A stretch of DNA of 64,000 nucleotides from an uncultured Butyricicoccus sp. GTDB lineage: Bacteria > Bacillota > Clostridia > Oscillospirales > Butyricicoccaceae. Made by a program: the position numbers and the translations under genes. The stretch covers positions 230,182 through 294,181 of the forward strand of contig CAKTAV010000001.1 of the NCBI GenBank assembly GCA_934532985.1. Direction: 5' to 3'. Within the stretch, counting starts at the first letter, position 1. Every line of letters starts with the position of its first letter. Shown in pieces: positions 1-64,000 of this stretch. The notes under the pieces were generated by a model. That model was not told the DNA's origin, made no database searches, and saw nothing but the letters and a program-made list of their open reading frames with translations.

Positions 1-869
1 TGTGTGCCGGCTGCGGCGCCGGTATTACCGTCCGCGCCGTTCTCCGCGCACTGGAACCGGAGGACAAAGCAGTTATCACCAACGCCACCGGCTGTCTGGA
101 GGTCTCCTCTTACATGTATCCGTTTACCGCATATACGGACAGCTACATCCATTGCGCGTTTGAAAACGCAGGCGCAACCTGCGGCGGCGTGGAAGCCGCA
201 TACAATGTTCTCAAGCGCAAGGGTAAGATTGACGATACCTTTAAATTCATCGCCTTTGGCGGCGACGGCGGTACATATGACATCGGCTTCCAGTCCCTGT
301 CCGGCGCGATGGAGCGCGGACATGACATGGTCTATGTCTGCTACGACAACGAAGCATATATGAACACCGGTATTCAGCGTTCTTCCGCAACGCCGCGCTT
401 TGCGGACGCCACCACTACCCCGGTTGGCACGCAGTCCTACGGCAAGAAGCAGAACAAGAAAGATCTGACCGACATCATCGCGGCGCACAACGTGCCGTAT
501 GTCGCACAGTCCACCTTCCTGACCAACTTCCGCGATCTGCATGAGAAGGCACACCGCGCCATCTACACCGAGGGTGCTGCGTTCCTAAACGTACTCAGCC
601 CGTGCCCGCGCGGCTGGCGTTTTGATGCCGCAGATATGGCGGAGGTCTGCCGTCTGGCGGTTGACACCTGCGCATGGCCGATGTTTGAGGTCATCGAAGG
701 CGAGTGGCGTCTGACCTATGAGCCGAAGCAGAAGCTGCCGATCGAAGAGTTCATGTCCAAACAGGGCCGCTTCAAGCACTGCTTCAAGAAGGGCAATGAG
801 TGGATGATCGAGCAGGCACAGCAGTACGTTGACGAAAAGTGGAACGCGCTGCTGGCAAAGTGTAAATAA
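1..869 (+). CDS. porB: 2-oxoacid (pyruvate):ferredoxin oxidoreductase beta subunit, TPP-binding; 5' end lies outside the window
   Basis: Frame 3 is open from the window edge (CAGCGAGITVRAVLRALEPED...). TPP-binding GDGG motif present (FGGDGGTYDIGFQSL). The 114..869 ORF is the in-frame tail. Confidence 0.85.
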   Translation, partial: CAGCGAGITVRAVLRALEPEDKAVITNATGCLEVSSYMYPFTAYTDSYIHCAFENAGATCGGVEAAYNVLKRKGKIDDTFKFIAFGGDGGTYDIGFQSLSGAMERGHDMVYVCYDNEAYMNTGIQRSSATPRFADATTTPVGTQSYGKKQNKKDLTDIIAAHNVPYVAQSTFLTNFRDLHEKAHRAIYTEGAAFLNVLSPCPRGWRFDAADMAEVCRLAVDTCAWPMFEVIEGEWRLTYEPKQKLPIEEFMSKQGRFKHCFKKGNEWMIEQAQQYVDEKWNALLAKCK

Positions 870-883
870 AGATACGACAGGGT

Positions 884-916
884 CCTGCTGCATTTGAATT
901 GCAGCAGGCTCTTTTT
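884..916 (+). terminator. Intrinsic terminator after the POR beta gene
   Basis: 9-bp stem CCTGCTGCA/TGCAGCAGG followed by CTCTTTTT. Confidence 0.8.
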
Positions 917-985
917 CGTTTTCTGCGTCGTTTTTTCGCTCTTATTTTGTTTTACAGCTTTCATTTTGTTGTTGGAAGCCTAAGC

Positions 986-1045
986 TTATCTTCTTTTGCT
1001 GCCAAAAGAAGATAAAGCAGAAGAAAACCAGTCAGGAGCAGCGAC
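986..1045 (+). repeat. Intergenic repeat, A-module copy 1
   Basis: Hairpin ATCTTCTTTTG-CTGC-CAAAAGAAGAT followed by GAAAACCAGTCAGGAGC. The same module occurs at 3912.. and 13268... Confidence 0.85.
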
Positions 1046-1111
1046 AGCCTAGTATTCCCCTACATTTTGTGCTACACTGTACCTATTCTCTCAACGAAAG
1101 GGTGTGCCGCT

Positions 1112-3454
1112 GTGTCGCCGAAACGAACTCCTCTTGTGCGCATTGCGCTGTTATGTGCATTGCTCGGTCTGCTGTCTCTGCTGCCGTGTATCATTCCATA
1201 TCAGGGTCAGCTGGTCTATTACGGCGATTATCTGCGCCAATATGTCCCGTTCCTTCTGGAGACCAAGCGCATGCTGCGCTCCGGCTCGCTCGCGTGGAGC
1301 TGGAACACTTTCCTCGGTGACGGCTTTTATGGCGCGTATTCCTATTACACGGCTGTCAATCCATTTGCGTGGCTGGCGATGGTGTTTCCGGACAGCCTGA
1401 TTCTCTATGGCACACTCGTGTCGCAGCTGGTCAAGTTCGCCGTTTCCGGCGTGTGCTGTGCGCTGTATCTGCGCCGCTTTGTTCAAAATGAGATCGTTCT
1501 TGCCATCGGCGCCGTGCTGTACACCTTTTCTGGCTTCACAATTATCAACAACAACTATTACTTCTTTCTGGACGTCATCGCGGTTTTTCCGCTCCTTTTG
1601 CTCGGCATCGAGTTGGTCGGGGAACGGCGCGATACCCAGTCCGTCCTATTACTGGCATTTGCCGTTTTTGTCAATGCGGAGATCAACTATTATTTCTTCA
1701 TCAGCTCAGCGCTGCTGTGTCTGATCTACTGTATCTTCCGTTTCGAGTGGTATCGGCTTCCCGCCGGTGGTCTGCGGCTTCTACTGCGGCTTAGCGCATC
1801 GATTGTACTCGGCTGTGGTCTGGCAGGCTTTGTCCTGCTTCCGTCCTTTTGGAAGATTCTTCACACGCCCAAGGCAACCGGCTCGCTCGGCGGTATCTAT
1901 CTGCGCCCGTATTCGCCGGAAAATATACTGGAGCGTCTGCGTATCTTCTTCATGCCGATTGAAAACAACATTCAGCACGCGTTCTATCGTTCCGGCTCGT
2001 GGACCTCTACGGCGGTCTATCTCGCCGTGTTCGGCGGCGTGTTTGTCCTGCTGTTTGTCCTGCGCAACCGATGCCACTGGCTGACCAAAACTATGGCGGC
2101 GATGCTGGTATTTCTGCTGATTCCGGTGCTCAACAGCATTTTTACACTGTTTTCCGATTATTCCTACACGCGCTGGCTGTACGGCTTCGTGCTTTTGCTC
2201 GACCTCGCCACCGCCCTTATTCTGGAACAGCGCGGCAGCATTCCACGCGCGCAGCTCAAGCGCAGCTTCCGCATTTCTATGGCGATTACCATCGTTCTGG
2301 CGATTCCGCCCGCCGTCGTCTGTCTGCTGACCTATTGCGGCGTTTCCACCCATTTTTCCGCCCTGTATACCGTGGCGCAGTCCACGATTTATGCCGGACT
2401 CAAGGGTGTGGTCATCGCGCTGGCGCTGACGCTAGTCAACGATGTTCTGCTGTTTCTCGTACTCTTTGGACGAGAAAATCTACGCCGGACGCTCACCTTT
2501 GTCTGCGTCGCATCTGTCATCAATTACGGCGGCTATCTGCTGTTTTATAATTATATCAACGCAGACCGGCTGCAAACTATGCAGACTGAATTAGAACCGC
2601 TCACAGTTTTCAATGCCGATACCTATTCCTATCGGACGGATTCCTCAGCAAAGAATCAAAATCTCAGTCTATTTTGCAACACGCCGTCGGTTTCCGGCTA
2701 TCACAGCCTGCAAAATCGCACCGCCGTCTCGTTCGCCATCGCGGCGGGATACACGGATAGCTCCACGACGATTGTGCTTGACCGTCCGGAACAGGATTCC
2801 GGCGCGCTCGACACGCTGCTGTCCGTCCGGTATTACACCGACACAGGAACCGATCCGGACGCGCAGGTTCCGTCGGGCTTCTCCCTGCTTTCTGATGAAA
2901 ACGGCGTAAAAACTTATGAAAATCAGAATTATCTGCCGTTTGGCTTCTGCTACGACGGCTATTTGACACAGGAGCAGGCACAGGAAAGCAGCTTGTCTAA
3001 GACACAGCTCATGCTGTCCGCCCTCATCGTCGATGACGAGAGCGCAAAGGTCGTCTCTGATCTGCTCCCTCAAGCAACGATCACCGACTTTTCTCTGAAA
3101 AAGGCCGCAGACGCCCGCCGCGCTCAGTGCACAGACTCGTTTGTCGGAACGTCCACTGGCTTCACCGCGTCTATCACATTGGACAAAGCCAACTATGTAT
3201 TCTTCAGCGTTCCGAACGATGACGGCTGGCAGGCCACCGTCAACGGACAGGCGGCAGATATTTTGACCGTCAACTACGGACTGTGCGCCGTCCGCTGTGA
3301 CGCCGGAACCAGTGCCATTGCCTTTACCTATCACACGCCGTGGCTCGTCCCCGGATGTATTCTCACCCTGCTCTCGCTTCTTTTGGTCGCTGGACTGTGG
3401 ATTTGGGATTCCCGCCGACGTGCGGTTCATTCTGCTACGAAAGGATCACTATGA
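1112..3454 (+). CDS. YfhO-family polytopic membrane protein (glycosyl-transfer associated)
   Basis: About 780 aa and multi-TM. N-terminal YGDYLRQYVPFLLETKRMLRSG...WSWNTFLG resembles YfhO. GTG 1112 follows GAAAGGG; the ORF opens at 1067, so the start is uncertain. Confidence 0.7.
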   Translation: MSPKRTPLVRIALLCALLGLLSLLPCIIPYQGQLVYYGDYLRQYVPFLLETKRMLRSGSLAWSWNTFLGDGFYGAYSYYTAVNPFAWLAMVFPDSLILYGTLVSQLVKFAVSGVCCALYLRRFVQNEIVLAIGAVLYTFSGFTIINNNYYFFLDVIAVFPLLLLGIELVGERRDTQSVLLLAFAVFVNAEINYYFFISSALLCLIYCIFRFEWYRLPAGGLRLLLRLSASIVLGCGLAGFVLLPSFWKILHTPKATGSLGGIYLRPYSPENILERLRIFFMPIENNIQHAFYRSGSWTSTAVYLAVFGGVFVLLFVLRNRCHWLTKTMAAMLVFLLIPVLNSIFTLFSDYSYTRWLYGFVLLLDLATALILEQRGSIPRAQLKRSFRISMAITIVLAIPPAVVCLLTYCGVSTHFSALYTVAQSTIYAGLKGVVIALALTLVNDVLLFLVLFGRENLRRTLTFVCVASVINYGGYLLFYNYINADRLQTMQTELEPLTVFNADTYSYRTDSSAKNQNLSLFCNTPSVSGYHSLQNRTAVSFAIAAGYTDSSTTIVLDRPEQDSGALDTLLSVRYYTDTGTDPDAQVPSGFSLLSDENGVKTYENQNYLPFGFCYDGYLTQEQAQESSLSKTQLMLSALIVDDESAKVVSDLLPQATITDFSLKKAADARRAQCTDSFVGTSTGFTASITLDKANYVFFSVPNDDGWQATVNGQAADILTVNYGLCAVRCDAGTSAIAFTYHTPWLVPGCILTLLSLLLVAGLWIWDSRRRAVHSATKGSL

Positions 3455-3867
3455 AAGAATTATTCCACAAGCTGTTTGACACCTCGTTTTTGCGGTTTGT
3501 CATCGTGGGCGTTATCAACACTCTATTTGGCACCGCCATTATGTTCTCCGCCTACAATCTGGTCGGTCTGAACTACTGGGTTTCGTCCGCGCTCAATTAT
3601 ATTCTAGCCAGTATCTTGAGCTATTTTCTCAACAAGCACTTCACGTTCCAAAACAAGGAGCGCGGCGCCGGTGTGGTCGTGCGCTTTATCATTAATATTC
3701 TGGTCTGCTATCTGCTGGCCTATGGCATTGCCAAGCCGCTCATCCGCTTTGTGCTGACCTCCGCCGGACCGACGGTGCAGGATAATGTCTCGATGTTCGT
3801 CGGCATGGTGCTGTTTACGTTCTTCAATTATTTTGGACAGAAGTTTTTCGCGTTCCAGAAGAAGTGA
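3451..3867 (+). CDS. GtrA-family membrane protein
   Basis: 138 aa with 4 TM. FLRFVIVGVINTLFGTAIMF...YFLNKHFTFQ is GtrA-like. ATGA overlap with the yfhO-like stop. Confidence 0.8.
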   Translation: MKELFHKLFDTSFLRFVIVGVINTLFGTAIMFSAYNLVGLNYWVSSALNYILASILSYFLNKHFTFQNKERGAGVVVRFIINILVCYLLAYGIAKPLIRFVLTSAGPTVQDNVSMFVGMVLFTFFNYFGQKFFAFQKK

Positions 3868-3876
3868 ACGTAATAC

Positions 3877-3906
3877 GGGGCTGCTAACGCAGCAGCCCCT
3901 TTCATC
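3877..3906 (+). terminator. Intrinsic terminator after the gtrA-like gene
   Basis: GGGGCTGCT-AACGC-AGCAGCCCC followed by TTTCATC. Confidence 0.7.
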
Positions 3907-3911
3907 TTCTA

Positions 3912-4012
3912 CTCTATTTGCTTTTTTACTTTGTCGTAATTGCTGGAGAGAGAGTAGTCTATTTTCTTTTGCTGCCAAAAGAAAATAGACAAAAGGAAAA
4001 CCAGCAGGAAAC
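3912..4012 (+). repeat. Intergenic repeat, A-module copy 2 (extended)
   Basis: CTCTATTTGCTT...TATTTTCTTTTG-CTGC-CAAAAGAAAATA...GGAAAACCAGCAGGAA; aligns with 13268..13368 and 986..1045. Confidence 0.85.
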
Positions 4013-4093
4013 GGCTGCGTTCCCTGTACCCTTCCGAGCTGCCTGTAGGGAAAACTGGTCTATTATCTTGCCACCGCATGAATGTTACTATAT

Positions 4094-4203
4094 CGCGACG
4101 CAACCCAGCGGAGCGGTTGTGGCGCGAAGGAGCAAGACCACGGAGCGGCTGAGCCGTGTTGACGCTTCAACGCGGCGATGTAGCGGAGTGTGTCGCAGCG
4201 ATG
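4094..4203 (+). repeat. Two-hairpin core element, copy 1
   Basis: H1 CGCGACGCAACC-cagcggagc-GGTTGTGGCGCG. Linker AAGGAGCAAG. H2 GCCGTGTTGA-cgc-TCAACGCGGC. Tail GATGTAGCGGAGTGTGTCGCAGCGATGC. Confidence 0.85.
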
Positions 4204-4280
4204 CAGAGGGTATTTACATTGCGCATAGTGGGTAGTTAGCCATCTATCCTCAGAGTAAATCTTGTTTCTTTCCCTCAACA

Positions 4281-4455
4281 ATAACAGCCTGCGATAGCGG
4301 AAAAACTTCGAATCCAGTTTTTCCGCGTGTAGAGCGTTAAGGAAGGTCTTTAGGAAACGTAGTTTCCTAAATCAGCTTCTTTCCCCCCACTTCTTGTCTG
4401 ATGACAAGAAATGGGGCCGCCGCGGAGCGGGATAAACAAGTCTGCTTCGGCGAAC
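4281..4455 (+). repeat. Intergenic repeat, D-module copy 1 (three consecutive hairpins)
   Basis: About 90% identical by hand alignment to 7299..7470. Hairpins: GCGGAAAAACT/AGTTTTTCCGC, TTTAGGAAAC/GTTTCCTAAA, CCCCAC-TTCTTGTC/GACAAGAA-TGGGG. Confidence 0.9.
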
Positions 4456-4576
4456 AAAATAATAGTACAATTTCACCGTGTTCGCTTGTTCTCTCAACAA
4501 AAAATGCCATTTCCCTTTTTCCCATTTTTATGGTATCCTGAATAGAGAAATTCTCCAGAAATGAGGGCGATGCTGC

Positions 4577-5236
4577 ATGAAAACGATTTTATGCGTCGGT
4601 GATTCCAACACACACGGCTTTGATCCGTCCGACAACGGACGCTACCCGTATGACGTGCGCTGGCCGGGCGTGCTCCAGCAGCTGCTGGGACGCGACAAAT
4701 ATTATGTCATAGAGGAAGGCCTGAACTCCCGCACGACAGTGCTGTCCGATCCGGTCTATGACGACAACAAGAGCGCACAGGACGTGCTGCCGGTACTCAT
4801 CAAAACGCACATGCCGGTGGATCTGTGCATCATCATGCTGGGCACCAATGACCTCAAGCAACGGTTTTCCATGCAGCCCTGCGATATCGGACGCGGACTG
4901 ACCCTGCTTTCCCGTACGGCGCAGCGCGTTTCGGCAGACAAAAACCCGTCCGGTATACCGTGCTCGGTTCTGCTGGTCGCGCCGCCGCCGATCACGCCTC
5001 ATATGCTGACCGGACGCTGTGCCGCAGAGTTCGGTAGCCGTGCCCTCTCGCTGTCCACCCAGCTGTCCAGCTGGGTGCATGTCGCCGCCGAAAACACCGG
5101 CGCTGCTTTCTTGGACGCATCCGTTCTGGTGCAGCCCAGCGAGATCGACGGCCTGCATCTGACGCCGGAGGGACACCGTGCACTCGCACAGGCGATTGCG
5201 AAAGAGATCGACTTTATCCTCGGCGAGCCGTTTTAA
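4577..5236 (+). CDS. SGNH/GDSL-family hydrolase
   Basis: Block I CVGDSNTHG, GTNDLK, and C-terminal DGLHLTPEGH (catalytic Asp/His region). Confidence 0.8.
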   Translation: MKTILCVGDSNTHGFDPSDNGRYPYDVRWPGVLQQLLGRDKYYVIEEGLNSRTTVLSDPVYDDNKSAQDVLPVLIKTHMPVDLCIIMLGTNDLKQRFSMQPCDIGRGLTLLSRTAQRVSADKNPSGIPCSVLLVAPPPITPHMLTGRCAAEFGSRALSLSTQLSSWVHVAAENTGAAFLDASVLVQPSEIDGLHLTPEGHRALAQAIAKEIDFILGEPF

Positions 5237-5240
5237 CGGC

Positions 5241-5516
5241 TCATTCTGCAAACCAAGACTGTTCCATTTTCTGCTGATATTCCGACAGGACGGCCTGCTC
5301 CAGCTTTTCGCGCATATCCGAGCCGACCGGATGCACAATGTCGCGGTAGCGTCCATCCGGCATCCGGCGCGACGGCATTGCCAGAAACAGCCGCTCCGGT
5401 CCGTCGATTACCTTGATATCGTGCACAGCAAACGTGCGGTCAAACGTGACGGAGACCAGTGCGCGCAGCCGTCCCTCTTGATTTACCTGTCGAAATTGAA
5501 TATCGGTGATTTCCAT
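5241..5516 (-). CDS. spoVG: Septation protein SpoVG
   Basis: 91 aa: MEITDIQFRQVNQEGRLRALVSVTFD..FAVHDIKVI...LAMPSRR.PDG.YRDI.HP. Confidence 0.9.
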   Translation of the reverse strand: MEITDIQFRQVNQEGRLRALVSVTFDRTFAVHDIKVIDGPERLFLAMPSRRMPDGRYRDIVHPVGSDMREKLEQAVLSEYQQKMEQSWFAE

Positions 5517-5666
5517 TTTGGTTCTGTCTCCTTCATTCGGTTGAATTTTTCTTTTCCAGACTATTTATATTCTGGTCAAATTGTCATATAATATACATTA
5601 GCTTTTGTCGCCGCGGCGGCAAGAGCACACACCTATTCACTTCATTTCTTTTTGGAGGCAATTTGC

Positions 5667-7040
5667 ATGTCTGACTTTTCTCTGACAGCGTATCTGAATG
5701 ATCAACACACGATTCATCTCGTCGGTATCGGCGGTGTATCCATGTCCGCTCTGGCGGAGCTGCTGATGCACCTCGGCTCTCATGTCACCGGTTCCGACCG
5801 CGCACGTTCTTCCGTAACCGAAAAGCTGGAGAACCTCGGCGCCAAGATTACATATGCTCACCTTCCGGAAAATGTAGAAGGCGCGTCTGTCGTCATTCGC
5901 ACGGCAGCTGTACACGATGACAATCCGGAAATTCAGCGCGCCCGGGCGCTTGACATTCCGGTCATTGAGCGCGCACAGGCTTGGGGCTGGATCATGAAAA
6001 ACTACCGTGAGGCCATCTGCATCGCAGGCACCCACGGCAAGACCACCACGACCTCAATGATGACCCTGATCGGCATGGAGGCGGGCATTGACCCGACGGT
6101 TATGGTCGGCAGTGAGCTCCCCGCCATCGGTGGCACGCTGCGCATCGGTTCACACAACTGCTTTGTGGCGGAATCCTGCGAGTACACCAACTCGTTCCTG
6201 AGCTTCCACCCGACGATTGCCGTTGTCCTGAATGTCGAAGAGGACCATCTGGACTTTTTCCACGACATTGACGACATTGTGCATTCGTTCCAGAAGTTCT
6301 GTGCACTGACCCCGCCGAACGGTCTGGTTGTGCTCAACCACGACTCTGCCAACGCCATGCGCTGTGCCGAGGGACTGGATCGCACGGTGCGCACTTTTGG
6401 CGAATCCAAGGACGCGGACGTCTATCCGGACTTCATTGATGATGAAAACGGCTATTACGAGTTTGATGTCTTTGCAGACGGTCATCTGTATTCGCACATT
6501 CATCTGTCCGTACCGGGCCACCACAATATGCTCAATGCGCTGGCCTGCTGCGCGGTATGCAGCCGCCTTGGCATCAGCGGACGAGCTGTCGCCGATGGTC
6601 TGCGCAACTTCACCGGCTCGGCGCGCCGCTTCCAGCTCACCGGCTACACCGAAAACGGCATCCGCGTGGTCGACGATTACGCCCACCATCCGACGGAAAT
6701 GCGTGCAACGCTTTCCTCGGCGCGCGAGATGAACTTCAATCGCATTATCTGTGTGTTCCAGCCGCATACCTACACCCGCACTGCGGCGCTGTTTGACGAA
6801 TTTGTCGACGCGCTCAAGCTATGCGACAAGGTCTATCTGGCGGACATTTATGCCGCACGTGAGCAGAACACCATCGGCATTTCTTCCAAGGATCTCGCCG
6901 ACCGCATCGAGGGCGCGGAATACTATCCGTCCTTTGATGAGATCGAGGATCATCTGCTGGAGTATGCCAAGCCGGGCGATTTGATCCTGACCATGGGCGC
7001 CGGTGACGTCTATAAGGTCGGTGAACGCATCGTAGTTTGA
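5667..7040 (+). CDS. murC: UDP-N-acetylmuramate--L-alanine ligase
   Basis: IHLVGIGGVSMSALAELL and the Mur-ligase P-loop GTHGKTTTTSM. GGAGG lies 8 nt before ATG 5667. Confidence 0.9.
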   Translation: MSDFSLTAYLNDQHTIHLVGIGGVSMSALAELLMHLGSHVTGSDRARSSVTEKLENLGAKITYAHLPENVEGASVVIRTAAVHDDNPEIQRARALDIPVIERAQAWGWIMKNYREAICIAGTHGKTTTTSMMTLIGMEAGIDPTVMVGSELPAIGGTLRIGSHNCFVAESCEYTNSFLSFHPTIAVVLNVEEDHLDFFHDIDDIVHSFQKFCALTPPNGLVVLNHDSANAMRCAEGLDRTVRTFGESKDADVYPDFIDDENGYYEFDVFADGHLYSHIHLSVPGHHNMLNALACCAVCSRLGISGRAVADGLRNFTGSARRFQLTGYTENGIRVVDDYAHHPTEMRATLSSAREMNFNRIICVFQPHTYTRTAALFDEFVDALKLCDKVYLADIYAAREQNTIGISSKDLADRIEGAEYYPSFDEIEDHLLEYAKPGDLILTMGAGDVYKVGERIVV

Positions 7041-7137
7041 TCGCGTCAACATATCAAAATAATAAGAATCACACAGCGCCGCTTTCTCTTCGGGGAGGGC
7101 GGCGTTCGCTTCGCCTGTCGCTGCGGCGCACTTTGCG

Positions 7138-7273
7138 GTCGCATCGGCGAACTCCACTATCTCCCTGTGCCAAAGTCTTGGCACAGCTCGACCGTTTCAT
7201 TGCCTCGCTCCTCAAATTCCAAACGCTTCGCTGGTTTGGAATTTGAAAACGGCGAGAGTTACTCTGAGAACAG
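7138..7273 (-). repeat. Two-hairpin core element, copy 2 (inverted orientation)
   Basis: On the minus strand: CTCAGAGTAA..., H1 CAAATTCCAAAC-cagcgaagc-GTTTGGAATTTG, linker AGGAGCGAG, H2 CTGTGCCAA-gac-TTGGCACAG, tail ...GTGGAGTTCGCCGATGCGAC. Confidence 0.85.
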
Positions 7274-7298
7274 CTCTTTCACTATTATATCTCAGCCA

Positions 7299-7470
7299 TA
7301 ATAGCCTCCGATAGCGGAAAAACTTCGAATCCAGTTTTTCCGCGTGTAGAGTGCTAAGGAAGGTCTTTAGGAAACGTCGTTTCCTGAATCAGTTTCTTTC
7401 CCCCACTTTTTGTCTGATGACAAGAAATGGGGCCTCCGCGGAGCGGGACGAACAAATCTGCTTCGGTGAA
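7299..7470 (+). repeat. Intergenic repeat, D-module copy 2
   Basis: Aligns with 4281..4455. The substitutions inside stems give G-U pairs. Confidence 0.9.
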
Positions 7471-7599
7471 TCGGCTATCTATCATTTTTTTAATTCGGCT
7501 GCGTCGCAGCGACAGCGATAGATGACAAAACACTTTGCTTGTGTTATAATAATCAATTATAATACATACCCCCTGAATTGATTTATGGAGGACTATCAT

Positions 7600-8985
7600 A
7601 TGAAATTGTACGGAATTGACATTCCGATTCGCAACGTCCCGAAGCTGGACGCCGACTTTATCCCGCTGCTGCAATTCAACCGCGCGTTCCGCAAGGACGC
7701 CAAGCAGCCGCTGAGTGTTGCCGTCGAGCGTTCCAACGGACAGATTGCGACCTATCATACCGCCATTCACGGCACGCCGGAAATGACGCAGGCCGACCAT
7801 TATTACATCCACCGTCTGGTAAAGACCGTCCTGTGGATGAAGGGCGGCTTCCGCATCTACATCAGCGGCGACAAGAGTGTCTATGAGGACATCAAGGAGG
7901 CGTACTCCGTCGGCGGCGCACGCGATTTTGACCGTGACTTTATGGAGAGCGTGTTTGAGCGTCCGTTTGAAGTCGTCTACTGCGACGAAGTGCCGGAGGA
8001 AAACACCAGCTCGGAGTCCATCGGCAAGCATGTTCATGGCAACCGCATCGGCTTTGACGTCGGCGGCAGCGACCTGAAGGTGTCTGCCGTTGTTAACGGC
8101 GAGACAGTGTTCAGCACGGAGACGGTTTGGCTGCCGAAGCTGAATTCCGACCCGAAGTATCACTATGATCACATCTGCGACTCGCTTCAGGAGGCGGCGC
8201 AGCATCTGGCATCGGTAGACGGCGTCGGCATTTCGGCGTCCGGTGTCATCGTGGACAACAAGTCCATGGTTTCTCACGTCTACAACAAGGTCAAGGAAGC
8301 CGATCCGGAGCTGTTTGAAAAGACCATCAAGAATATCTATCTGCGCACCGTAAAGGATTGCTTCGGCGACGTGCCGATGGCGGTCTGCAACGACGGCGAC
8401 GTCACCGCGCTGGCAGGCGCGATGAGCTTTGACCGCAACAACATCCTCGGCATCTCGATGGGCACGAGCGAGGCGGTCGGCTTTGTCGATGCCGCCGGCA
8501 ACATCACCGGCTGGTTCAACGAGCTGGCATTTATGACGATTGACGCCAATCCGAACGCTCCGGCAGACGAGTGGTCGGGCGACATCGGCTGTGGTGTCAA
8601 GTATCTGGCGCAGGACGCGGCGATCCGTCTGGCGCCGCTGGCGGGCATCCAGCTCAAGGAAGACCTGACGCTGGCGGAAAAGCTGGTTGCCATTCAGGAG
8701 CAGATGGAAGCCGGAAATCCGGGCGCCGCTGATGTATACGAGACCATCGGCACCTATCTGGGCCACACGCTGGCGCTGTACTGCGAGCTGTACGGCTGCA
8801 CGAGCGTTCTTCTGCTGGGCCGCGTTATGTCCGGCAAGGGCGGCGAAATTATGCTGGGCAGCGCCCGCCGCGTGCTGGAGACTGAGTATCCGGAATATGC
8901 GCAGCTGGAGCTGCTGCTGCCGGACGAGAAGTTCCGCCGCGTCGGACAGTCGGTTGCCGCGGCAAGCCTACCGGATATCAAGTAA
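7600..8985 (+). CDS. ROK-family sugar kinase-like protein with an N-terminal extension of about 150 aa
   Basis: IGFDVGGSDLKV (ATPase phosphate-1 motif), ISASGVIVDN, CNDGDVTALAG. GGAGG lies 7 nt before ATG 7600. Adjacent to nagA. Confidence 0.7.
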   Translation: MKLYGIDIPIRNVPKLDADFIPLLQFNRAFRKDAKQPLSVAVERSNGQIATYHTAIHGTPEMTQADHYYIHRLVKTVLWMKGGFRIYISGDKSVYEDIKEAYSVGGARDFDRDFMESVFERPFEVVYCDEVPEENTSSESIGKHVHGNRIGFDVGGSDLKVSAVVNGETVFSTETVWLPKLNSDPKYHYDHICDSLQEAAQHLASVDGVGISASGVIVDNKSMVSHVYNKVKEADPELFEKTIKNIYLRTVKDCFGDVPMAVCNDGDVTALAGAMSFDRNNILGISMGTSEAVGFVDAAGNITGWFNELAFMTIDANPNAPADEWSGDIGCGVKYLAQDAAIRLAPLAGIQLKEDLTLAEKLVAIQEQMEAGNPGAADVYETIGTYLGHTLALYCELYGCTSVLLLGRVMSGKGGEIMLGSARRVLETEYPEYAQLELLLPDEKFRRVGQSVAAASLPDIK

Positions 8986-8996
8986 GGAGACAACAT

Positions 8997-10106
8997 ATGT
9001 TACTGAAAAATGGTATGATCTTTCAGCCGGACGGCACCTTTGCCCCCGGCGACATGGAATTTGGCGAAACCATCACGCAGGTGGGATGGATTGACAGACA
9101 GGCGGACATCAACGCCACGGATAAGTATGTCATTCCGGGTCTGCTGGACATCCACACCCACGGCGCGTTGCAGGAGGACGCGAGCGACGGCAGCATCGAG
9201 GGACTGGAAAAGATGTCCCGCTACTATGCCAAGAACGGCGTGACCTCGTGGTGCCCGACGACGATGACGCTCAAGGAAGAGACGCTGATTCCGGCGATGC
9301 ACGCCATCCGCGACTTCCGGACCAAGGGCGCGCGCTGCCTCGGCATTCATCTGGAGGGTCCGTTCCTGTGCTACGACAAGCGCGGCGCACAGGCGGCAGA
9401 AAATCTGCACGCACCGGATGCGTCCATGTTCCACCGTCTGAACGAGGCATCCGGCAACCAGATTCGTCTGGTTACGGTTGCGTGTGAGGAGCCGGGCGCA
9501 ATGGAGTTCATCGACGAGATCTCGCAAATCTGCACGGTATCGCTCGGTCACACGATTGCGGACTATGACACCGCAATGGAGGCATATCGCCGCGGTGCAT
9601 CTCATGCGACCCACCTGTTCAACGGCATGAATCCGCTGCACCACCGCAAGCCGGGCGTGATCGGCGCGGCATATGACGCCGGTGCAACCGTCGAGCTGAT
9701 CTGCGACGGACTGCATATTCACCCGTCGGTCATCCGCATGATGTTCCAGCTGTATGGCGACAAGCTGACGCTCATCAGCGATTCGCTGCGCTGCGCCGGT
9801 ATGCCGGACGGTCAGTATGAACTGGGCGGTCAGCCGATTATTATGAAGAACGGGAAAGCAACGCTGATGGATGAAACCACACTGGCCGGCTCGTCGATCA
9901 GCGTGCTCAAGGCGGTACAGAATGTCGTTTCATTCGGCATTCCGCTGGAAAAAGCGGTTGCGGCGGCGACAATTGTTCCGGCGCGTGCGATTCGCGTGGA
10001 CGACAAGGTCGGTTCGCTCGAGCCGGGCAAGCTGGCAGACTTCTTGATTCTGGACAACGATCTGAATCTGGAAGCGGTCTATATCGGCGGAAAAAAATAC
10101 GAATAA
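8997..10106 (+). CDS. nagA: N-acetylglucosamine-6-phosphate deacetylase
   Basis: IPGLLDIHTHG, HLEGPF, GHT.A, ATHLFNGM motifs. AAGGAG RBS. Confidence 0.9.
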   Translation: MLLKNGMIFQPDGTFAPGDMEFGETITQVGWIDRQADINATDKYVIPGLLDIHTHGALQEDASDGSIEGLEKMSRYYAKNGVTSWCPTTMTLKEETLIPAMHAIRDFRTKGARCLGIHLEGPFLCYDKRGAQAAENLHAPDASMFHRLNEASGNQIRLVTVACEEPGAMEFIDEISQICTVSLGHTIADYDTAMEAYRRGASHATHLFNGMNPLHHRKPGVIGAAYDAGATVELICDGLHIHPSVIRMMFQLYGDKLTLISDSLRCAGMPDGQYELGGQPIIMKNGKATLMDETTLAGSSISVLKAVQNVVSFGIPLEKAVAAATIVPARAIRVDDKVGSLEPGKLADFLILDNDLNLEAVYIGGKKYE

Positions 10107-10126
10107 ATTTAATGATTGCAAGCAGA

Positions 10127-10163
10127 AAGATCTGTTCTCCGAAAGAGGACAGATCTTTTTTTC
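10127..10163 (+). terminator. Intrinsic terminator after nagA
   Basis: 13-bp stem AAGATCTGTTCTC/GAGGACAGATCTT followed by TTTTT. Confidence 0.85.
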
Positions 10164-10203
10164 CCGGATATCGTGACTACGAATGCGGTAAGGAGGTAAT
10201 CGC

Positions 10204-10977
10204 ATGCATGTAACTCCATTGACATTTTTGGTTGTCTGTCCCCTTGTATTTCTCTCCGGTATTGTGGACGCGATCGCGGGCGGCGGTGCGCTGATTTCCA
10301 TTCCAGCGTATCTGTTTGCCGGACTGCCGATGCACTCCGTGATCGGAACCAACAAACTCAGCGCGAGTATGGGTTCCATTTTAGCGGCCTATCGCTATTG
10401 GAAAAATGGCTTTGTTCACTGGGCGATTGCCGCGCCATGCGCCGTCCTCGCACTGATCGGCTCGGCAGTCGGCGCCAATATCAGCCTGCTGCTGAATACA
10501 CGCATTTTGAAAATTATTTTGCTTGTTCTCCTTCCGCTTATCACGTGGTATGTTCTGCACAAAAAGGAGATAGACTATCACGGAGAGCCGCGCTCCCCGC
10601 GCGTGACACTGGCACTCAGCTTGCTTCTGGCGCTGAGCATCGGTGTATATGACGGCATGTACGGCCCGGGTACCGGCACCTTCCTGATGCTTCTGCTGAC
10701 CGGTTTGGTACATACCTCGCTGAACGAAGCGGCGGGTACAACCAAGATCATTGCCTTGACCACCAATATCACTTCTCTCGTTGTCTTTCTGCGCGGCGGC
10801 GTGGTACTGCTGGCATTGGGCCTGGCAGCCGGAGTATTCAGCATTGCCGGAAACTATATCGGCACATGGCTGTTTACGCGGCGCGGCGCCTCGTTTGTCC
10901 GCCCAATTATTCTCGTGGTATTGATACTGTTTGTACTGCGGCTGTGCGGTGAACTGTTTTTTGGTATGTTTGGATGA
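10204..10977 (+). CDS. TauE/SafE-family (DUF81) anion exporter
   Basis: 257 aa with about 8 TM. GGGALISIPAYLF and GPGTGTFLM repeats are typical of the family. AAGGAGG RBS. Confidence 0.8.
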   Translation: MHVTPLTFLVVCPLVFLSGIVDAIAGGGALISIPAYLFAGLPMHSVIGTNKLSASMGSILAAYRYWKNGFVHWAIAAPCAVLALIGSAVGANISLLLNTRILKIILLVLLPLITWYVLHKKEIDYHGEPRSPRVTLALSLLLALSIGVYDGMYGPGTGTFLMLLLTGLVHTSLNEAAGTTKIIALTTNITSLVVFLRGGVVLLALGLAAGVFSIAGNYIGTWLFTRRGASFVRPIILVVLILFVLRLCGELFFGMFG

Positions 10978-11075
10978 TATAAACAGTGTCTTTTTGCAGA
11001 AATGCGATTGTATTTTGGGGGATTTGAGTGTAGGCGGAGCGATTATACGCTTACAGTTTGATCTGTGCTTGACGT

Positions 11076-11138
11076 CAGCGGACAACCCCTCTGCCACGGC
11101 AAGCCGTGGCATCTCCCCTTGCACAGGGGCGATATTGG
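11076..11138 (+). repeat. Intergenic repeat, F-module copy 1
   Basis: CAGCGGACAACCCCT-CTGCCACGGC-aa-GCCGTGGCAT-CTCCCCTTGCACAGGGGCGATATTGG; the second copy is at 19072... Confidence 0.85.
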
Positions 11139-11156
11139 AGAGAACGATTTACCGGT

Positions 11157-11294
11157 CTGTTCTTAGAGCAAATCTCTCGTTTTTCAAATTCCAAACCAGT
11201 GAAACGTTTGAAATTTGAGGAGCAAGGCAATGGAACGGTCTCGCCGTGTTGATGCTTCAACGCGGCGAGTGAGTGGAATTCGCCGAAGCGACGC
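11157..11294 (+). repeat. Two-hairpin core element, copy 3
   Basis: H1 CAAATTCCAAAC-cagtgaaac-GTTTGAAATTTG. Linker AGGAGCAAG. H2 CGCCGTGTTGA-tgc-TCAACGCGGCG. Tail GTGGAATTCGCCGAAGCGAC. Confidence 0.85.
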
Positions 11295-11377
11295 GATAGC
11301 GATAGTTGCGAAACCCTCCGCTATTTGGTATGATAAGAGGGGTTCGTTACACACAATGACCTTTGGGAGGAATAACA

Positions 11378-13150
11378 ATGAGAGTATATCATTTTGGCTC
11401 CGGCGGGGGAAATCCGTTTGAGGAGATTTTTCGCGGAATGGGCGGACAGCAGCAAAGCAGCGATCCGAACCAGAGCCAGAAGCATAATCCGCCGCCGCAT
11501 CGTGCGCGTCCGAAAACAAGTAAAAAGGGAAAAATCGCCCGTGTGATTGTGTTCTTGATTGCGCTGGCTGTGGGATATTATCTCATTCTGCCGCCGATGA
11601 ATATTCAGTCGACGGAGAGCTGGAGCTTTGTGGCGATATATCTGGCGCTGGCATGGTTTCTGGCGTCTACCGTGTCGAATGGAGAGACCAATAACGTTTA
11701 TGGAACGGATGGAAAGCCGATTCAGCCGCCAAAGAAGAAATTCGGCCTGCGCCGAATCATTGGCATGATATTTGGTGTGGGTATTGTTGTATATGTGCTG
11801 TGCACGGTGCTGTCCAGCCCACTGTTTCAGGCGAAGCACTATGCATCCATCATTCAGGAATCCATGACGACAAAAGAAATTGAGGAGTATACCCCGACGA
11901 TTGACAATGTGCCGCTGCTGGACCGCGACAGTGCCGAGCGTTTGGCACAGCGTGCGCTGGGCAATTTGGTCGATGAAGTGTCGCAGTTTGTGCTGGCAGA
12001 CAGCAACCAGATCACGGTAAAGGGTGCGCCAGTGCGCGTGCAGCCGCTGGGATATGATGGTGCGATTAAGTGGTTCCTCAACCGTGATGTCGGTATTCCT
12101 GCGTATATTACGGTGGATATGAAGAGCCAGAACACCAAAATTGTGCGTCTGGAACAAGGCATTCACTATTCGCCGAGTGCGTATCTGAATGACCGTCTGG
12201 AACGGCATCTGCGGTTTTCCTATCCGACGGCGATGTTCGGCGACTATAAGTTTGAATTGGATGAGGATGGCAATCCGTATTGGGTTGTTCCGGTGCTGCG
12301 CCATCGCATTATGCTGCTGGCGGGTACGGATGTCAAGGGTGTTGTCACCTGTAATCCGGTAACCGGAGAGACAGCGTATTATCCACTGGGACAGATTCCG
12401 GATTGGATTGACAATGTGTATAGCGCGGATTTGATTATCCAGCAGTATAACTGGTATGGACGCTATCATAATGGCTTTATCAATTCGCTGATCGGCCAGA
12501 AGGGCTGTGTCAAGACGACAGAAGGATATAACTATATCCCGAAGGGCAATGATGTATACTGCTACACGGGCGTCACCAGTGTAGTCAGTGATGAAAGCAA
12601 CATTGGCTTTATCTTCTCGGATTTGCGCACGCGCGAGACGGAATATTATGAAATTGCCGGTGCTGAGGAGTTCTCTGCGATGAGCAGTGCCGAAGGCTTG
12701 GTACAAAACCTGAAATATCAGGCGACGTTCCCGCTCCTGCTGAATATTCACGATCAGCCGACGTATACCGTTGCACTCAAGGATGACGCCGGATTGGTTA
12801 AAATGTACGGCATGGTCAATATGTCGCAGTATCAGGACGTTGTGACCGGCAAGACCATCAAGGACTGTCTTGCCAACTATGAGCAGCTACTGGTGGACGA
12901 CGGCATTATCAAGCCGGAGGAGCAGGAGGCCGCAGCAGCACAGGAAATCGAGGGCAAGATCATCGATCTTCGCTCGGCAGTGCGCAACGGCACGACATAC
13001 TATTACCTGCGGCTGGATAACGGCGAGAAATACTATTCTCTGAGCGCGTCGGACGACGAGACGGCGGTATTGCTCAATGAGGGCGACACGGTGCAGCTGG
13101 TCGTCAAGGACGGTAAGGGAGAAATTTTGGCAGCAACGCTGAAGGAGTAA
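11378..13150 (+). CDS. Membrane-anchored protein of unknown function (3 TM plus an extracytoplasmic domain of about 430 aa)
   Basis: GGGAGG lies 8 nt before ATG 11378. Gly/Pro/Gln-rich N-terminus followed by hydrophobic segments. I do not recognise a family. Confidence 0.6.
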   Translation: MRVYHFGSGGGNPFEEIFRGMGGQQQSSDPNQSQKHNPPPHRARPKTSKKGKIARVIVFLIALAVGYYLILPPMNIQSTESWSFVAIYLALAWFLASTVSNGETNNVYGTDGKPIQPPKKKFGLRRIIGMIFGVGIVVYVLCTVLSSPLFQAKHYASIIQESMTTKEIEEYTPTIDNVPLLDRDSAERLAQRALGNLVDEVSQFVLADSNQITVKGAPVRVQPLGYDGAIKWFLNRDVGIPAYITVDMKSQNTKIVRLEQGIHYSPSAYLNDRLERHLRFSYPTAMFGDYKFELDEDGNPYWVVPVLRHRIMLLAGTDVKGVVTCNPVTGETAYYPLGQIPDWIDNVYSADLIIQQYNWYGRYHNGFINSLIGQKGCVKTTEGYNYIPKGNDVYCYTGVTSVVSDESNIGFIFSDLRTRETEYYEIAGAEEFSAMSSAEGLVQNLKYQATFPLLLNIHDQPTYTVALKDDAGLVKMYGMVNMSQYQDVVTGKTIKDCLANYEQLLVDDGIIKPEEQEAAAAQEIEGKIIDLRSAVRNGTTYYYLRLDNGEKYYSLSASDDETAVLLNEGDTVQLVVKDGKGEILAATLKE

Positions 13151-13221
13151 AAAAAATGGCATCAAAAAATGGCTGCTGTACAAGCAATGCTTGTACAGCA
13201 GCCGTTTTTGATGCCATTTTT
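13151..13221. terminator. Long bidirectional terminator hairpin between convergent genes
   Basis: Nested perfect inverted repeat AAAAATGGCATCAAAAA..GGCTGCTGTACAAGC-aat-GCTTGTACAGCAGCC..TTTTTGATGCCATTTTT. Confidence 0.85.
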
Positions 13222-13267
13222 CAATGAGGTATTCCAGTGATTTGGGATAGACAGTATTATTTTTCAG

Positions 13268-13402
13268 CTCTATTTGCTTGTTCGATTTACTGTAGTTGTT
13301 GGCAAGAAAAGTCCATTTTCTTTTGCTGCCAAAAGCAAGTGTACAAAAAGAAAACCAGTCAGGAGCCACGGAACGGAATGAACAAGTCTGCTTCGGCGAA
13401 CC
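13268..13402 (+). repeat. Intergenic repeat, A-module copy 3 plus the tail of the D-module
   Basis: CTCTATTTGCTTG...ATTTTCTTTTGCTGCCAAAAGCAAG...GAAAACCAGTCAGGAGC, then AACAAGTCTGCTTCGGCGAAC, which matches the end of 4281..4455. Confidence 0.8.
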
Positions 13403-13421
13403 GGCGAGATCGATGCGACGA

Positions 13422-14753
13422 TTATAGATATCCATATTTCTTCCGCTTTGCCCACAGCAGCGCCGCCGCAACAATAACCGCGAAGATATCCGCCACGACA
13501 ACCGCACCCCAGATTCCGTTGATGCCAAACAGCAGCGGCAGCAGCATAACCATGATAACCTCAAACACCAGTGTGCGCAGGAACGAGATCACCGCAGAGA
13601 GCAGGCCGTTATTCAGTGCCGTAAAGAAGTTGGACGCATAAATCGCAAAGCCGACAAACAGATAGGACAGCGAATAAATCTGAATGGCGTGCTCGGTAAG
13701 CGCCATGAGGTTCGCATCATAGCTGACGAAAATTCCGGCCAATACACCGGAAAGCACATGCGCCAGAACCGCCATCGAGATGCCGGCGACGCTGATAATC
13801 AGCACACTCTTTCTCAGCAGATTTTTCAGTTCGTCCGGATGCATAGCACCATAGTGAAAACCGACAATCGGTGCGGTACCAATGGAATAGCCAAGGAAGG
13901 ACGAGACAAAGACGAACGACAGATACATGATAATGCCGTAGGCGATAACGCCATCCGCACCAATCATTCGCATCAGCTGGAAATTATATAGGATATTGAC
14001 CAGCGACATCGAAATACTGGAAAGCATTTCCGATGACCCGTTGGTGCATGCCTTGAGAATCGGCTGAAATTGCAGTTTCGTCCTGCGCAGCTTGAGATTC
14101 GAACGCTTGCTGAACGCAAAATAAAGCAGCGGAATCAAGCCTCCTGCAAATTCACTGAGCGCAGTGGCAGCCGCTGCACCGAACAGCCCGAGCTTACATA
14201 CATAGATCAGGACAAAGTCGCCGACCATGTTGCAGACACCGGCAGAGAGCGAGACAGCAAGTCCCATTTTCGGCTTACCCTCAACCACCATAAAGCTCTG
14301 AAAGGCGTTTTGCAGCATGAAGGCCGTTAGACTCACCAGCAGGACGCGGCCATACAGCACACAGCCCTCCAAAATTTCGCCCTCTGCGCCCAACAAACGG
14401 GCAATCGGGCGGATAAAAATAAAACCGAGTACAGCAATCGCAATGCCCATGCCGATGGTAAAGAAAATCAGCATGGAAAAATAGGAATTGGCGCGATCCG
14501 GCTTTCCCTGTCCCAACGTCTTAGAAACCAGCGCACTGCCACCCGTGCCGATCATAAAGCCCAGAGAACCAAAAATCATCAGCACCGGATAGATCAGGTT
14601 CAAGGCAGCAAACGCCGTGCTGCCAACCAGATTGGATACAAACAGCCCATCTACAACGCCGTAGATGGATGTGACAATCATCATACAGATTGACGGCAGC
14701 GCAAACCGCAGCAGCTTGGAAAAAGTAAAATGATCGGATAATTGAATGTGCAT
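13422..14753 (-). CDS. MATE-family efflux transporter
   Basis: 12-TM profile. N-terminus F.KLLRFALPSICMMIVTSIYGVVDGLFVSNLVG is typical of MATE. AAGGGGGA RBS before ATG 14753. The upstream in-frame extension to 14882 was judged non-coding. Confidence 0.85.
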   Translation of the reverse strand: MHIQLSDHFTFSKLLRFALPSICMMIVTSIYGVVDGLFVSNLVGSTAFAALNLIYPVLMIFGSLGFMIGTGGSALVSKTLGQGKPDRANSYFSMLIFFTIGMGIAIAVLGFIFIRPIARLLGAEGEILEGCVLYGRVLLVSLTAFMLQNAFQSFMVVEGKPKMGLAVSLSAGVCNMVGDFVLIYVCKLGLFGAAAATALSEFAGGLIPLLYFAFSKRSNLKLRRTKLQFQPILKACTNGSSEMLSSISMSLVNILYNFQLMRMIGADGVIAYGIIMYLSFVFVSSFLGYSIGTAPIVGFHYGAMHPDELKNLLRKSVLIISVAGISMAVLAHVLSGVLAGIFVSYDANLMALTEHAIQIYSLSYLFVGFAIYASNFFTALNNGLLSAVISFLRTLVFEVIMVMLLPLLFGINGIWGAVVVADIFAVIVAAALLWAKRKKYGYL

Positions 14754-14782
14754 ACGAGAATATTCCCCCTTTGTTTTATTTG

Positions 14783-14826
14783 ATAAAAAAGAGAGCCCGA
14801 TTATTTCGCAATAATCGAGCCCACTC
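14783..14826 (-). promoter_or_regulatory. Terminator-like hairpin plus U-run inside the MATE 5' leader (candidate attenuator or riboswitch expression platform)
   Basis: Minus strand: GGGCTCGATTATT-gcga-AATAATCGGGCTC (13 bp, 2 G-U pairs) followed by TCTTTTTTA, about 30 nt before the MATE RBS. Confidence 0.5.
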
Positions 14827-14896
14827 GACATCTTCTCTAACGGGATGATTGGGATCATCCGTCCTCCGATGAACGAATTCAATTGTTCTATTCGTA

Positions 14897-14925
14897 AGTA
14901 TATCGGGTTATATGCAAAAAGTCAA
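14897..14925 (-). promoter_or_regulatory. Candidate sigma-A promoter for the MATE leader
   Basis: Minus strand TTGACT-17 nt-TATACT, 5 nt after the upstream stop codon. Confidence 0.5.
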
Positions 14926-14929
14926 CCTA

Positions 14930-15355
14930 CTACTTGTTGATTAAAATCAAGCCGACTGCACAGATCACAACGCCCAAAACCTGCCGCAGAGAAATCGATT
15001 CCTTGTACAGCAGCAGACCGACAACCAACAGAACACTGGCAAGCAAAATGTTTGCAATAACCGAAGCAACGCTAATTTTCCAGCCAATCCGATAGGCATT
15101 GATATAGCCAAACTCCAGCGCGACAATCGACAGTCCGAGTACAATGGAGGACCAATTGGTCTTGGCAATCTCGGCAATCAAATTTTTTTGCGATGCCGTG
15201 GCAAAAAACAGCACAGCGGCGACAATAGCGGCAACGCCATAGGTGACAAACAGCGACGCAAAGGAATTCACTGAGGACGGCGTGGATTTGGAGCTGATGT
15301 GATACAGACAGTTTGCCGCCACGACAATGAAAATCGGCCACAGGTTATTGAGCAT
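14930..15355 (-). CDS. Small EamA/DMT-superfamily membrane protein (single EamA domain)
   Basis: 141 aa with about 5 TM. GGAGGG lies 7 nt before ATG 15355. Confidence 0.65.
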   Translation of the reverse strand: MLNNLWPIFIVVAANCLYHISSKSTPSSVNSFASLFVTYGVAAIVAAVLFFATASQKNLIAEIAKTNWSSIVLGLSIVALEFGYINAYRIGWKISVASVIANILLASVLLVVGLLLYKESISLRQVLGVVICAVGLILINK

Positions 15356-15470
15356 AGGGTTTCCCTCCAAAGCAAAAAAATACGCACACAAAGTGACCTT
15401 TGTGTGCGGCAGGTGTCCATCCGACTGTTGTTATTATACGCATTTTCAGAAAAAAATGCAATGGATTTGA

Positions 15471-15504
15471 TAAAAAATCAGGGCTGACATTGCAGTCAGC
15501 CCTG
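15471..15504 (-). terminator. Intrinsic terminator after the cytidylate-kinase-like gene
   Basis: CAGGGCTGAC/GTCAGCCCTG stem followed by a T-run on the minus strand. Confidence 0.8.
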
Positions 15505-15514
15505 AGATAGATTT

Positions 15515-16156
15515 TTATTCCTCATCGCCCGGAATCTTCGTGGTTTCCGTGCCCAGCGCTTGCACCGTCTCGATATACTCGATGATGGCGTCAACGCACT
15601 TCTCTACCGGAAGCCGTCCGGTATTCAGGCAGAGGTCATAGTTCTGTGCCTCACCCCAGCGTCTGCCGGAGTAATAGTTGTAGAACGATGCACGCTGCTT
15701 ATCCATGCGCTCAACGGCATCCTTCGTAACCTTTTTCACCGCCGGATCGGTGGCGGCGTGCTCCATGCGCTTTTCAATCGGTGCGGAGATAAAGACATTG
15801 TATACCTCCGGCCAATCGCGCAGAACATGGCTGGCAGCGCGGCCAATGATGACACAGGAGCCATCCGACGCGAGCTTGCGAATCACGTCGCGCTGTACGA
15901 CATACAGCTGATCCGAAAGGGACAGTCCGTTCATGCCCACGGAGCCAAACGTCGCCAGCGAATACAGCAGACTGCTAGTCGAACGCTTGTCGAGCGAGTC
16001 AAAGAGCTTTTCACTAAATCCGCTCTCCTTGGAAGCCATAGCGATAATGCTGCGGTCATAAAACGGAATACCGAGACGGTTGGCGAGTTCTACGCCGATC
16101 TCATGTCCTTGGCTACCGTACTGACGGCTGATGGTAATAATCGTATTTGGCAGCAT
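15515..16156 (-). CDS. Cytidylate kinase-like family protein
   Basis: ITISRQYGSQGHEIGVELANRLGIPFYDR is the signature of the CMP-kinase-like family. GGAGGG RBS before ATG 16156. Confidence 0.75.
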   Translation of the reverse strand: MLPNTIITISRQYGSQGHEIGVELANRLGIPFYDRSIIAMASKESGFSEKLFDSLDKRSTSSLLYSLATFGSVGMNGLSLSDQLYVVQRDVIRKLASDGSCVIIGRAASHVLRDWPEVYNVFISAPIEKRMEHAATDPAVKKVTKDAVERMDKQRASFYNYYSGRRWGEAQNYDLCLNTGRLPVEKCVDAIIEYIETVQALGTETTKIPGDEE

Positions 16157-16302
16157 AAACGATCCCTCCTCTTGGATGCTCATACGGAGCTTTTATCGTT
16201 ACAAAAAGTATACCGCAAAATGCGTCAAAAGTCAAGCAAAACAGTGGTTTTGAATGGGAAGAGAGGAAAATATTACAAGGCACAGCGAAGAGAATAATCG
16301 GA

Positions 16303-16337
16303 CAAAAAGAAGGGGCCGCGGCACATGCCGCAGCCCC
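16303..16337 (-). terminator. Intrinsic terminator after the pyrophosphatase gene
   Basis: GGGGCTGCGGCATGTGCCGCGGCCCC followed by TTCTTTTT on the minus strand. Confidence 0.85.
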
Positions 16338-16363
16338 AAAAATCAATGGATATCCGAGTGAAA

Positions 16364-18460
16364 TTACAGCAGACCGATCAGATTGAATGCAACCACGAGT
16401 CCAGAGAATACGATGGAAACGGTGGAGCACAGCTTGATCAGAATGTTCAGGGACGGACCGGAGGTGTCCTTGAACGGGTCGCCTACGGTGTCGCCGACAA
16501 CCGCTGCCTTGTGGCAGTCGCTGCCCTTGCCGCCGTGATGACCGGCCTCAATATACTTTTTGGCGTTGTCCCAAGCGCCGCCGGCGTTGGACATAAAGAC
16601 TGCCATCGCGAAACCGCAAACGGATACACCGCCCAGCAGGCCAACAACACCGCACGGTCCGAGAATCAGACCGGTGACGATCGGAACAATGATTGCCAGC
16701 AGTGCCGGAGCAACCATTTCGTGCAGCGCACCCTTCGTGCACAGTGCAACACAGCTTGCGTAATCCGGATCTGCCTTGTAATCCATAATACCGGCAATTT
16801 CCTTGAACTGACGGCGAACTTCTACAACGATGGACTGTGCCGCCGTCTGAACCGCGCTCATCGTGAAGGCAGAGAATACCATCGTCAGCATTGCGCCGAT
16901 GAACAGACCAACCAAAATGGTCGGGTTAGACAGGCTCAAATCCATCGTGCCCTTGCCGGCCGCAACCAGCTTATCATTTGCAATGTTGATGTAGGATACC
17001 AGCAGTGCCAGCGCGGTCAGCGAAGCGGAGCCGATTGCAAAGCCCTTGCCGGTTGCTGCGGTCGTATTGCCCAGGGAGTCCAGCGCGTCAGTGCGCTCAC
17101 GAACCTCTTCCGGCAGACCGGACATTTCAGCGATACCGCCGGCATTGTCCGCTACCGGGCCATAGGCGTCGGTTGCCAGCGTGATGCCGAGGGTGGACAG
17201 CATACCTACGGCAGAGATACCAATGCCGTACAGACCCATGGCGTAATCCGCATGACCGCCCGCTGCATAGAAGGAGATGATAACCGCAACAGCAACGATC
17301 AGAATTGGCGCCATCGTGGACTTCATGCCGAGAGAGATACCACCGATGATGATGGTAGCCGAGCCGGTCTCGGAAGCGTCAGCCAGCTTCTGGGTCGGCT
17401 TGTAGGTGTCCGAGGTATAGTATTCGGTGAAGTAGCCGATTGCAGAACCGCCTACCAGACCGCAGAGAATCGCGATAAATACGCCCAGCTTGTTGGTGTC
17501 CAGAATCAGGAAGCACAGAACGGCAGCACAGACAGCAGAGAGAACAGCTGCGGTGTAAGTGCCGGTGCGCAGGCTGGTCAGCAGAGAGGCCTGCGTTGCG
17601 TTTTCCTTGGTCTTGACCAAGAAGGACGAGAAAATGGAGCACACGATGCCACATACTGCCAGAAGTACCGGAAGAACCATACCCTTGAAGCCGTAGCCGG
17701 CGGCAGCGCCCAGTGCGAATGTAGCAAGGATGGATCCGACATAGGACTCGTACAGGTCAGCGCCCATACCGGCAACGTCACCAACGTTGTCGCCTACGTT
17801 GTCGGCGATGGTGGCCGGGTTACGCGGGTCATCCTCCGGGATGCCTGCCTCAACCTTACCTACCAGGTCAGCGCCTACGTCAGCAGCCTTGGTATAAATA
17901 CCACCGCCAACACGCGCAAACAGAGCCATAAAGGAAGCGCCCATGCCGTTCATGACCATAATGTTGCCCAGAACGGACGGATCGGTCTTGCCAAAGACAA
18001 AGTACAGCAGGGAGAACCAGATCGTGATGTCGAGCAGACCCAGACCAACGACGGTGAAGCCCATAACGGAACCGGAAGAGAAAGCAACGCGCAGACCCTT
18101 GTTCAGGCTCTCCGACGCTGCATGTGCGGTACGGGCGTTGGCATTGGTTGCAATCTTCATACCCATCAGACCCGCAATCATCGACCAGATGCCGCCGGTC
18201 AGGAACGCGAACGGGGTAAAGATGCTCAGCATACCGCCAAAGGCGAGTATGAGAAGGATGATGAACACAACGACGAATACCTTTGCCACCGTCGTGTACT
18301 GATGCTTCAGATACGCGTTAGCACCTTCACGGATGGAGGCCGCGATCTTCTGCATTTTGTCTGTTCCCTCGGAATACTGCATAACCTTTCCGCGCTGATA
18401 CAGTGCGAAAATCAGGGCGATGGCAGCGCCGACGAAACCGACTAACATTAAGTTTGCCAA
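16364..18460 (-). CDS. hppA: Membrane-bound ion-translocating pyrophosphatase
   Basis: About 700 aa and polytopic. Motifs [40 protein letters not shown]. The start is probably TTG 18460 (AAGGAG 8 nt upstream) or ATG 18448. Confidence 0.9.
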
Positions 18461-18487
18461 GTTTCTCACTCCTTGTATTTGAGGTCG

Positions 18488-18568
18488 GATTGTTTGCACA
18501 AACGGAGCACCATTTGTACGTTTCTATAAATATAGCATAAACTCGGCAAATTATTTGTGCAAACAATC
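18488..18568. promoter_or_regulatory. Pair of 15-nt inverted sites flanking the putative hppA promoter
   Basis: GATTGTTTGCACAAA at 18488..18502 and its exact reverse complement TTTGTGCAAACAATC at 18554..18568. Each contains GTTTG-nn-CAAAC. Confidence 0.45.
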
Positions 18569-18785
18569 GGATGTTATTAGCCGTAATTATTTAGTATTAC
18601 CGACAGTGGACCAATTGCTGCAAAAAAGTCTCAAAAAATCAAGCGAAAAATTAACGGCAAAATGGTTTCGAAATACAGCATTTAACAAGGAAATATGCAA
18701 GATTTCATAATAAAAGATTGTGTGTATCTTCGGAACATAAAAATAGACAAACCGAGGAAAATCAGTTTGCCAATTCTCTGTCACG

Positions 18786-18925
18786 GTCGCTGCGACACAC
18801 TGCGCTACATCGCCACGCCGAGGCATCGGCATGGCTCAACCGCTCCGTGGTCTTGCTCCTTCGCGTCACAACCGCTACGCTGGGTTGCGTCGCGATATAT
18901 GCTAAGATTTCCTCTGAGAATAGAC
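18786..18925 (-). repeat. Two-hairpin core element, copy 4
   Basis: Minus strand: H1 CGCGACGCAACC-cagcgtagc-GGTTGTGACGCG, linker AAGGAGCAAG, H2 GCCATGCCGA-tgc-TCGGCGTGGC, tail GATGTAGCGCAGTGTGTCGCAGCGAC. Confidence 0.85.
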
Positions 18926-18984
18926 GGGTAAAATTTTCGGTTTTACTCACTATGTGCACGTTAAATACCTTCTGCAAATCTTTT

Positions 18985-19040
18985 GAGTGAGCGAAGCGAA
19001 AGTGGGATGTCAGTTGTTTCCAACAACTGACTGAGGGATT
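18985..19040 (+). repeat. Intergenic repeat, G-module tail
   Basis: GAGCGAAGCGAAAGTGGGATG, hairpin TCAGTTGTT-tccaa-CAACTGA, then CTGAGGGATT; parallels 22745.. and 56035... Confidence 0.75.
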
Positions 19041-19071
19041 GTACGCCTACGTCAAGATTTATGCTAACTTT

Positions 19072-19135
19072 CAGCGGACAACCCCTCTGTCACGGCTGCG
19101 CCGTGACATCTCCCCTTGCACAAGGGCAATATTAG
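19072..19135 (+). repeat. Intergenic repeat, F-module copy 2
   Basis: CAGCGGACAACCCCT-CTGTCACGGC-tgc-GCCGTGACAT-CTCCCCTTGCACAAGGGCAATATTAG. The stem change relative to copy 1 is compensated. Confidence 0.85.
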
Positions 19136-19244
19136 TGCGTGCCATTTACTCTGAAAATAGACAGTTATTAAACTTCCAACAGCTACATCAAAGCCACCAA
19201 ACAAATAGAGCGAAAAAAAACAATAGACAGTACCCCATCCCCGG

Positions 19245-19287
19245 CAAATCAACACAAAAGCAAGACCTCCGCCGCAGAGGAGGTCTC
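19245..19287 (-). terminator. Intrinsic terminator after the histidine kinase gene
   Basis: AGACCTCC/GGAGGTCT stem followed by TTGCTTTTGTGTT on the minus strand. Confidence 0.7.
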
Positions 19288-19302
19288 GCCCATCGTATCC
19301 AC

Positions 19303-21591
19303 TTACTTCTTCTCCTGCACGCTTCCACCGTTTCCCGTCCACAGCGGCATAAATACCTCCGCCTTGAACAGGTCGCCGTCCACCGTAATGTTGAATGAAC
19401 CGTGCATCAGCTCGGCCAGACTGCGTGCAATCGACAGTCCAAGTCCGCTTCCCTCGGTATACCGCGCGCGGTCGCCGCGGGTGAAACGTTCCATCAGCTC
19501 TTCTGCCGAGATATTCAGCTCCTGCGCAGAAATGTTCTTCATCGTCAGCACGCACCAGCTGCCCTGTTCCTTCAGCTCGACATACACGCGGCTGTTCGGC
19601 AGTGCATAGCGCACACAATTGGTCAGCAGGTTATCCATAATGCGCCACAGCTTTCGTCCGTCCGCGATAACCGCCGTGCGTCCTTCGGTGCGCAGGCGAA
19701 TCTCCAGTCCCGCCGCATGCAGCTTTTCTTCCATCTCGCCACAGGTCTGCTGGAACAGCGCTTCCCAGTCCACACGGGTCAGGTCGGTTTTCATCGCACC
19801 GCTGGACGCCTTGGACGCCTCCAGCAGATCGTTAATCAGCACGCTCAGCCGTTTGGTCTTTTGATCCACCGTCTGCAAATACTCCGCCATGCGCGGGTCA
19901 TTCGGCTCTAGCTTTTTCATCAGATCCACATAGGTGATAATACCGGTCAGCGGGGTTTTCAGGTCGTGCGATACGTTGGAAATCAGCTCGGATTTCAGCC
20001 GTTCCGACTGTACCGCCGTCTCCACGGCGTTGTGCAGGCCATCCGAAATACTGTTCAGATCGTCCGCCAGCTGTTTTAGCTCCTGTCCGCCCTTGACGTC
20101 GATGTGCGTGTCGGTCTCTCCGGCGCGGATGCGCTTGGCGCCGTCACACACCGCCTTCAGCCGCTCCGCAGAGCGAATGCCCGCATACAGCAGTCCGGCA
20201 ATCACAAACGGAACCGTAACCAGCGGCATGCACACCAGCGGAACCAGAATCGCCGCCGAAATCACCTTCATGAACATTGGGCCGCGCTTCCAGCGGGCGA
20301 GCACATACTTCACGCCGCGCAGGCAGATAAAGCCATCCCAGAACGAGTGTGTCTTGATGCGGCGCACCTGCGGCATCAGGCAAAGCAGACCGATCGCCGC
20401 GCCTGCCATCGCACACAGTATCGGCATAACGCGCAGGGGCGACGTCGGTGTTAGCGTGCTTTGCATCAAATCCATCCATTGCAGGCCAAACGAAGCGCAC
20501 AGCAGGAATCCACCCAAGCCGACCATCCAGTATACTTCGCTCCAGATGCGATCCTCCGGACGCAGCCGCGCGATGTCATCCTTGCTTGTCTTGCCAATAC
20601 CGCAGATCAGCACAATGATGCACAGCAGCACACCCAGCAGGCAGAGGCCAAATGCCATCGCATAACCCTCCAGCGGGCGAAGCAGCTCGTTATAATCCGT
20701 CCCCATGTACTCGTTAAACGTCTTATCCCGCACACCGACAACAATCACATCGCTCGAATGGACGTCGCTGATTCCTACATCCGACTCATCCATCAGATTC
20801 GCGGCATCGCTGGTATCCGCTGTCTTCATGGCATCCTCTGCCAACCGCTCGTCCCATTGGTAATCAAATGTACCACTCTTCGGGTCGAGCGCCAGCACGA
20901 CAGCACACTTGCCAATCTTCTGCTGCGCCGCCTTTGCCTGCGCCCGCTTGCTCTTCATCGTATCTACTGTAACATTGGTTTCCAGCGTCTCTCCGCCGTC
21001 GCGCTTCGTATAGACACAGTAAATATAGCGGTCTCCCAAGCCCTGTAGGTACTGCACCTCATCATTCCAGCTGTTGATTCCTTCGTTTACCAAGCTCTTT
21101 CGCGCTTCTTCATAGCAGCCCGGATTGGCCTCCAGCCAGTTCATGAAGCTCTGCACATCTCCACTGACTTCGCTCATATCCTCTTCACTGCCCAAATAGG
21201 CGGACAGTGCTCGCTCGATACTGCTCTTGGTCTTTTTGTTCAGCTTGCTGTTTGATTGGCTGGATGTTTCCCCCGCCAAATAATAGTCCTCATACAGCCG
21301 TTCCACAACCTGCGAGTCGGTAATGGACTTGCCGTTCATCACATTCTGCTCGCCGCCAAACGAATACACCATATCTGTCATGAACATCGCCGCGTTGTAC
21401 TCCTCCGAGAGTATCGTATTGATCCACGCATTGTGGTCTGCAAGTATATCCCATGTCAGGTTGTTTTTTCCGCTGTACTCCGACGCCGCCTCTATCGTTC
21501 CAATCGCCGTGCCGGACAGCACGACTGCCAGAACAAATGCACCGACTTTTGTCCATGTGTTCCGCACAAATTGCTTCCATCTCGTTTTCAT
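19303..21591 (-). CDS. Sensor histidine kinase with a large N-terminal extracytoplasmic region and a multi-TM block
   Basis: H-box SHDLKTPLT and a C-terminal HATPase region (GSGLGLSIA). Start taken at MKTRWKQ; the ORF opens at 21660. Confidence 0.85.
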   Translation of the reverse strand: MKTRWKQFVRNTWTKVGAFVLAVVLSGTAIGTIEAASEYSGKNNLTWDILADHNAWINTILSEEYNAAMFMTDMVYSFGGEQNVMNGKSITDSQVVERLYEDYYLAGETSSQSNSKLNKKTKSSIERALSAYLGSEEDMSEVSGDVQSFMNWLEANPGCYEEARKSLVNEGINSWNDEVQYLQGLGDRYIYCVYTKRDGGETLETNVTVDTMKSKRAQAKAAQQKIGKCAVVLALDPKSGTFDYQWDERLAEDAMKTADTSDAANLMDESDVGISDVHSSDVIVVGVRDKTFNEYMGTDYNELLRPLEGYAMAFGLCLLGVLLCIIVLICGIGKTSKDDIARLRPEDRIWSEVYWMVGLGGFLLCASFGLQWMDLMQSTLTPTSPLRVMPILCAMAGAAIGLLCLMPQVRRIKTHSFWDGFICLRGVKYVLARWKRGPMFMKVISAAILVPLVCMPLVTVPFVIAGLLYAGIRSAERLKAVCDGAKRIRAGETDTHIDVKGGQELKQLADDLNSISDGLHNAVETAVQSERLKSELISNVSHDLKTPLTGIITYVDLMKKLEPNDPRMAEYLQTVDQKTKRLSVLINDLLEASKASSGAMKTDLTRVDWEALFQQTCGEMEEKLHAAGLEIRLRTEGRTAVIADGRKLWRIMDNLLTNCVRYALPNSRVYVELKEQGSWCVLTMKNISAQELNISAEELMERFTRGDRARYTEGSGLGLSIARSLAELMHGSFNITVDGDLFKAEVFMPLWTGNGGSVQEKK

Positions 21592-21722
21592 TTCCCTACA
21601 CCGCCTTACCTTGTTCTTGTAGAAGCGTCCGTTTCCTTCGTCGCCCCTCACAAATTGCATTGTTCTCGTTTTCTTGCTCCGTCATCGGTCCTCCCCCAAG
21701 TCCTCTAGCGGAGCACCTTGCA

Positions 21723-22439
21723 TCAGCACACGCGGCTGACCCGAATGTCCTCCATTTTGTAGCCGATGCCCCATACCACCTTCAGGTACTTCGGCTCCTT
21801 CGGGTTGATCTCAATCTTTTCCCGAATGCGCCGGATGTGTACCGCGACGGTATTTTCCGCCCGATAGGACGGCTCCTTCCACACGGCTTCATAAATCTGC
21901 TGAATGGAAAAGACCTGTCCCTTGTTCTTCGTCAGGAAGCAGAGGATGCCGAATTCCACCGGCGTGACACGAATTTCCTCTCCGTCCACCGTGACAGTTT
22001 TGGTTCGGTCATCAATGACCAATCCGCCCGTCTGATATACCGTCTCCCTGTCCATGCCGGACATTCCCCCGAGCGCGGTATATCGGCGCAGCTGGGAGCG
22101 GACACGCGCCATAAGCTCCGGCGGGCTGAACGGCTTGGTGACATAATCGTCCGCACCCGCTGTCAGTCCCTGAATTTTGTCGATGTCCTCCCCCTTCGCC
22201 GACAGCATAATTACCGGCACATTCCGCGTCTCCCGCAGAATCTCCGTCGCCTGTATGCCGTCCAGCTGAGGCATCATAATGTCCATGATAATCAGATGTA
22301 TCTCCTGTTCGCGGCAGATGTCCAGTGCCTCCCGGCCGTTTCCCGCCGTAAGCGCTTCATAGCCCTCCGCCTTCAGATAGATGGCAATCGCCTGTGCAAT
22401 TGCCGGATCGTCATCACAGACCAAAATCCGGTACGTCAT
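21723..22439 (-). CDS. OmpR-family response regulator
   Basis: ILVCDDDPAIA receiver start, MPQLDG, and a winged-helix tail VWGIGYKM. Confidence 0.9.
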   Translation of the reverse strand: MTYRILVCDDDPAIAQAIAIYLKAEGYEALTAGNGREALDICREQEIHLIIMDIMMPQLDGIQATEILRETRNVPVIMLSAKGEDIDKIQGLTAGADDYVTKPFSPPELMARVRSQLRRYTALGGMSGMDRETVYQTGGLVIDDRTKTVTVDGEEIRVTPVEFGILCFLTKNKGQVFSIQQIYEAVWKEPSYRAENTVAVHIRRIREKIEINPKEPKYLKVVWGIGYKMEDIRVSRVC

Positions 22440-22563
22440 TGTGTCTCCTCCTCTTCCTGTGCTTCTACTATAGCAAGTAAAGTTTGCAATATACGCGGTG
22501 TAATTCTTACGAATTTATGAAGATTTCTTTCTCCAACAGTATAGCATATCTTTCTCCCGCGTC

Positions 22564-22615
22564 CCAGAACAAAGAAACAGGGTCTGCTGCAAAATACAAT
22601 GCAACAGACCCTGTT
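22564..22615 (-). terminator. Terminator hairpin after the CAP-domain gene
   Basis: AACAGGGTCTG/CAGACCCTGTT stem followed by a T-rich run on the minus strand. Confidence 0.6.
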
Positions 22616-22685
22616 TGTATTGGGATATGTGGTACGTTCCTATTTGACTATGGAGAGGAAATAAGCTAATATTGTAAATTCTAAT

Positions 22686-22802
22686 CCTCTCAGAGTAAAT
22701 CTTACTGCTTTAGCTCCCTTATGCAAATGGGCCGCGCCATGCCAGTGGCATGCGAGCGAAGCGAAAGCGGGATGAATTTACACAGCAAATTCTGTGAGGA
22801 TC
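22686..22802 (+). repeat. Intergenic repeat, CTCAGAGTAAATC motif plus G-module
   Basis: CCTCTCAGAGTAAATCTTACTGC...CCATGCCAGTGGCATGCGAGCGAAGCGAAAGCGGGATG, a hairpin, then AGGATC. Confidence 0.8.
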
Positions 22803-22833
22803 TGAACTAACCCATATATCCTATTCTCCCACC

Positions 22834-24369
22834 TCACGGAACGCGAACGGTTTTGCTCGCGCTGCTGGCACTGAGATACATCGTATTGCCGGATTTCTTA
22901 TAGCAGGCGATGTTGACCTTTAGTTTTTTTCCAGAGGGCAGTTCATTAATCAAACCGCGCGTCGTGTCGCCCTTTTCCATCGTGTACTGTCCATACAACG
23001 TACCGTCCGACCGATAGACATTCATCCAATATCCGTCCGCCTTGCTGTTGCGCGTCCATTCCAGCAGGATCGTACCGCTGCTGTACGGCGTTGCCGACCG
23101 AAGCGACACACGCGTCAAGCGAATCATCGTCCTCGTCGCGGACGCCTTGCTCTTTTTGCTGCCATTTACACCGTATACCTTGTACTTGTACTTGGTTCCG
23201 TTGGTCTTGCCCGTGTCCGTCCACGAGGTACTCGTCGTGCTCTTTACCTTTTTGTACGAGCCACCCGCCGTGCTGCGGTAAACCTCATACTGCTTTGCCA
23301 GCGGCAGCTTGTTCCACTTGACCTGAATTCCAGTCTTTTGGTTACTCAGCTTGATTCCGGAAACCTTCGCGTCAGCAATATTCGTCGTCACGGTCAGCTT
23401 ATCTGATGCCGTGTACTTCGTACCGTACAGCTTTGCCGAGATCGCCGCCGAGCCCTTGCCCTTTGCCGTCACCTTGCCGTGGCTGCTAATCGTCGCCACC
23501 GACGTTTTGCTGCTGCTATAGGTCAGGCTGTCGTCCTCCGGAAACCAGATGATACTGTTCCAGCCCTGATTGACCAGACCGGTCTCCAGCTGGGTCGTTC
23601 CACCCAGCGCCAGTTTATTCTTTTCCAGCGCAACCATCATCATACCAATGTACTCTTCATTGGCCTTCACATACGTGGTATGCATCTCGTCCTCCGGCTG
23701 CGCTGCGCTGTCACCGGATCCATCCGTAAACACCTGCACCCAGCACGGCACGCCGCCGTACTGCAAATAGCAGCCCAATCCGACTGTCGTGTAATTCTCA
23801 TTCAAAATATTCGCCTGATGTCCGTCCGAGTTCATCCAGCTCTCCATGACGGATTCCGCCGAATCCTGTCCCGCAGCAATGTTTTCTCCGGCTGCTCCCA
23901 TAGAGATTCCGTATTCCGACAAAACAGAGAAGCAGTCCTCTCCTGATGGGCGGGTGTGGGCAAAGTACACCGCGCACTCCGCTGCACGCTGCATTGCCGC
24001 GGCGTTCAGCTTGCTGTCAATCTTCACCGGATCCAGTCCCGCCTTCTTGCGCTCCTTATTGATGAGCTTGAGCACCGGATACGCTTCGGAATAAAAATAT
24101 CCGCCCGTCAGCGCGACCGTCGCCGTCCTGCTCTTTACTGACGCCGTTGCCTCGTCGGCGGAAATCATATTGTCCGCCGTCACGGCTTCTCCCAGCATCG
24201 TTTCATCCACCGCTGAGGTGAACTCCGGCAGCTTTTCTTGCTGCGCATCCACTCCTTGCACACCGACGGATACGTCCGATTCCTCCGCCAATGCTGCCAT
24301 CGGTAGAAGCGATACCATCATCATAGCCGCCAGCATCACGCTGAGCAGGCGTTTTTTTCTCTGTTTCAC
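22834..24369 (-). CDS. Secreted CAP/SCP (YkwD-like) domain protein with Ig-like (Big_2-like) and FN3-like repeats
   Basis: Signal peptide LLSVMLAAMMMVSLLPMAALA. CAP region LINKERKKAGL...WMNSDGHQANILN. C-terminal beta-rich repeats (KVSGIK...WNKLP.AKQYEVYRS). Start uncertain: GTG 24369, with the ORF open to 24423. Confidence 0.7.
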   Translation of the reverse strand: MKQRKKRLLSVMLAAMMMVSLLPMAALAEESDVSVGVQGVDAQQEKLPEFTSAVDETMLGEAVTADNMISADEATASVKSRTATVALTGGYFYSEAYPVLKLINKERKKAGLDPVKIDSKLNAAAMQRAAECAVYFAHTRPSGEDCFSVLSEYGISMGAAGENIAAGQDSAESVMESWMNSDGHQANILNENYTTVGLGCYLQYGGVPCWVQVFTDGSGDSAAQPEDEMHTTYVKANEEYIGMMMVALEKNKLALGGTTQLETGLVNQGWNSIIWFPEDDSLTYSSSKTSVATISSHGKVTAKGKGSAAISAKLYGTKYTASDKLTVTTNIADAKVSGIKLSNQKTGIQVKWNKLPLAKQYEVYRSTAGGSYKKVKSTTSTSWTDTGKTNGTKYKYKVYGVNGSKKSKASATRTMIRLTRVSLRSATPYSSGTILLEWTRNSKADGYWMNVYRSDGTLYGQYTMEKGDTTRGLINELPSGKKLKVNIACYKKSGNTMYLSASSASKTVRVP

Positions 24370-24450
24370 ACAATCACATCCTTTGTATTGAACATGGGAA
24401 AGATTTTCCCCTATGTATAGCATTGTAACACATACGAGCCGGCTTTACAA

Positions 24451-24479
24451 TTGACAGTATACCAGTCGGGCATTATAAT
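24451..24479 (+). promoter_or_regulatory. Consensus sigma-A promoter upstream of hisD
   Basis: TTGACA-17 nt-TATAAT. Confidence 0.7.
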
Positions 24480-24574
24480 AAATTGAACGCATTTTCGCAA
24501 CGAAATCCGCCCTGTCTGAAGTTTCTTCGGACGGCCGGAGCACCGCATAGATTTCACAGAAAGAAGGACCTCCG

Positions 24575-25840
24575 ATGTATCTTTTTAAGGACGCCCCGCG
24601 CAAAACCTATGAGCGCGACCAGCAGACCACCGATCTGGTGTCGGACATCATCTCCAACGTCCGCACCAACGGCGATGTCGAGCTGCTCGCCCTGACCCAG
24701 AAGTTTGACCATGTATCCATGGATTCCGTCCGCATCTCGGACGAACAGATCCGTGCCGCCTATGAGCAGGTGCCGGCAAAGACCGTCGAAGCCATTCAGG
24801 CCGCTGCGGCACAAATCCGCTTCTTTGCGGAAAAGCAGCTGGAATGCCTCAAGCCGCTGACCACCGCCACCCCGATTCCGGGCGTGACGCTGGGACACCG
24901 CCTGATTCCGATGGAAACCGTCGGCGCTTATGTTCCGGCCGGCCGCTACCCGCTGCCTTCCACCGCACTGATGCTCGCCATTCCGGCAAAGGTTGCCGGT
25001 GTAAAGACCGTTGTGGCATGCAGCCCGGTCTCCAAGGGCTGCGGCACAATTCATCCGGCGGTTCTGGTGGCCATGGATATCGCCGGTGTCGATGAAATCT
25101 ACTGCACCGGCGGCGCGCAGGCCGTTGCCGCCATGGCATTTGGCACAGAGAGCGTGCGCAAGGTCGATCTGATCGCCGGACCCGGCAACCGCTTTGTCGT
25201 CGAGGCCAAGCGTCAGGTCATGGGTTCGGTCGGCATCGACAGCCTCGCCGGACCGAGCGAGGTACTGATCCTCGCCGACGGTTATGCCAATCCGGCCTTT
25301 ACGGCCGCTGACCTGCTGGCGCAGAGCGAGCACGACCTGAACGCCCGCAGCACGCTGGTCACCACCTCGGAAGCCTTTGCGCAGAAGGTGCTGGACTGCA
25401 TGAAGGAGCAGGCTGCCACTCTTCCGACCGGTGAGACCGCCATGGAGTCGTGGAACGACAACGGTATGATTTTGATTGCCGAATCGCTGGAGGAGGGCAT
25501 TGCCCTGTCCAACGACATTGCCCCGGAGCATCTGGAAGTACACACGCACAATGCTGAATCGGTTGCCGCCCGTCTGACCAATTATGGCTCGCTGTTCATC
25601 GGCGAGTACACGCCGGTTGCCTTTGGCGACTACTGCTCCGGCACCAACCACACCCTGCCAACCATGGCAACCGCCAAGTATTCCAACGGCGTTTGGGTCG
25701 GCACGTTCCTCAAGACCTCGTTCACCCAGCATATCTCCAAGCAGGGTTGCCGCAATCTGGCAGACACCTGCATGACGTTGGCGGAGACCGAGGGCTTGAT
25801 GGCGCACCACAACTCCGTGCGCGTTCGTCTGGAGGACTGA
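24575..25840 (+). CDS. hisD: Histidinol dehydrogenase
   Basis: 421 aa: GAYVPAGRYPLPSTALMLAIPAKVAGV, QSEHD, IAPEHLE. Confidence 0.9.
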   Translation: MYLFKDAPRKTYERDQQTTDLVSDIISNVRTNGDVELLALTQKFDHVSMDSVRISDEQIRAAYEQVPAKTVEAIQAAAAQIRFFAEKQLECLKPLTTATPIPGVTLGHRLIPMETVGAYVPAGRYPLPSTALMLAIPAKVAGVKTVVACSPVSKGCGTIHPAVLVAMDIAGVDEIYCTGGAQAVAAMAFGTESVRKVDLIAGPGNRFVVEAKRQVMGSVGIDSLAGPSEVLILADGYANPAFTAADLLAQSEHDLNARSTLVTTSEAFAQKVLDCMKEQAATLPTGETAMESWNDNGMILIAESLEEGIALSNDIAPEHLEVHTHNAESVAARLTNYGSLFIGEYTPVAFGDYCSGTNHTLPTMATAKYSNGVWVGTFLKTSFTQHISKQGCRNLADTCMTLAETEGLMAHHNSVRVRLED

Positions 25841-25844
25841 GACC

Positions 25845-26432
25845 ATGGCAAGAATCAGCAGCGCAGAGCGCAACACCAAGGAAACCAAAATTAAACTGGA
25901 GCTGAACATTGACGGCACCGGAAAAACCGAGCTGAATACCGGTATCGGCTTTTTTGACCATATGCTAGACGGCTTCGCCCGCCACGGCCTGTTTGATCTG
26001 AACGTCCATGTGAACGGCGATCTCCACGTCGATTCCCATCACACCATTGAGGACACCGGTATTGTCCTCGGCGGCGCCATCAAGGACGCCGTCGGCGACA
26101 AAAAGGGCATCCGCCGCTATGGCTCGTGCATCCTGCCGATGGACGAGGCGCTGGTTCTGTGTGCCGTCGATCTGTCCGGTCGTCCGTATCTCGTTTTTGA
26201 CGGGCAGTTCACCACCGACCGCTGCGGCGACATGGACACCGAAATGGCGCGCGAATTCTTCTACGCCATCTCGTATGCCGCCGGCATGAACCTGCACATT
26301 AAGGTGCTGTATGGTTCCAATAATCACCACATCATGGAAGCGATGTTCAAGGCGTTCGCCAAGGCGCTGGATGCCGCAACCACTAACGATCCGCGCATCA
26401 TTGATGTGCTGTCCACCAAGGGCAGCCTGTAA
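25845..26432 (+). CDS. hisB: Imidazoleglycerol-phosphate dehydratase
   Basis: 195 aa: DSHHTIEDTGIVLG and NNHHIMEAMFKAF motifs. Confidence 0.9.
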   Translation: MARISSAERNTKETKIKLELNIDGTGKTELNTGIGFFDHMLDGFARHGLFDLNVHVNGDLHVDSHHTIEDTGIVLGGAIKDAVGDKKGIRRYGSCILPMDEALVLCAVDLSGRPYLVFDGQFTTDRCGDMDTEMAREFFYAISYAAGMNLHIKVLYGSNNHHIMEAMFKAFAKALDAATTNDPRIIDVLSTKGSL

Positions 26433-26454
26433 GCACGCCCCCAAATAAACGCAC

Positions 26455-26505
26455 AAAACGTTCGCAGAGTCAGGGATTTTACCCGATTTTGCGAACGTTT
26501 TTCTC
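26455..26505 (+). terminator. Intrinsic terminator after hisB
   Basis: AAAACGTTCGCA...TGCGAACGTTTT stem followed by TTCTC. Confidence 0.75.
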
Positions 26506-26514
26506 ATCCCAGCA

Positions 26515-26543
26515 TTGACATTCCTTGGGAAACTGCCTATAAT
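26515..26543 (+). promoter_or_regulatory. Perfect consensus sigma-A promoter with no downstream gene
   Basis: TTGACA-17 nt-TATAAT. Confidence 0.7.
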
Positions 26544-26549
26544 AAAGGT

Positions 26550-26797
26550 GTGGAAACCGGACGGTTGCCATAACATGTATGACTATATAAGACTTGTGAA
26601 GCTACTCTACTTCACGCATCTGTGAGCCTTCTGTTGCAGTAGGGGGCTCACTTCCTATATCCAGCATTTTGATCGGTATCGGCGGGACGGGAAACCCGTC
26701 CCCTACTGAAAAAACACATATATTTTCAACCAAATAATAGAAAGAAGTGTAAAGAGCGTCGTATCTAACAACGGTATTCTTTACACTTCTTTTTTTC
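26550..26797 (+). ncRNA. Candidate stand-alone non-coding RNA of about 250 nt (unclassified)
   Basis: Bounded by the consensus promoter and a 13-bp terminator (AGAAGTGTAAAGA/TCTTTACACTTCT plus T7). Internal hairpins: GTGAAG/CTTCAC, GTGAGCC/GGCTCAC, GGGACGGG/CCCGTCCC. The longest plus-strand ORF is 25 codons and is effectively leaderless. Confidence 0.45.
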
Positions 26798-26821
26798 TTA
26801 TTTTTCGCTTTGTATACTGTA

Positions 26822-27502
26822 TTACAGCTCCAGCGGTTGGTTTTCCACCCCGACATCACCGCGGATGGAAGAGCAAAACTGGAACACATCACTGCACACC
26901 GCCATATTCATCCGGCTGTCCAGTACATTGTGTCCGCCGCGCTCATAATAGCGGATGTACTTTTCCCCTGTGCGCAGGCGCTTATACAAATCCTCCGCGT
27001 GATCCGGATCGCTGACCTTGTCGTCGCGCGACTGCAAAATCAGCGTCGGACATTCCATCACTGTCATCGCATGCTGCTTCGTCTCCTGCATAAAGCGGTA
27101 AAACTGGTAATATCCAAACGGGGTGAGCATGGTACCCAGCCCCGGCTGCAAGTCCCTCCGGAACAGCCGCCGCAGCTCGGTAAACGAGGTATCGCTGGTC
27201 GGTGTGTTGATGAACACCGCCGCCGCAGGGTGAAACTCCACCAGATGCATCTGAAGCACGCCGCCGATGGACAGGCCGATCAGCGCGATATGTTCATACT
27301 GTTTTTTCAGCTTCAAATATTCCATACGAACGGCATGTACCCAAAAGCGGCGGGAGAGCCGCTTGCGTCCCGCCCCGCACGGCGTGACGAGATAGGCATC
27401 CATTCCATTTGTCTGTAAGTGCTGCTGCAAAATACTCCCGGCCTGTTCGCCCGTGCCGTAGCCGCTGAGAATCATACAGCAAAATTTACGCTTTGTTGCC
27501 AA
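26822..27502 (-). CDS. Alpha/beta-fold hydrolase (esterase-like)
   Basis: Nucleophile elbow GLSIGG, SRDDKV (Asp), GGHNV (His). Confidence 0.75.
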   Translation of the reverse strand: MATKRKFCCMILSGYGTGEQAGSILQQHLQTNGMDAYLVTPCGAGRKRLSRRFWVHAVRMEYLKLKKQYEHIALIGLSIGGVLQMHLVEFHPAAAVFINTPTSDTSFTELRRLFRRDLQPGLGTMLTPFGYYQFYRFMQETKQHAMTVMECPTLILQSRDDKVSDPDHAEDLYKRLRTGEKYIRYYERGGHNVLDSRMNMAVCSDVFQFCSSIRGDVGVENQPLEL

Positions 27503-27699
27503 TGTTTCCGTTCCTCCGATAATCTATCTCAGCAGGAAGCGCTGCTTCCCCTGTCAACGCATTGTACTAAATATTATTGTATCACGTTTTTCCAAAAAAG
27601 AAATGAATATCCCATGACAGTTTGGCAACAGTATGGTAACACTTTACCGGTGTTTTTGTTCTGTTTTCTCACTTTTTACAATGAAATAGTCTAATTTTC

Positions 27700-27735
27700 G
27701 ACAAAAACAGGCTGTCGGAATATTCCGACAGCCTG
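27700..27735 (-). terminator. Intrinsic terminator after the iolE-like gene
   Basis: CAGGCTGTCGG-aatatt-CCGACAGCCTG followed by TTTTTG on the minus strand. Confidence 0.85.
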
Positions 27736-27748
27736 TGGCAGTCATATA

Positions 27749-28651
27749 TTACTTTGCCATTTCGGATACGAGGTAATCGTATGCCATCTTAGCGTACTTG
27801 AACGGATTTGCCTTTGCCGGGTCCTGCTCGGCCTCGACCATAATCCAGCCCTCATAGCCGATCTCGTCCAGCTTCTTCAGTATCGACGGGAAGTCAACAC
27901 AGCCCTCCGGATCGCCCGGTACGGTGAACGCGCCGTTGCGAACCGCCTTCAGGAACGGCCAGCGACCGGCAATTGCCTCGTCACGAGCCGGCTTGCGCAT
28001 GTTCTTCAGATGCACATGACCAATGCGATCCGGGAACTCGTTCAGAATTGCGATCGGATCCGTCTCGGTAAAGGTCCAATGACCCGTGTCATAGCACAGA
28101 TAAACCAGACCCGGCTCCGTGTTCTGGAGCATGCGGCGAGTCTCATCCAGCGTCTGTACGCAAGTACCCATATGATGATGGAAGCAAGCCTTCAGACCGT
28201 AGGACTTTGCAATCTCGCCCAGCTTATTCAGACCCTCGCACATTCTCTTGAACTCATCGTCTGTGAAAACAGCCTTGTCGTCAAAAATGGACTTGGTCTC
28301 ATCGCCCTGAATGGAGTAGGACTGCTCCGAAATGTTGACGGCAGATGCACCGACAGCAGACAGATAATCCATTTCCTTCATGAACTCGTCGCGGGTCTCC
28401 TCATACGGCTTGGTGCCCAGGAAGGAAGAGAACCACTTGGATGCGATGGTCATACCACGCAGATCCAGCGCTTCCTTCAGCTCCTTGACGTCGGTCGGAT
28501 ACTTGTGTCCAACCTCACATCCGGTGAAGCCAGCCAGACGCATTTCCGAAATACACTGCTGGAACGTATTCTCGTCGCCCAGATCCCACATGTCGTCGTT
28601 GGTCCAGCCAATCGGGCAGATACCCAGCTTGACATCCTTATTTGTGAACAT
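27749..28651 (-). CDS. Xylose-isomerase-like TIM-barrel protein, myo-inosose-2 dehydratase (IolE)-like
   Basis: KLGICPIGWTNDDMWDLG...AGFTGCEVGHKYP resembles the IolE N-terminus. No other iol genes are nearby. Confidence 0.7.
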   Translation of the reverse strand: MFTNKDVKLGICPIGWTNDDMWDLGDENTFQQCISEMRLAGFTGCEVGHKYPTDVKELKEALDLRGMTIASKWFSSFLGTKPYEETRDEFMKEMDYLSAVGASAVNISEQSYSIQGDETKSIFDDKAVFTDDEFKRMCEGLNKLGEIAKSYGLKACFHHHMGTCVQTLDETRRMLQNTEPGLVYLCYDTGHWTFTETDPIAILNEFPDRIGHVHLKNMRKPARDEAIAGRWPFLKAVRNGAFTVPGDPEGCVDFPSILKKLDEIGYEGWIMVEAEQDPAKANPFKYAKMAYDYLVSEMAK

Positions 28652-40048: not shown

Positions 40049-40504
40049 TTATCGTCCCGTGGAGCCAAATCCTCCGACTCCGCGCGCGGTGTCCTCTAGT
40101 TTTTCCGCTTCGACCGCCGCAAACGGCACCACCGGCATCACAACCAGCTGCGCCATGCGCTCGCCCGGCTGAATCGTGTACGCCTCCTGCGACAGGTTCA
40201 CCAAGCCGACCTTGATTTCCCCGCGGTAATCGCTGTCGATCACACCGACACCGTTGGACAGTGCCAGCCCGTGCTTGACTGCCAGCCCGCTGCGCGCAAA
40301 CACAAATGCGCCGTATCCGGCGTCTGGCAGCTGCATCGCCAGTCCAGTCGGAATCATCGCCCGTCCCATCGGCCCGATTGTCAGCGGCTGATCCAGATTC
40401 GCCCGCAGATCCGCTCCGGCACTGCCCGCCGTGGCAAATGCCGGAAGCTCCGGCCATCGTCCGCCCGGCGTCGGAATTCGGCGAAACATGATTTCTGTCA
40501 TCAT
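40049..40504 (-). CDS. dut: dUTP diphosphatase
   Basis: AGSAGADLRA, ARSGLAVKHG, GVIDSDYRGE, RGVGGFGSTGR. ATGA overlap with the upstream stop. Confidence 0.9.
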   Translation of the reverse strand: MMTEIMFRRIPTPGGRWPELPAFATAGSAGADLRANLDQPLTIGPMGRAMIPTGLAMQLPDAGYGAFVFARSGLAVKHGLALSNGVGVIDSDYRGEIKVGLVNLSQEAYTIQPGERMAQLVVMPVVPFAAVEAEKLEDTARGVGGFGSTGR

Positions 40505-42618
40505 TCCACTCCTCTGCGGTACAGTCCGCGCGTCGCGTCCGCGCCATAGTCCGGCATACGTCCGCCGCACAGCTCCTGTGCCCGCTGTATCGCGCTCTCC
40601 GGTCCCTCGTCGCTCAAAAGCAGGCGGGCATACGATACGCCCAGTCCCATATATTCCTGCGGCTCCAGCGCCAGAGGCTGTGAATTATATAAGGTATTGC
40701 GGCAGTGTTCCTCCCGAAATACCGGAAATTTCTTTCCCATGCGGTCGGTCAGCGCGTGCGGCCCCTTGGCGCACGCCCCGCGTCCGTCCCGTCGGCATCC
40801 GCCGCGCCGTCCGGCAATCATGCAGTTCTCGGTCACCATCAGCGGCAGCCGTCCTGCCACAATCAGCTCGGTTTTCAACGGCTTTTGCATGTCGCGAATC
40901 TGCGCAAACCGCAGCTCATACGACAGGGTTTGTCGCTGTACGCCGCAGCATTTGAGCACATCCAGCGTGCCGCCGTGAAAGGCGTTGAGTCCAAAATCGC
41001 CGTACACCGCCATATCCAGCGCCTGCACCGGCGCGATCTGTCCGACGTTGCCGACCAGCGCCGCCCGACAGCCCAGCTCGCGGCAGCGCTGCAAATCCTG
41101 CTGCACCGATTTCCACTCGGCGTTCCAGATAATGCGCGGCAGCACCGGCACCAGCTCGCGTCCCGCCTGCACGATCTCCTGCGCTCGCTGCGGGTGCTCC
41201 GCAATCTCGTGCGCCGGAACATAAATGCTCACCAGCGGCAGCTGTTCCATGCCCTGCGGTATCTGGTGCATCGTGCGCACCTGTACGGTATATCCGATCC
41301 ATTCCCGCTGTTTTGGAGCGTTTTCATGTGGTTCTGGTACGTTTTCCCGCACCACCGGAACGCTCTGCCGCGCCGCGGTCAGCGTATCCAGCGCCTGCCG
41401 CCGCAGGGCGTTCAGCTCCTTTGCCGGTATGCGCAGCCCGTCGTCCAGCGTCACCGCAGTGTCCTCCGGATAAAACACCGTGCCGCCCGTTTTGCGCAGG
41501 GCGCGTTCGATGTCCTCCTTCGTGGACGCCCGATGCAGCGCCGCTTCCGGAATTGCGCCCTGACATACCGAGGTATGTTCCTCGCTCTGGGCGGACAGCC
41601 GCAGCGGCTGTCCTGCCTGTGCGGTCAATGCAAACGACACCGGCACAGTCTGTGCCTGCGCCTCCGGCGCATACGTTGCGGCGGCGCGGTCATACAGCGG
41701 CTTGAGCTGCTTTTGCGGCGTCTCGGTGCGCATACCAAACATGCTCGGTCCGAGCTTGCCCTCGTAATAGCCCTGTGTAAAGCCGTCGCGGGAGAACACG
41801 AGACGCAGATCGTCCAGCTCCCGCTTGGTCGGTGCGCGTCCCTCCCGCAAAACGGAAGAATAAATCCTCGTCACCGTCGCCACATATTCCGGCCGCTTCA
41901 TGCGTCCCTCAATTTTCAGCGACGCCACGCCGATGTCCGACAGTTCCCACAGCTGTTCCAGCAGGCAGTTGTCCTTTAGGCTCATCGGGTAGTTGTTCTT
42001 CCCGTCATACGGCAGACGACAGGGCTGGGCGCACAGACCGCGGTTGCCGCTGCGCCGCCCGATGACGGCGGACAGCTCGCACTGTCCGGAATAGCACATG
42101 CAAAGCGCACCGTGAACAAACACCTCGGTTTCAATGCCCGCCTGCTGCGTAATCGCGCGAATGTCGCGCATCGGCAGCTCACGCGAGAGCACGACGCGGG
42201 AAAAGCCCTGTTGCTTGGCAAACAGCGCCCCGTCCAGCGAATGGACGGTGAGCTGCGTTGAGGCGTGCAGCACCGCATCCGGAAACTGCTCTCGAATGGC
42301 GCGCGCCGCGCCCAGATCCTGCACAATCAGAGCGTCTGCGCCCGCCTCCAGCATCGTGCGGACGTCCGCCAGCAGCTGTGGCAGCTCACGATCCAACACC
42401 AGCGTGTTCACCGTCAGATTGGTTTTCACTCCGTGCAGACGGCAGTACGCCAGCGCTTCCCGCAACTGTTCCTCTGTAAAATTTTTTGCGCCCCTTCGGG
42501 CATTAAACGTTCCGAAGCCAAGATACACGGCGTCCGCGCCGTTGTTTACCGCCGCCCGCACCGCCTCCGGCGATCCGGCCGGGGCAAGCAGCTCCGGATG
42601 ACTGATCTTTGTATTCAT
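40501..42618 (-). CDS. Peptidase U32 family protein (long form)
   Basis: ELLAPAGS...AVNNGADAVYLG and the E.F.HGALC...SGQC motif of U32. Confidence 0.85.
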   Translation of the reverse strand: MNTKISHPELLAPAGSPEAVRAAVNNGADAVYLGFGTFNARRGAKNFTEEQLREALAYCRLHGVKTNLTVNTLVLDRELPQLLADVRTMLEAGADALIVQDLGAARAIREQFPDAVLHASTQLTVHSLDGALFAKQQGFSRVVLSRELPMRDIRAITQQAGIETEVFVHGALCMCYSGQCELSAVIGRRSGNRGLCAQPCRLPYDGKNNYPMSLKDNCLLEQLWELSDIGVASLKIEGRMKRPEYVATVTRIYSSVLREGRAPTKRELDDLRLVFSRDGFTQGYYEGKLGPSMFGMRTETPQKQLKPLYDRAAATYAPEAQAQTVPVSFALTAQAGQPLRLSAQSEEHTSVCQGAIPEAALHRASTKEDIERALRKTGGTVFYPEDTAVTLDDGLRIPAKELNALRRQALDTLTAARQSVPVVRENVPEPHENAPKQREWIGYTVQVRTMHQIPQGMEQLPLVSIYVPAHEIAEHPQRAQEIVQAGRELVPVLPRIIWNAEWKSVQQDLQRCRELGCRAALVGNVGQIAPVQALDMAVYGDFGLNAFHGGTLDVLKCCGVQRQTLSYELRFAQIRDMQKPLKTELIVAGRLPLMVTENCMIAGRRGGCRRDGRGACAKGPHALTDRMGKKFPVFREEHCRNTLYNSQPLALEPQEYMGLGVSYARLLLSDEGPESAIQRAQELCGGRMPDYGADATRGLYRRGVE

Positions 42619-42636
42619 GTACCTAATTTATCTATA

Positions 42637-43347
42637 TCACTGGATCACGCGGCTCAGACGCAAACGCAGGTCGTTCAGCTCCCGCTCGGCGTCCGCCAGC
42701 ACGTTTTCCAGCTCCTCCACGCGGCGGCGCTGCTTTTCGGTCTCGCTGAGCTTATCCTTAAACCCGCGGATCACGCGCTCCTGCCGCTCTGCTTCCTCCA
42801 TGTCTTCCCGATGCTTGGCATCGGCCTCCGCCAGACTGTGTTCCAAGTCCTTGATGCGGCGGTTGCGCTTGTCGGCATCATCCTGAAACGCGCGCACGCG
42901 CATGTCCGCCTGCGACAGCTGGCTTTCCAGCTCGTTGATGCGGGCACGGCGCTTGTCCTCTCCCGCCACCTGTTTTTCCAGCGACATGATGCGTTCCTTG
43001 AGCTGGTCGAGATGGTTCATCTCCTCCGCCCGCTCCGCCGCGCGCTTTTCCAGACGGGTGATCTCCACGTTGGCGTTTGCCAGCTCGCGGCTCACCTGCT
43101 TGTTTTCGTCCAGATAGCCCGCCATCTGCTCACGCAGGTGGTCCGCGCTCTGTACGGTCTGTACATAATTATCCGCCATATCACACGCCGCCAAGATGCC
43201 GGCCTGAATCATCGCTGCGCCCGAGGCCCGGATTTCCGAGATTTTTTTATCCACCAGCGCGGCGATCTTAACCATATATTCTTCGTCCTGTTCCCCTGTC
43301 ATGGTAAATGTTTGACCGGCAATGGTGACCTCTGCTCTGTTTTTCAT
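42637..43347 (-). CDS. ZapA-like cell division protein with a long C-terminal coiled coil
   Basis: The N-terminal 90 aa (VTIAGQTFTMTGEQDEEY..IAALVDKK) are ZapA-like. The remaining 145 aa are heptad-rich and charged. Confidence 0.65.
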   Translation of the reverse strand: MKNRAEVTIAGQTFTMTGEQDEEYMVKIAALVDKKISEIRASGAAMIQAGILAACDMADNYVQTVQSADHLREQMAGYLDENKQVSRELANANVEITRLEKRAAERAEEMNHLDQLKERIMSLEKQVAGEDKRRARINELESQLSQADMRVRAFQDDADKRNRRIKDLEHSLAEADAKHREDMEEAERQERVIRGFKDKLSETEKQRRRVEELENVLADAERELNDLRLRLSRVIQ

Positions 43348-43601
43348 ATCCAATCCCTTCCTTCTATCTCGGAGCCGTGGTATTCCCCCGGCGTTTCTTT
43401 TCATACAGATTTAGTATATCATATTTTCTTTTGATTTGTACCCATCGCCGGTTTCTTTTTCAAAAAAACGGGAAAAAATTTGTATCTTTTGCGCATCCGT
43501 GGTAAAATATGTGCAGGAAAACCAACGCCCCGGCACGACGAACGCAGCACAAGCTGTCTGCAGCAGCGCTGCCCCGCGCCGGAGGGGAAAGGATAGAGCA
43601 A

Positions 43602-44402
43602 ATGTTACATCTCAGCAAGGCTCGCCGCATTGTCATCAAGGTAGGCACCTCCACCCTCACCTATCCCAACGGCAAGCTGAATATTCGCTGCATTGAGCGG
43701 CTGGTTCGCTGCATTGCGGATCTGGAAAACCGCGGCTATGAAATGCTGCTCGTCTCATCCGGCGCCATCGGCATTGGCGCGTCCAAGCTGCGCCTGCCGG
43801 AGCGCCCCAGCTCCACCCGCATGAAGCAGGCAGCCGCCGCCGTCGGTCAGTGCGAGCTGATGCATATTTACGATAAAATGTTTTTGGAATACGGTCTGAA
43901 CGTAGCGCAGATTCTGCTGACCACCGAAGAGACCAACAATGGCAAGCGCCGAGAGAACATCCACAACACCATACTGGCGCTGCTGGAGACCGGTGCGATT
44001 CCGATTGTCAACGAAAACGACAGCGTGGCAACCGAGGAAATCGAGTTCGGCGACAACGATACCCTGTCCGCCGCCGTCGCCCGCCTGTCCGAGGCCGATC
44101 TGCTGGTCATCTTCACCGATATGGACGGTCTGTTTGACGACGATCCACGCGCGAATCCAGAGGCGCGCCTGATTCCCGTCGTGCACGAGGTCAACGACAA
44201 TCTGCGCGCCATCGCGGGCGGCGCCGGAACCAAAAACGGAACCGGCGGCATGGTCACCAAGCTGCACGCGGCGGAACTTTGCATGGAGCGCAATATTCCA
44301 ATGTTCGTCGTCAACGGCAGCCATCCGGAGGTTCTGTACGACATCACCGAGGGACGTCTCGCCGGAACGCTGTTCCTGCCGGACGAGAGAAAGGAGAGCT
44401 GA
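43602..44402 (+). CDS. proB: Glutamate 5-kinase (short form without PUA domain)
   Basis: RIVIKVGTSTLT, LVSSGAIG, NENDSVA, FGDNDTLSA. Confidence 0.9.
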   Translation: MLHLSKARRIVIKVGTSTLTYPNGKLNIRCIERLVRCIADLENRGYEMLLVSSGAIGIGASKLRLPERPSSTRMKQAAAAVGQCELMHIYDKMFLEYGLNVAQILLTTEETNNGKRRENIHNTILALLETGAIPIVNENDSVATEEIEFGDNDTLSAAVARLSEADLLVIFTDMDGLFDDDPRANPEARLIPVVHEVNDNLRAIAGGAGTKNGTGGMVTKLHAAELCMERNIPMFVVNGSHPEVLYDITEGRLAGTLFLPDERKES

Positions 44403-44405
44403 TTC

Positions 44406-45650
44406 ATGTCTTCTGTATTGGATACCTGCCGCCGGGCCGCCGCGGTCAAAGTTACCGTCGGCGCGCTGCGCACCACAGACAAGAACCGCGCCCTGCTCGC
44501 CATCGCCGATGCGCTGGAGGCCGGACGCAAAGAAATTAAAAAAGCTAACGCCATCGACATCGCCGAGGGACGCAAAAACGGCCTGAATGACGGCCTGATT
44601 GATCGTCTGACGCTGGACGATTCCCGCATCACCGGCGTGGCGGAGGGATGCCGCGCAGTCGCCGCGCTGCCTGATCCGGCGGGCGAAGTCACCGATATGA
44701 AAATCACGCCAAACGGCCTGAAAATCGGACGAAAACGCGTCCCGATGGGCGTCATCGGCATTATTTATGAATCCCGCCCGAACGTCACGGTAGACGCTGC
44801 CGCCCTGTGCTTCAAGGCCGGCTCCGCCTGTGTTCTGCGTGGCGGAAAGGAAGCGTATCACTCCAACCGTTGTCTGATGGATCTGATGCGCGGCGCGATC
44901 GAATCCTGCGGTCTGCCCGCCGATGCGCTCAATCTGATTGACGATCTCACGCACGAGGGCGCGGCGGAAATGATGCGTGCAAACGGTCTGATCGACGTGC
45001 TGATTCCGCGCGGCGGCGCCGGGCTCATCCGCACGGTCGTCAACAACGCCACGGTTCCGGTCATTGAAACCGGCACGGGCAACTGTCATATTTACGTCGA
45101 TGCGTCCGCCGATCTCGATATGGCGCGTGACATTCTGGTCAACGCCAAGTGCCAGCGCGTCTCGGTCTGCAATGCCGCAGAGAGTCTGCTGGTACACCGC
45201 GACGTCGCGGAGACCTTCCTGCCGATCGCGCAGAAGGCGCTGAACGAACACCATGTCGTTCTGCACGGCTGTCCGCGCACGCAGGAGATTTTGTCGGATA
45301 TTCTTCCGGCAACTGAGGAAGACTACGGCAAAGAATATCTCGACTATGAAATGTCGGTCAAGGTGGTGGACTCTCTGGAGGAGGCCATCGACCACATCAA
45401 CCGCTACAATACCGGTCACTCGGAGGCTATCGTCACGCACGATTACTTTGCCGCTCAGAAGTTCCTCGATCTGGTGGACGCGGCGGCGGTGTATGTCAAC
45501 GCCAGCACCCGCTTTACCGACGGCGGCGAGTTCGGCTTTGGTGCGGAGATCGGTATCTCCACCCAGAAGCTGCACGCCCGCGGCCCGATGGGACTGCGCG
45601 AGCTGACCACCAACAAATACATCATTTACGGAGAAGGTCAGATTCGCTGA
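44406..45650 (+). CDS. proA: Glutamate-5-semialdehyde dehydrogenase
   Basis: 414 aa: CNAAESLLVH, NASTRFTDGGEFG. Confidence 0.9.
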   Translation: MSSVLDTCRRAAAVKVTVGALRTTDKNRALLAIADALEAGRKEIKKANAIDIAEGRKNGLNDGLIDRLTLDDSRITGVAEGCRAVAALPDPAGEVTDMKITPNGLKIGRKRVPMGVIGIIYESRPNVTVDAAALCFKAGSACVLRGGKEAYHSNRCLMDLMRGAIESCGLPADALNLIDDLTHEGAAEMMRANGLIDVLIPRGGAGLIRTVVNNATVPVIETGTGNCHIYVDASADLDMARDILVNAKCQRVSVCNAAESLLVHRDVAETFLPIAQKALNEHHVVLHGCPRTQEILSDILPATEEDYGKEYLDYEMSVKVVDSLEEAIDHINRYNTGHSEAIVTHDYFAAQKFLDLVDAAAVYVNASTRFTDGGEFGFGAEIGISTQKLHARGPMGLRELTTNKYIIYGEGQIR

Positions 45651-45681
45651 CCATCCCTCTGTAGGAAGAAGGCATATTCAC

Positions 45682-46284
45682 ATGGAACAGGAATTCAAAT
45701 GGCGCTGCCCGGATGAGGCACACTTTTTCACCCTTTTGTCCGATCCCAAGCTCCCGCCGCACGGCGACATCCAGCGCATTGCGATGTGCGCGGTCTATTA
45801 TGACACGGCAGATCATCTAGTCTCCCGTCACCGTGGCGGCCTGCGTCTGCGCACGGAGAACGACCGCACGGTCTGCTGTCTCAAGCTGCCCGCTCAGTCC
45901 CCCGCCGGACAGGCGCTGAAAAACCGCGAGGAATACGAATGCAGCGCATCGGATATTCACACCGGTCTGCGCCTGCTGCCGGAGCGCACCGGCGCACCGG
46001 AGGGTCTGTGCCGCCAGATTGCGCAGGGCGACCTGCAGGAGATCGGGCGCACGGAATTTACCCGTCAGATTGTCCTGCTCACCCACGAGCACTGCGAGGC
46101 GGAGCTTTCCTTTGACACCGGACGCATCGTCCACGGCGGCCAGCAGCTGCCGATCTCAGAGATCGAGCTGGAGTACAAATTCGGCGATGTCAACGCCTTT
46201 TTGGATCTGGGACGCTGGATGGAAATGACGTTCTCACTCACCGCCGAGCCTCTGTCCAAGCTGGCGCGGATGCTTTCTCTGTAA
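45682..46284 (+). CDS. CYTH-domain protein (triphosphate tunnel metalloenzyme)
   Basis: N-terminal ExExK (EQEFK) and C-terminal EIELEY acidic strand. Confidence 0.7.
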   Translation: MEQEFKWRCPDEAHFFTLLSDPKLPPHGDIQRIAMCAVYYDTADHLVSRHRGGLRLRTENDRTVCCLKLPAQSPAGQALKNREEYECSASDIHTGLRLLPERTGAPEGLCRQIAQGDLQEIGRTEFTRQIVLLTHEHCEAELSFDTGRIVHGGQQLPISEIELEYKFGDVNAFLDLGRWMEMTFSLTAEPLSKLARMLSL

Positions 46285-46333
46285 GCAGTATTTCCAAACA
46301 AAAAAACAACGGACTTTACCGTGAAAAAGTCAC

Positions 46334-46362
46334 AGCGGGACGGCAAATACTGCCGTCCCGCT
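46334..46362. terminator. Bidirectional terminator between convergent genes
   Basis: AGCGGGACGGCA-aatac-TGCCGTCCCGCT. Confidence 0.75.
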
Positions 46363-46366
46363 ATTC

Positions 46367-47248
46367 TTATCCCTGTTTCTCCGCAACGCAATACCGCACT
46401 CCTGCGGGAGTGCACATCGGATGTACCGGATTGGCCGCGTTATACGCTGCGAAAAAGGCTGCATCGGCCTCCTCTTTCCCGTATTCCTCCCGCACGGCAA
46501 AGCCCACCTGTTTGAGCAGCGCGTGCATCTCCTCGCGGGTGTAGCACGCCTGCATTTCCTCTCCCGCGCCCTTTGCCAGTGCTCGGTTTGTCCGGCTGGC
46601 GTCTCCTTCGTCCTGCGTCGGATAGTCCAGACACAGTGTCGAGCCTTCGCCCCACAGCGTCCCAATGCGCGACAGCAGCGTGCCAAACGCCGCCTTGCTC
46701 AGATAATAACTGATACCGAGCAGACTGCCGCAGCTGTGCACCGTCACGTCAAAACCCTTGCGGCACAGGCTGTCCATCCAATCCGCCTGCGCCAGATCGC
46801 ACGGGACAAACACCGCATCGGATGCCAATCCCGCCGCCTGAATACGCCGTTTCTTGTCCTCCAGCAATTCAGAAAGATCCAGCTCATATACCTCGCAATT
46901 CGCTCCGCTGTACGTCAGTCCTGTCGTGTCATATCCGGCAGCGAATGAGACATACTGCGTGCATCCCGCCGCAAGCTCCCGCTCCATCATTCGCGCATTA
47001 CATGCACTTCGCGCCAGCACGCTCGGCGCTAAAATGTGATCCACAATATACCGCAATCCAGCTTCCTTGCTTCCGGTGAAGTTCGGCGCAAAATATGAGA
47101 TTCCCTCCGCCATGTGGGATGAAATCGCCGCGTATTCCTCCGGTGTCAGCATCCGCTCCGCCAGCTCGTCTCGAAAGACCCACTGCGTGTTGTTCCTCAC
47201 GTGATACGCCCGCACAAAGCAGCTCACCATTGCCGTTGTGTTTGTCAT
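46367..47248 (-). CDS. Class I SAM-dependent methyltransferase (Ppm1/LCMT-like family)
   Basis: N-terminus ...SCFVRAYH... and overall length are typical of the putative O-methyltransferase family. GGGAGGAAG RBS before ATG 47248. Confidence 0.6.
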   Translation of the reverse strand: MTNTTAMVSCFVRAYHVRNNTQWVFRDELAERMLTPEEYAAISSHMAEGISYFAPNFTGSKEAGLRYIVDHILAPSVLARSACNARMMERELAAGCTQYVSFAAGYDTTGLTYSGANCEVYELDLSELLEDKKRRIQAAGLASDAVFVPCDLAQADWMDSLCRKGFDVTVHSCGSLLGISYYLSKAAFGTLLSRIGTLWGEGSTLCLDYPTQDEGDASRTNRALAKGAGEEMQACYTREEMHALLKQVGFAVREEYGKEEADAAFFAAYNAANPVHPMCTPAGVRYCVAEKQG

Positions 47249-47311
47249 ACTTCTTCCTCCCGTTTCTCGTGATATATACTTATTACACCCAGAGAAAAGG
47301 AAATACAAGAC

Positions 47312-47432
47312 TTGATTTTCCAGTTAAAATGTGGTAATATAAACACAGTTAAAGGGAAGATTTTTTTATATCCACGCAAGTAAGCCGCCGCATCGAGAGA
47401 GCATTCGATGCGGCGGCTTGCCTTTGTTTTTT
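47312..47432 (+). ncRNA. Candidate small RNA of about 85 nt with its own promoter and terminator
   Basis: TTGATT-17 nt-TAATAT (extended TG). About 35 nt unstructured, then a 17-bp stem AAGCCGCCGCATCGA.../...TCGATGCGGCGGCTT followed by a T-run. No plus-strand gene upstream or downstream. Confidence 0.5.
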
Positions 47433-47482
47433 TATTCTATCTATTCATTCTGTTTATGCAGATGACAGCTCGTATTTCCTGC

Positions 47483-47856
47483 TTGACACAAAACCGGAAG
47501 TCCTTTACAATGCACTTGTGGAAACCACCGGCCTCGATTGAGTTTTACACGGTTTTATAGGTCGGGACGGCAAAAGACGGTTGCCTGTCATCCCGCGCGA
47601 GCGGCATGGAGGCGTGTATACAGCTCTTCGCGGGAAATACTCTCGTCAGGGGTGATACATATTATTGCTTTAACTGTTGCTGGCAGTATTTGCAGTATTT
47701 TAGGCTTTGCATTCGCGACCTATGCTTACACATGCAGCAAAAGAAAAAGTGAGCCATCTGCCGTTACCAGATAGCTCACTATGTCGTTGGAGAGCGTCAA
47801 CTCTCCTTCATAGTACGCCGCTCCTCTTTTCGCATGGAGGACCGGCGTTTTTTCGT
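47483..47856 (+). other. Promoter-to-terminator transcription unit of about 340 nt, of unclear nature (structured RNA and/or small-peptide mRNA)
   Basis: TTGACA-17 nt-TACAAT at 47483..47511. Terminator CGCCGCTCC...GGAGGACCGGCG plus T6 at about 47815..47856. Contains two overlapping small ORFs: 47606..47752 (48 aa, 6 Cys) and 47652..47774 (40 aa, hydrophobic with KRK). Neither has an SD. Confidence 0.45.
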
Positions 47857-47859
47857 CCC

Positions 47860-48504
47860 TTATTTCACCATTTCCCGCCGATACAGCGCCGCGCTCACCA
47901 GCACGCTACCCACCGCACACACACCGGCAATGACAATCGCCGCGGCAAACCGCATCTGCGTCGGCAGGAGAAATGCACTGAGCACAATCAGCAGTCCGCC
48001 GACGAACAGCATCCACCCACTGATGCGCTGGGTCTGCTTCCATACTGTGTCGCTGGACAGCGTCCAGCGGTTTCGCGCGCCGATCAAACCATTTCGCTTG
48101 ACCTTGGGCAGATAATTTCCCATCCACATCAGCAGCAGGCCGACCAGCACCGTGACCACGCAAGCGACATCCATCCGCCCCGGATGCAGTGATTCCGAAA
48201 TCGTAATTCCCACCACAGCAAGAACCATAAGGTTGAGCATCACAACCGTTCCATCCACAAACTTCGCCGAACGCTGAATATTTTTCTTCTGTGGCTCATG
48301 GCGAGCCGCCCACAGCAGCAGTGCGGTAAGAAACAGCGCAATGGCTCCCAACAGCAGGATGGCAAAGCGCGGGGCAAAGCCATTTGGCGTGCCGTCCATC
48401 CCCCAGTGAATCGTAATCGTATCCGGCAGCCCGGCGTAGCTCAGCACCGCCAGCACGAGCGGCAGTGCCGCCGTAATCCACAGCATGGTTCTCCTGTTTT
48501 TCAT
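47860..48504 (-). CDS. SdpI/YhfL-family membrane protein (immunity/signal-transduction type) with a DUF1648-like N-terminus
   Basis: GNYLPKVKRNGLIGARNRWTLSSDTVWKQTQRISGW is the SdpI family core. ATGA overlap with the upstream ArsR-family gene. Confidence 0.8.
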   Translation of the reverse strand: MKNRRTMLWITAALPLVLAVLSYAGLPDTITIHWGMDGTPNGFAPRFAILLLGAIALFLTALLLWAARHEPQKKNIQRSAKFVDGTVVMLNLMVLAVVGITISESLHPGRMDVACVVTVLVGLLLMWMGNYLPKVKRNGLIGARNRWTLSSDTVWKQTQRISGWMLFVGGLLIVLSAFLLPTQMRFAAAIVIAGVCAVGSVLVSAALYRREMVK

Positions 48505-48773
48505 GACTCCGTCCCTCCCATCAATCCAGTCATCCATGTCATAATTTCCTCTAAAACAGACAAATTTAACTCATAATAGATGTATTTTCCGCGCTTTTCC
48601 GCCTCAATCAGCCCTGCTTCCTTCAGGATCGACAGATGATGCGACACCGTTGCCCCCGTCATCGCGAAGTGTTCTGCAATGTCTCCCGCCGCCAGCGGTC
48701 CTTGTTGAAGCAGCTGTAAAATCTCCCGCCGCGTCGGGTCGGAAAGCGCCTTGAAGGTCTTTTGAAAGCTCAT
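48501..48773 (-). CDS. ArsR-family transcriptional repressor (SdpR-like)
   Basis: FKALSDPTRREILQLL...GDIAEHF.MTGATVSHHLSILKEAGLI. Confidence 0.85.
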   Translation of the reverse strand: MSFQKTFKALSDPTRREILQLLQQGPLAAGDIAEHFAMTGATVSHHLSILKEAGLIEAEKRGKYIYYELNLSVLEEIMTWMTGLMGGTES

Positions 48774-48877
48774 GCCTTCTCTCCTCCCTCGCCCTTCATT
48801 TAGATCTTTGTCTAAATATAGAATAGCAGAGAGAGTCTGCCCTGTCAACGATTATTTAGATATTTATCTAAATATTA

Positions 48878-49906
48878 TCATCCACCGATGTGCGCCCGCC
48901 GCCGCGCCAGATTGATCGTTCCCTCTTGCAGCGTGTTTAGCCGCCCCAGCCAGTGCGCTGTTCCGCGCGCCACGCAGGTCAGCGGGTCGTCGGCAAAATG
49001 CGCCTGCAAGCCCAGCTGTTGCGCCGCCCGCTGCTCCAGTCCATACAGCTGCGAGACTCCGCCGGTCAGCAGTACGCCGCTCTCCGCCAGATCGCCTACC
49101 AGCTCTGGCGGCGCCGCGCCGATGACCTCGCAGATCGCCTGCATGATTGTGACAACGCAGCGTCCCAGCGGCTCTGCCAGCTCTTCGTCCGTCACTGTCA
49201 CGCAATGCGGCAGTCCCGTGCGGCAGCTGCGTCCCCGCACGGTGATTTCCAGCGGCTCCTCCCGCTGCCAGACGGCGCCGATTGTATTTTTCATGTGTTC
49301 CGCCGTCACTTCTCCGATGTCCAGTTGATGCTGCTGTTTCATGTACTGTACAATCGCCGCATCCATTTCATTGCCCGCCATACGGATCGAGACGGCATGT
49401 ACCACCGCGCCAAAGGACAAAATCGCAATATCCGTCGTTCCCGCGCCGATGTCCACCAGCAGCACACCCTTTGCCTCCGCCGGATTCACCCCCGCGCCGA
49501 CCGCCGCCGCCATCGGCTCTTCCAGCAAAAACACCTTGTTCGCCCCCGCCTGTAGCCCTGCGTCAATCACCGCCCGTTCCTCCAGCTCGGAAATCAGCGG
49601 CGGAATGCAAACCAGCAAATTCGGACGAAAAAATCGTCCTTTTCCGCTCCGCTGCACAAAATCCTGCACCATTTGTCCCGCCATGCCACAGTCGGAAATC
49701 ACCCCGCCGCGCAGTGGATACACCGCCGCCAAGCCCTCCGGCGTTCGTCCGAGCAGCCGCTGTGCCGCCGTGCCGGCGCACACAACCTGTCCATTACTGC
49801 GGCGCGCCGCAACGACTGACGGCTCTTGCAGCACAATGCCGCGCCCCTCGCGATACAGCACGACCGATGAAGTACCCATGTCCATTCCCAACGCATATTC
49901 CAACAT
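48878..49906 (-). CDS. mreB: MreB/Mbl-family actin-like protein
   Basis: GMDMGTSSV, VDIGAGTTDIAI, LTGGVSQLYGL. AGGGAGG RBS before ATG 49906. Confidence 0.85.
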   Translation of the reverse strand: MLEYALGMDMGTSSVVLYREGRGIVLQEPSVVAARRSNGQVVCAGTAAQRLLGRTPEGLAAVYPLRGGVISDCGMAGQMVQDFVQRSGKGRFFRPNLLVCIPPLISELEERAVIDAGLQAGANKVFLLEEPMAAAVGAGVNPAEAKGVLLVDIGAGTTDIAILSFGAVVHAVSIRMAGNEMDAAIVQYMKQQHQLDIGEVTAEHMKNTIGAVWQREEPLEITVRGRSCRTGLPHCVTVTDEELAEPLGRCVVTIMQAICEVIGAAPPELVGDLAESGVLLTGGVSQLYGLEQRAAQQLGLQAHFADDPLTCVARGTAHWLGRLNTLQEGTINLARRRAHIGG

Positions 49907-49941
49907 TCTGTTTCCTCCCTTTTTCACGGGCTGCAAAGATG

Positions 49942-49981
49942 ACAAAAGGAAGCGGTTCCGGTGCATTCCGGTCTCGCTTCC
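49942..49981 (-). terminator. Terminator hairpin after comFC
   Basis: GGAAGCG...CGCTTCC stem followed by TTTTG on the minus strand. Confidence 0.6.
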
Positions 49982-50010
49982 CTTCAGTATATGCCATTTG
50001 TAGAAAAAAC

Positions 50011-50667
50011 TTACCTGTCTTTGGTGCTTTTCGCCAGCGCCAGTCCGACAACCTCCGACGCACCCGCCTCCCGCAGGAGACGCGCCGCCTGATTCATCGT
50101 TGCTCCGCTGGCGATGATGTCGTCCACCAGCAAAATCCGCTTGCCTTCTATCTCTGCCGCAGCGGTTTGCCGCACGGACAAGCTGTGTTCCGCGTGCGCT
50201 CTGCGCTGCTGCTTGTGCATTCCCGCCTGACGGGCGGACAGCAGCGTGTGTCCCAGCAGTTTGCGACAGGGTACGCCCAGCCGCCCTGCGGTATACTTCG
50301 CCATCTCCTCCGGCAGGGTAAAGCCGCGTGTGTGCTCCCGCAGCGCGCTGGACGGCACAAACGTCACCACATCCGGCGTAAACCCGTCCTTTTGCGCTTC
50401 ATAGGCCGCAACCGCCATGCGTGCCATCGCTCCCACGGCTGCATTTTTGCCGCGTTCCTTGACGCGCAGCAGAGCGCCGCGCACCGCGCCGGAATACTCC
50501 GTCGCACAGATCACATCCAGATAGAGCAGCGACCGGCGCAGACAACGCGCACGATCCCGCTGAATCAGCGTCCGGCAGTCCGGACACAGCCCGTCCTCCA
50601 CCGCTTTGCCCACGGGCGAGCCGCACAGCGCACACCGCGTCGGGAACAACAGATCCGCCAGCCTCAC
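50011..50667 (-). CDS. comFC: ComF-family phosphoribosyltransferase-like protein
   Basis: N-terminal Cys cluster (CALCGSP...CPDC) and PRT motif LLVDDIIASGAT. Confidence 0.85.
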   Translation of the reverse strand: MRLADLLFPTRCALCGSPVGKAVEDGLCPDCRTLIQRDRARCLRRSLLYLDVICATEYSGAVRGALLRVKERGKNAAVGAMARMAVAAYEAQKDGFTPDVVTFVPSSALREHTRGFTLPEEMAKYTAGRLGVPCRKLLGHTLLSARQAGMHKQQRRAHAEHSLSVRQTAAAEIEGKRILLVDDIIASGATMNQAARLLREAGASEVVGLALAKSTKDR

Positions 50668-52928
50668 GGTGTTTCCTCCGCCGTCTCTTCTTCCTCCGCG
50701 CCGCGGATCAGCCGCGCGCGCAGGGCGCTGTATCGCTTGTTGCGGGTGTTAGTATTGACCATGGTCTGCACGACCTGCGGATCACCGACGATAACCAGCA
50801 GCTTTTTCGCGCGGGTGATCGCCGTGTACAAAATATTTCGCGTAAGCAGCCGCCGTCCGATTCCGCTCGGCAGCGCGAGCACCACCGCGTCAAACTCACT
50901 GCCCTGCGATTTGTGTACCGTCATCGCATACGCCAGCTCCAATTCCCCGAGCATATCAAACGAATAGTGTGCGATACGGTCGTCAAACCGAATCTGCATC
51001 ACCTCATTTGCCAGCGACACGCCGATGATCTCGCCCACGTCGCCGTTGAACATACCGCTGCCGACCTCGTCCGGATCGTCCTCTTTTTCCCACACAATAT
51101 CATAGTTATTGCGCACCTGCATGACCTTGTCACCCAAGCGGAACACAGTCTCACCGTGCCGCTTTTCCGGCTTGAACTCACTCGCCGGATTGAGCGCCTC
51201 CTGCAACATGCGGTTGAGCTGCTGTGTTCCCGCATTCTGTCGGCGCGATGGCGTGAGCACCTGAATCTGCGACGGTTTAAAGCCGTAATATTTCGGCAGA
51301 CGTGCCCGACACAGGTCGACAACCGTCTGAATAACCTCCTGCGCACCGTGCTTTTTCATGAAGAAAAAGTCGCCGTCCTTGCCCCCCGCCACCGGCATCT
51401 CACCGTGGTTGATCGCATGGGCGTTTCGGACAATCGCACTCTCCTGCGCCTGCCGGAAAATTTCATCCAGCTCGATTGTGTGAATGCGCTCCGAACCGAT
51501 GCAGTCGCGCAAGAAGTTGCCCGGACCGACCGGCGGCAGCTGATCGGCATCGCCCACCAGAATCAGCCGCGTCTCCGGACGCAGCGCTTCCAGCAGCGCC
51601 TGCATCAGCGTGATGTCCACCATGGACACCTCATCCAGAATGACAACGTCGCCCTCAATCGGGTTTTCCTTGTTGCGGGCAAACACCGTGTAGGGATCAC
51701 TGCCGCGATACCCTGCCTCCAACAGACGGTGAATGGTCTTTCCCTCGCGTCCGCACAGCTCGCTGAGCCGTTTTGCCGCGCGCCCTGTCGGCGCCGCCAG
51801 CACGACCTCCAAGCCGATCGCATCAAAGAACTCAATCATACCGCGCACCGTCGTGGTCTTGCCCGTGCCCGGGCCGCCGGTCAGGATAACCAAGCCGTAT
51901 CGCGCCGCCCACTCAATCGCCTGCCGCTGCCGCGGGGCATAGGTCAGGCGGCTGCCCTCTTCGAGCGAATCCAGCAGATCCTTCAAATCAAAATCATAGT
52001 GATATTCCGTGCTGGACAGCTTACCAAGGTAGTCGGCGATATAGGTCTCCGCGTCGTACATCGGGTTGAGATACACCGCATCCCGGCGGCAGATATATTC
52101 ACTGCGCAGTGTGCCACGCTCCACCATCGTATCCAGCTCATCCTTAACGACGTCTGCATTCAGCTCCACGCCGTCTTCATCTGCCAGCAAACGACCGGTT
52201 GTATCCAGCAGCTTGTCCCGCGGGATAAACGTGTGCCCGCTGTCCAGATTGAATTGCAGCGTGTAGGTCAGGCCCGCCGCAATGCGCTCCGGCGAATCCA
52301 GCGACATGCCCATGCTCAGCGCCAGATCGTCCGCCGCCTTGAAATCCACGCCGAAGTCCTCGCCGCACAGAAGGTACGGGTTGGCGGTGATTCGGTCAAT
52401 CGCGCTGTCCTTATACCGTCGGTACAGCCGCGCGGAAAGCTCCAGCGGAAGATCATTTTCCAGTAAAAACTCCATCAAACGGCGCATTGCCGTCTGCTGT
52501 CGGAACTGTTCGCCGATGTCATCCGCTTTTTTCTGCGTGATGCCGCGAACCGCCGTCAGACGGTCGCAATCATTCGCCAGCACGTCAAATGTATCCTCGC
52601 CAAACTGCTCCGCGATGCGCTTGGCGAGCTTGGGGCCAACGCCCTTAATCATACCGGACGAGAGATAGTCCGCAATGCCCTTGACCGTCGCCGGAAGACG
52701 GCGCTCGAAATACTCCGCCTTGAACTGTTCGCCATAGGACGGATGCGTCGTCCATGTGCCCGCCAGATACAGCTCTTCTCCTAGACCGATCTGCGGCAGC
52801 GTGCCGACGACGGTTACCTCGTCGCCCTCTTCCGTCGTCACTCCGATGACAGAGTATCCATTTTCTTCATTTTGAAAGATCACGGCTTCCACCGTGCCGC
52901 TTATGGTTTCCAGTTCCAATTCATCCAT
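50664..52928 (-). CDS. recD2: RecD2-type ATP-dependent DNA helicase
   Basis: N-terminal ...GTVEAVIFQNEENGYSV, Walker A GGPGTGKTT, C-terminal AMTVHKSQGSEF. Confidence 0.9.
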   Translation of the reverse strand: MDELELETISGTVEAVIFQNEENGYSVIGVTTEEGDEVTVVGTLPQIGLGEELYLAGTWTTHPSYGEQFKAEYFERRLPATVKGIADYLSSGMIKGVGPKLAKRIAEQFGEDTFDVLANDCDRLTAVRGITQKKADDIGEQFRQQTAMRRLMEFLLENDLPLELSARLYRRYKDSAIDRITANPYLLCGEDFGVDFKAADDLALSMGMSLDSPERIAAGLTYTLQFNLDSGHTFIPRDKLLDTTGRLLADEDGVELNADVVKDELDTMVERGTLRSEYICRRDAVYLNPMYDAETYIADYLGKLSSTEYHYDFDLKDLLDSLEEGSRLTYAPRQRQAIEWAARYGLVILTGGPGTGKTTTVRGMIEFFDAIGLEVVLAAPTGRAAKRLSELCGREGKTIHRLLEAGYRGSDPYTVFARNKENPIEGDVVILDEVSMVDITLMQALLEALRPETRLILVGDADQLPPVGPGNFLRDCIGSERIHTIELDEIFRQAQESAIVRNAHAINHGEMPVAGGKDGDFFFMKKHGAQEVIQTVVDLCRARLPKYYGFKPSQIQVLTPSRRQNAGTQQLNRMLQEALNPASEFKPEKRHGETVFRLGDKVMQVRNNYDIVWEKEDDPDEVGSGMFNGDVGEIIGVSLANEVMQIRFDDRIAHYSFDMLGELELAYAMTVHKSQGSEFDAVVLALPSGIGRRLLTRNILYTAITRAKKLLVIVGDPQVVQTMVNTNTRNKRYSALRARLIRGAEEEETAEETP

Positions 52929-53232
52929 TGTATTCCGCCTCTGTCTGATGATTTGTCGTGTTATTGTATTATTATAACAAAGATTTTGAGGTGGGACAAT
53001 GGAAAACATCTGTGAGGAGATAAGTCACGATTTCGCTGCCTCTAGCTCCCTCATCATCCTCCCCTATTTCGCCCTTGAAAAATTGTTTGTTTTCCCCATT
53101 GACTATACCAAACGCAAGTAGTATTCTAACTTTAGGAATACAAGGTGGCTTTTTCAAAGAGATGCGCTTTGCCGCTCTCCTGTTGAATCAGCTTCCGCCT
53201 ATGTATTCGCTCATGTAAGGAGGGGGATTTCT

Positions 53233-53469
53233 ATGAGCAGCAAAAAAGCACGATGGATTGGCGGCATTCTGGCAGGTTTGCTCGCTGTATCTGCAACCGC
53301 ATTTGCCATTGCCGGCAGCCGCACCGCGGTGACCACGGCGCATATTCCGGAGGGCACCAGCCAGTATACCTCGGCGGACGGCAAGGTGGTATTCGAGCGC
53401 GAGGACGTACCGGAGCAGGTTGCACAGCAGGACGCGACATATCAGTCGGAGCTGGCGGATGCGCAGTAA
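53233..53469 (+). CDS. Small membrane-anchored or secreted protein (78 aa)
   Basis: AAGGAGGGGG RBS. N-terminal hydrophobic segment WIGGILAGLLAVSATAFAIAG. Confidence 0.6.
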   Translation: MSSKKARWIGGILAGLLAVSATAFAIAGSRTAVTTAHIPEGTSQYTSADGKVVFEREDVPEQVAQQDATYQSELADAQ

Positions 53470-53489
53470 TATCCTCACTTATCTGATAG

Positions 53490-53696
53490 CTTTCCTTAAA
53501 GAATAACTATCTGTCTAAACATCAACACAAGAGCCTACGGTTCTGCTATACTCGCACATATTATGGTCGTGACAAACGTGGAGATTCTGGAAGAGTATGG
53601 GGTTATAAAGTAGTCACTGCCCGCGGCTCTTATTGCGACTATGACGTTGCAGATGCGTTTATTCACTATGTAAAGTACGGAACCACAAGTAAGTAA
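53490..53696 (+). pseudogene. Start-less ORF fragment (3' remnant of a lost gene)
   Basis: Open for 68 codons stop-to-stop (...CYTRTYYGRDKRGDSGRVWGYKVVTARGSYCDYDVADAFIHYVKYGTTSK) with no in-frame ATG, GTG or TTG. Low GC. Followed by its own terminator. Confidence 0.45.
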
Positions 53697-53706
53697 TTTT
53701 TTATCT

Positions 53707-53746
53707 AAGCTCATCTATGAATACAATCATAGATGAGCTTATTTCT
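53707..53746 (+). terminator. Intrinsic terminator after the ORF fragment
   Basis: Perfect 14-bp stem AAGCTCATCTATGA/TCATAGATGAGCTT followed by ATTTCT. Confidence 0.7.
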
Positions 53747-53762
53747 GCAAAGGAGTAGTCTT

Positions 53763-54917
53763 ATGTCAAACTCTCATTTTCAAATAGTACGATCAACTAT
53801 TGCACTCTTTCTGACCATTGCCCTTTCCTGCATTTCCATTTTTCTGTTTTCCTCTGCCATGATATACAAGCACTTCGACGCACGGAGTCTGGAAAAGGAC
53901 AACAACACGGTCTATCTCTCGATTCAGCACGAATCCGATCCGACCAAGCTCCCCAACACGCCGGAAACGCTGCATGACTTTCTTACCCTATACAACGCTC
54001 TGTCGCAATCTGATTCCTATACGTATTATGAGTTATACGCTCAGCCTATCGTGCCTACCTCCGGTTCATTTTTCGATTTTTACACCGAAGAATGGAGCGA
54101 CACCCCGCAGGAAGTGTATGCCGTACAGCTCAGCGCCAATGTGCAAAAGGACTTTGCGCTTTCTGTCTCCCGCGGGCGGCTGCTCAAAGCGTCGGACTTT
54201 ACGCTGCGCAGCAAGCAGTCCATCCCCGTTCTTCTCGGCGCTTCCTACGCTTCTCGGTATTCCCTCGGCGATACATGTCGTGCCGACTACCTGTATCACA
54301 CCTATCCGTTTGTTGTCGTCGGATTTTTGGACAAGGACAGTCAGATTGCCACCTCCAACAACACCATGCCGCTGGATCAAGCCGTCGTCATGCCGAGCTT
54401 TCTCTATGACGGCACGCCCAAAACGAAGTCCGCTTACACATCGCTGAAAATCCACTACGCCAACAAGGTCAGCGGCAGCCTCCGCATGAAACCGGAGCAA
54501 TTGGATACCGTCTCTGCGCAGGTCACATCGCTTCTGCAAGACACGCCGGTCGGCACGTTCTCATGGTCCAGCAGTATCTGGGGCGATCAGCCCATTCTGT
54601 GGGGCATGAACCTTCGCACGTTGTCCGTCATCTCTGCCCTCATCGGCCTTCTGGCAATCCTCGCCTCACTGATTCTGCTGGCACGCATCGCGCGAACTGC
54701 TTCGCGAAAGCTACTCTCCTTTATCGCGGTTTTGGTGATTCATATCATAGCATTCGCCGCGTTCATCGGCGTGTATCAGGCTGTTTTGGCAGACCGGCTG
54801 ACAATTGACCTGTTTTCTCTCATACCATATCCACTGCTGTTCTGCGGTGTGGACTGTCTGATTTTTCTCCTTCTGCTTTGTAGGAAGAAAACACACGGTT
54901 CACGCAATTCATCCTGA
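53763..54917 (+). CDS. Membrane protein with FtsX/MacB-like topology (TM, extracytoplasmic domain of about 250 aa, then 3 TM); no partner ATPase
   Basis: AAGGAG lies 8 nt before ATG 53763. The hydrophobicity pattern supports the topology. GC is lower than the flanks. Confidence 0.6.
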   Translation: MSNSHFQIVRSTIALFLTIALSCISIFLFSSAMIYKHFDARSLEKDNNTVYLSIQHESDPTKLPNTPETLHDFLTLYNALSQSDSYTYYELYAQPIVPTSGSFFDFYTEEWSDTPQEVYAVQLSANVQKDFALSVSRGRLLKASDFTLRSKQSIPVLLGASYASRYSLGDTCRADYLYHTYPFVVVGFLDKDSQIATSNNTMPLDQAVVMPSFLYDGTPKTKSAYTSLKIHYANKVSGSLRMKPEQLDTVSAQVTSLLQDTPVGTFSWSSSIWGDQPILWGMNLRTLSVISALIGLLAILASLILLARIARTASRKLLSFIAVLVIHIIAFAAFIGVYQAVLADRLTIDLFSLIPYPLLFCGVDCLIFLLLLCRKKTHGSRNSS

Positions 54918-54939
54918 GCAGAAAACTTCCGCCGCAACA

Positions 54940-54968
54940 TTGACAATTTTCCGGTTCCATCATACAAT
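54940..54968 (+). promoter_or_regulatory. Consensus sigma-A promoter of the glycine riboswitch unit
   Basis: TTGACA-17 nt-TACAAT. Confidence 0.75.
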
Positions 54969-54974
54969 AGCTAT

Positions 54975-55190
54975 GCGGAACGAAGTATCCGGGAGAGCAC
55001 CGCAGCGCAAACCAGGGGCTGCGCGTCGCCGAAGGGGTTATACTCTCAGGCAAAAGGATCGGATATGGACTGCACTCTGGAAAGCCGGCAGCGACCGGCG
55101 CCGACGAAGCAATCGGCCTGCACGTCCGAGTATCTTTCAGGCAAACAGACAGAGCACCACGCAAAAAGCGGAGGGGCTCTGTTTTTTTGT
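54975..55190 (+). promoter_or_regulatory. Tandem glycine riboswitch with terminator (ON-switch architecture)
   Basis: Aptamer 1: GGGAGAG...CGCCGAAGGGG...CTCAGGCAAAAGGATCGG. Aptamer 2: CTCTGGAAAG...CGCCGACGAAGCAA...TTTCAGGCAAACAGAC. Then CAGAGC...GCTCTG plus T7. Confidence 0.85.
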
Positions 55191-55207
55191 TTTCAGGAGG
55201 AACATTT

Positions 55208-55834
55208 ATGGACGTATTCAGCGCAATTTTTGAAATGATCGGGGTACTGGCGTTTGCGGTTTCCGGCGCTCTGGTCGGCATTCGCCACAAGATGGATTTA
55301 TTCGGCGTGATCTCTCTGGGCGTGGTCACCGCTCTGGGCGGCGGCGTCATTCGCGATGTCGTACTCGGCATCGTCCCGCCCGCCGCATTCCAAAATCCGA
55401 CACAGGTGCTCGCCGCTATCGCCGTCTCGGTTTTGGTTTTTCTGCCCTTTTCCCGCCGCCGTCTCGCGCACAGCACCGCGCAGTTTGACACGCTGCTGCT
55501 CGTCGCGGACTCCATCGGTCTGGGCATTTTCACCGTGCACGGCCTACGCGCCGCGGTCAACGCGGGCTTCTCGGACAATCTGTTTCTGCTCATCTTCGTC
55601 GCTCTGATTACCGGTGTCGGCGGCGGTGTCCTGCGCGATCTGCTCGCGGGAGAGCGCCCATATATTTTTGTCAAGCACATCTACGCCTGCGCCTCCATCG
55701 TCGGGGCTCTGCTATGCGCATTCGCCGCGCCGCGGTGTGGTATCCAGCTGGCCATGGCGTTCGGCTGCGCCGCGGTAATCCTGCTACGCCTTAGCTCGGC
55801 GCGCTACCGCTGGAATCTGCCGCGGGCGGACTAG
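55208..55834 (+). CDS. UPF0126/TRIC-family membrane protein (putative glycine transporter family)
   Basis: Two repeats of the G.LGGG..RD motif (TALGGGVIRDV and TGVGGGVLRDL). AGGAGG RBS before ATG 55208. Confidence 0.85.
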   Translation: MDVFSAIFEMIGVLAFAVSGALVGIRHKMDLFGVISLGVVTALGGGVIRDVVLGIVPPAAFQNPTQVLAAIAVSVLVFLPFSRRRLAHSTAQFDTLLLVADSIGLGIFTVHGLRAAVNAGFSDNLFLLIFVALITGVGGGVLRDLLAGERPYIFVKHIYACASIVGALLCAFAAPRCGIQLAMAFGCAAVILLRLSSARYRWNLPRAD

Positions 55835-55970
55835 TCGCATCGGCGAATTCCGCTACCTCCCTGTGCCAAAGTCTTGCCACAGCTCGACCGCTCCAGTGCC
55901 TCGCTCCTCAAATTCCAAACGTTTCACTGGTTTGGAATTTGAAAAACGGTAAGATTTACTCTGAGAACAG
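55835..55970 (-). repeat. Two-hairpin core element, copy 5 (starts at the base after the upstream stop codon)
   Basis: About 90% identical to 7138..7273. H1 CAAATTCCAAAC-cagtgaaac-GTTTGGAATTTG. H2 CTGTGGCAA-gac-TTGGCACAG. Confidence 0.85.
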
Positions 55971-55974
55971 ACAG

Positions 55975-56088
55975 ATAAATGGCACGCACCAAAGGCGTCC
56001 CTTGATGCAACAGGCTGCACCATGCCAGTGGCATGTGAGCGCAGCAAAAGCAGGACTGTCAATTGCGTAGCAATTGACTAAAGGGATT
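55975..56088 (+). repeat. Intergenic repeat, G-module
   Basis: CCATGCCAGTGGCATGTGAGCGCAGCAAAAGCAGGACTG, hairpin TCAATTGC-gta-GCAATTGA, then CTAAAGGGATT. Confidence 0.8.
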
Positions 56089-56165
56089 AAAATTTGCAAT
56101 GCTAGATAACTTTCTCTTAGAATAGACAATTAAATACCACGTCAAAAACGTAGTTGCTATTCTAA

Positions 56166-56208
56166 GGAAAAACGAGATTTGAACCCTTTTCAGGCTTCAA
56201 ATCTCGTT
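56166..56208 (-). terminator. Terminator after the hexapeptide-repeat gene (bidirectional shape)
   Basis: 13-bp stem AACGAGATTTGAA/TTCAAATCTCGTT flanked by A- and T-runs. Confidence 0.8.
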
Positions 56209-56212
56209 CTTT

Positions 56213-56869
56213 TTATTTTTTCCGAACAATCCTCTCCACGCTCTTCATAATATGCCGCGCCGGAATCACCCCGCGCACAGAGGTCAGCGGATACACCGTC
56301 GTCTCCCGTCCAATCATCGTTCCCGGATTGAGCACGCAGTTGCAGCCGATTTCCGCATAATCGCCGAGCATCGCGCCGATTTTCTGCCGTCCGGTCGGGA
56401 TGCGCTGTTCCCCGCAGTAAAGGACAATTTCGCTGCCGTCCGCCTTAAAATTCGACGTAATCGCCCCCGCGCCCATGTGGCTGTGATAGCCCAAAATGCT
56501 GTCGCCGACATAATTGTAGTGCGGCACCTGTACGCCGTCAAACAGGATGGCGTTTTTAATTTCCACGGAATTTCCCACCACACAATCGCGGCCAATCAGC
56601 GCACCTTCGCGCACAAACGCTCCGTGGCGCACCTCGGTATTCGCCCCAATGATGCACGGTCCGCCGAGATAGGCCGTCGGCGCAATCGTTGCACTTTGGT
56701 GCACCCAAACCTGCGGCGCACGCTGTTCATACTCCGGCGGGAGCGACGTGCCCAGCGCAGCAATCATCGCTGCAATACCATCCAGCGCCTCCCACGGATG
56801 GGCAAATTGCCGCAGATAATCCGCCGCCTGTGTGTGCTGCAAATCAAAGTATTCCGTCATCTCCAGCAT
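56213..56869 (-). CDS. Left-handed beta-helix (hexapeptide repeat) transferase, GlmU-C-terminal-like
   Basis: Repeated [LIV]-G-x4 hexapeptides (IIGANTEVRHGAFVREGALIGRDCVVGNSVEI...). AGGGAGG RBS before ATG 56869. Confidence 0.7.
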   Translation of the reverse strand: MLEMTEYFDLQHTQAADYLRQFAHPWEALDGIAAMIAALGTSLPPEYEQRAPQVWVHQSATIAPTAYLGGPCIIGANTEVRHGAFVREGALIGRDCVVGNSVEIKNAILFDGVQVPHYNYVGDSILGYHSHMGAGAITSNFKADGSEIVLYCGEQRIPTGRQKIGAMLGDYAEIGCNCVLNPGTMIGRETTVYPLTSVRGVIPARHIMKSVERIVRKK

Positions 56870-57055
56870 GTTCGTTCCTCCCTGTCGTCTCTCTGCTCTC
56901 AGTGTACCGCCCCGCCGGATTCCCGTCAAGATGCCTTGCCGAACCCAGTGGTCTATGGTATCGCACTGATAGAGACACACTATTTCCCAGCGTTCTCCGC
57001 TCTATCACCAGTATGCGCGGAGAACGCCTATCAATACGAAAAACAGGAGATTTTT

Positions 57056-57496
57056 ATGGATTTTATACTGATTATCCAGGATGACCGCGCCTTGGCAGAA
57101 GGGCTGTGCCGTGCGCTGACCTTTATCCTCGCCCTGATCGGCATTTTGAACTTCACCAACACGATCATTTCCTCGATGGATGCCCCCCGCCGCGAGCTGG
57201 CGGTGCTGCAAAGCATCGGCATGACTGGACAGCAGCTACGTCGTATGCTCAGCTGGGAGGATCTGCTGTATGCCATCATCACACTTGCGCTCACCGTCAC
57301 GGTCGGTTCGGCGGTCACCTATGGGCTGGTGCATCTGCTCTCGTCGGAGATGTTGTACTTCACCTGGCACTTTACCGTGTTTCCGCTCACGCTGTGTGCG
57401 CCGGTGCTGCTGGTTCTCTGCCTGCTCGTGCCAACGCTGTGCTACCGCAGTCTGCGCCGACACACTATTGTCGAGCGGCTGCGTGAGACGGAATGA
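57056..57496 (+). pseudogene. Fusion remnant: first 21 codons of a response regulator joined to the last ~125 codons of an FtsX-type ABC permease
   Basis: MDFILIIQDDRALAEGLCRAL (receiver-domain start) runs directly into ILALIGILNFTNTIISSMDAPRRELAVLQSIGMTGQQLRRML... (FtsX TM2 to TM4). Confidence 0.65.
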
Positions 57497-57548
57497 GGGG
57501 AGGCGCTGCTCATGTTTTCTGTCAACAACAAAACATCCCAAAACGCAA

Positions 57549-57581
57549 AAGGACTGCGGTAATGCCGCAGTCCTTCTTTTT
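57549..57581. terminator. Bidirectional terminator between the remnant and thiC
   Basis: AAGGACTGCGG-taatg-CCGCAGTCCTT flanked by A- and T-runs. Confidence 0.85.
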
Positions 57582-57592
57582 ATGCTTCTCGC

Positions 57593-64000: not shown

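Follow-up and report, generated by a model that had tools for sequence, protein, structure and literature searches.

Hairpin repeat modules shared by eight intergenic regions of an uncultured gut Clostridia-type bacterium: a candidate BIME/NIME/BOX-like mosaic

Introduction

The REP/BIME system of E. coli comprises PU units with extra-PU motifs, as well as REPINs, and is mobilised by RAYT/TnpA-REP. The NIMEs of Neisseria are built of 50-150-nt modules in which RS repeats are separated by dRS3 junction repeats. Pneumococcal BOX elements follow the formula boxA-boxB(n)-boxC, the order and orientation of A, B and C being fixed. The ERIC/IRU elements of enterobacteria are imperfect palindromes of about 127 nt, each a single palindrome with no mosaic organisation. 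Among mobile elements, those of the IS608 type have left and right hairpins that resemble each other, and Rfam holds the IS605-orfB and HEARO models.

Here, eight intergenic gaps (regions 1-8) are described in a 64-kb window, i.e. the whole stretch of DNA that was analysed, in whose positions all coordinates are given. The host is an uncultured gut Clostridia-type bacterium near Butyricicoccaceae, and the repeat family is described nowhere in the collections searched. With somewhat more confidence than doubt, the eight gaps are read as one lineage-restricted BIME/NIME/BOX-like mosaic of non-autonomous hairpin repeats, reshuffled via a folded strand.

Results

Module regions of the window

Self-BLAST of the window detected repeat modules common to all eight gaps, in pairs of 37-181 nt with 64-91% identity (E 2e-4 to 4e-55), and a separate repeat search resulted in the same families. 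The shared module set of the original prediction was thereby confirmed. The eight regions were also the same, with slightly wider refined bounds (Table 1); their total is about 2.2 kb instead of the predicted 1.4 kb, the predicted intervals themselves adding up to about 2.0 kb. The set consists of core, A, sp, x, M, D, F and G. All are hairpins, as predicted and as confirmed by folding, and the variation in their order and orientation supports the proposal of a single mosaic family.

Table 1. Refined bounds and modules of regions 1-8 (positions in the 64-kb window).
Region (bounds)	Feature	Position	Strand	Remarks
1 (932-1039)	A	932-1039	+	73% identity to 13260-13366, 71% to 3915-4009; directly after terminator 884-908
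2 (3907-4455)	A (3907-4009), sp (4010-4088)	3907-4088	+	self-BLAST; sp 92% identical to L059 62-127
2	core, subtype II	4092-4204	+	cmsearch 112 bits
2	x 3' fragment (GCAGAGGGTATTTAC...), then M (4242-4264)	4205-4264	+	
2	D	4274-4455	+	91% identity to 7291-7470; stops ~120 nt ahead of the start codon of the gene at 4577
3 (7136-7471)	core, subtype I	7136-7247	-	cmsearch 123.7 bits; 3' end faces murC terminator
3	M	7252-7275	-	motif match 7256-7270
3	D	7291-7471	+	upstream of promoter 7522-7550
4 (11037-11294)	F	11037-11152	+	76% identity to 19033-19149
4	M	11153-11182	+	motif match 11160-11174
4	core, subtype I	11183-11294	+	cmsearch 118.3 bits; promoter 11306-11334 directly downstream
5 (13260-13401)	A (13260-13366), D 3'-end fragment (13365-13401)	13260-13401	+	between bidirectional terminator 13171-13203 and MATE gene stop
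6 (18784-19167)	core, subtype II	18784-18896	-	cmsearch 112.9 bits
6	M (18903-18925), then x	18903-19032	-	
6	F	19033-19149	+	
6	terminal M	19143-19167	-	
7 (22687-22825)	M (22687-22711), G (22715-22772), small hairpin, 25-nt motif (22801-22825)	22687-22825	+	25-nt motif recurs inverted at 61578-61602
8 (55832-56132)	core, subtype I	55832-55943	-	cmsearch 118.9 bits; final three bases form the TAG stop codon of the glycine-transporter gene (55208-55834)
8	M	55950-55972	-	
8	G	55998-56055	+	
8	hairpin	56056-56093		
8	M-like motif	56109-56132	-	

Module A is made up of a T-rich leader and an AT-rich 14-bp hairpin followed by CAAAAGGAAAACCAG, sp of two short hairpins, and D of four hairpins in about 181 nt. 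The hairpins of F are GCCACGGC..GCCGTGGC and CCCCTT..AGGGG. Module x of region 6 carries the GAGCGAAGCGAAAGTGGGA motif and a terminal hairpin, and G of region 7 a GCGAAGC mini-hairpin.

The modules fill spacers that have a terminator on their upstream side and a promoter on their downstream side; they point either way with respect to the neighbouring genes, which are functionally unrelated. In the deposited calls of the source contig no gene lies in the module regions except one 81-aa ORF (18587-18832, minus strand) without a Pfam hit; the predicted non-coding nature thus holds apart from the 49 nt of one core that this ORF overlaps. Neither terminal inverted repeats nor consistent target-site duplications were seen at the module regions, in agreement with the original prediction.

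Seven of the eight regions are clustered at 0.9-22.8 kb, and no module turned up when the analysis was extended beyond the window by about 14 kb (8.9 kb on the upstream side, 4.9 kb on the downstream side). This clumping within 22 kb would suit a local segmental duplication or chance similarity in this chromosome stretch, but the module counts are far above the shuffled expectation. The same modules were found at unrelated loci of a second genome (CAVBHI01) and one core in a third (L106), by which a merely local duplication is refuted; the probability left to this explanation is negligible. The predicted hundreds of copies per genome are not supported as stated, given the clumped copies, the empty flanks and the single module region in a 20.8-kb locus of the second species.

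Core unit

The core is 112 nt long and consists of a 13-bp hairpin (37 nt) capped by a GCGNAGC mini-hairpin and an adjacent 77-nt imperfect hairpin. With a covariance model, five cores were detected in the window at 112-124 bits and nothing else, which is exactly the predicted number; about 470 kb of unrelated control loci reached at most 24 bits, compared with at least 69 bits for true copies. A central 21-nt motif of the core occurs 5 times, whereas 0.01 occurrences were expected from shuffles.

Three sequence subtypes (I, II and III) share the same 35 base pairs. In the core alignment 96.5% of the cells are paired and 23 of the 35 pairs are altered on both sides, i.e. compensated, whereas slid controls had 28-40% paired cells and at most 9 both-side-changed pairs. 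A hand-made alignment with the same structure contains 488 Watson-Crick, 24 G·T and 2 A·C cells, the G·T excess indicating that the core folds better on one strand. By MFE, this strand is 4-12 kcal/mol more stable in all five window cores. The unpaired motifs GGAGCRAG, GGAGCGG and TAGYGGA are conserved.

A functional RNA would fit the strict covariation and the conserved unpaired motifs as well as the mosaic reading does. In this alternative the core (alone or together with M and x) would be a multi-copy structured ncRNA. It could be the gene of a small RNA, or an element acting in cis on transcripts, such as a 3'-UTR stabiliser, an antisense regulator directed at the convergent gene, or a decoy for a binding protein. 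The other modules would then serve as promoters, terminators or accessory hairpins. We regard this as unlikely. Besides the covariation over three subtypes, the ratio of 24 G·U to 2 A·C and the same strand favoured in each core are in its favour, as is the geometry of an antisense RNA: in five copies the core and a convergent gene meet with their 3' ends, the core overlapping the stop codon twice. Furthermore, module x contains a promoter-like TTGCAG-N17-(C/T)ATAGT aimed at M-core, which is our own reading of the alignment and lies below the scanner threshold; it is conserved in region 6 and in three loci outside the window (L109, L131 and L059). However, no promoter ahead of the cores reached the level of the consensus scan, no intrinsic terminator was found after them, several cores lack an upstream x, and the cores are of mixed orientation relative to the flanking genes.

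The loops of the first hairpin also argue against an RNA. They are GCGNAGC or, in subtype III, GCGNNAGC; two copies have GTGAAAC. GCGNAGC and GCGNNAGC are the two consensus forms of a very stable DNA mini-hairpin, the RNA versions of which are much less stable (PMC13037366).

Junction motifs and the composite unit

Two short motifs, M (GTCTRTTCTCAGAGTAAATC) and GCGAC, recur at the junctions linking the core to other hairpin modules. The 15-nt M motif, TTCTCAGAGTAAATC, was found 7 times with at most 3 mismatches (1.04 expected), each time inside a module region. The ends of M are inverted (ATTTAC/GTAAAT), resulting in the quasi-palindrome ATTTAC-N15-GTAAAT. As the most recurrent motif and with such ends, M could be an operator, the modules then being arrays of sites for a nucleoid-associated or regulatory DNA-binding protein and the hairpins incidental. 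This explanation, drawn from the motif, is very improbable: an operator leaves the 23 compensated pairs and the strand asymmetry of the core unexplained, the flanking genes have no function in common, and strains and relatives differ in that sites are exchanged or missing.

A composite A-sp-x-M-core of about 445 nt recurs at unrelated loci in two species, with 81% identity between the L109 and L131 copies. In the L059 composite a hairpin-plus-F segment is inserted within M, and region 6 has the x-M-core order of the composite. The ends, CTCTATTTGCTT... and ...GCAGCGAC, are fixed at three loci. At three sites the 5' flanks end in TTTA, TTCA or TCTA.

The composite may be viewed as a gene-less, PATE-like derivative of an IS200/IS605-type element that a Y1 TnpA encoded elsewhere would mobilise as ssDNA, with A as the left-end hairpin and the core as the right end and a TnpB omega-RNA-like scaffold. 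The fixed ends, the strand-specific fold, the lack of inverted repeats and consistent duplications, the flanks as a possible short target, and the location of a structured unit at the 3' end, as expected of an omega-RNA scaffold, are consistent with this. We nevertheless consider it improbable. The hairpins of A and core are unrelated in sequence, some cores lack A, the orientation of cores with respect to F and D varies, and the 18-nt sequences that follow the cores on the 3' side are each unique in 78 kb. With respect to GC skew the cores show no orientation bias (three minus, two plus), which is weak evidence because only five copies are available.

Database and gene searches

Rfam yielded no match even at E<=10, in line with the predicted absence of a described family and contrary to what both an ncRNA and an IS200/IS605-type element would suggest. 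The plasmid and phage collections, IMG/VR and the JGI metagenomes gave no match to the modules. Neither the 78 kb of the source contig nor about 130 kb of other module-bearing loci contained genes for a transposase, HUH/Y1 enzyme, TnpB, RT or integrase, so that TnpA/TnpB genes were found in none of the sampled loci. The predicted absence of a transposase from the window held: among the window genes that were scanned or had precomputed Pfam hits, none contained a transposase, integrase or recombinase domain.

Strain polymorphism and spread among relatives

Among strains with identical flanking proteins the module content of one site differs, modules being swapped, deleted or chimeric. In one strain (L095) 101 nt of region 2 (3957-4057) are missing, the gap being bounded by a GTCTATT direct repeat, and the orthologous core has changes at three pairs, all of them fully compensated and as in other copies. 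The region 4 core of L097 has a chimeric first hairpin. At the region 8 site, three strains (L109, L112 and L114) have other modules and a subtype II core in the position and orientation of the window's subtype I core. The length of the EcfT-TruA gap in the second species depends on the strain (892 nt in one, 545 nt in others), and so does its string of modules. Breaks in synteny coincide with module regions. No empty site was recovered among the strains compared; insertion was therefore never seen directly, and all the indels could be deletions or gene conversions.

The relative with an 84% identical MurC has no modules in 21 kb around murC. At the murC loci of other relatives, one core was found at 78% MurC identity and none at 71%. 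Absence from this closest sampled relative and swapping between strains are unlike a housekeeping RNA. This polymorphism and the junction role of M had been overlooked in the original prediction, as had the covarying strand-specific fold of the core in three subtypes and the composite of about 445 nt.

Discussion

In the preferred mosaic reading, non-autonomous elements would multiply and reshuffle through copy-and-paste, gene conversion among dispersed copies, or both. The intermediate would be a folded single strand; the core loops, being GCGNAGC/GCGNNAGC DNA mini-hairpins, make ssDNA its most likely form. By analogy with REP/RAYT, an enzyme encoded elsewhere in the genome may recognise the folded strand; since no mobilising gene lies in the sampled loci, we purely infer this agent. 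The junction motifs would be the preferred joints between modules, and effects on neighbouring transcripts (3'-end hairpins, read-through barriers) by-products. The neutrality of the five cores to GC skew, unlike IS200/IS605-type ssDNA elements, counts weakly against the mosaic reading, and the clumping of the copies also speaks against it.

The likeness to BIME and BOX elements in the original prediction stands as an analogy, but the defining features that were tested are absent here. ERIC/IRU elements are likewise intergenic, lie in either orientation and have an imperfect hairpin comparable to the 77-nt one of the core, but the present family has a two-hairpin core and at least six other modules. 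BOX elements are also modular, intergenic and non-coding, with a predicted stable structure and no transposase of their own; they differ in host lineage, have no sequence similarity, and their order and orientation do not vary. PATEs and TnpB omega-RNA scaffolds share the lack of inverted repeats and duplications, a terminal fold specific to one strand, and a structured unit of about 110 nt, which here lies at one terminus of the composite. In contrast to them, the end hairpins here are dissimilar, no strand bias was detected, tnpA/tnpB are absent and cores occur detached from A.

NIMEs resemble the present family in that intergenic module blocks occur in varying combinations with a short junction motif between them, M being dRS3-like, and in their tie to rearrangement and strain variation. 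However, M does not form a perfect inverted repeat of 20 bp as dRS3 does and has no known link to a phage integration site, and the modules here are covarying hairpins.

REP/BIME units are palindromes of about 35 nt, compared with the 37-nt and 77-nt hairpins of the 112-nt core; the GTAG 5' of the hairpin is not conserved in the present family, no RAYT gene was seen, sequence similarity is lacking and the host is Clostridia-type, a group for which our literature search found no described REP/RAYT system. Both are nevertheless extragenic, non-coding and hairpin-forming, with few unit types joined by short linker motifs, at least two unit subtypes (Y and Z PUs in E. coli), adjacent inverted pairs (in L026 and L056 here), strain-variable composition per site, no inverted repeats or target duplications, and a presumed single-strand recognition. 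Rather than genes, the repeats of the eight gaps are likely to be selfish or recombining DNA of a kind comparable with the BIMEs of E. coli.

Occurrence and layout of the modules

All eight intergenic gaps were linked by self-BLAST of the window, with matches of 37-181 nt and E-values down to 4e-55, and the same families were recovered by a repeat search. The central 21-mer of the core, a 112-nt unit of two hairpins, was found five times (0.01 expected). The 15-mer of module M was found seven times (1.04 expected), every time within the module regions. These searches and counts bore out the original prediction that the eight gaps share one set of modules. The earlier labels were retained and sp and x were added. 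With the bounds refined, the regions total about 2.2 kb, and their organisation is mosaic with a recurrent junction motif (see table).

Features of the module regions and their surroundings. Positions refer to the window unless another locus is named.
Feature	Position (nt)	Strand	Content or remark
Region 1			A
Region 2			A, sp, core II (+), x fragment, M, D
Region 3			core I (-), M (-), D (+)
Region 4			F, M, core I (+)
Region 5			A, 3' end of D
Region 6			core II (-), M (-), x (-), F (+), M (-)
Region 7			M, G, small hairpin
Region 8			core I (-), M (-), G (+), hairpin, M-like (-)
Terminators of upstream genes	884-908; 3877-3899; 13171-13203		bordering modules
Promoters of downstream genes	7522-7550; 11306-11334		bordering modules
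Segment absent from L095	3957-4057		101 nt; borders are the 7-nt direct repeat GTCTATT
Segment absent from L102	11307-11497		191-bp deletion
Palindrome	13152-13221		long, near-perfect, 15-bp stem; bidirectional terminator between convergent genes
ATCTGAACTAACCCATATATCCTATT motif	22801-22825		25 nt
ATCTGAACTAACCCATATATCCTATT motif, recurrence	61578-61602		inverted, 92% identity; near TPP riboswitch region
ATCTGAACTAACCCATATATCCTATT motif, degenerate	L131 ~9900-9935		adjoins module A in second species
Palindrome	27692-27751		60 nt, 30-nt arms, 77% complementary, no spacer; before AP_endonuc_2 gene
Glycine riboswitch aptamer	55067-55162	+	52 bits; directly upstream of PF03458 gene
PF03458 'Gly_transporter' gene	55208-55834	+	TAG stop overlapped by 3' end of core repeat
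FtsX fragment	~56250-56700	+	146 aa, all that is left; beside region 8
TPP riboswitch	61300-61407	-	72.7 bits; upstream of thiW-thiM-thiE cluster, thiC nearby
Large ORF	61724-63928, past window end	-	790 aa in L125; 21-nt-periodic repeats (7-residue protein repeat), no Pfam
Inverted core pair	L026 5523-5634; 5680-5792	-; +	second species
Inverted core pair	L056 457-569; 615-726	-; +	second species

The spacers between terminator and promoter that hold the modules are places tolerating extra DNA, and the modules were oriented either way relative to the genes. Deposited gene calls were absent from the module regions, save for an 81-aa ORF without Pfam match that clips one core. No transposase, integrase or recombinase domain was detected among the window genes that were scanned or had precomputed Pfam matches, as had been predicted for transposases.

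The window sequence was determined to be an exact part of the 378-kb ENA metagenome contig ERZ27287048:k141_802383, with a GC content of about 55%. The five cores and eight regions in 78 kb of this contig were extragenic and clumped. Since seven of the eight regions lay at 0.9-22.8 kb of the window and no further modules were found in about 14 kb of added flank (8.9 kb on the upstream side, 4.9 kb on the downstream side), the earlier extrapolation to hundreds of copies per genome was unsupported, though still conceivable. The genes rplI and gdpP were located about 7-9 kb upstream of the window (L120 1-2190). In many Firmicutes these genes lie near oriC, as on the B. subtilis map, so the clustered module regions may be close to the replication origin.

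For the MurC of the window organism, identity was 64-68% with proteins of Butyricicoccus and Agathobaculum and 71-84% with those of Clostridia/Eubacteriales MAGs. This places the host among the uncultured Oscillospirales of the human gut, near Butyricicoccaceae; Hadza gut metagenomes and the MERR22 and VALL22 samples were among those containing it.

Structure of the core

Two core subtypes were distinguished from the aligned copies, and three with locus L106. They differ at about one third of the positions, and a single structure is kept by all of them. The first hairpin has 13 bp and a loop of CA plus a G-Y-G-N-A-R-C mini-hairpin. It is joined by a conserved linker, (A)GGAGCRAG, to an imperfect second hairpin of 77 nt, in which an outer helix (GRCMAY pairing with RTKYGYC) surrounds a terminal helix of 9-10 bp.

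With covariance model R1, true core copies scored 69-124 bits, and the maximum in about 470 kb of unrelated genomes, loci chosen for having the central 21-mer, was 24 bits. In the model-fitted alignment of 18 distinct copies, 96.5% of the pair cells were standard pairs and changes on both sides were observed in 23 of 35 pairs. The covariation score was 0.526 vs 0.221 for shuffles, 0 of 500 shuffles reaching it, and pairing fell to 28-40% when the partners were slid by 1-3 columns. The same pairs were obtained from a hand-made alignment anchored on lengths alone. The core structure is strand-specific: 24 G·T cells stood against 2 A·C cells, and for every window core one and the same strand was favoured by 4-12 kcal/mol. 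The modules constitute a non-coding, structured, strand-specific repeat family.

The strict covariation and the conserved unpaired motifs keep alive the main rival explanation, a multi-copy structured RNA, which is nevertheless unlikely in our judgement; if the core were RNA, it would represent a new class of such RNAs. The loop of the first hairpin bears on the same question. Most copies have GCGNAGC there, subtype III has GCGACAGC (GCGNNAGC), and two copies have GTGAAAC, whose closing pair covaries. An extraordinarily stable DNA mini-hairpin, whose RNA counterparts melt far lower, has GCGNAGC and GCGNNAGC as its two consensus forms (PMC13037366). GCGNAGC was 3.6-fold denser inside the modules than elsewhere in the window. 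The loops thus lean towards a folded DNA strand, without deciding the matter.

Several other readings were considered. A small ORF in the core with an apparent SD and ATG (AGGAGCAAGGCAATG) was rejected because other copies have ACG or CTG in place of the ATG. The GAGCCGTG... hairpin was rejected as group II intron domain V, having no bulge or GNRA loop and a freely variable helix sequence. With a guide RNA in mind, the 18 nt that follow the 3' end of each core were compared with the 78 kb and gave self-matches only, an uninformative result. The translated open frame of the core, searched against a set of 5.8 billion proteins, yielded no candidate for further copies.

Other modules

Module D, made up of four hairpins, is conserved to about 90%, the second species included; because it hardly varies, its covariation is unreadable. 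In the hairpins of A and sp, compensated pair changes between loci were read directly from the alignment. Module F was more stable on the strand opposite to its label. Module M was rejected as a sigma-70 promoter owing to its 15-nt spacer, its poor hexamers, its absence from the promoter scan hits and its occurrence in both orientations relative to adjacent modules. In module x, our reading of the alignment suggests a weak promoter-like TTGCAG-N17-YATAGT directed into M-core, a lead for the structured-RNA explanation.

The inverted recurrence of the ATCTGAACTAACCCATATATCCTATT motif may be a ninth, minimal module site. The L056 locus of the second genome aligns across the 13152-13221 palindrome plus module A with 68% identity, so this palindrome may belong to the repeat family. 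The palindrome before the AP_endonuc_2 gene, which encodes a xylose isomerase-like TIM barrel, is unrelated to the family.

Modules in other genomes and the composite unit

The contigs of a genome collection were scanned with the 21-nt degenerate core motif. The matches listed were mostly chance ones, and among them true modules were detected on four contigs of 'bacterium isolate SRR8978323_cleanbin_000002' (CAVBHI01) with 75-95% identity, adjoining the housekeeping genes EcfT-TruA, NifU/IscS, ABC-F and an EAL protein gene. The TruA of CAVBHI01 was 69-72% identical to that of Agathobaculum, which unites this genome with the window organism in one broad clade, the kinship of the two species being judged from best named protein matches only. 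The phylogenetic distribution is patchy: no module was found in 21 kb around murC of the relative with 84% MurC identity or around murC of the one with 71%, and one core, of subtype III, was found around murC of the one with 78%.

In other strains of the second species, the EcfT-TruA gap was 545 nt vs 892 nt and held a different module string, A-sp-x-M-core, of about 445 nt. This string was 81% identical over 443 nt to the arrangement that L109, a strain of the window species, has at an unrelated locus; a composite unit is thus common to two species at unrelated sites. Locus L059 has it too, but there M is interrupted by about 165 nt, a hairpin plus F, with an imperfect direct repeat on either side. 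The composite begins with CTCTATTTGCTT... and ends with ...GCAGCGAC. The last three bases of the core form the TAG stop of the convergent upstream gene both at L131 (second species) and at window position 55832. All five window cores were single, not in inverted doublets such as those of L026 and L056, a pairing common among REP/BIME units (REPINs).

Variation between strains

Contigs with exactly the same flanking proteins were compared between strains, and rapid replacement, deletion and chimera formation were observed. The L095 contig, about 97% identical to the window, lacks part of region 2 (see table), and its orthologous core has three fully compensated pair differences matching other copies, which suggests gene conversion. 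At the 11183 core of L097, a collapsed subtype II core, joined to the subtype I 3' arm, takes the place of the first hairpin. In L109, L112 and L114, a subtype II core stands in the same orientation directly after the stop codon of the glycine transporter, followed by M, x, sp (-) and A (-) where the window has G.

Synteny between strains was broken at the module regions. The break follows TauE in L095 and L099 and region 8 in L115; these breaks and the deletion in L102 border module regions 4 (window ~10960-11500) and 8. In L115, region 8 runs into tRNA-like genes and then an Rrf2 gene. Where the window strain has the FtsX fragment, genes for a response regulator, a histidine kinase, an ABC ATPase and an FtsX permease of 852 aa are present in L109 (5964-8627) and L112; the fragment marks a strain deletion right next to region 8.

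Interpretation

The family is probably a BIME/NIME-like element that is non-autonomous, proliferates and recombines. The structure, the mosaic, the composite, the strain turnover, the patchy distribution and the placement in spacers fit such an element better than a conserved regulatory RNA. We infer that a folded single strand of the element would be handled by an enzyme acting in trans, with M and GCGAC as possible preferred joints; no such enzyme was encountered in the loci sampled.

It is also conceivable, though quite improbable, that the core is not junk and serves as a scaffold nucleic acid (RNA or folded ssDNA) recognised by a dedicated host or mobile-element protein. The conserved core junctions would then be the protein-binding platform, and the helices, which vary freely between subtypes I, II and III, would encode specificity or compatibility. 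If so, gut Clostridia would have a new class of non-coding cassette that is structured and exchangeable, e.g. a system resembling guide RNA or omega-RNA, or one on which a novel type of HUH enzyme or recombinase acts, swapping cassettes at fixed sites.

The 112-nt covarying core, its three subtypes, the 445-nt composite and the junction motif make the family a searchable model. Because it marks sites of strain-level rearrangement, it may explain MAG assembly breaks and synteny changes in the clade. It may also serve for strain typing and point to a single-strand-specific mobilising enzyme in Firmicutes.

Comparison with known repeat families

At the gathering thresholds of Rfam 15, only the TPP and glycine riboswitches passed, both outside the modules. 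Within the modules, the best score was 22.9 bits vs a threshold of 75 bits, and at E<=1-10 only chance hairpin matches to miRNA-type models appeared; no Rfam family was matched at any threshold applied. No match to plasmid and phage records was obtained by blastn with 3900-4460. Exact-pattern searches of IMG/VR for core, D and x and of JGI metagenomes with specific core patterns gave zero matches.

REP/BIME units are extragenic and number tens to hundreds per genome. The unit is an imperfect palindrome of 20-40 nt preceded by GTAG, whereas the core hairpins have 37 and 77 nt. The sole GTAG-like site of the core (GTAG, ATAG, TGAG or GGAG among copies) is inside an internal loop, not 5' of a palindrome. 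REP/BIME systems include a single-copy RAYT (Y1 HUH) gene flanked by the repeats, a REPtron; none was found in the 78 kb of source contig or at the other module-bearing loci. BOX elements have the fixed order boxA-boxB(n)-boxC and a fixed orientation, while here order and orientation differ among the eight regions and among strains. In contrast to MITEs, the composite ends differ, no inverted repeats bound the module blocks, and the flanks, TA/TA (L131), CA/TA (L109) and TA/- (region 2), lack a fixed-length target-site duplication. The ends and flanks agree with the original prediction on both points, the only direct repeats being at internal junctions (GTCTATT, GTCTATCCTC/GGTATTCTCA).

An origin from IS200/IS605 elements is very unlikely. 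In a survey of HUH enzymes, Clostridia appear mainly under IS200-type TnpA (PMC6006769). PATEs of the IS200/IS605 type have similar subterminal hairpins at both ends and a fixed short target 5' of the left end, and they insert preferentially into one replication strand. In the few copies available, the 5' flanks were TTTA, TTCA, TCTA and TCAG, the end hairpins of the composite were dissimilar, and of the five cores three were on the minus and two on the plus strand, with a GC skew that was mostly monotonic.

In the literature, no described family was found for Clostridia/Butyricicoccaceae and no REP/RAYT in Firmicutes, nor were mosaic repeats found described for the gut Oscillospirales, which are abundant and mostly uncultured. 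Mosaic repeats of the REP/BIME, NIME and BOX kinds are well studied in Proteobacteria and streptococci.

Follow-up and report, generated by a model that had tools for sequence, protein, structure and literature searches.

A species-restricted family of structured intergenic repeats of about 120 bases from an uncultured bacterium of the human gut (Oscillospiraceae/Butyricicoccus group)

The DNA analysed here, which we refer to as the window, is a stretch of 64 kb that is identical to part of a 378-kb contig from a human-gut metagenome (ENA ERZ27287048, k141_802383). Its gene content is clostridial, with SpoVG, nearby germination genes and a membrane pyrophosphatase, and the nearest named homologues of its proteins come from Oscillospiraceae and Butyricicoccus MAGs. 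A search of the whole window against Rfam 15 at the gathering score returned only two riboswitches: a glycine riboswitch (55067–55162, forward strand) upstream of a glycine-transporter-family gene and a TPP riboswitch (61300–61407, reverse strand) upstream of thiamine genes. The spacers between the genes contain the element that is the subject of this report, an undescribed family of structured intergenic repeats with a core of approximately 120 bases.

A preliminary description had placed five copies of the element in the window. All five are present, and they align over approximately 125–140 nt. The copies are of two types, A and B. E1 (4083..4206, forward strand) is of A type, has a degenerate 5′ module upstream and lies between the genes for GtrA and a lipase. 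E2 (7134..7273, reverse strand; 5′ module 7255–7273) is of B type and is flanked by Mur ligase and ROK genes, to both of which it is antisense. E3 (11157..11296, forward strand; 5′ module 11157–11175), also of B type, occupies the spacer between the genes for TauE and a 590-residue protein. E4 (18782..18925, reverse strand; 5′ module 18905–18923) is of A type and separates a HisKA kinase gene from the H+-pyrophosphatase gene. E5 (55830..55970, reverse strand; 5′ module 55952–55970) is of B type and lies between the glycine-transporter-family gene and a hexapeptide transferase gene; its tail directly adjoins the TAG stop codon of the former, which ends at 55834. Thus, every copy in the 64-kb window is intergenic, both orientations occur and the relation to the flanking genes is not constant, with four of the five copies running in the same direction as the next downstream gene.

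The linker pattern AGGAGCRAGRCNNNGRARCGG, with the stems left unconstrained, has exactly five matches in the 64 kb, which are the five copies, compared with an expectation of 0.08 from shuffled sequence. The preliminary description had called for a covariance model, and we built one (R1) from ten distinct copies. It scores the window copies at 126–137 bits (E about 1e-26) and matches 4083–4206 and 11174–11296 on the forward strand and 7134–7256, 18782–18905 and 55830–55952 on the reverse strand.

On one strand, the core folds into a hairpin (H1) followed by a long irregular hairpin that runs from a helix P3 to a terminal hairpin H2, giving three helices. RNA folding of the individual window copies gave an identical architecture in four of the five, and in each of the five the sense RNA fold was better than the antisense fold by 4–12 kcal/mol. 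RNAalifold predicted 33 pairs from an alignment of ten distinct sequences (A4), 16 of them with double changes. In E1, all on the forward strand, H1 is formed by 4094–4105 and 4115–4126 around a loop at 4106–4114, the linker AGGAGCAAG occupies 4128–4136, P3 pairs 4136–4141 with 4188–4194, H2 is formed by 4153–4162 and 4167–4176 around a loop at 4163–4166, and the tail GCAGCGA has its last base at 4201.

H1 consists of 12 bp, a CA bulge, a further 2 bp (a G–C pair and a covarying Y–R pair) and a GNA triloop. Its loop had been described as a loop of nine nucleotides; the G–C and Y–R pairs within it close the GNA triloop and the loop is therefore structured. The tip of H1 reads GCGNAGC in most copies (GCGGAGC, GCGTAGC or GCGAAGC) and often GTGAAAC in the B type. 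The linker, (A)AGGAGCRAG, is single-stranded in the predicted fold, and its AGGAGC segment resembles a Shine–Dalgarno sequence. The stretch of about 15 nt after the linker is no mere spacer, as it contains the 5′ strand of P3, a covarying helix that encloses H2. This strand reads GACCAC or GGCAAT, and its partner within the tail reads GTG(T)GTC or ATT(C)GCC; the helix has a constant one-nucleotide bulge and its strands are approximately 50 nt apart, so it is not a local palindrome. Inside P3 lies a 3 × 3 purine loop with GGA opposite GNA, and the purine-rich internal loops are conserved. A helix of 2 bp follows, in which G–C is replaced by A–U within the B subfamily. The region between this helix and H2 contains G·A, G·U and variable pairs and ends in tandem G·A/A·G pairs; E3 has Watson–Crick pairs in place of the tandem G·A pairs beside H2. 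H2 itself is a stem of 10 bp capped by a tetraloop (CGCT, TGCT, TGCC or GACT), not by the three-nucleotide loop first assigned to it. The core ends at GCGA(C), and this sharply conserved 3′ end adjoins variable flanking DNA.

The window copies contain two versions of the H1 stem and three of H2, as had been described. The two H1 versions were, however, said to be unrelated. They have five of the 12 positions in common, and the CGCGAC version carries a constant G·U pair and one constant mismatch; they are thus neither perfect stems nor wholly unrelated ones. The difference between them is best seen as a single swap of the whole hairpin rather than as seven stepwise events. Other strains add at least three further versions of H2. 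In all, no fewer than five or six versions of H2 are known, between which one to three compensated pairs differ, and one version is common to the A-type E1 and the B-type E3. Some of the changes are thus independent of the division into A and B types, and a further example is seen at columns 83/125 of alignment A5, where G–C becomes A–U within the B type.

Covariation was assessed on 18 distinct copies from several strains, of which about 16 are nearly full length and which represent five chromosomal sites in one species. Two controls were used, one in which the 3′ partners were slid by 1–3 columns and one consisting of 500 column shuffles. Standard pairs fill 93.1% of the cells, compared with 28–46% in the slid alignments and 81.8% in the column shuffles, none of which (0 of 500) reached the observed value. 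Double-sided change is found at 17 of the 37 pairs (2–4 when slid; 14.0 in the column shuffles), and the covariation score is 0.40 (0.05–0.11 when slid; 0.21 in the column shuffles). The alignment contains 44 G·U cells but only eight A·C cells, with the G·U pairs at fixed positions; the fold therefore has a polarity. Mean pairwise identity is higher in the unpaired columns (0.78) than in the paired columns (0.72). The sequence of the stems is free to vary provided that pairing is kept.

The proposal that selection acts on the secondary structure of a single strand, either RNA or single-stranded DNA, rather than on sequence or coding capacity is supported by these pairing and covariation tests and by the lack of a conserved reading frame. 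A small protein gene was rejected: no frame is open in all of the copies. The sole frame with a Shine–Dalgarno sequence and an ATG occurs in the B type only, the A type having ACG at the position of the ATG, and the peptide that it encodes is rewritten with each change in H2.

Template switching during replication can yield changes in hairpins that look compensatory in the absence of selection (PMC8794818), and the structure could in principle have a mechanical origin, with palindromes made or 'repaired' by intrastrand template switching in replication or by gene conversion. This process is documented to create and maintain hairpins of this type (PMC8794818), the difference between the H1 versions resembles a whole-hairpin swap, and the chimeric copies described below amount to an exchange of segments among copies. 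Template switching makes perfect palindromes, however, and here the G·U pairs at fixed positions and one mismatch persist. Furthermore, P3 covaries even though it is non-local and keeps its constant bulge, and the loops and linker are at least as well conserved as the stems, which is the opposite of neutral decay. On balance we consider it improbable that the structure arose without structural selection.

Whether the selected strand is RNA or single-stranded DNA is a closer question. When DNA energy parameters are used, the strand asymmetry of the B-type copies disappears and P3 is absent from the minimum-energy fold. This weakens the single-stranded DNA version and gives a slight lean to RNA. 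The GCGNAGC tip of H1 points the other way, as this motif is reported to be an unusually stable mini-hairpin of single-stranded DNA (PMC13037366). We regard the two as close to evenly balanced with RNA marginally ahead. An RNA form would suit a second alternative, in which the copies are RNA elements that serve the host: either a multicopy small RNA whose own promoter would lie within the 5′ module, or an element of UTRs that stabilizes, processes or insulates transcripts, with conserved loops that would bind a host RNA-binding protein. The G·U pairs at fixed positions and the fact that the RNA fold, and not the DNA fold, gives all three covarying helices are in keeping with this suggestion, as are the single-stranded linker with its Shine–Dalgarno-like AGGAGC, the presence of conserved sequence always 5′ of the structured part and the shared direction of four of the five window copies and their next downstream genes. 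We return to this alternative below, as the organization of the spacers and their variation between strains bear on it.

The conserved sequence in question is a partly palindromic 5′ module, CTGTCTRTTCTCAGAGTAAATCT, which stands at the start of each unit and is absent from the preliminary description. As CTGTTCTCAGAGTAAATCT it precedes four of the five window copies, and the bases immediately 5′ of it are variable. Scans against consensus sequences found neither a σ70-type promoter at the 5′ module nor an intrinsic terminator after the core tail, a result that counts against a host-serving RNA. The 5′ module also occurs without the core. At 4244..4262 (forward strand) it is followed by a 181-bp repeat (4274–4454) that is also present at 7291–7470; at 19142..19160 (reverse strand) it is followed by a hairpin-bearing cargo (19033–19149) related to 11037–11152; and at 22684..22702 (forward strand) it is followed by a cargo (22715–22772) related to 55998–56055, which lies beside E5. 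These other cargos have variable-stem hairpins of their own and can sit back to back across the module. An additional upstream module, GCAGARGGTATTTA..CATAGTGRGTA, precedes the 5′ module of A-type copies at 18926..18975 (reverse strand) and is also found at 4204–4243 (forward strand) and in the strain locus L122. With the 5′ module joined to various cargos, the spacers amount to mosaics in which the units are interchangeable.

In addition to the core, the window contains intergenic repeat modules of three or more other families with hairpins of their own, the stems of which vary by copy (for example GTCACGG..CCGTGAC, GCCACGG..CCGTGGC and CATGCC..GGCATG). These modules are located at 946–1039, 3907–4009 and 13263–13401, at 4274–4454 and 7291–7470, and at 11037–11152, 19033–19149, 22715–22772 and 55998–56055. 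They share with the core an AGGAGC..CACGGARCGG segment and a common 3′ piece, GTCTGCTTCGGCGAAC, and are linked with this 5′ module, too, in varying order and orientation. None of the small called open reading frames inside the repeat modules is repeated.

The same chromosomal regions of other strains (95–99% identity) were fetched through look-ups of exact proteins, and their comparison indicates that the element turns over rapidly. Between the GtrA and lipase genes, the A-type copy of the window is on the forward strand and has the degenerate 5′ module, whereas the loci L113 and L161 have A-type copies on the reverse strand with different H2 versions. In the Mur ligase/ROK spacer, the reverse-strand B-type copy of the window is replaced in L113 by a forward-strand B-type copy with a new H2; in L161 this spacer contains an interrupted A-type copy, the 5′ and 3′ parts of which are separated by a B-type unit, and orphan tail fragments lie beyond it. 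The E5 site is occupied by the B type in the window and by the A type in L122, L125, L126 and L129, with an identical junction at the stop codon. At the E3 site, where the window has a B-type copy, several strains have an A/B chimera in which an internally deleted A-type piece is fused to the 3′ two-thirds of a B-type copy, the site-specific variant of the 5′ module being kept. Short contigs from other samples often terminate within the core, as expected for a multicopy repeat that breaks assemblies. No empty-site allele was recovered among the strain loci, in which the flanks consist of other repeat modules or gene ends, and much of the variation between strains could reflect homologous recombination or gene conversion among copies and not transposition. 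The core behaves as mobile mosaic DNA, unlike a conserved host RNA gene.

Related species were sampled through homologues of the pyrophosphatase, MMPL and AI-2E proteins. Among the loci that were fetched, R1 finds the core only in those of the window species. In approximately 45 kb from a sister species (about 85–91% nucleotide identity and 96% identity in the pyrophosphatase), a sample that includes orthologues of genes from the initial 20 kb of the window, where the elements are dense, there is no core, 5′ module or other repeat module. Relatives with a pyrophosphatase of 86–87% identity likewise have neither the core nor the 5′ module. Specific patterns combining the loop and the linker gave no match in JGI metagenomes or viral contigs, and a blastn search against plasmids and phages also gave none. 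The linker-only pattern proved too loose for a genome collection, in which it had 111 chance matches and no real copy. A search of the protein database with the translated element, which would detect spurious open reading frames over other copies, yielded no candidates, and extension of the sampled genome by a two-protein profile added no new copies. Within the sampled data, the family is restricted to one species.

As regards gene order, the window species differs from the sister species (locus L132), with breakpoints in the mosaic-repeat spacers of the window at 870–1066, 7041–7584, 10978–11377, 13151–13421 and 18461–19302. The mosaic repeats may mediate rearrangements or may accumulate at breakpoints.

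Turnover and distribution both weigh against RNA elements in the service of the host. The orientation of the copies with respect to the same neighbouring genes flips among strains, truncated, nested and chimeric copies are common, and the absence of the core from the sister-species sample would be unexpected for a useful regulator. When these observations are set beside the features of the fold that suit such elements, a host-serving RNA, although the chief rival to the explanation that we favour, appears to us to be possible but rather doubtful.

The element was also compared with known classes. At E ≤ 10, Rfam searches with two copies and their flanks gave nothing credible over the core, the best match being to the COG2908 RNA with 15 bits (threshold 58.7). 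The element lacks the terminal inverted repeats of a MITE: the 5′ end CTGTTCTCAGAGTAAATCT is not the reverse complement of the 3′ end ..GCAGCGAC or ..GATGCGAC. The strings GAGCCGU and CUGA..GA suggested a group II intron domain V or a hammerhead core around H2, and both were rejected because inspection by eye revealed no bulge, GNRA loop, AGC/GUU pairing or full CUGANGA..GAAA core; Rfam was likewise negative. An IS200/IS605 PATE or TnpB ωRNA was rejected because H1 and H2 are unrelated in sequence, the bases at the left junction vary and no tnpA or tnpB gene is present in the fetched DNA. More generally, neither the window nor the flanking DNA fetched from its species encodes a transposase, reverse transcriptase or recombinase, and an examination of nearby proteins without Pfam matches (590, 384 and 734 residues) as possible partners was uninformative.

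The core has some features of a guide RNA of a mobile element, of the TnpB/IscB ωRNA or IS110 bridge RNA type, in which a DNA target would be set by the variable stems or the flank: non-coding and structured, it combines a conserved scaffold with variable segments and has a sharply conserved 3′ end (GCGA/C) beside a variable flank. Neither the window nor the fetched flanks of its species contain a TnpB, IscB or IS110-type gene, however, and there is no Rfam match. The variable stems share only 5–11 nt with the 600-nt flank; the longest match, of 11 nt, falls in a truncated copy nearby, and the remainder correspond to chance expectation. In addition, the two arms of every variable stem change in concert, so that the arms pair with each other and not with a target. 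We therefore consider a guide RNA to be very unlikely.

In our view, the best explanation, to which we assign a probability of roughly 0.62, is that the core represents a multicopy, species-restricted family of non-autonomous mosaic intergenic repeats of the same kind as the BIME/REP, ERIC, BOX and neisserial mosaic elements. The repeat family is real, its polarity-specific three-helix fold is kept by compensatory change and it turns over rapidly between strains, with chimeras and nesting. It is short, non-coding, multicopy and intergenic, occurs in both orientations, forms hairpins and has strain-variable occupancy, and is BIME/BOX/ERIC-like in these respects, a term that denotes a broad kind and not a homology family. 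Given that the loops, bulges and AGGAGC linker are constant and only the stems vary, the single-stranded form, be it RNA or DNA, is probably recognized by a protein, which would contact the folded strand through these conserved unpaired elements. The most likely partner is the machinery responsible for propagation or recombination of the element, as suggested by its occurrence in either orientation, by the exchange, flips, nesting and truncation seen between strains and by its absence from the approximately 45 kb of the sister species; a host regulator is less likely. Such a mobilizing enzyme, which is entirely inferred, could be of the HUH/Y1 type acting on folded single-stranded DNA, as is the case for REP–RAYT and IS200/IS605, or could act on a structured RNA.

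The core might instead be a functional RNA class not previously known that is carried on a mobile repeat, for example a small self-cleaving or protein-recruiting RNA. The purine-rich loops (GGA/GNA, the tandem G·A pairs and the GCGNAGC tip) would then form an active or binding site, and the element would propagate via, or control, its own RNA or single-stranded DNA intermediate, outside the REP–RAYT, IS200/IS605, retron and group II intron systems. We give this a low probability.

Comparison with known systems supports filing the family as a new one within a known kind, that of interspersed, structured, mosaic intergenic repeats. ERIC and the pneumococcal BOX and RUP elements are approximately 100–150 nt in length, intergenic, inserted in either orientation, variable in occupancy between strains and without a transposase of their own; they fold into stable single-strand structures, BOX is modular and ERIC has variants with internal insertions. 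The core resembles them in size, intergenic position, orientation, variable occupancy, modularity, folding and lack of its own transposase. It has no sequence similarity to them, its distribution appears to be limited to one species and its fold is not one long palindrome but combines H1 with another hairpin, which a long-range helix closes and in which the purine-rich internal loops are conserved. In the neisserial mosaic elements, dRS3 repeats flank variable RS units in arrays that vary between strains. The present family is similar in that its interchangeable units are set apart by a short junction of partly palindromic sequence, the 5′ module, in strain-variable arrays; it differs in having no sequence relation, no known link to a phage integrase and units with multiple covarying helices. 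Intergenic mosaic elements of Neisseria are mentioned in PMC3184786.

A REP is a single palindrome of 20–40 nt with a conserved 5′ GTAG, and a REPIN consists of two inverted REPs; recognition of folded single-stranded DNA by a single-copy HUH/Y1 enzyme has been proposed for REP–RAYT (PMC3116915, PMC8266576). The present family shares with BIME and REP–REPIN elements the mosaic clusters of short hairpin modules in gene spacers, compensatory changes that keep the hairpin and a mostly vertical, lineage-specific inheritance (PMC3116915, PMC8266576). It is nevertheless not a REP or REPIN: the unit is about 120 nt long with three helices, the GTAG on the folding strand is located 3′ of H2 and not at the 5′ foot, no RAYT (Y1 transposase) gene is found in the approximately 90 kb fetched from the window species and the host belongs to the class Clostridia and is not a proteobacterium. 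The H1 tip GCGNAGC that most copies carry is an exact match to d(GCGNAGC), which is reported to form an unusually stable mini-hairpin of single-stranded DNA at priming sites of single-stranded DNA phages and plasmids (PMC13037366), although in the present family the motif merely caps a larger structure and B-type copies often have GTGAAAC instead.

The mobile and mosaic behaviour of the core, which the preliminary description had missed, changes the probable kind of function that its structure serves. The family is a clean case of stems that evolve freely around fixed loops in a polarity-specific fold. Its turnover at strain level can be read directly in metagenome assemblies and could serve as a strain marker; it also helps to explain assembly breaks in the window species and may mark hot spots of rearrangement. 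To our knowledge, structured interspersed repeats have received much attention in proteobacteria and streptococci, and scarcely any in uncultured Clostridia, which dominate the human gut. If the partner enzyme were found, mobilization systems that recognize single strands would be extended to a new lineage.

Several other features of the neighbourhood deserve mention. A gene for a 384-residue protein without a Pfam match lies, with small neighbouring open reading frames, at 53763–54917 (forward strand) and also at 12375–13529 in L166. Its presence varies between strains (L122/L125 compared with L123/L124), in the sister species it adjoins genes for an EcoO109I-like restriction enzyme and a DNA methylase, and it may belong to a mobile or defence island. 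The open reading frame at 61724–63928, which has no informative Pfam match, contains degenerate repeats with periods of 21, 42 and 63 nt (61959–63204, reverse strand) and probably encodes a repetitive surface protein. Near E5 there is an indel polymorphism: L122 and L125 carry genes for a response regulator, a histidine kinase, an ABC ATPase and two FtsX permeases (11964–19438), whereas the window counterpart (approximately 57056–57496) retains only an FtsX fragment of 146 residues. Finally, in L127 (1250–1470) the spacer after the E5-site copy is followed by apparent tRNA genes on the opposite strand and, beyond them, by a different neighbourhood with Rrf2, rubrerythrin and riboflavin genes, a rearrangement that has one end at the element.
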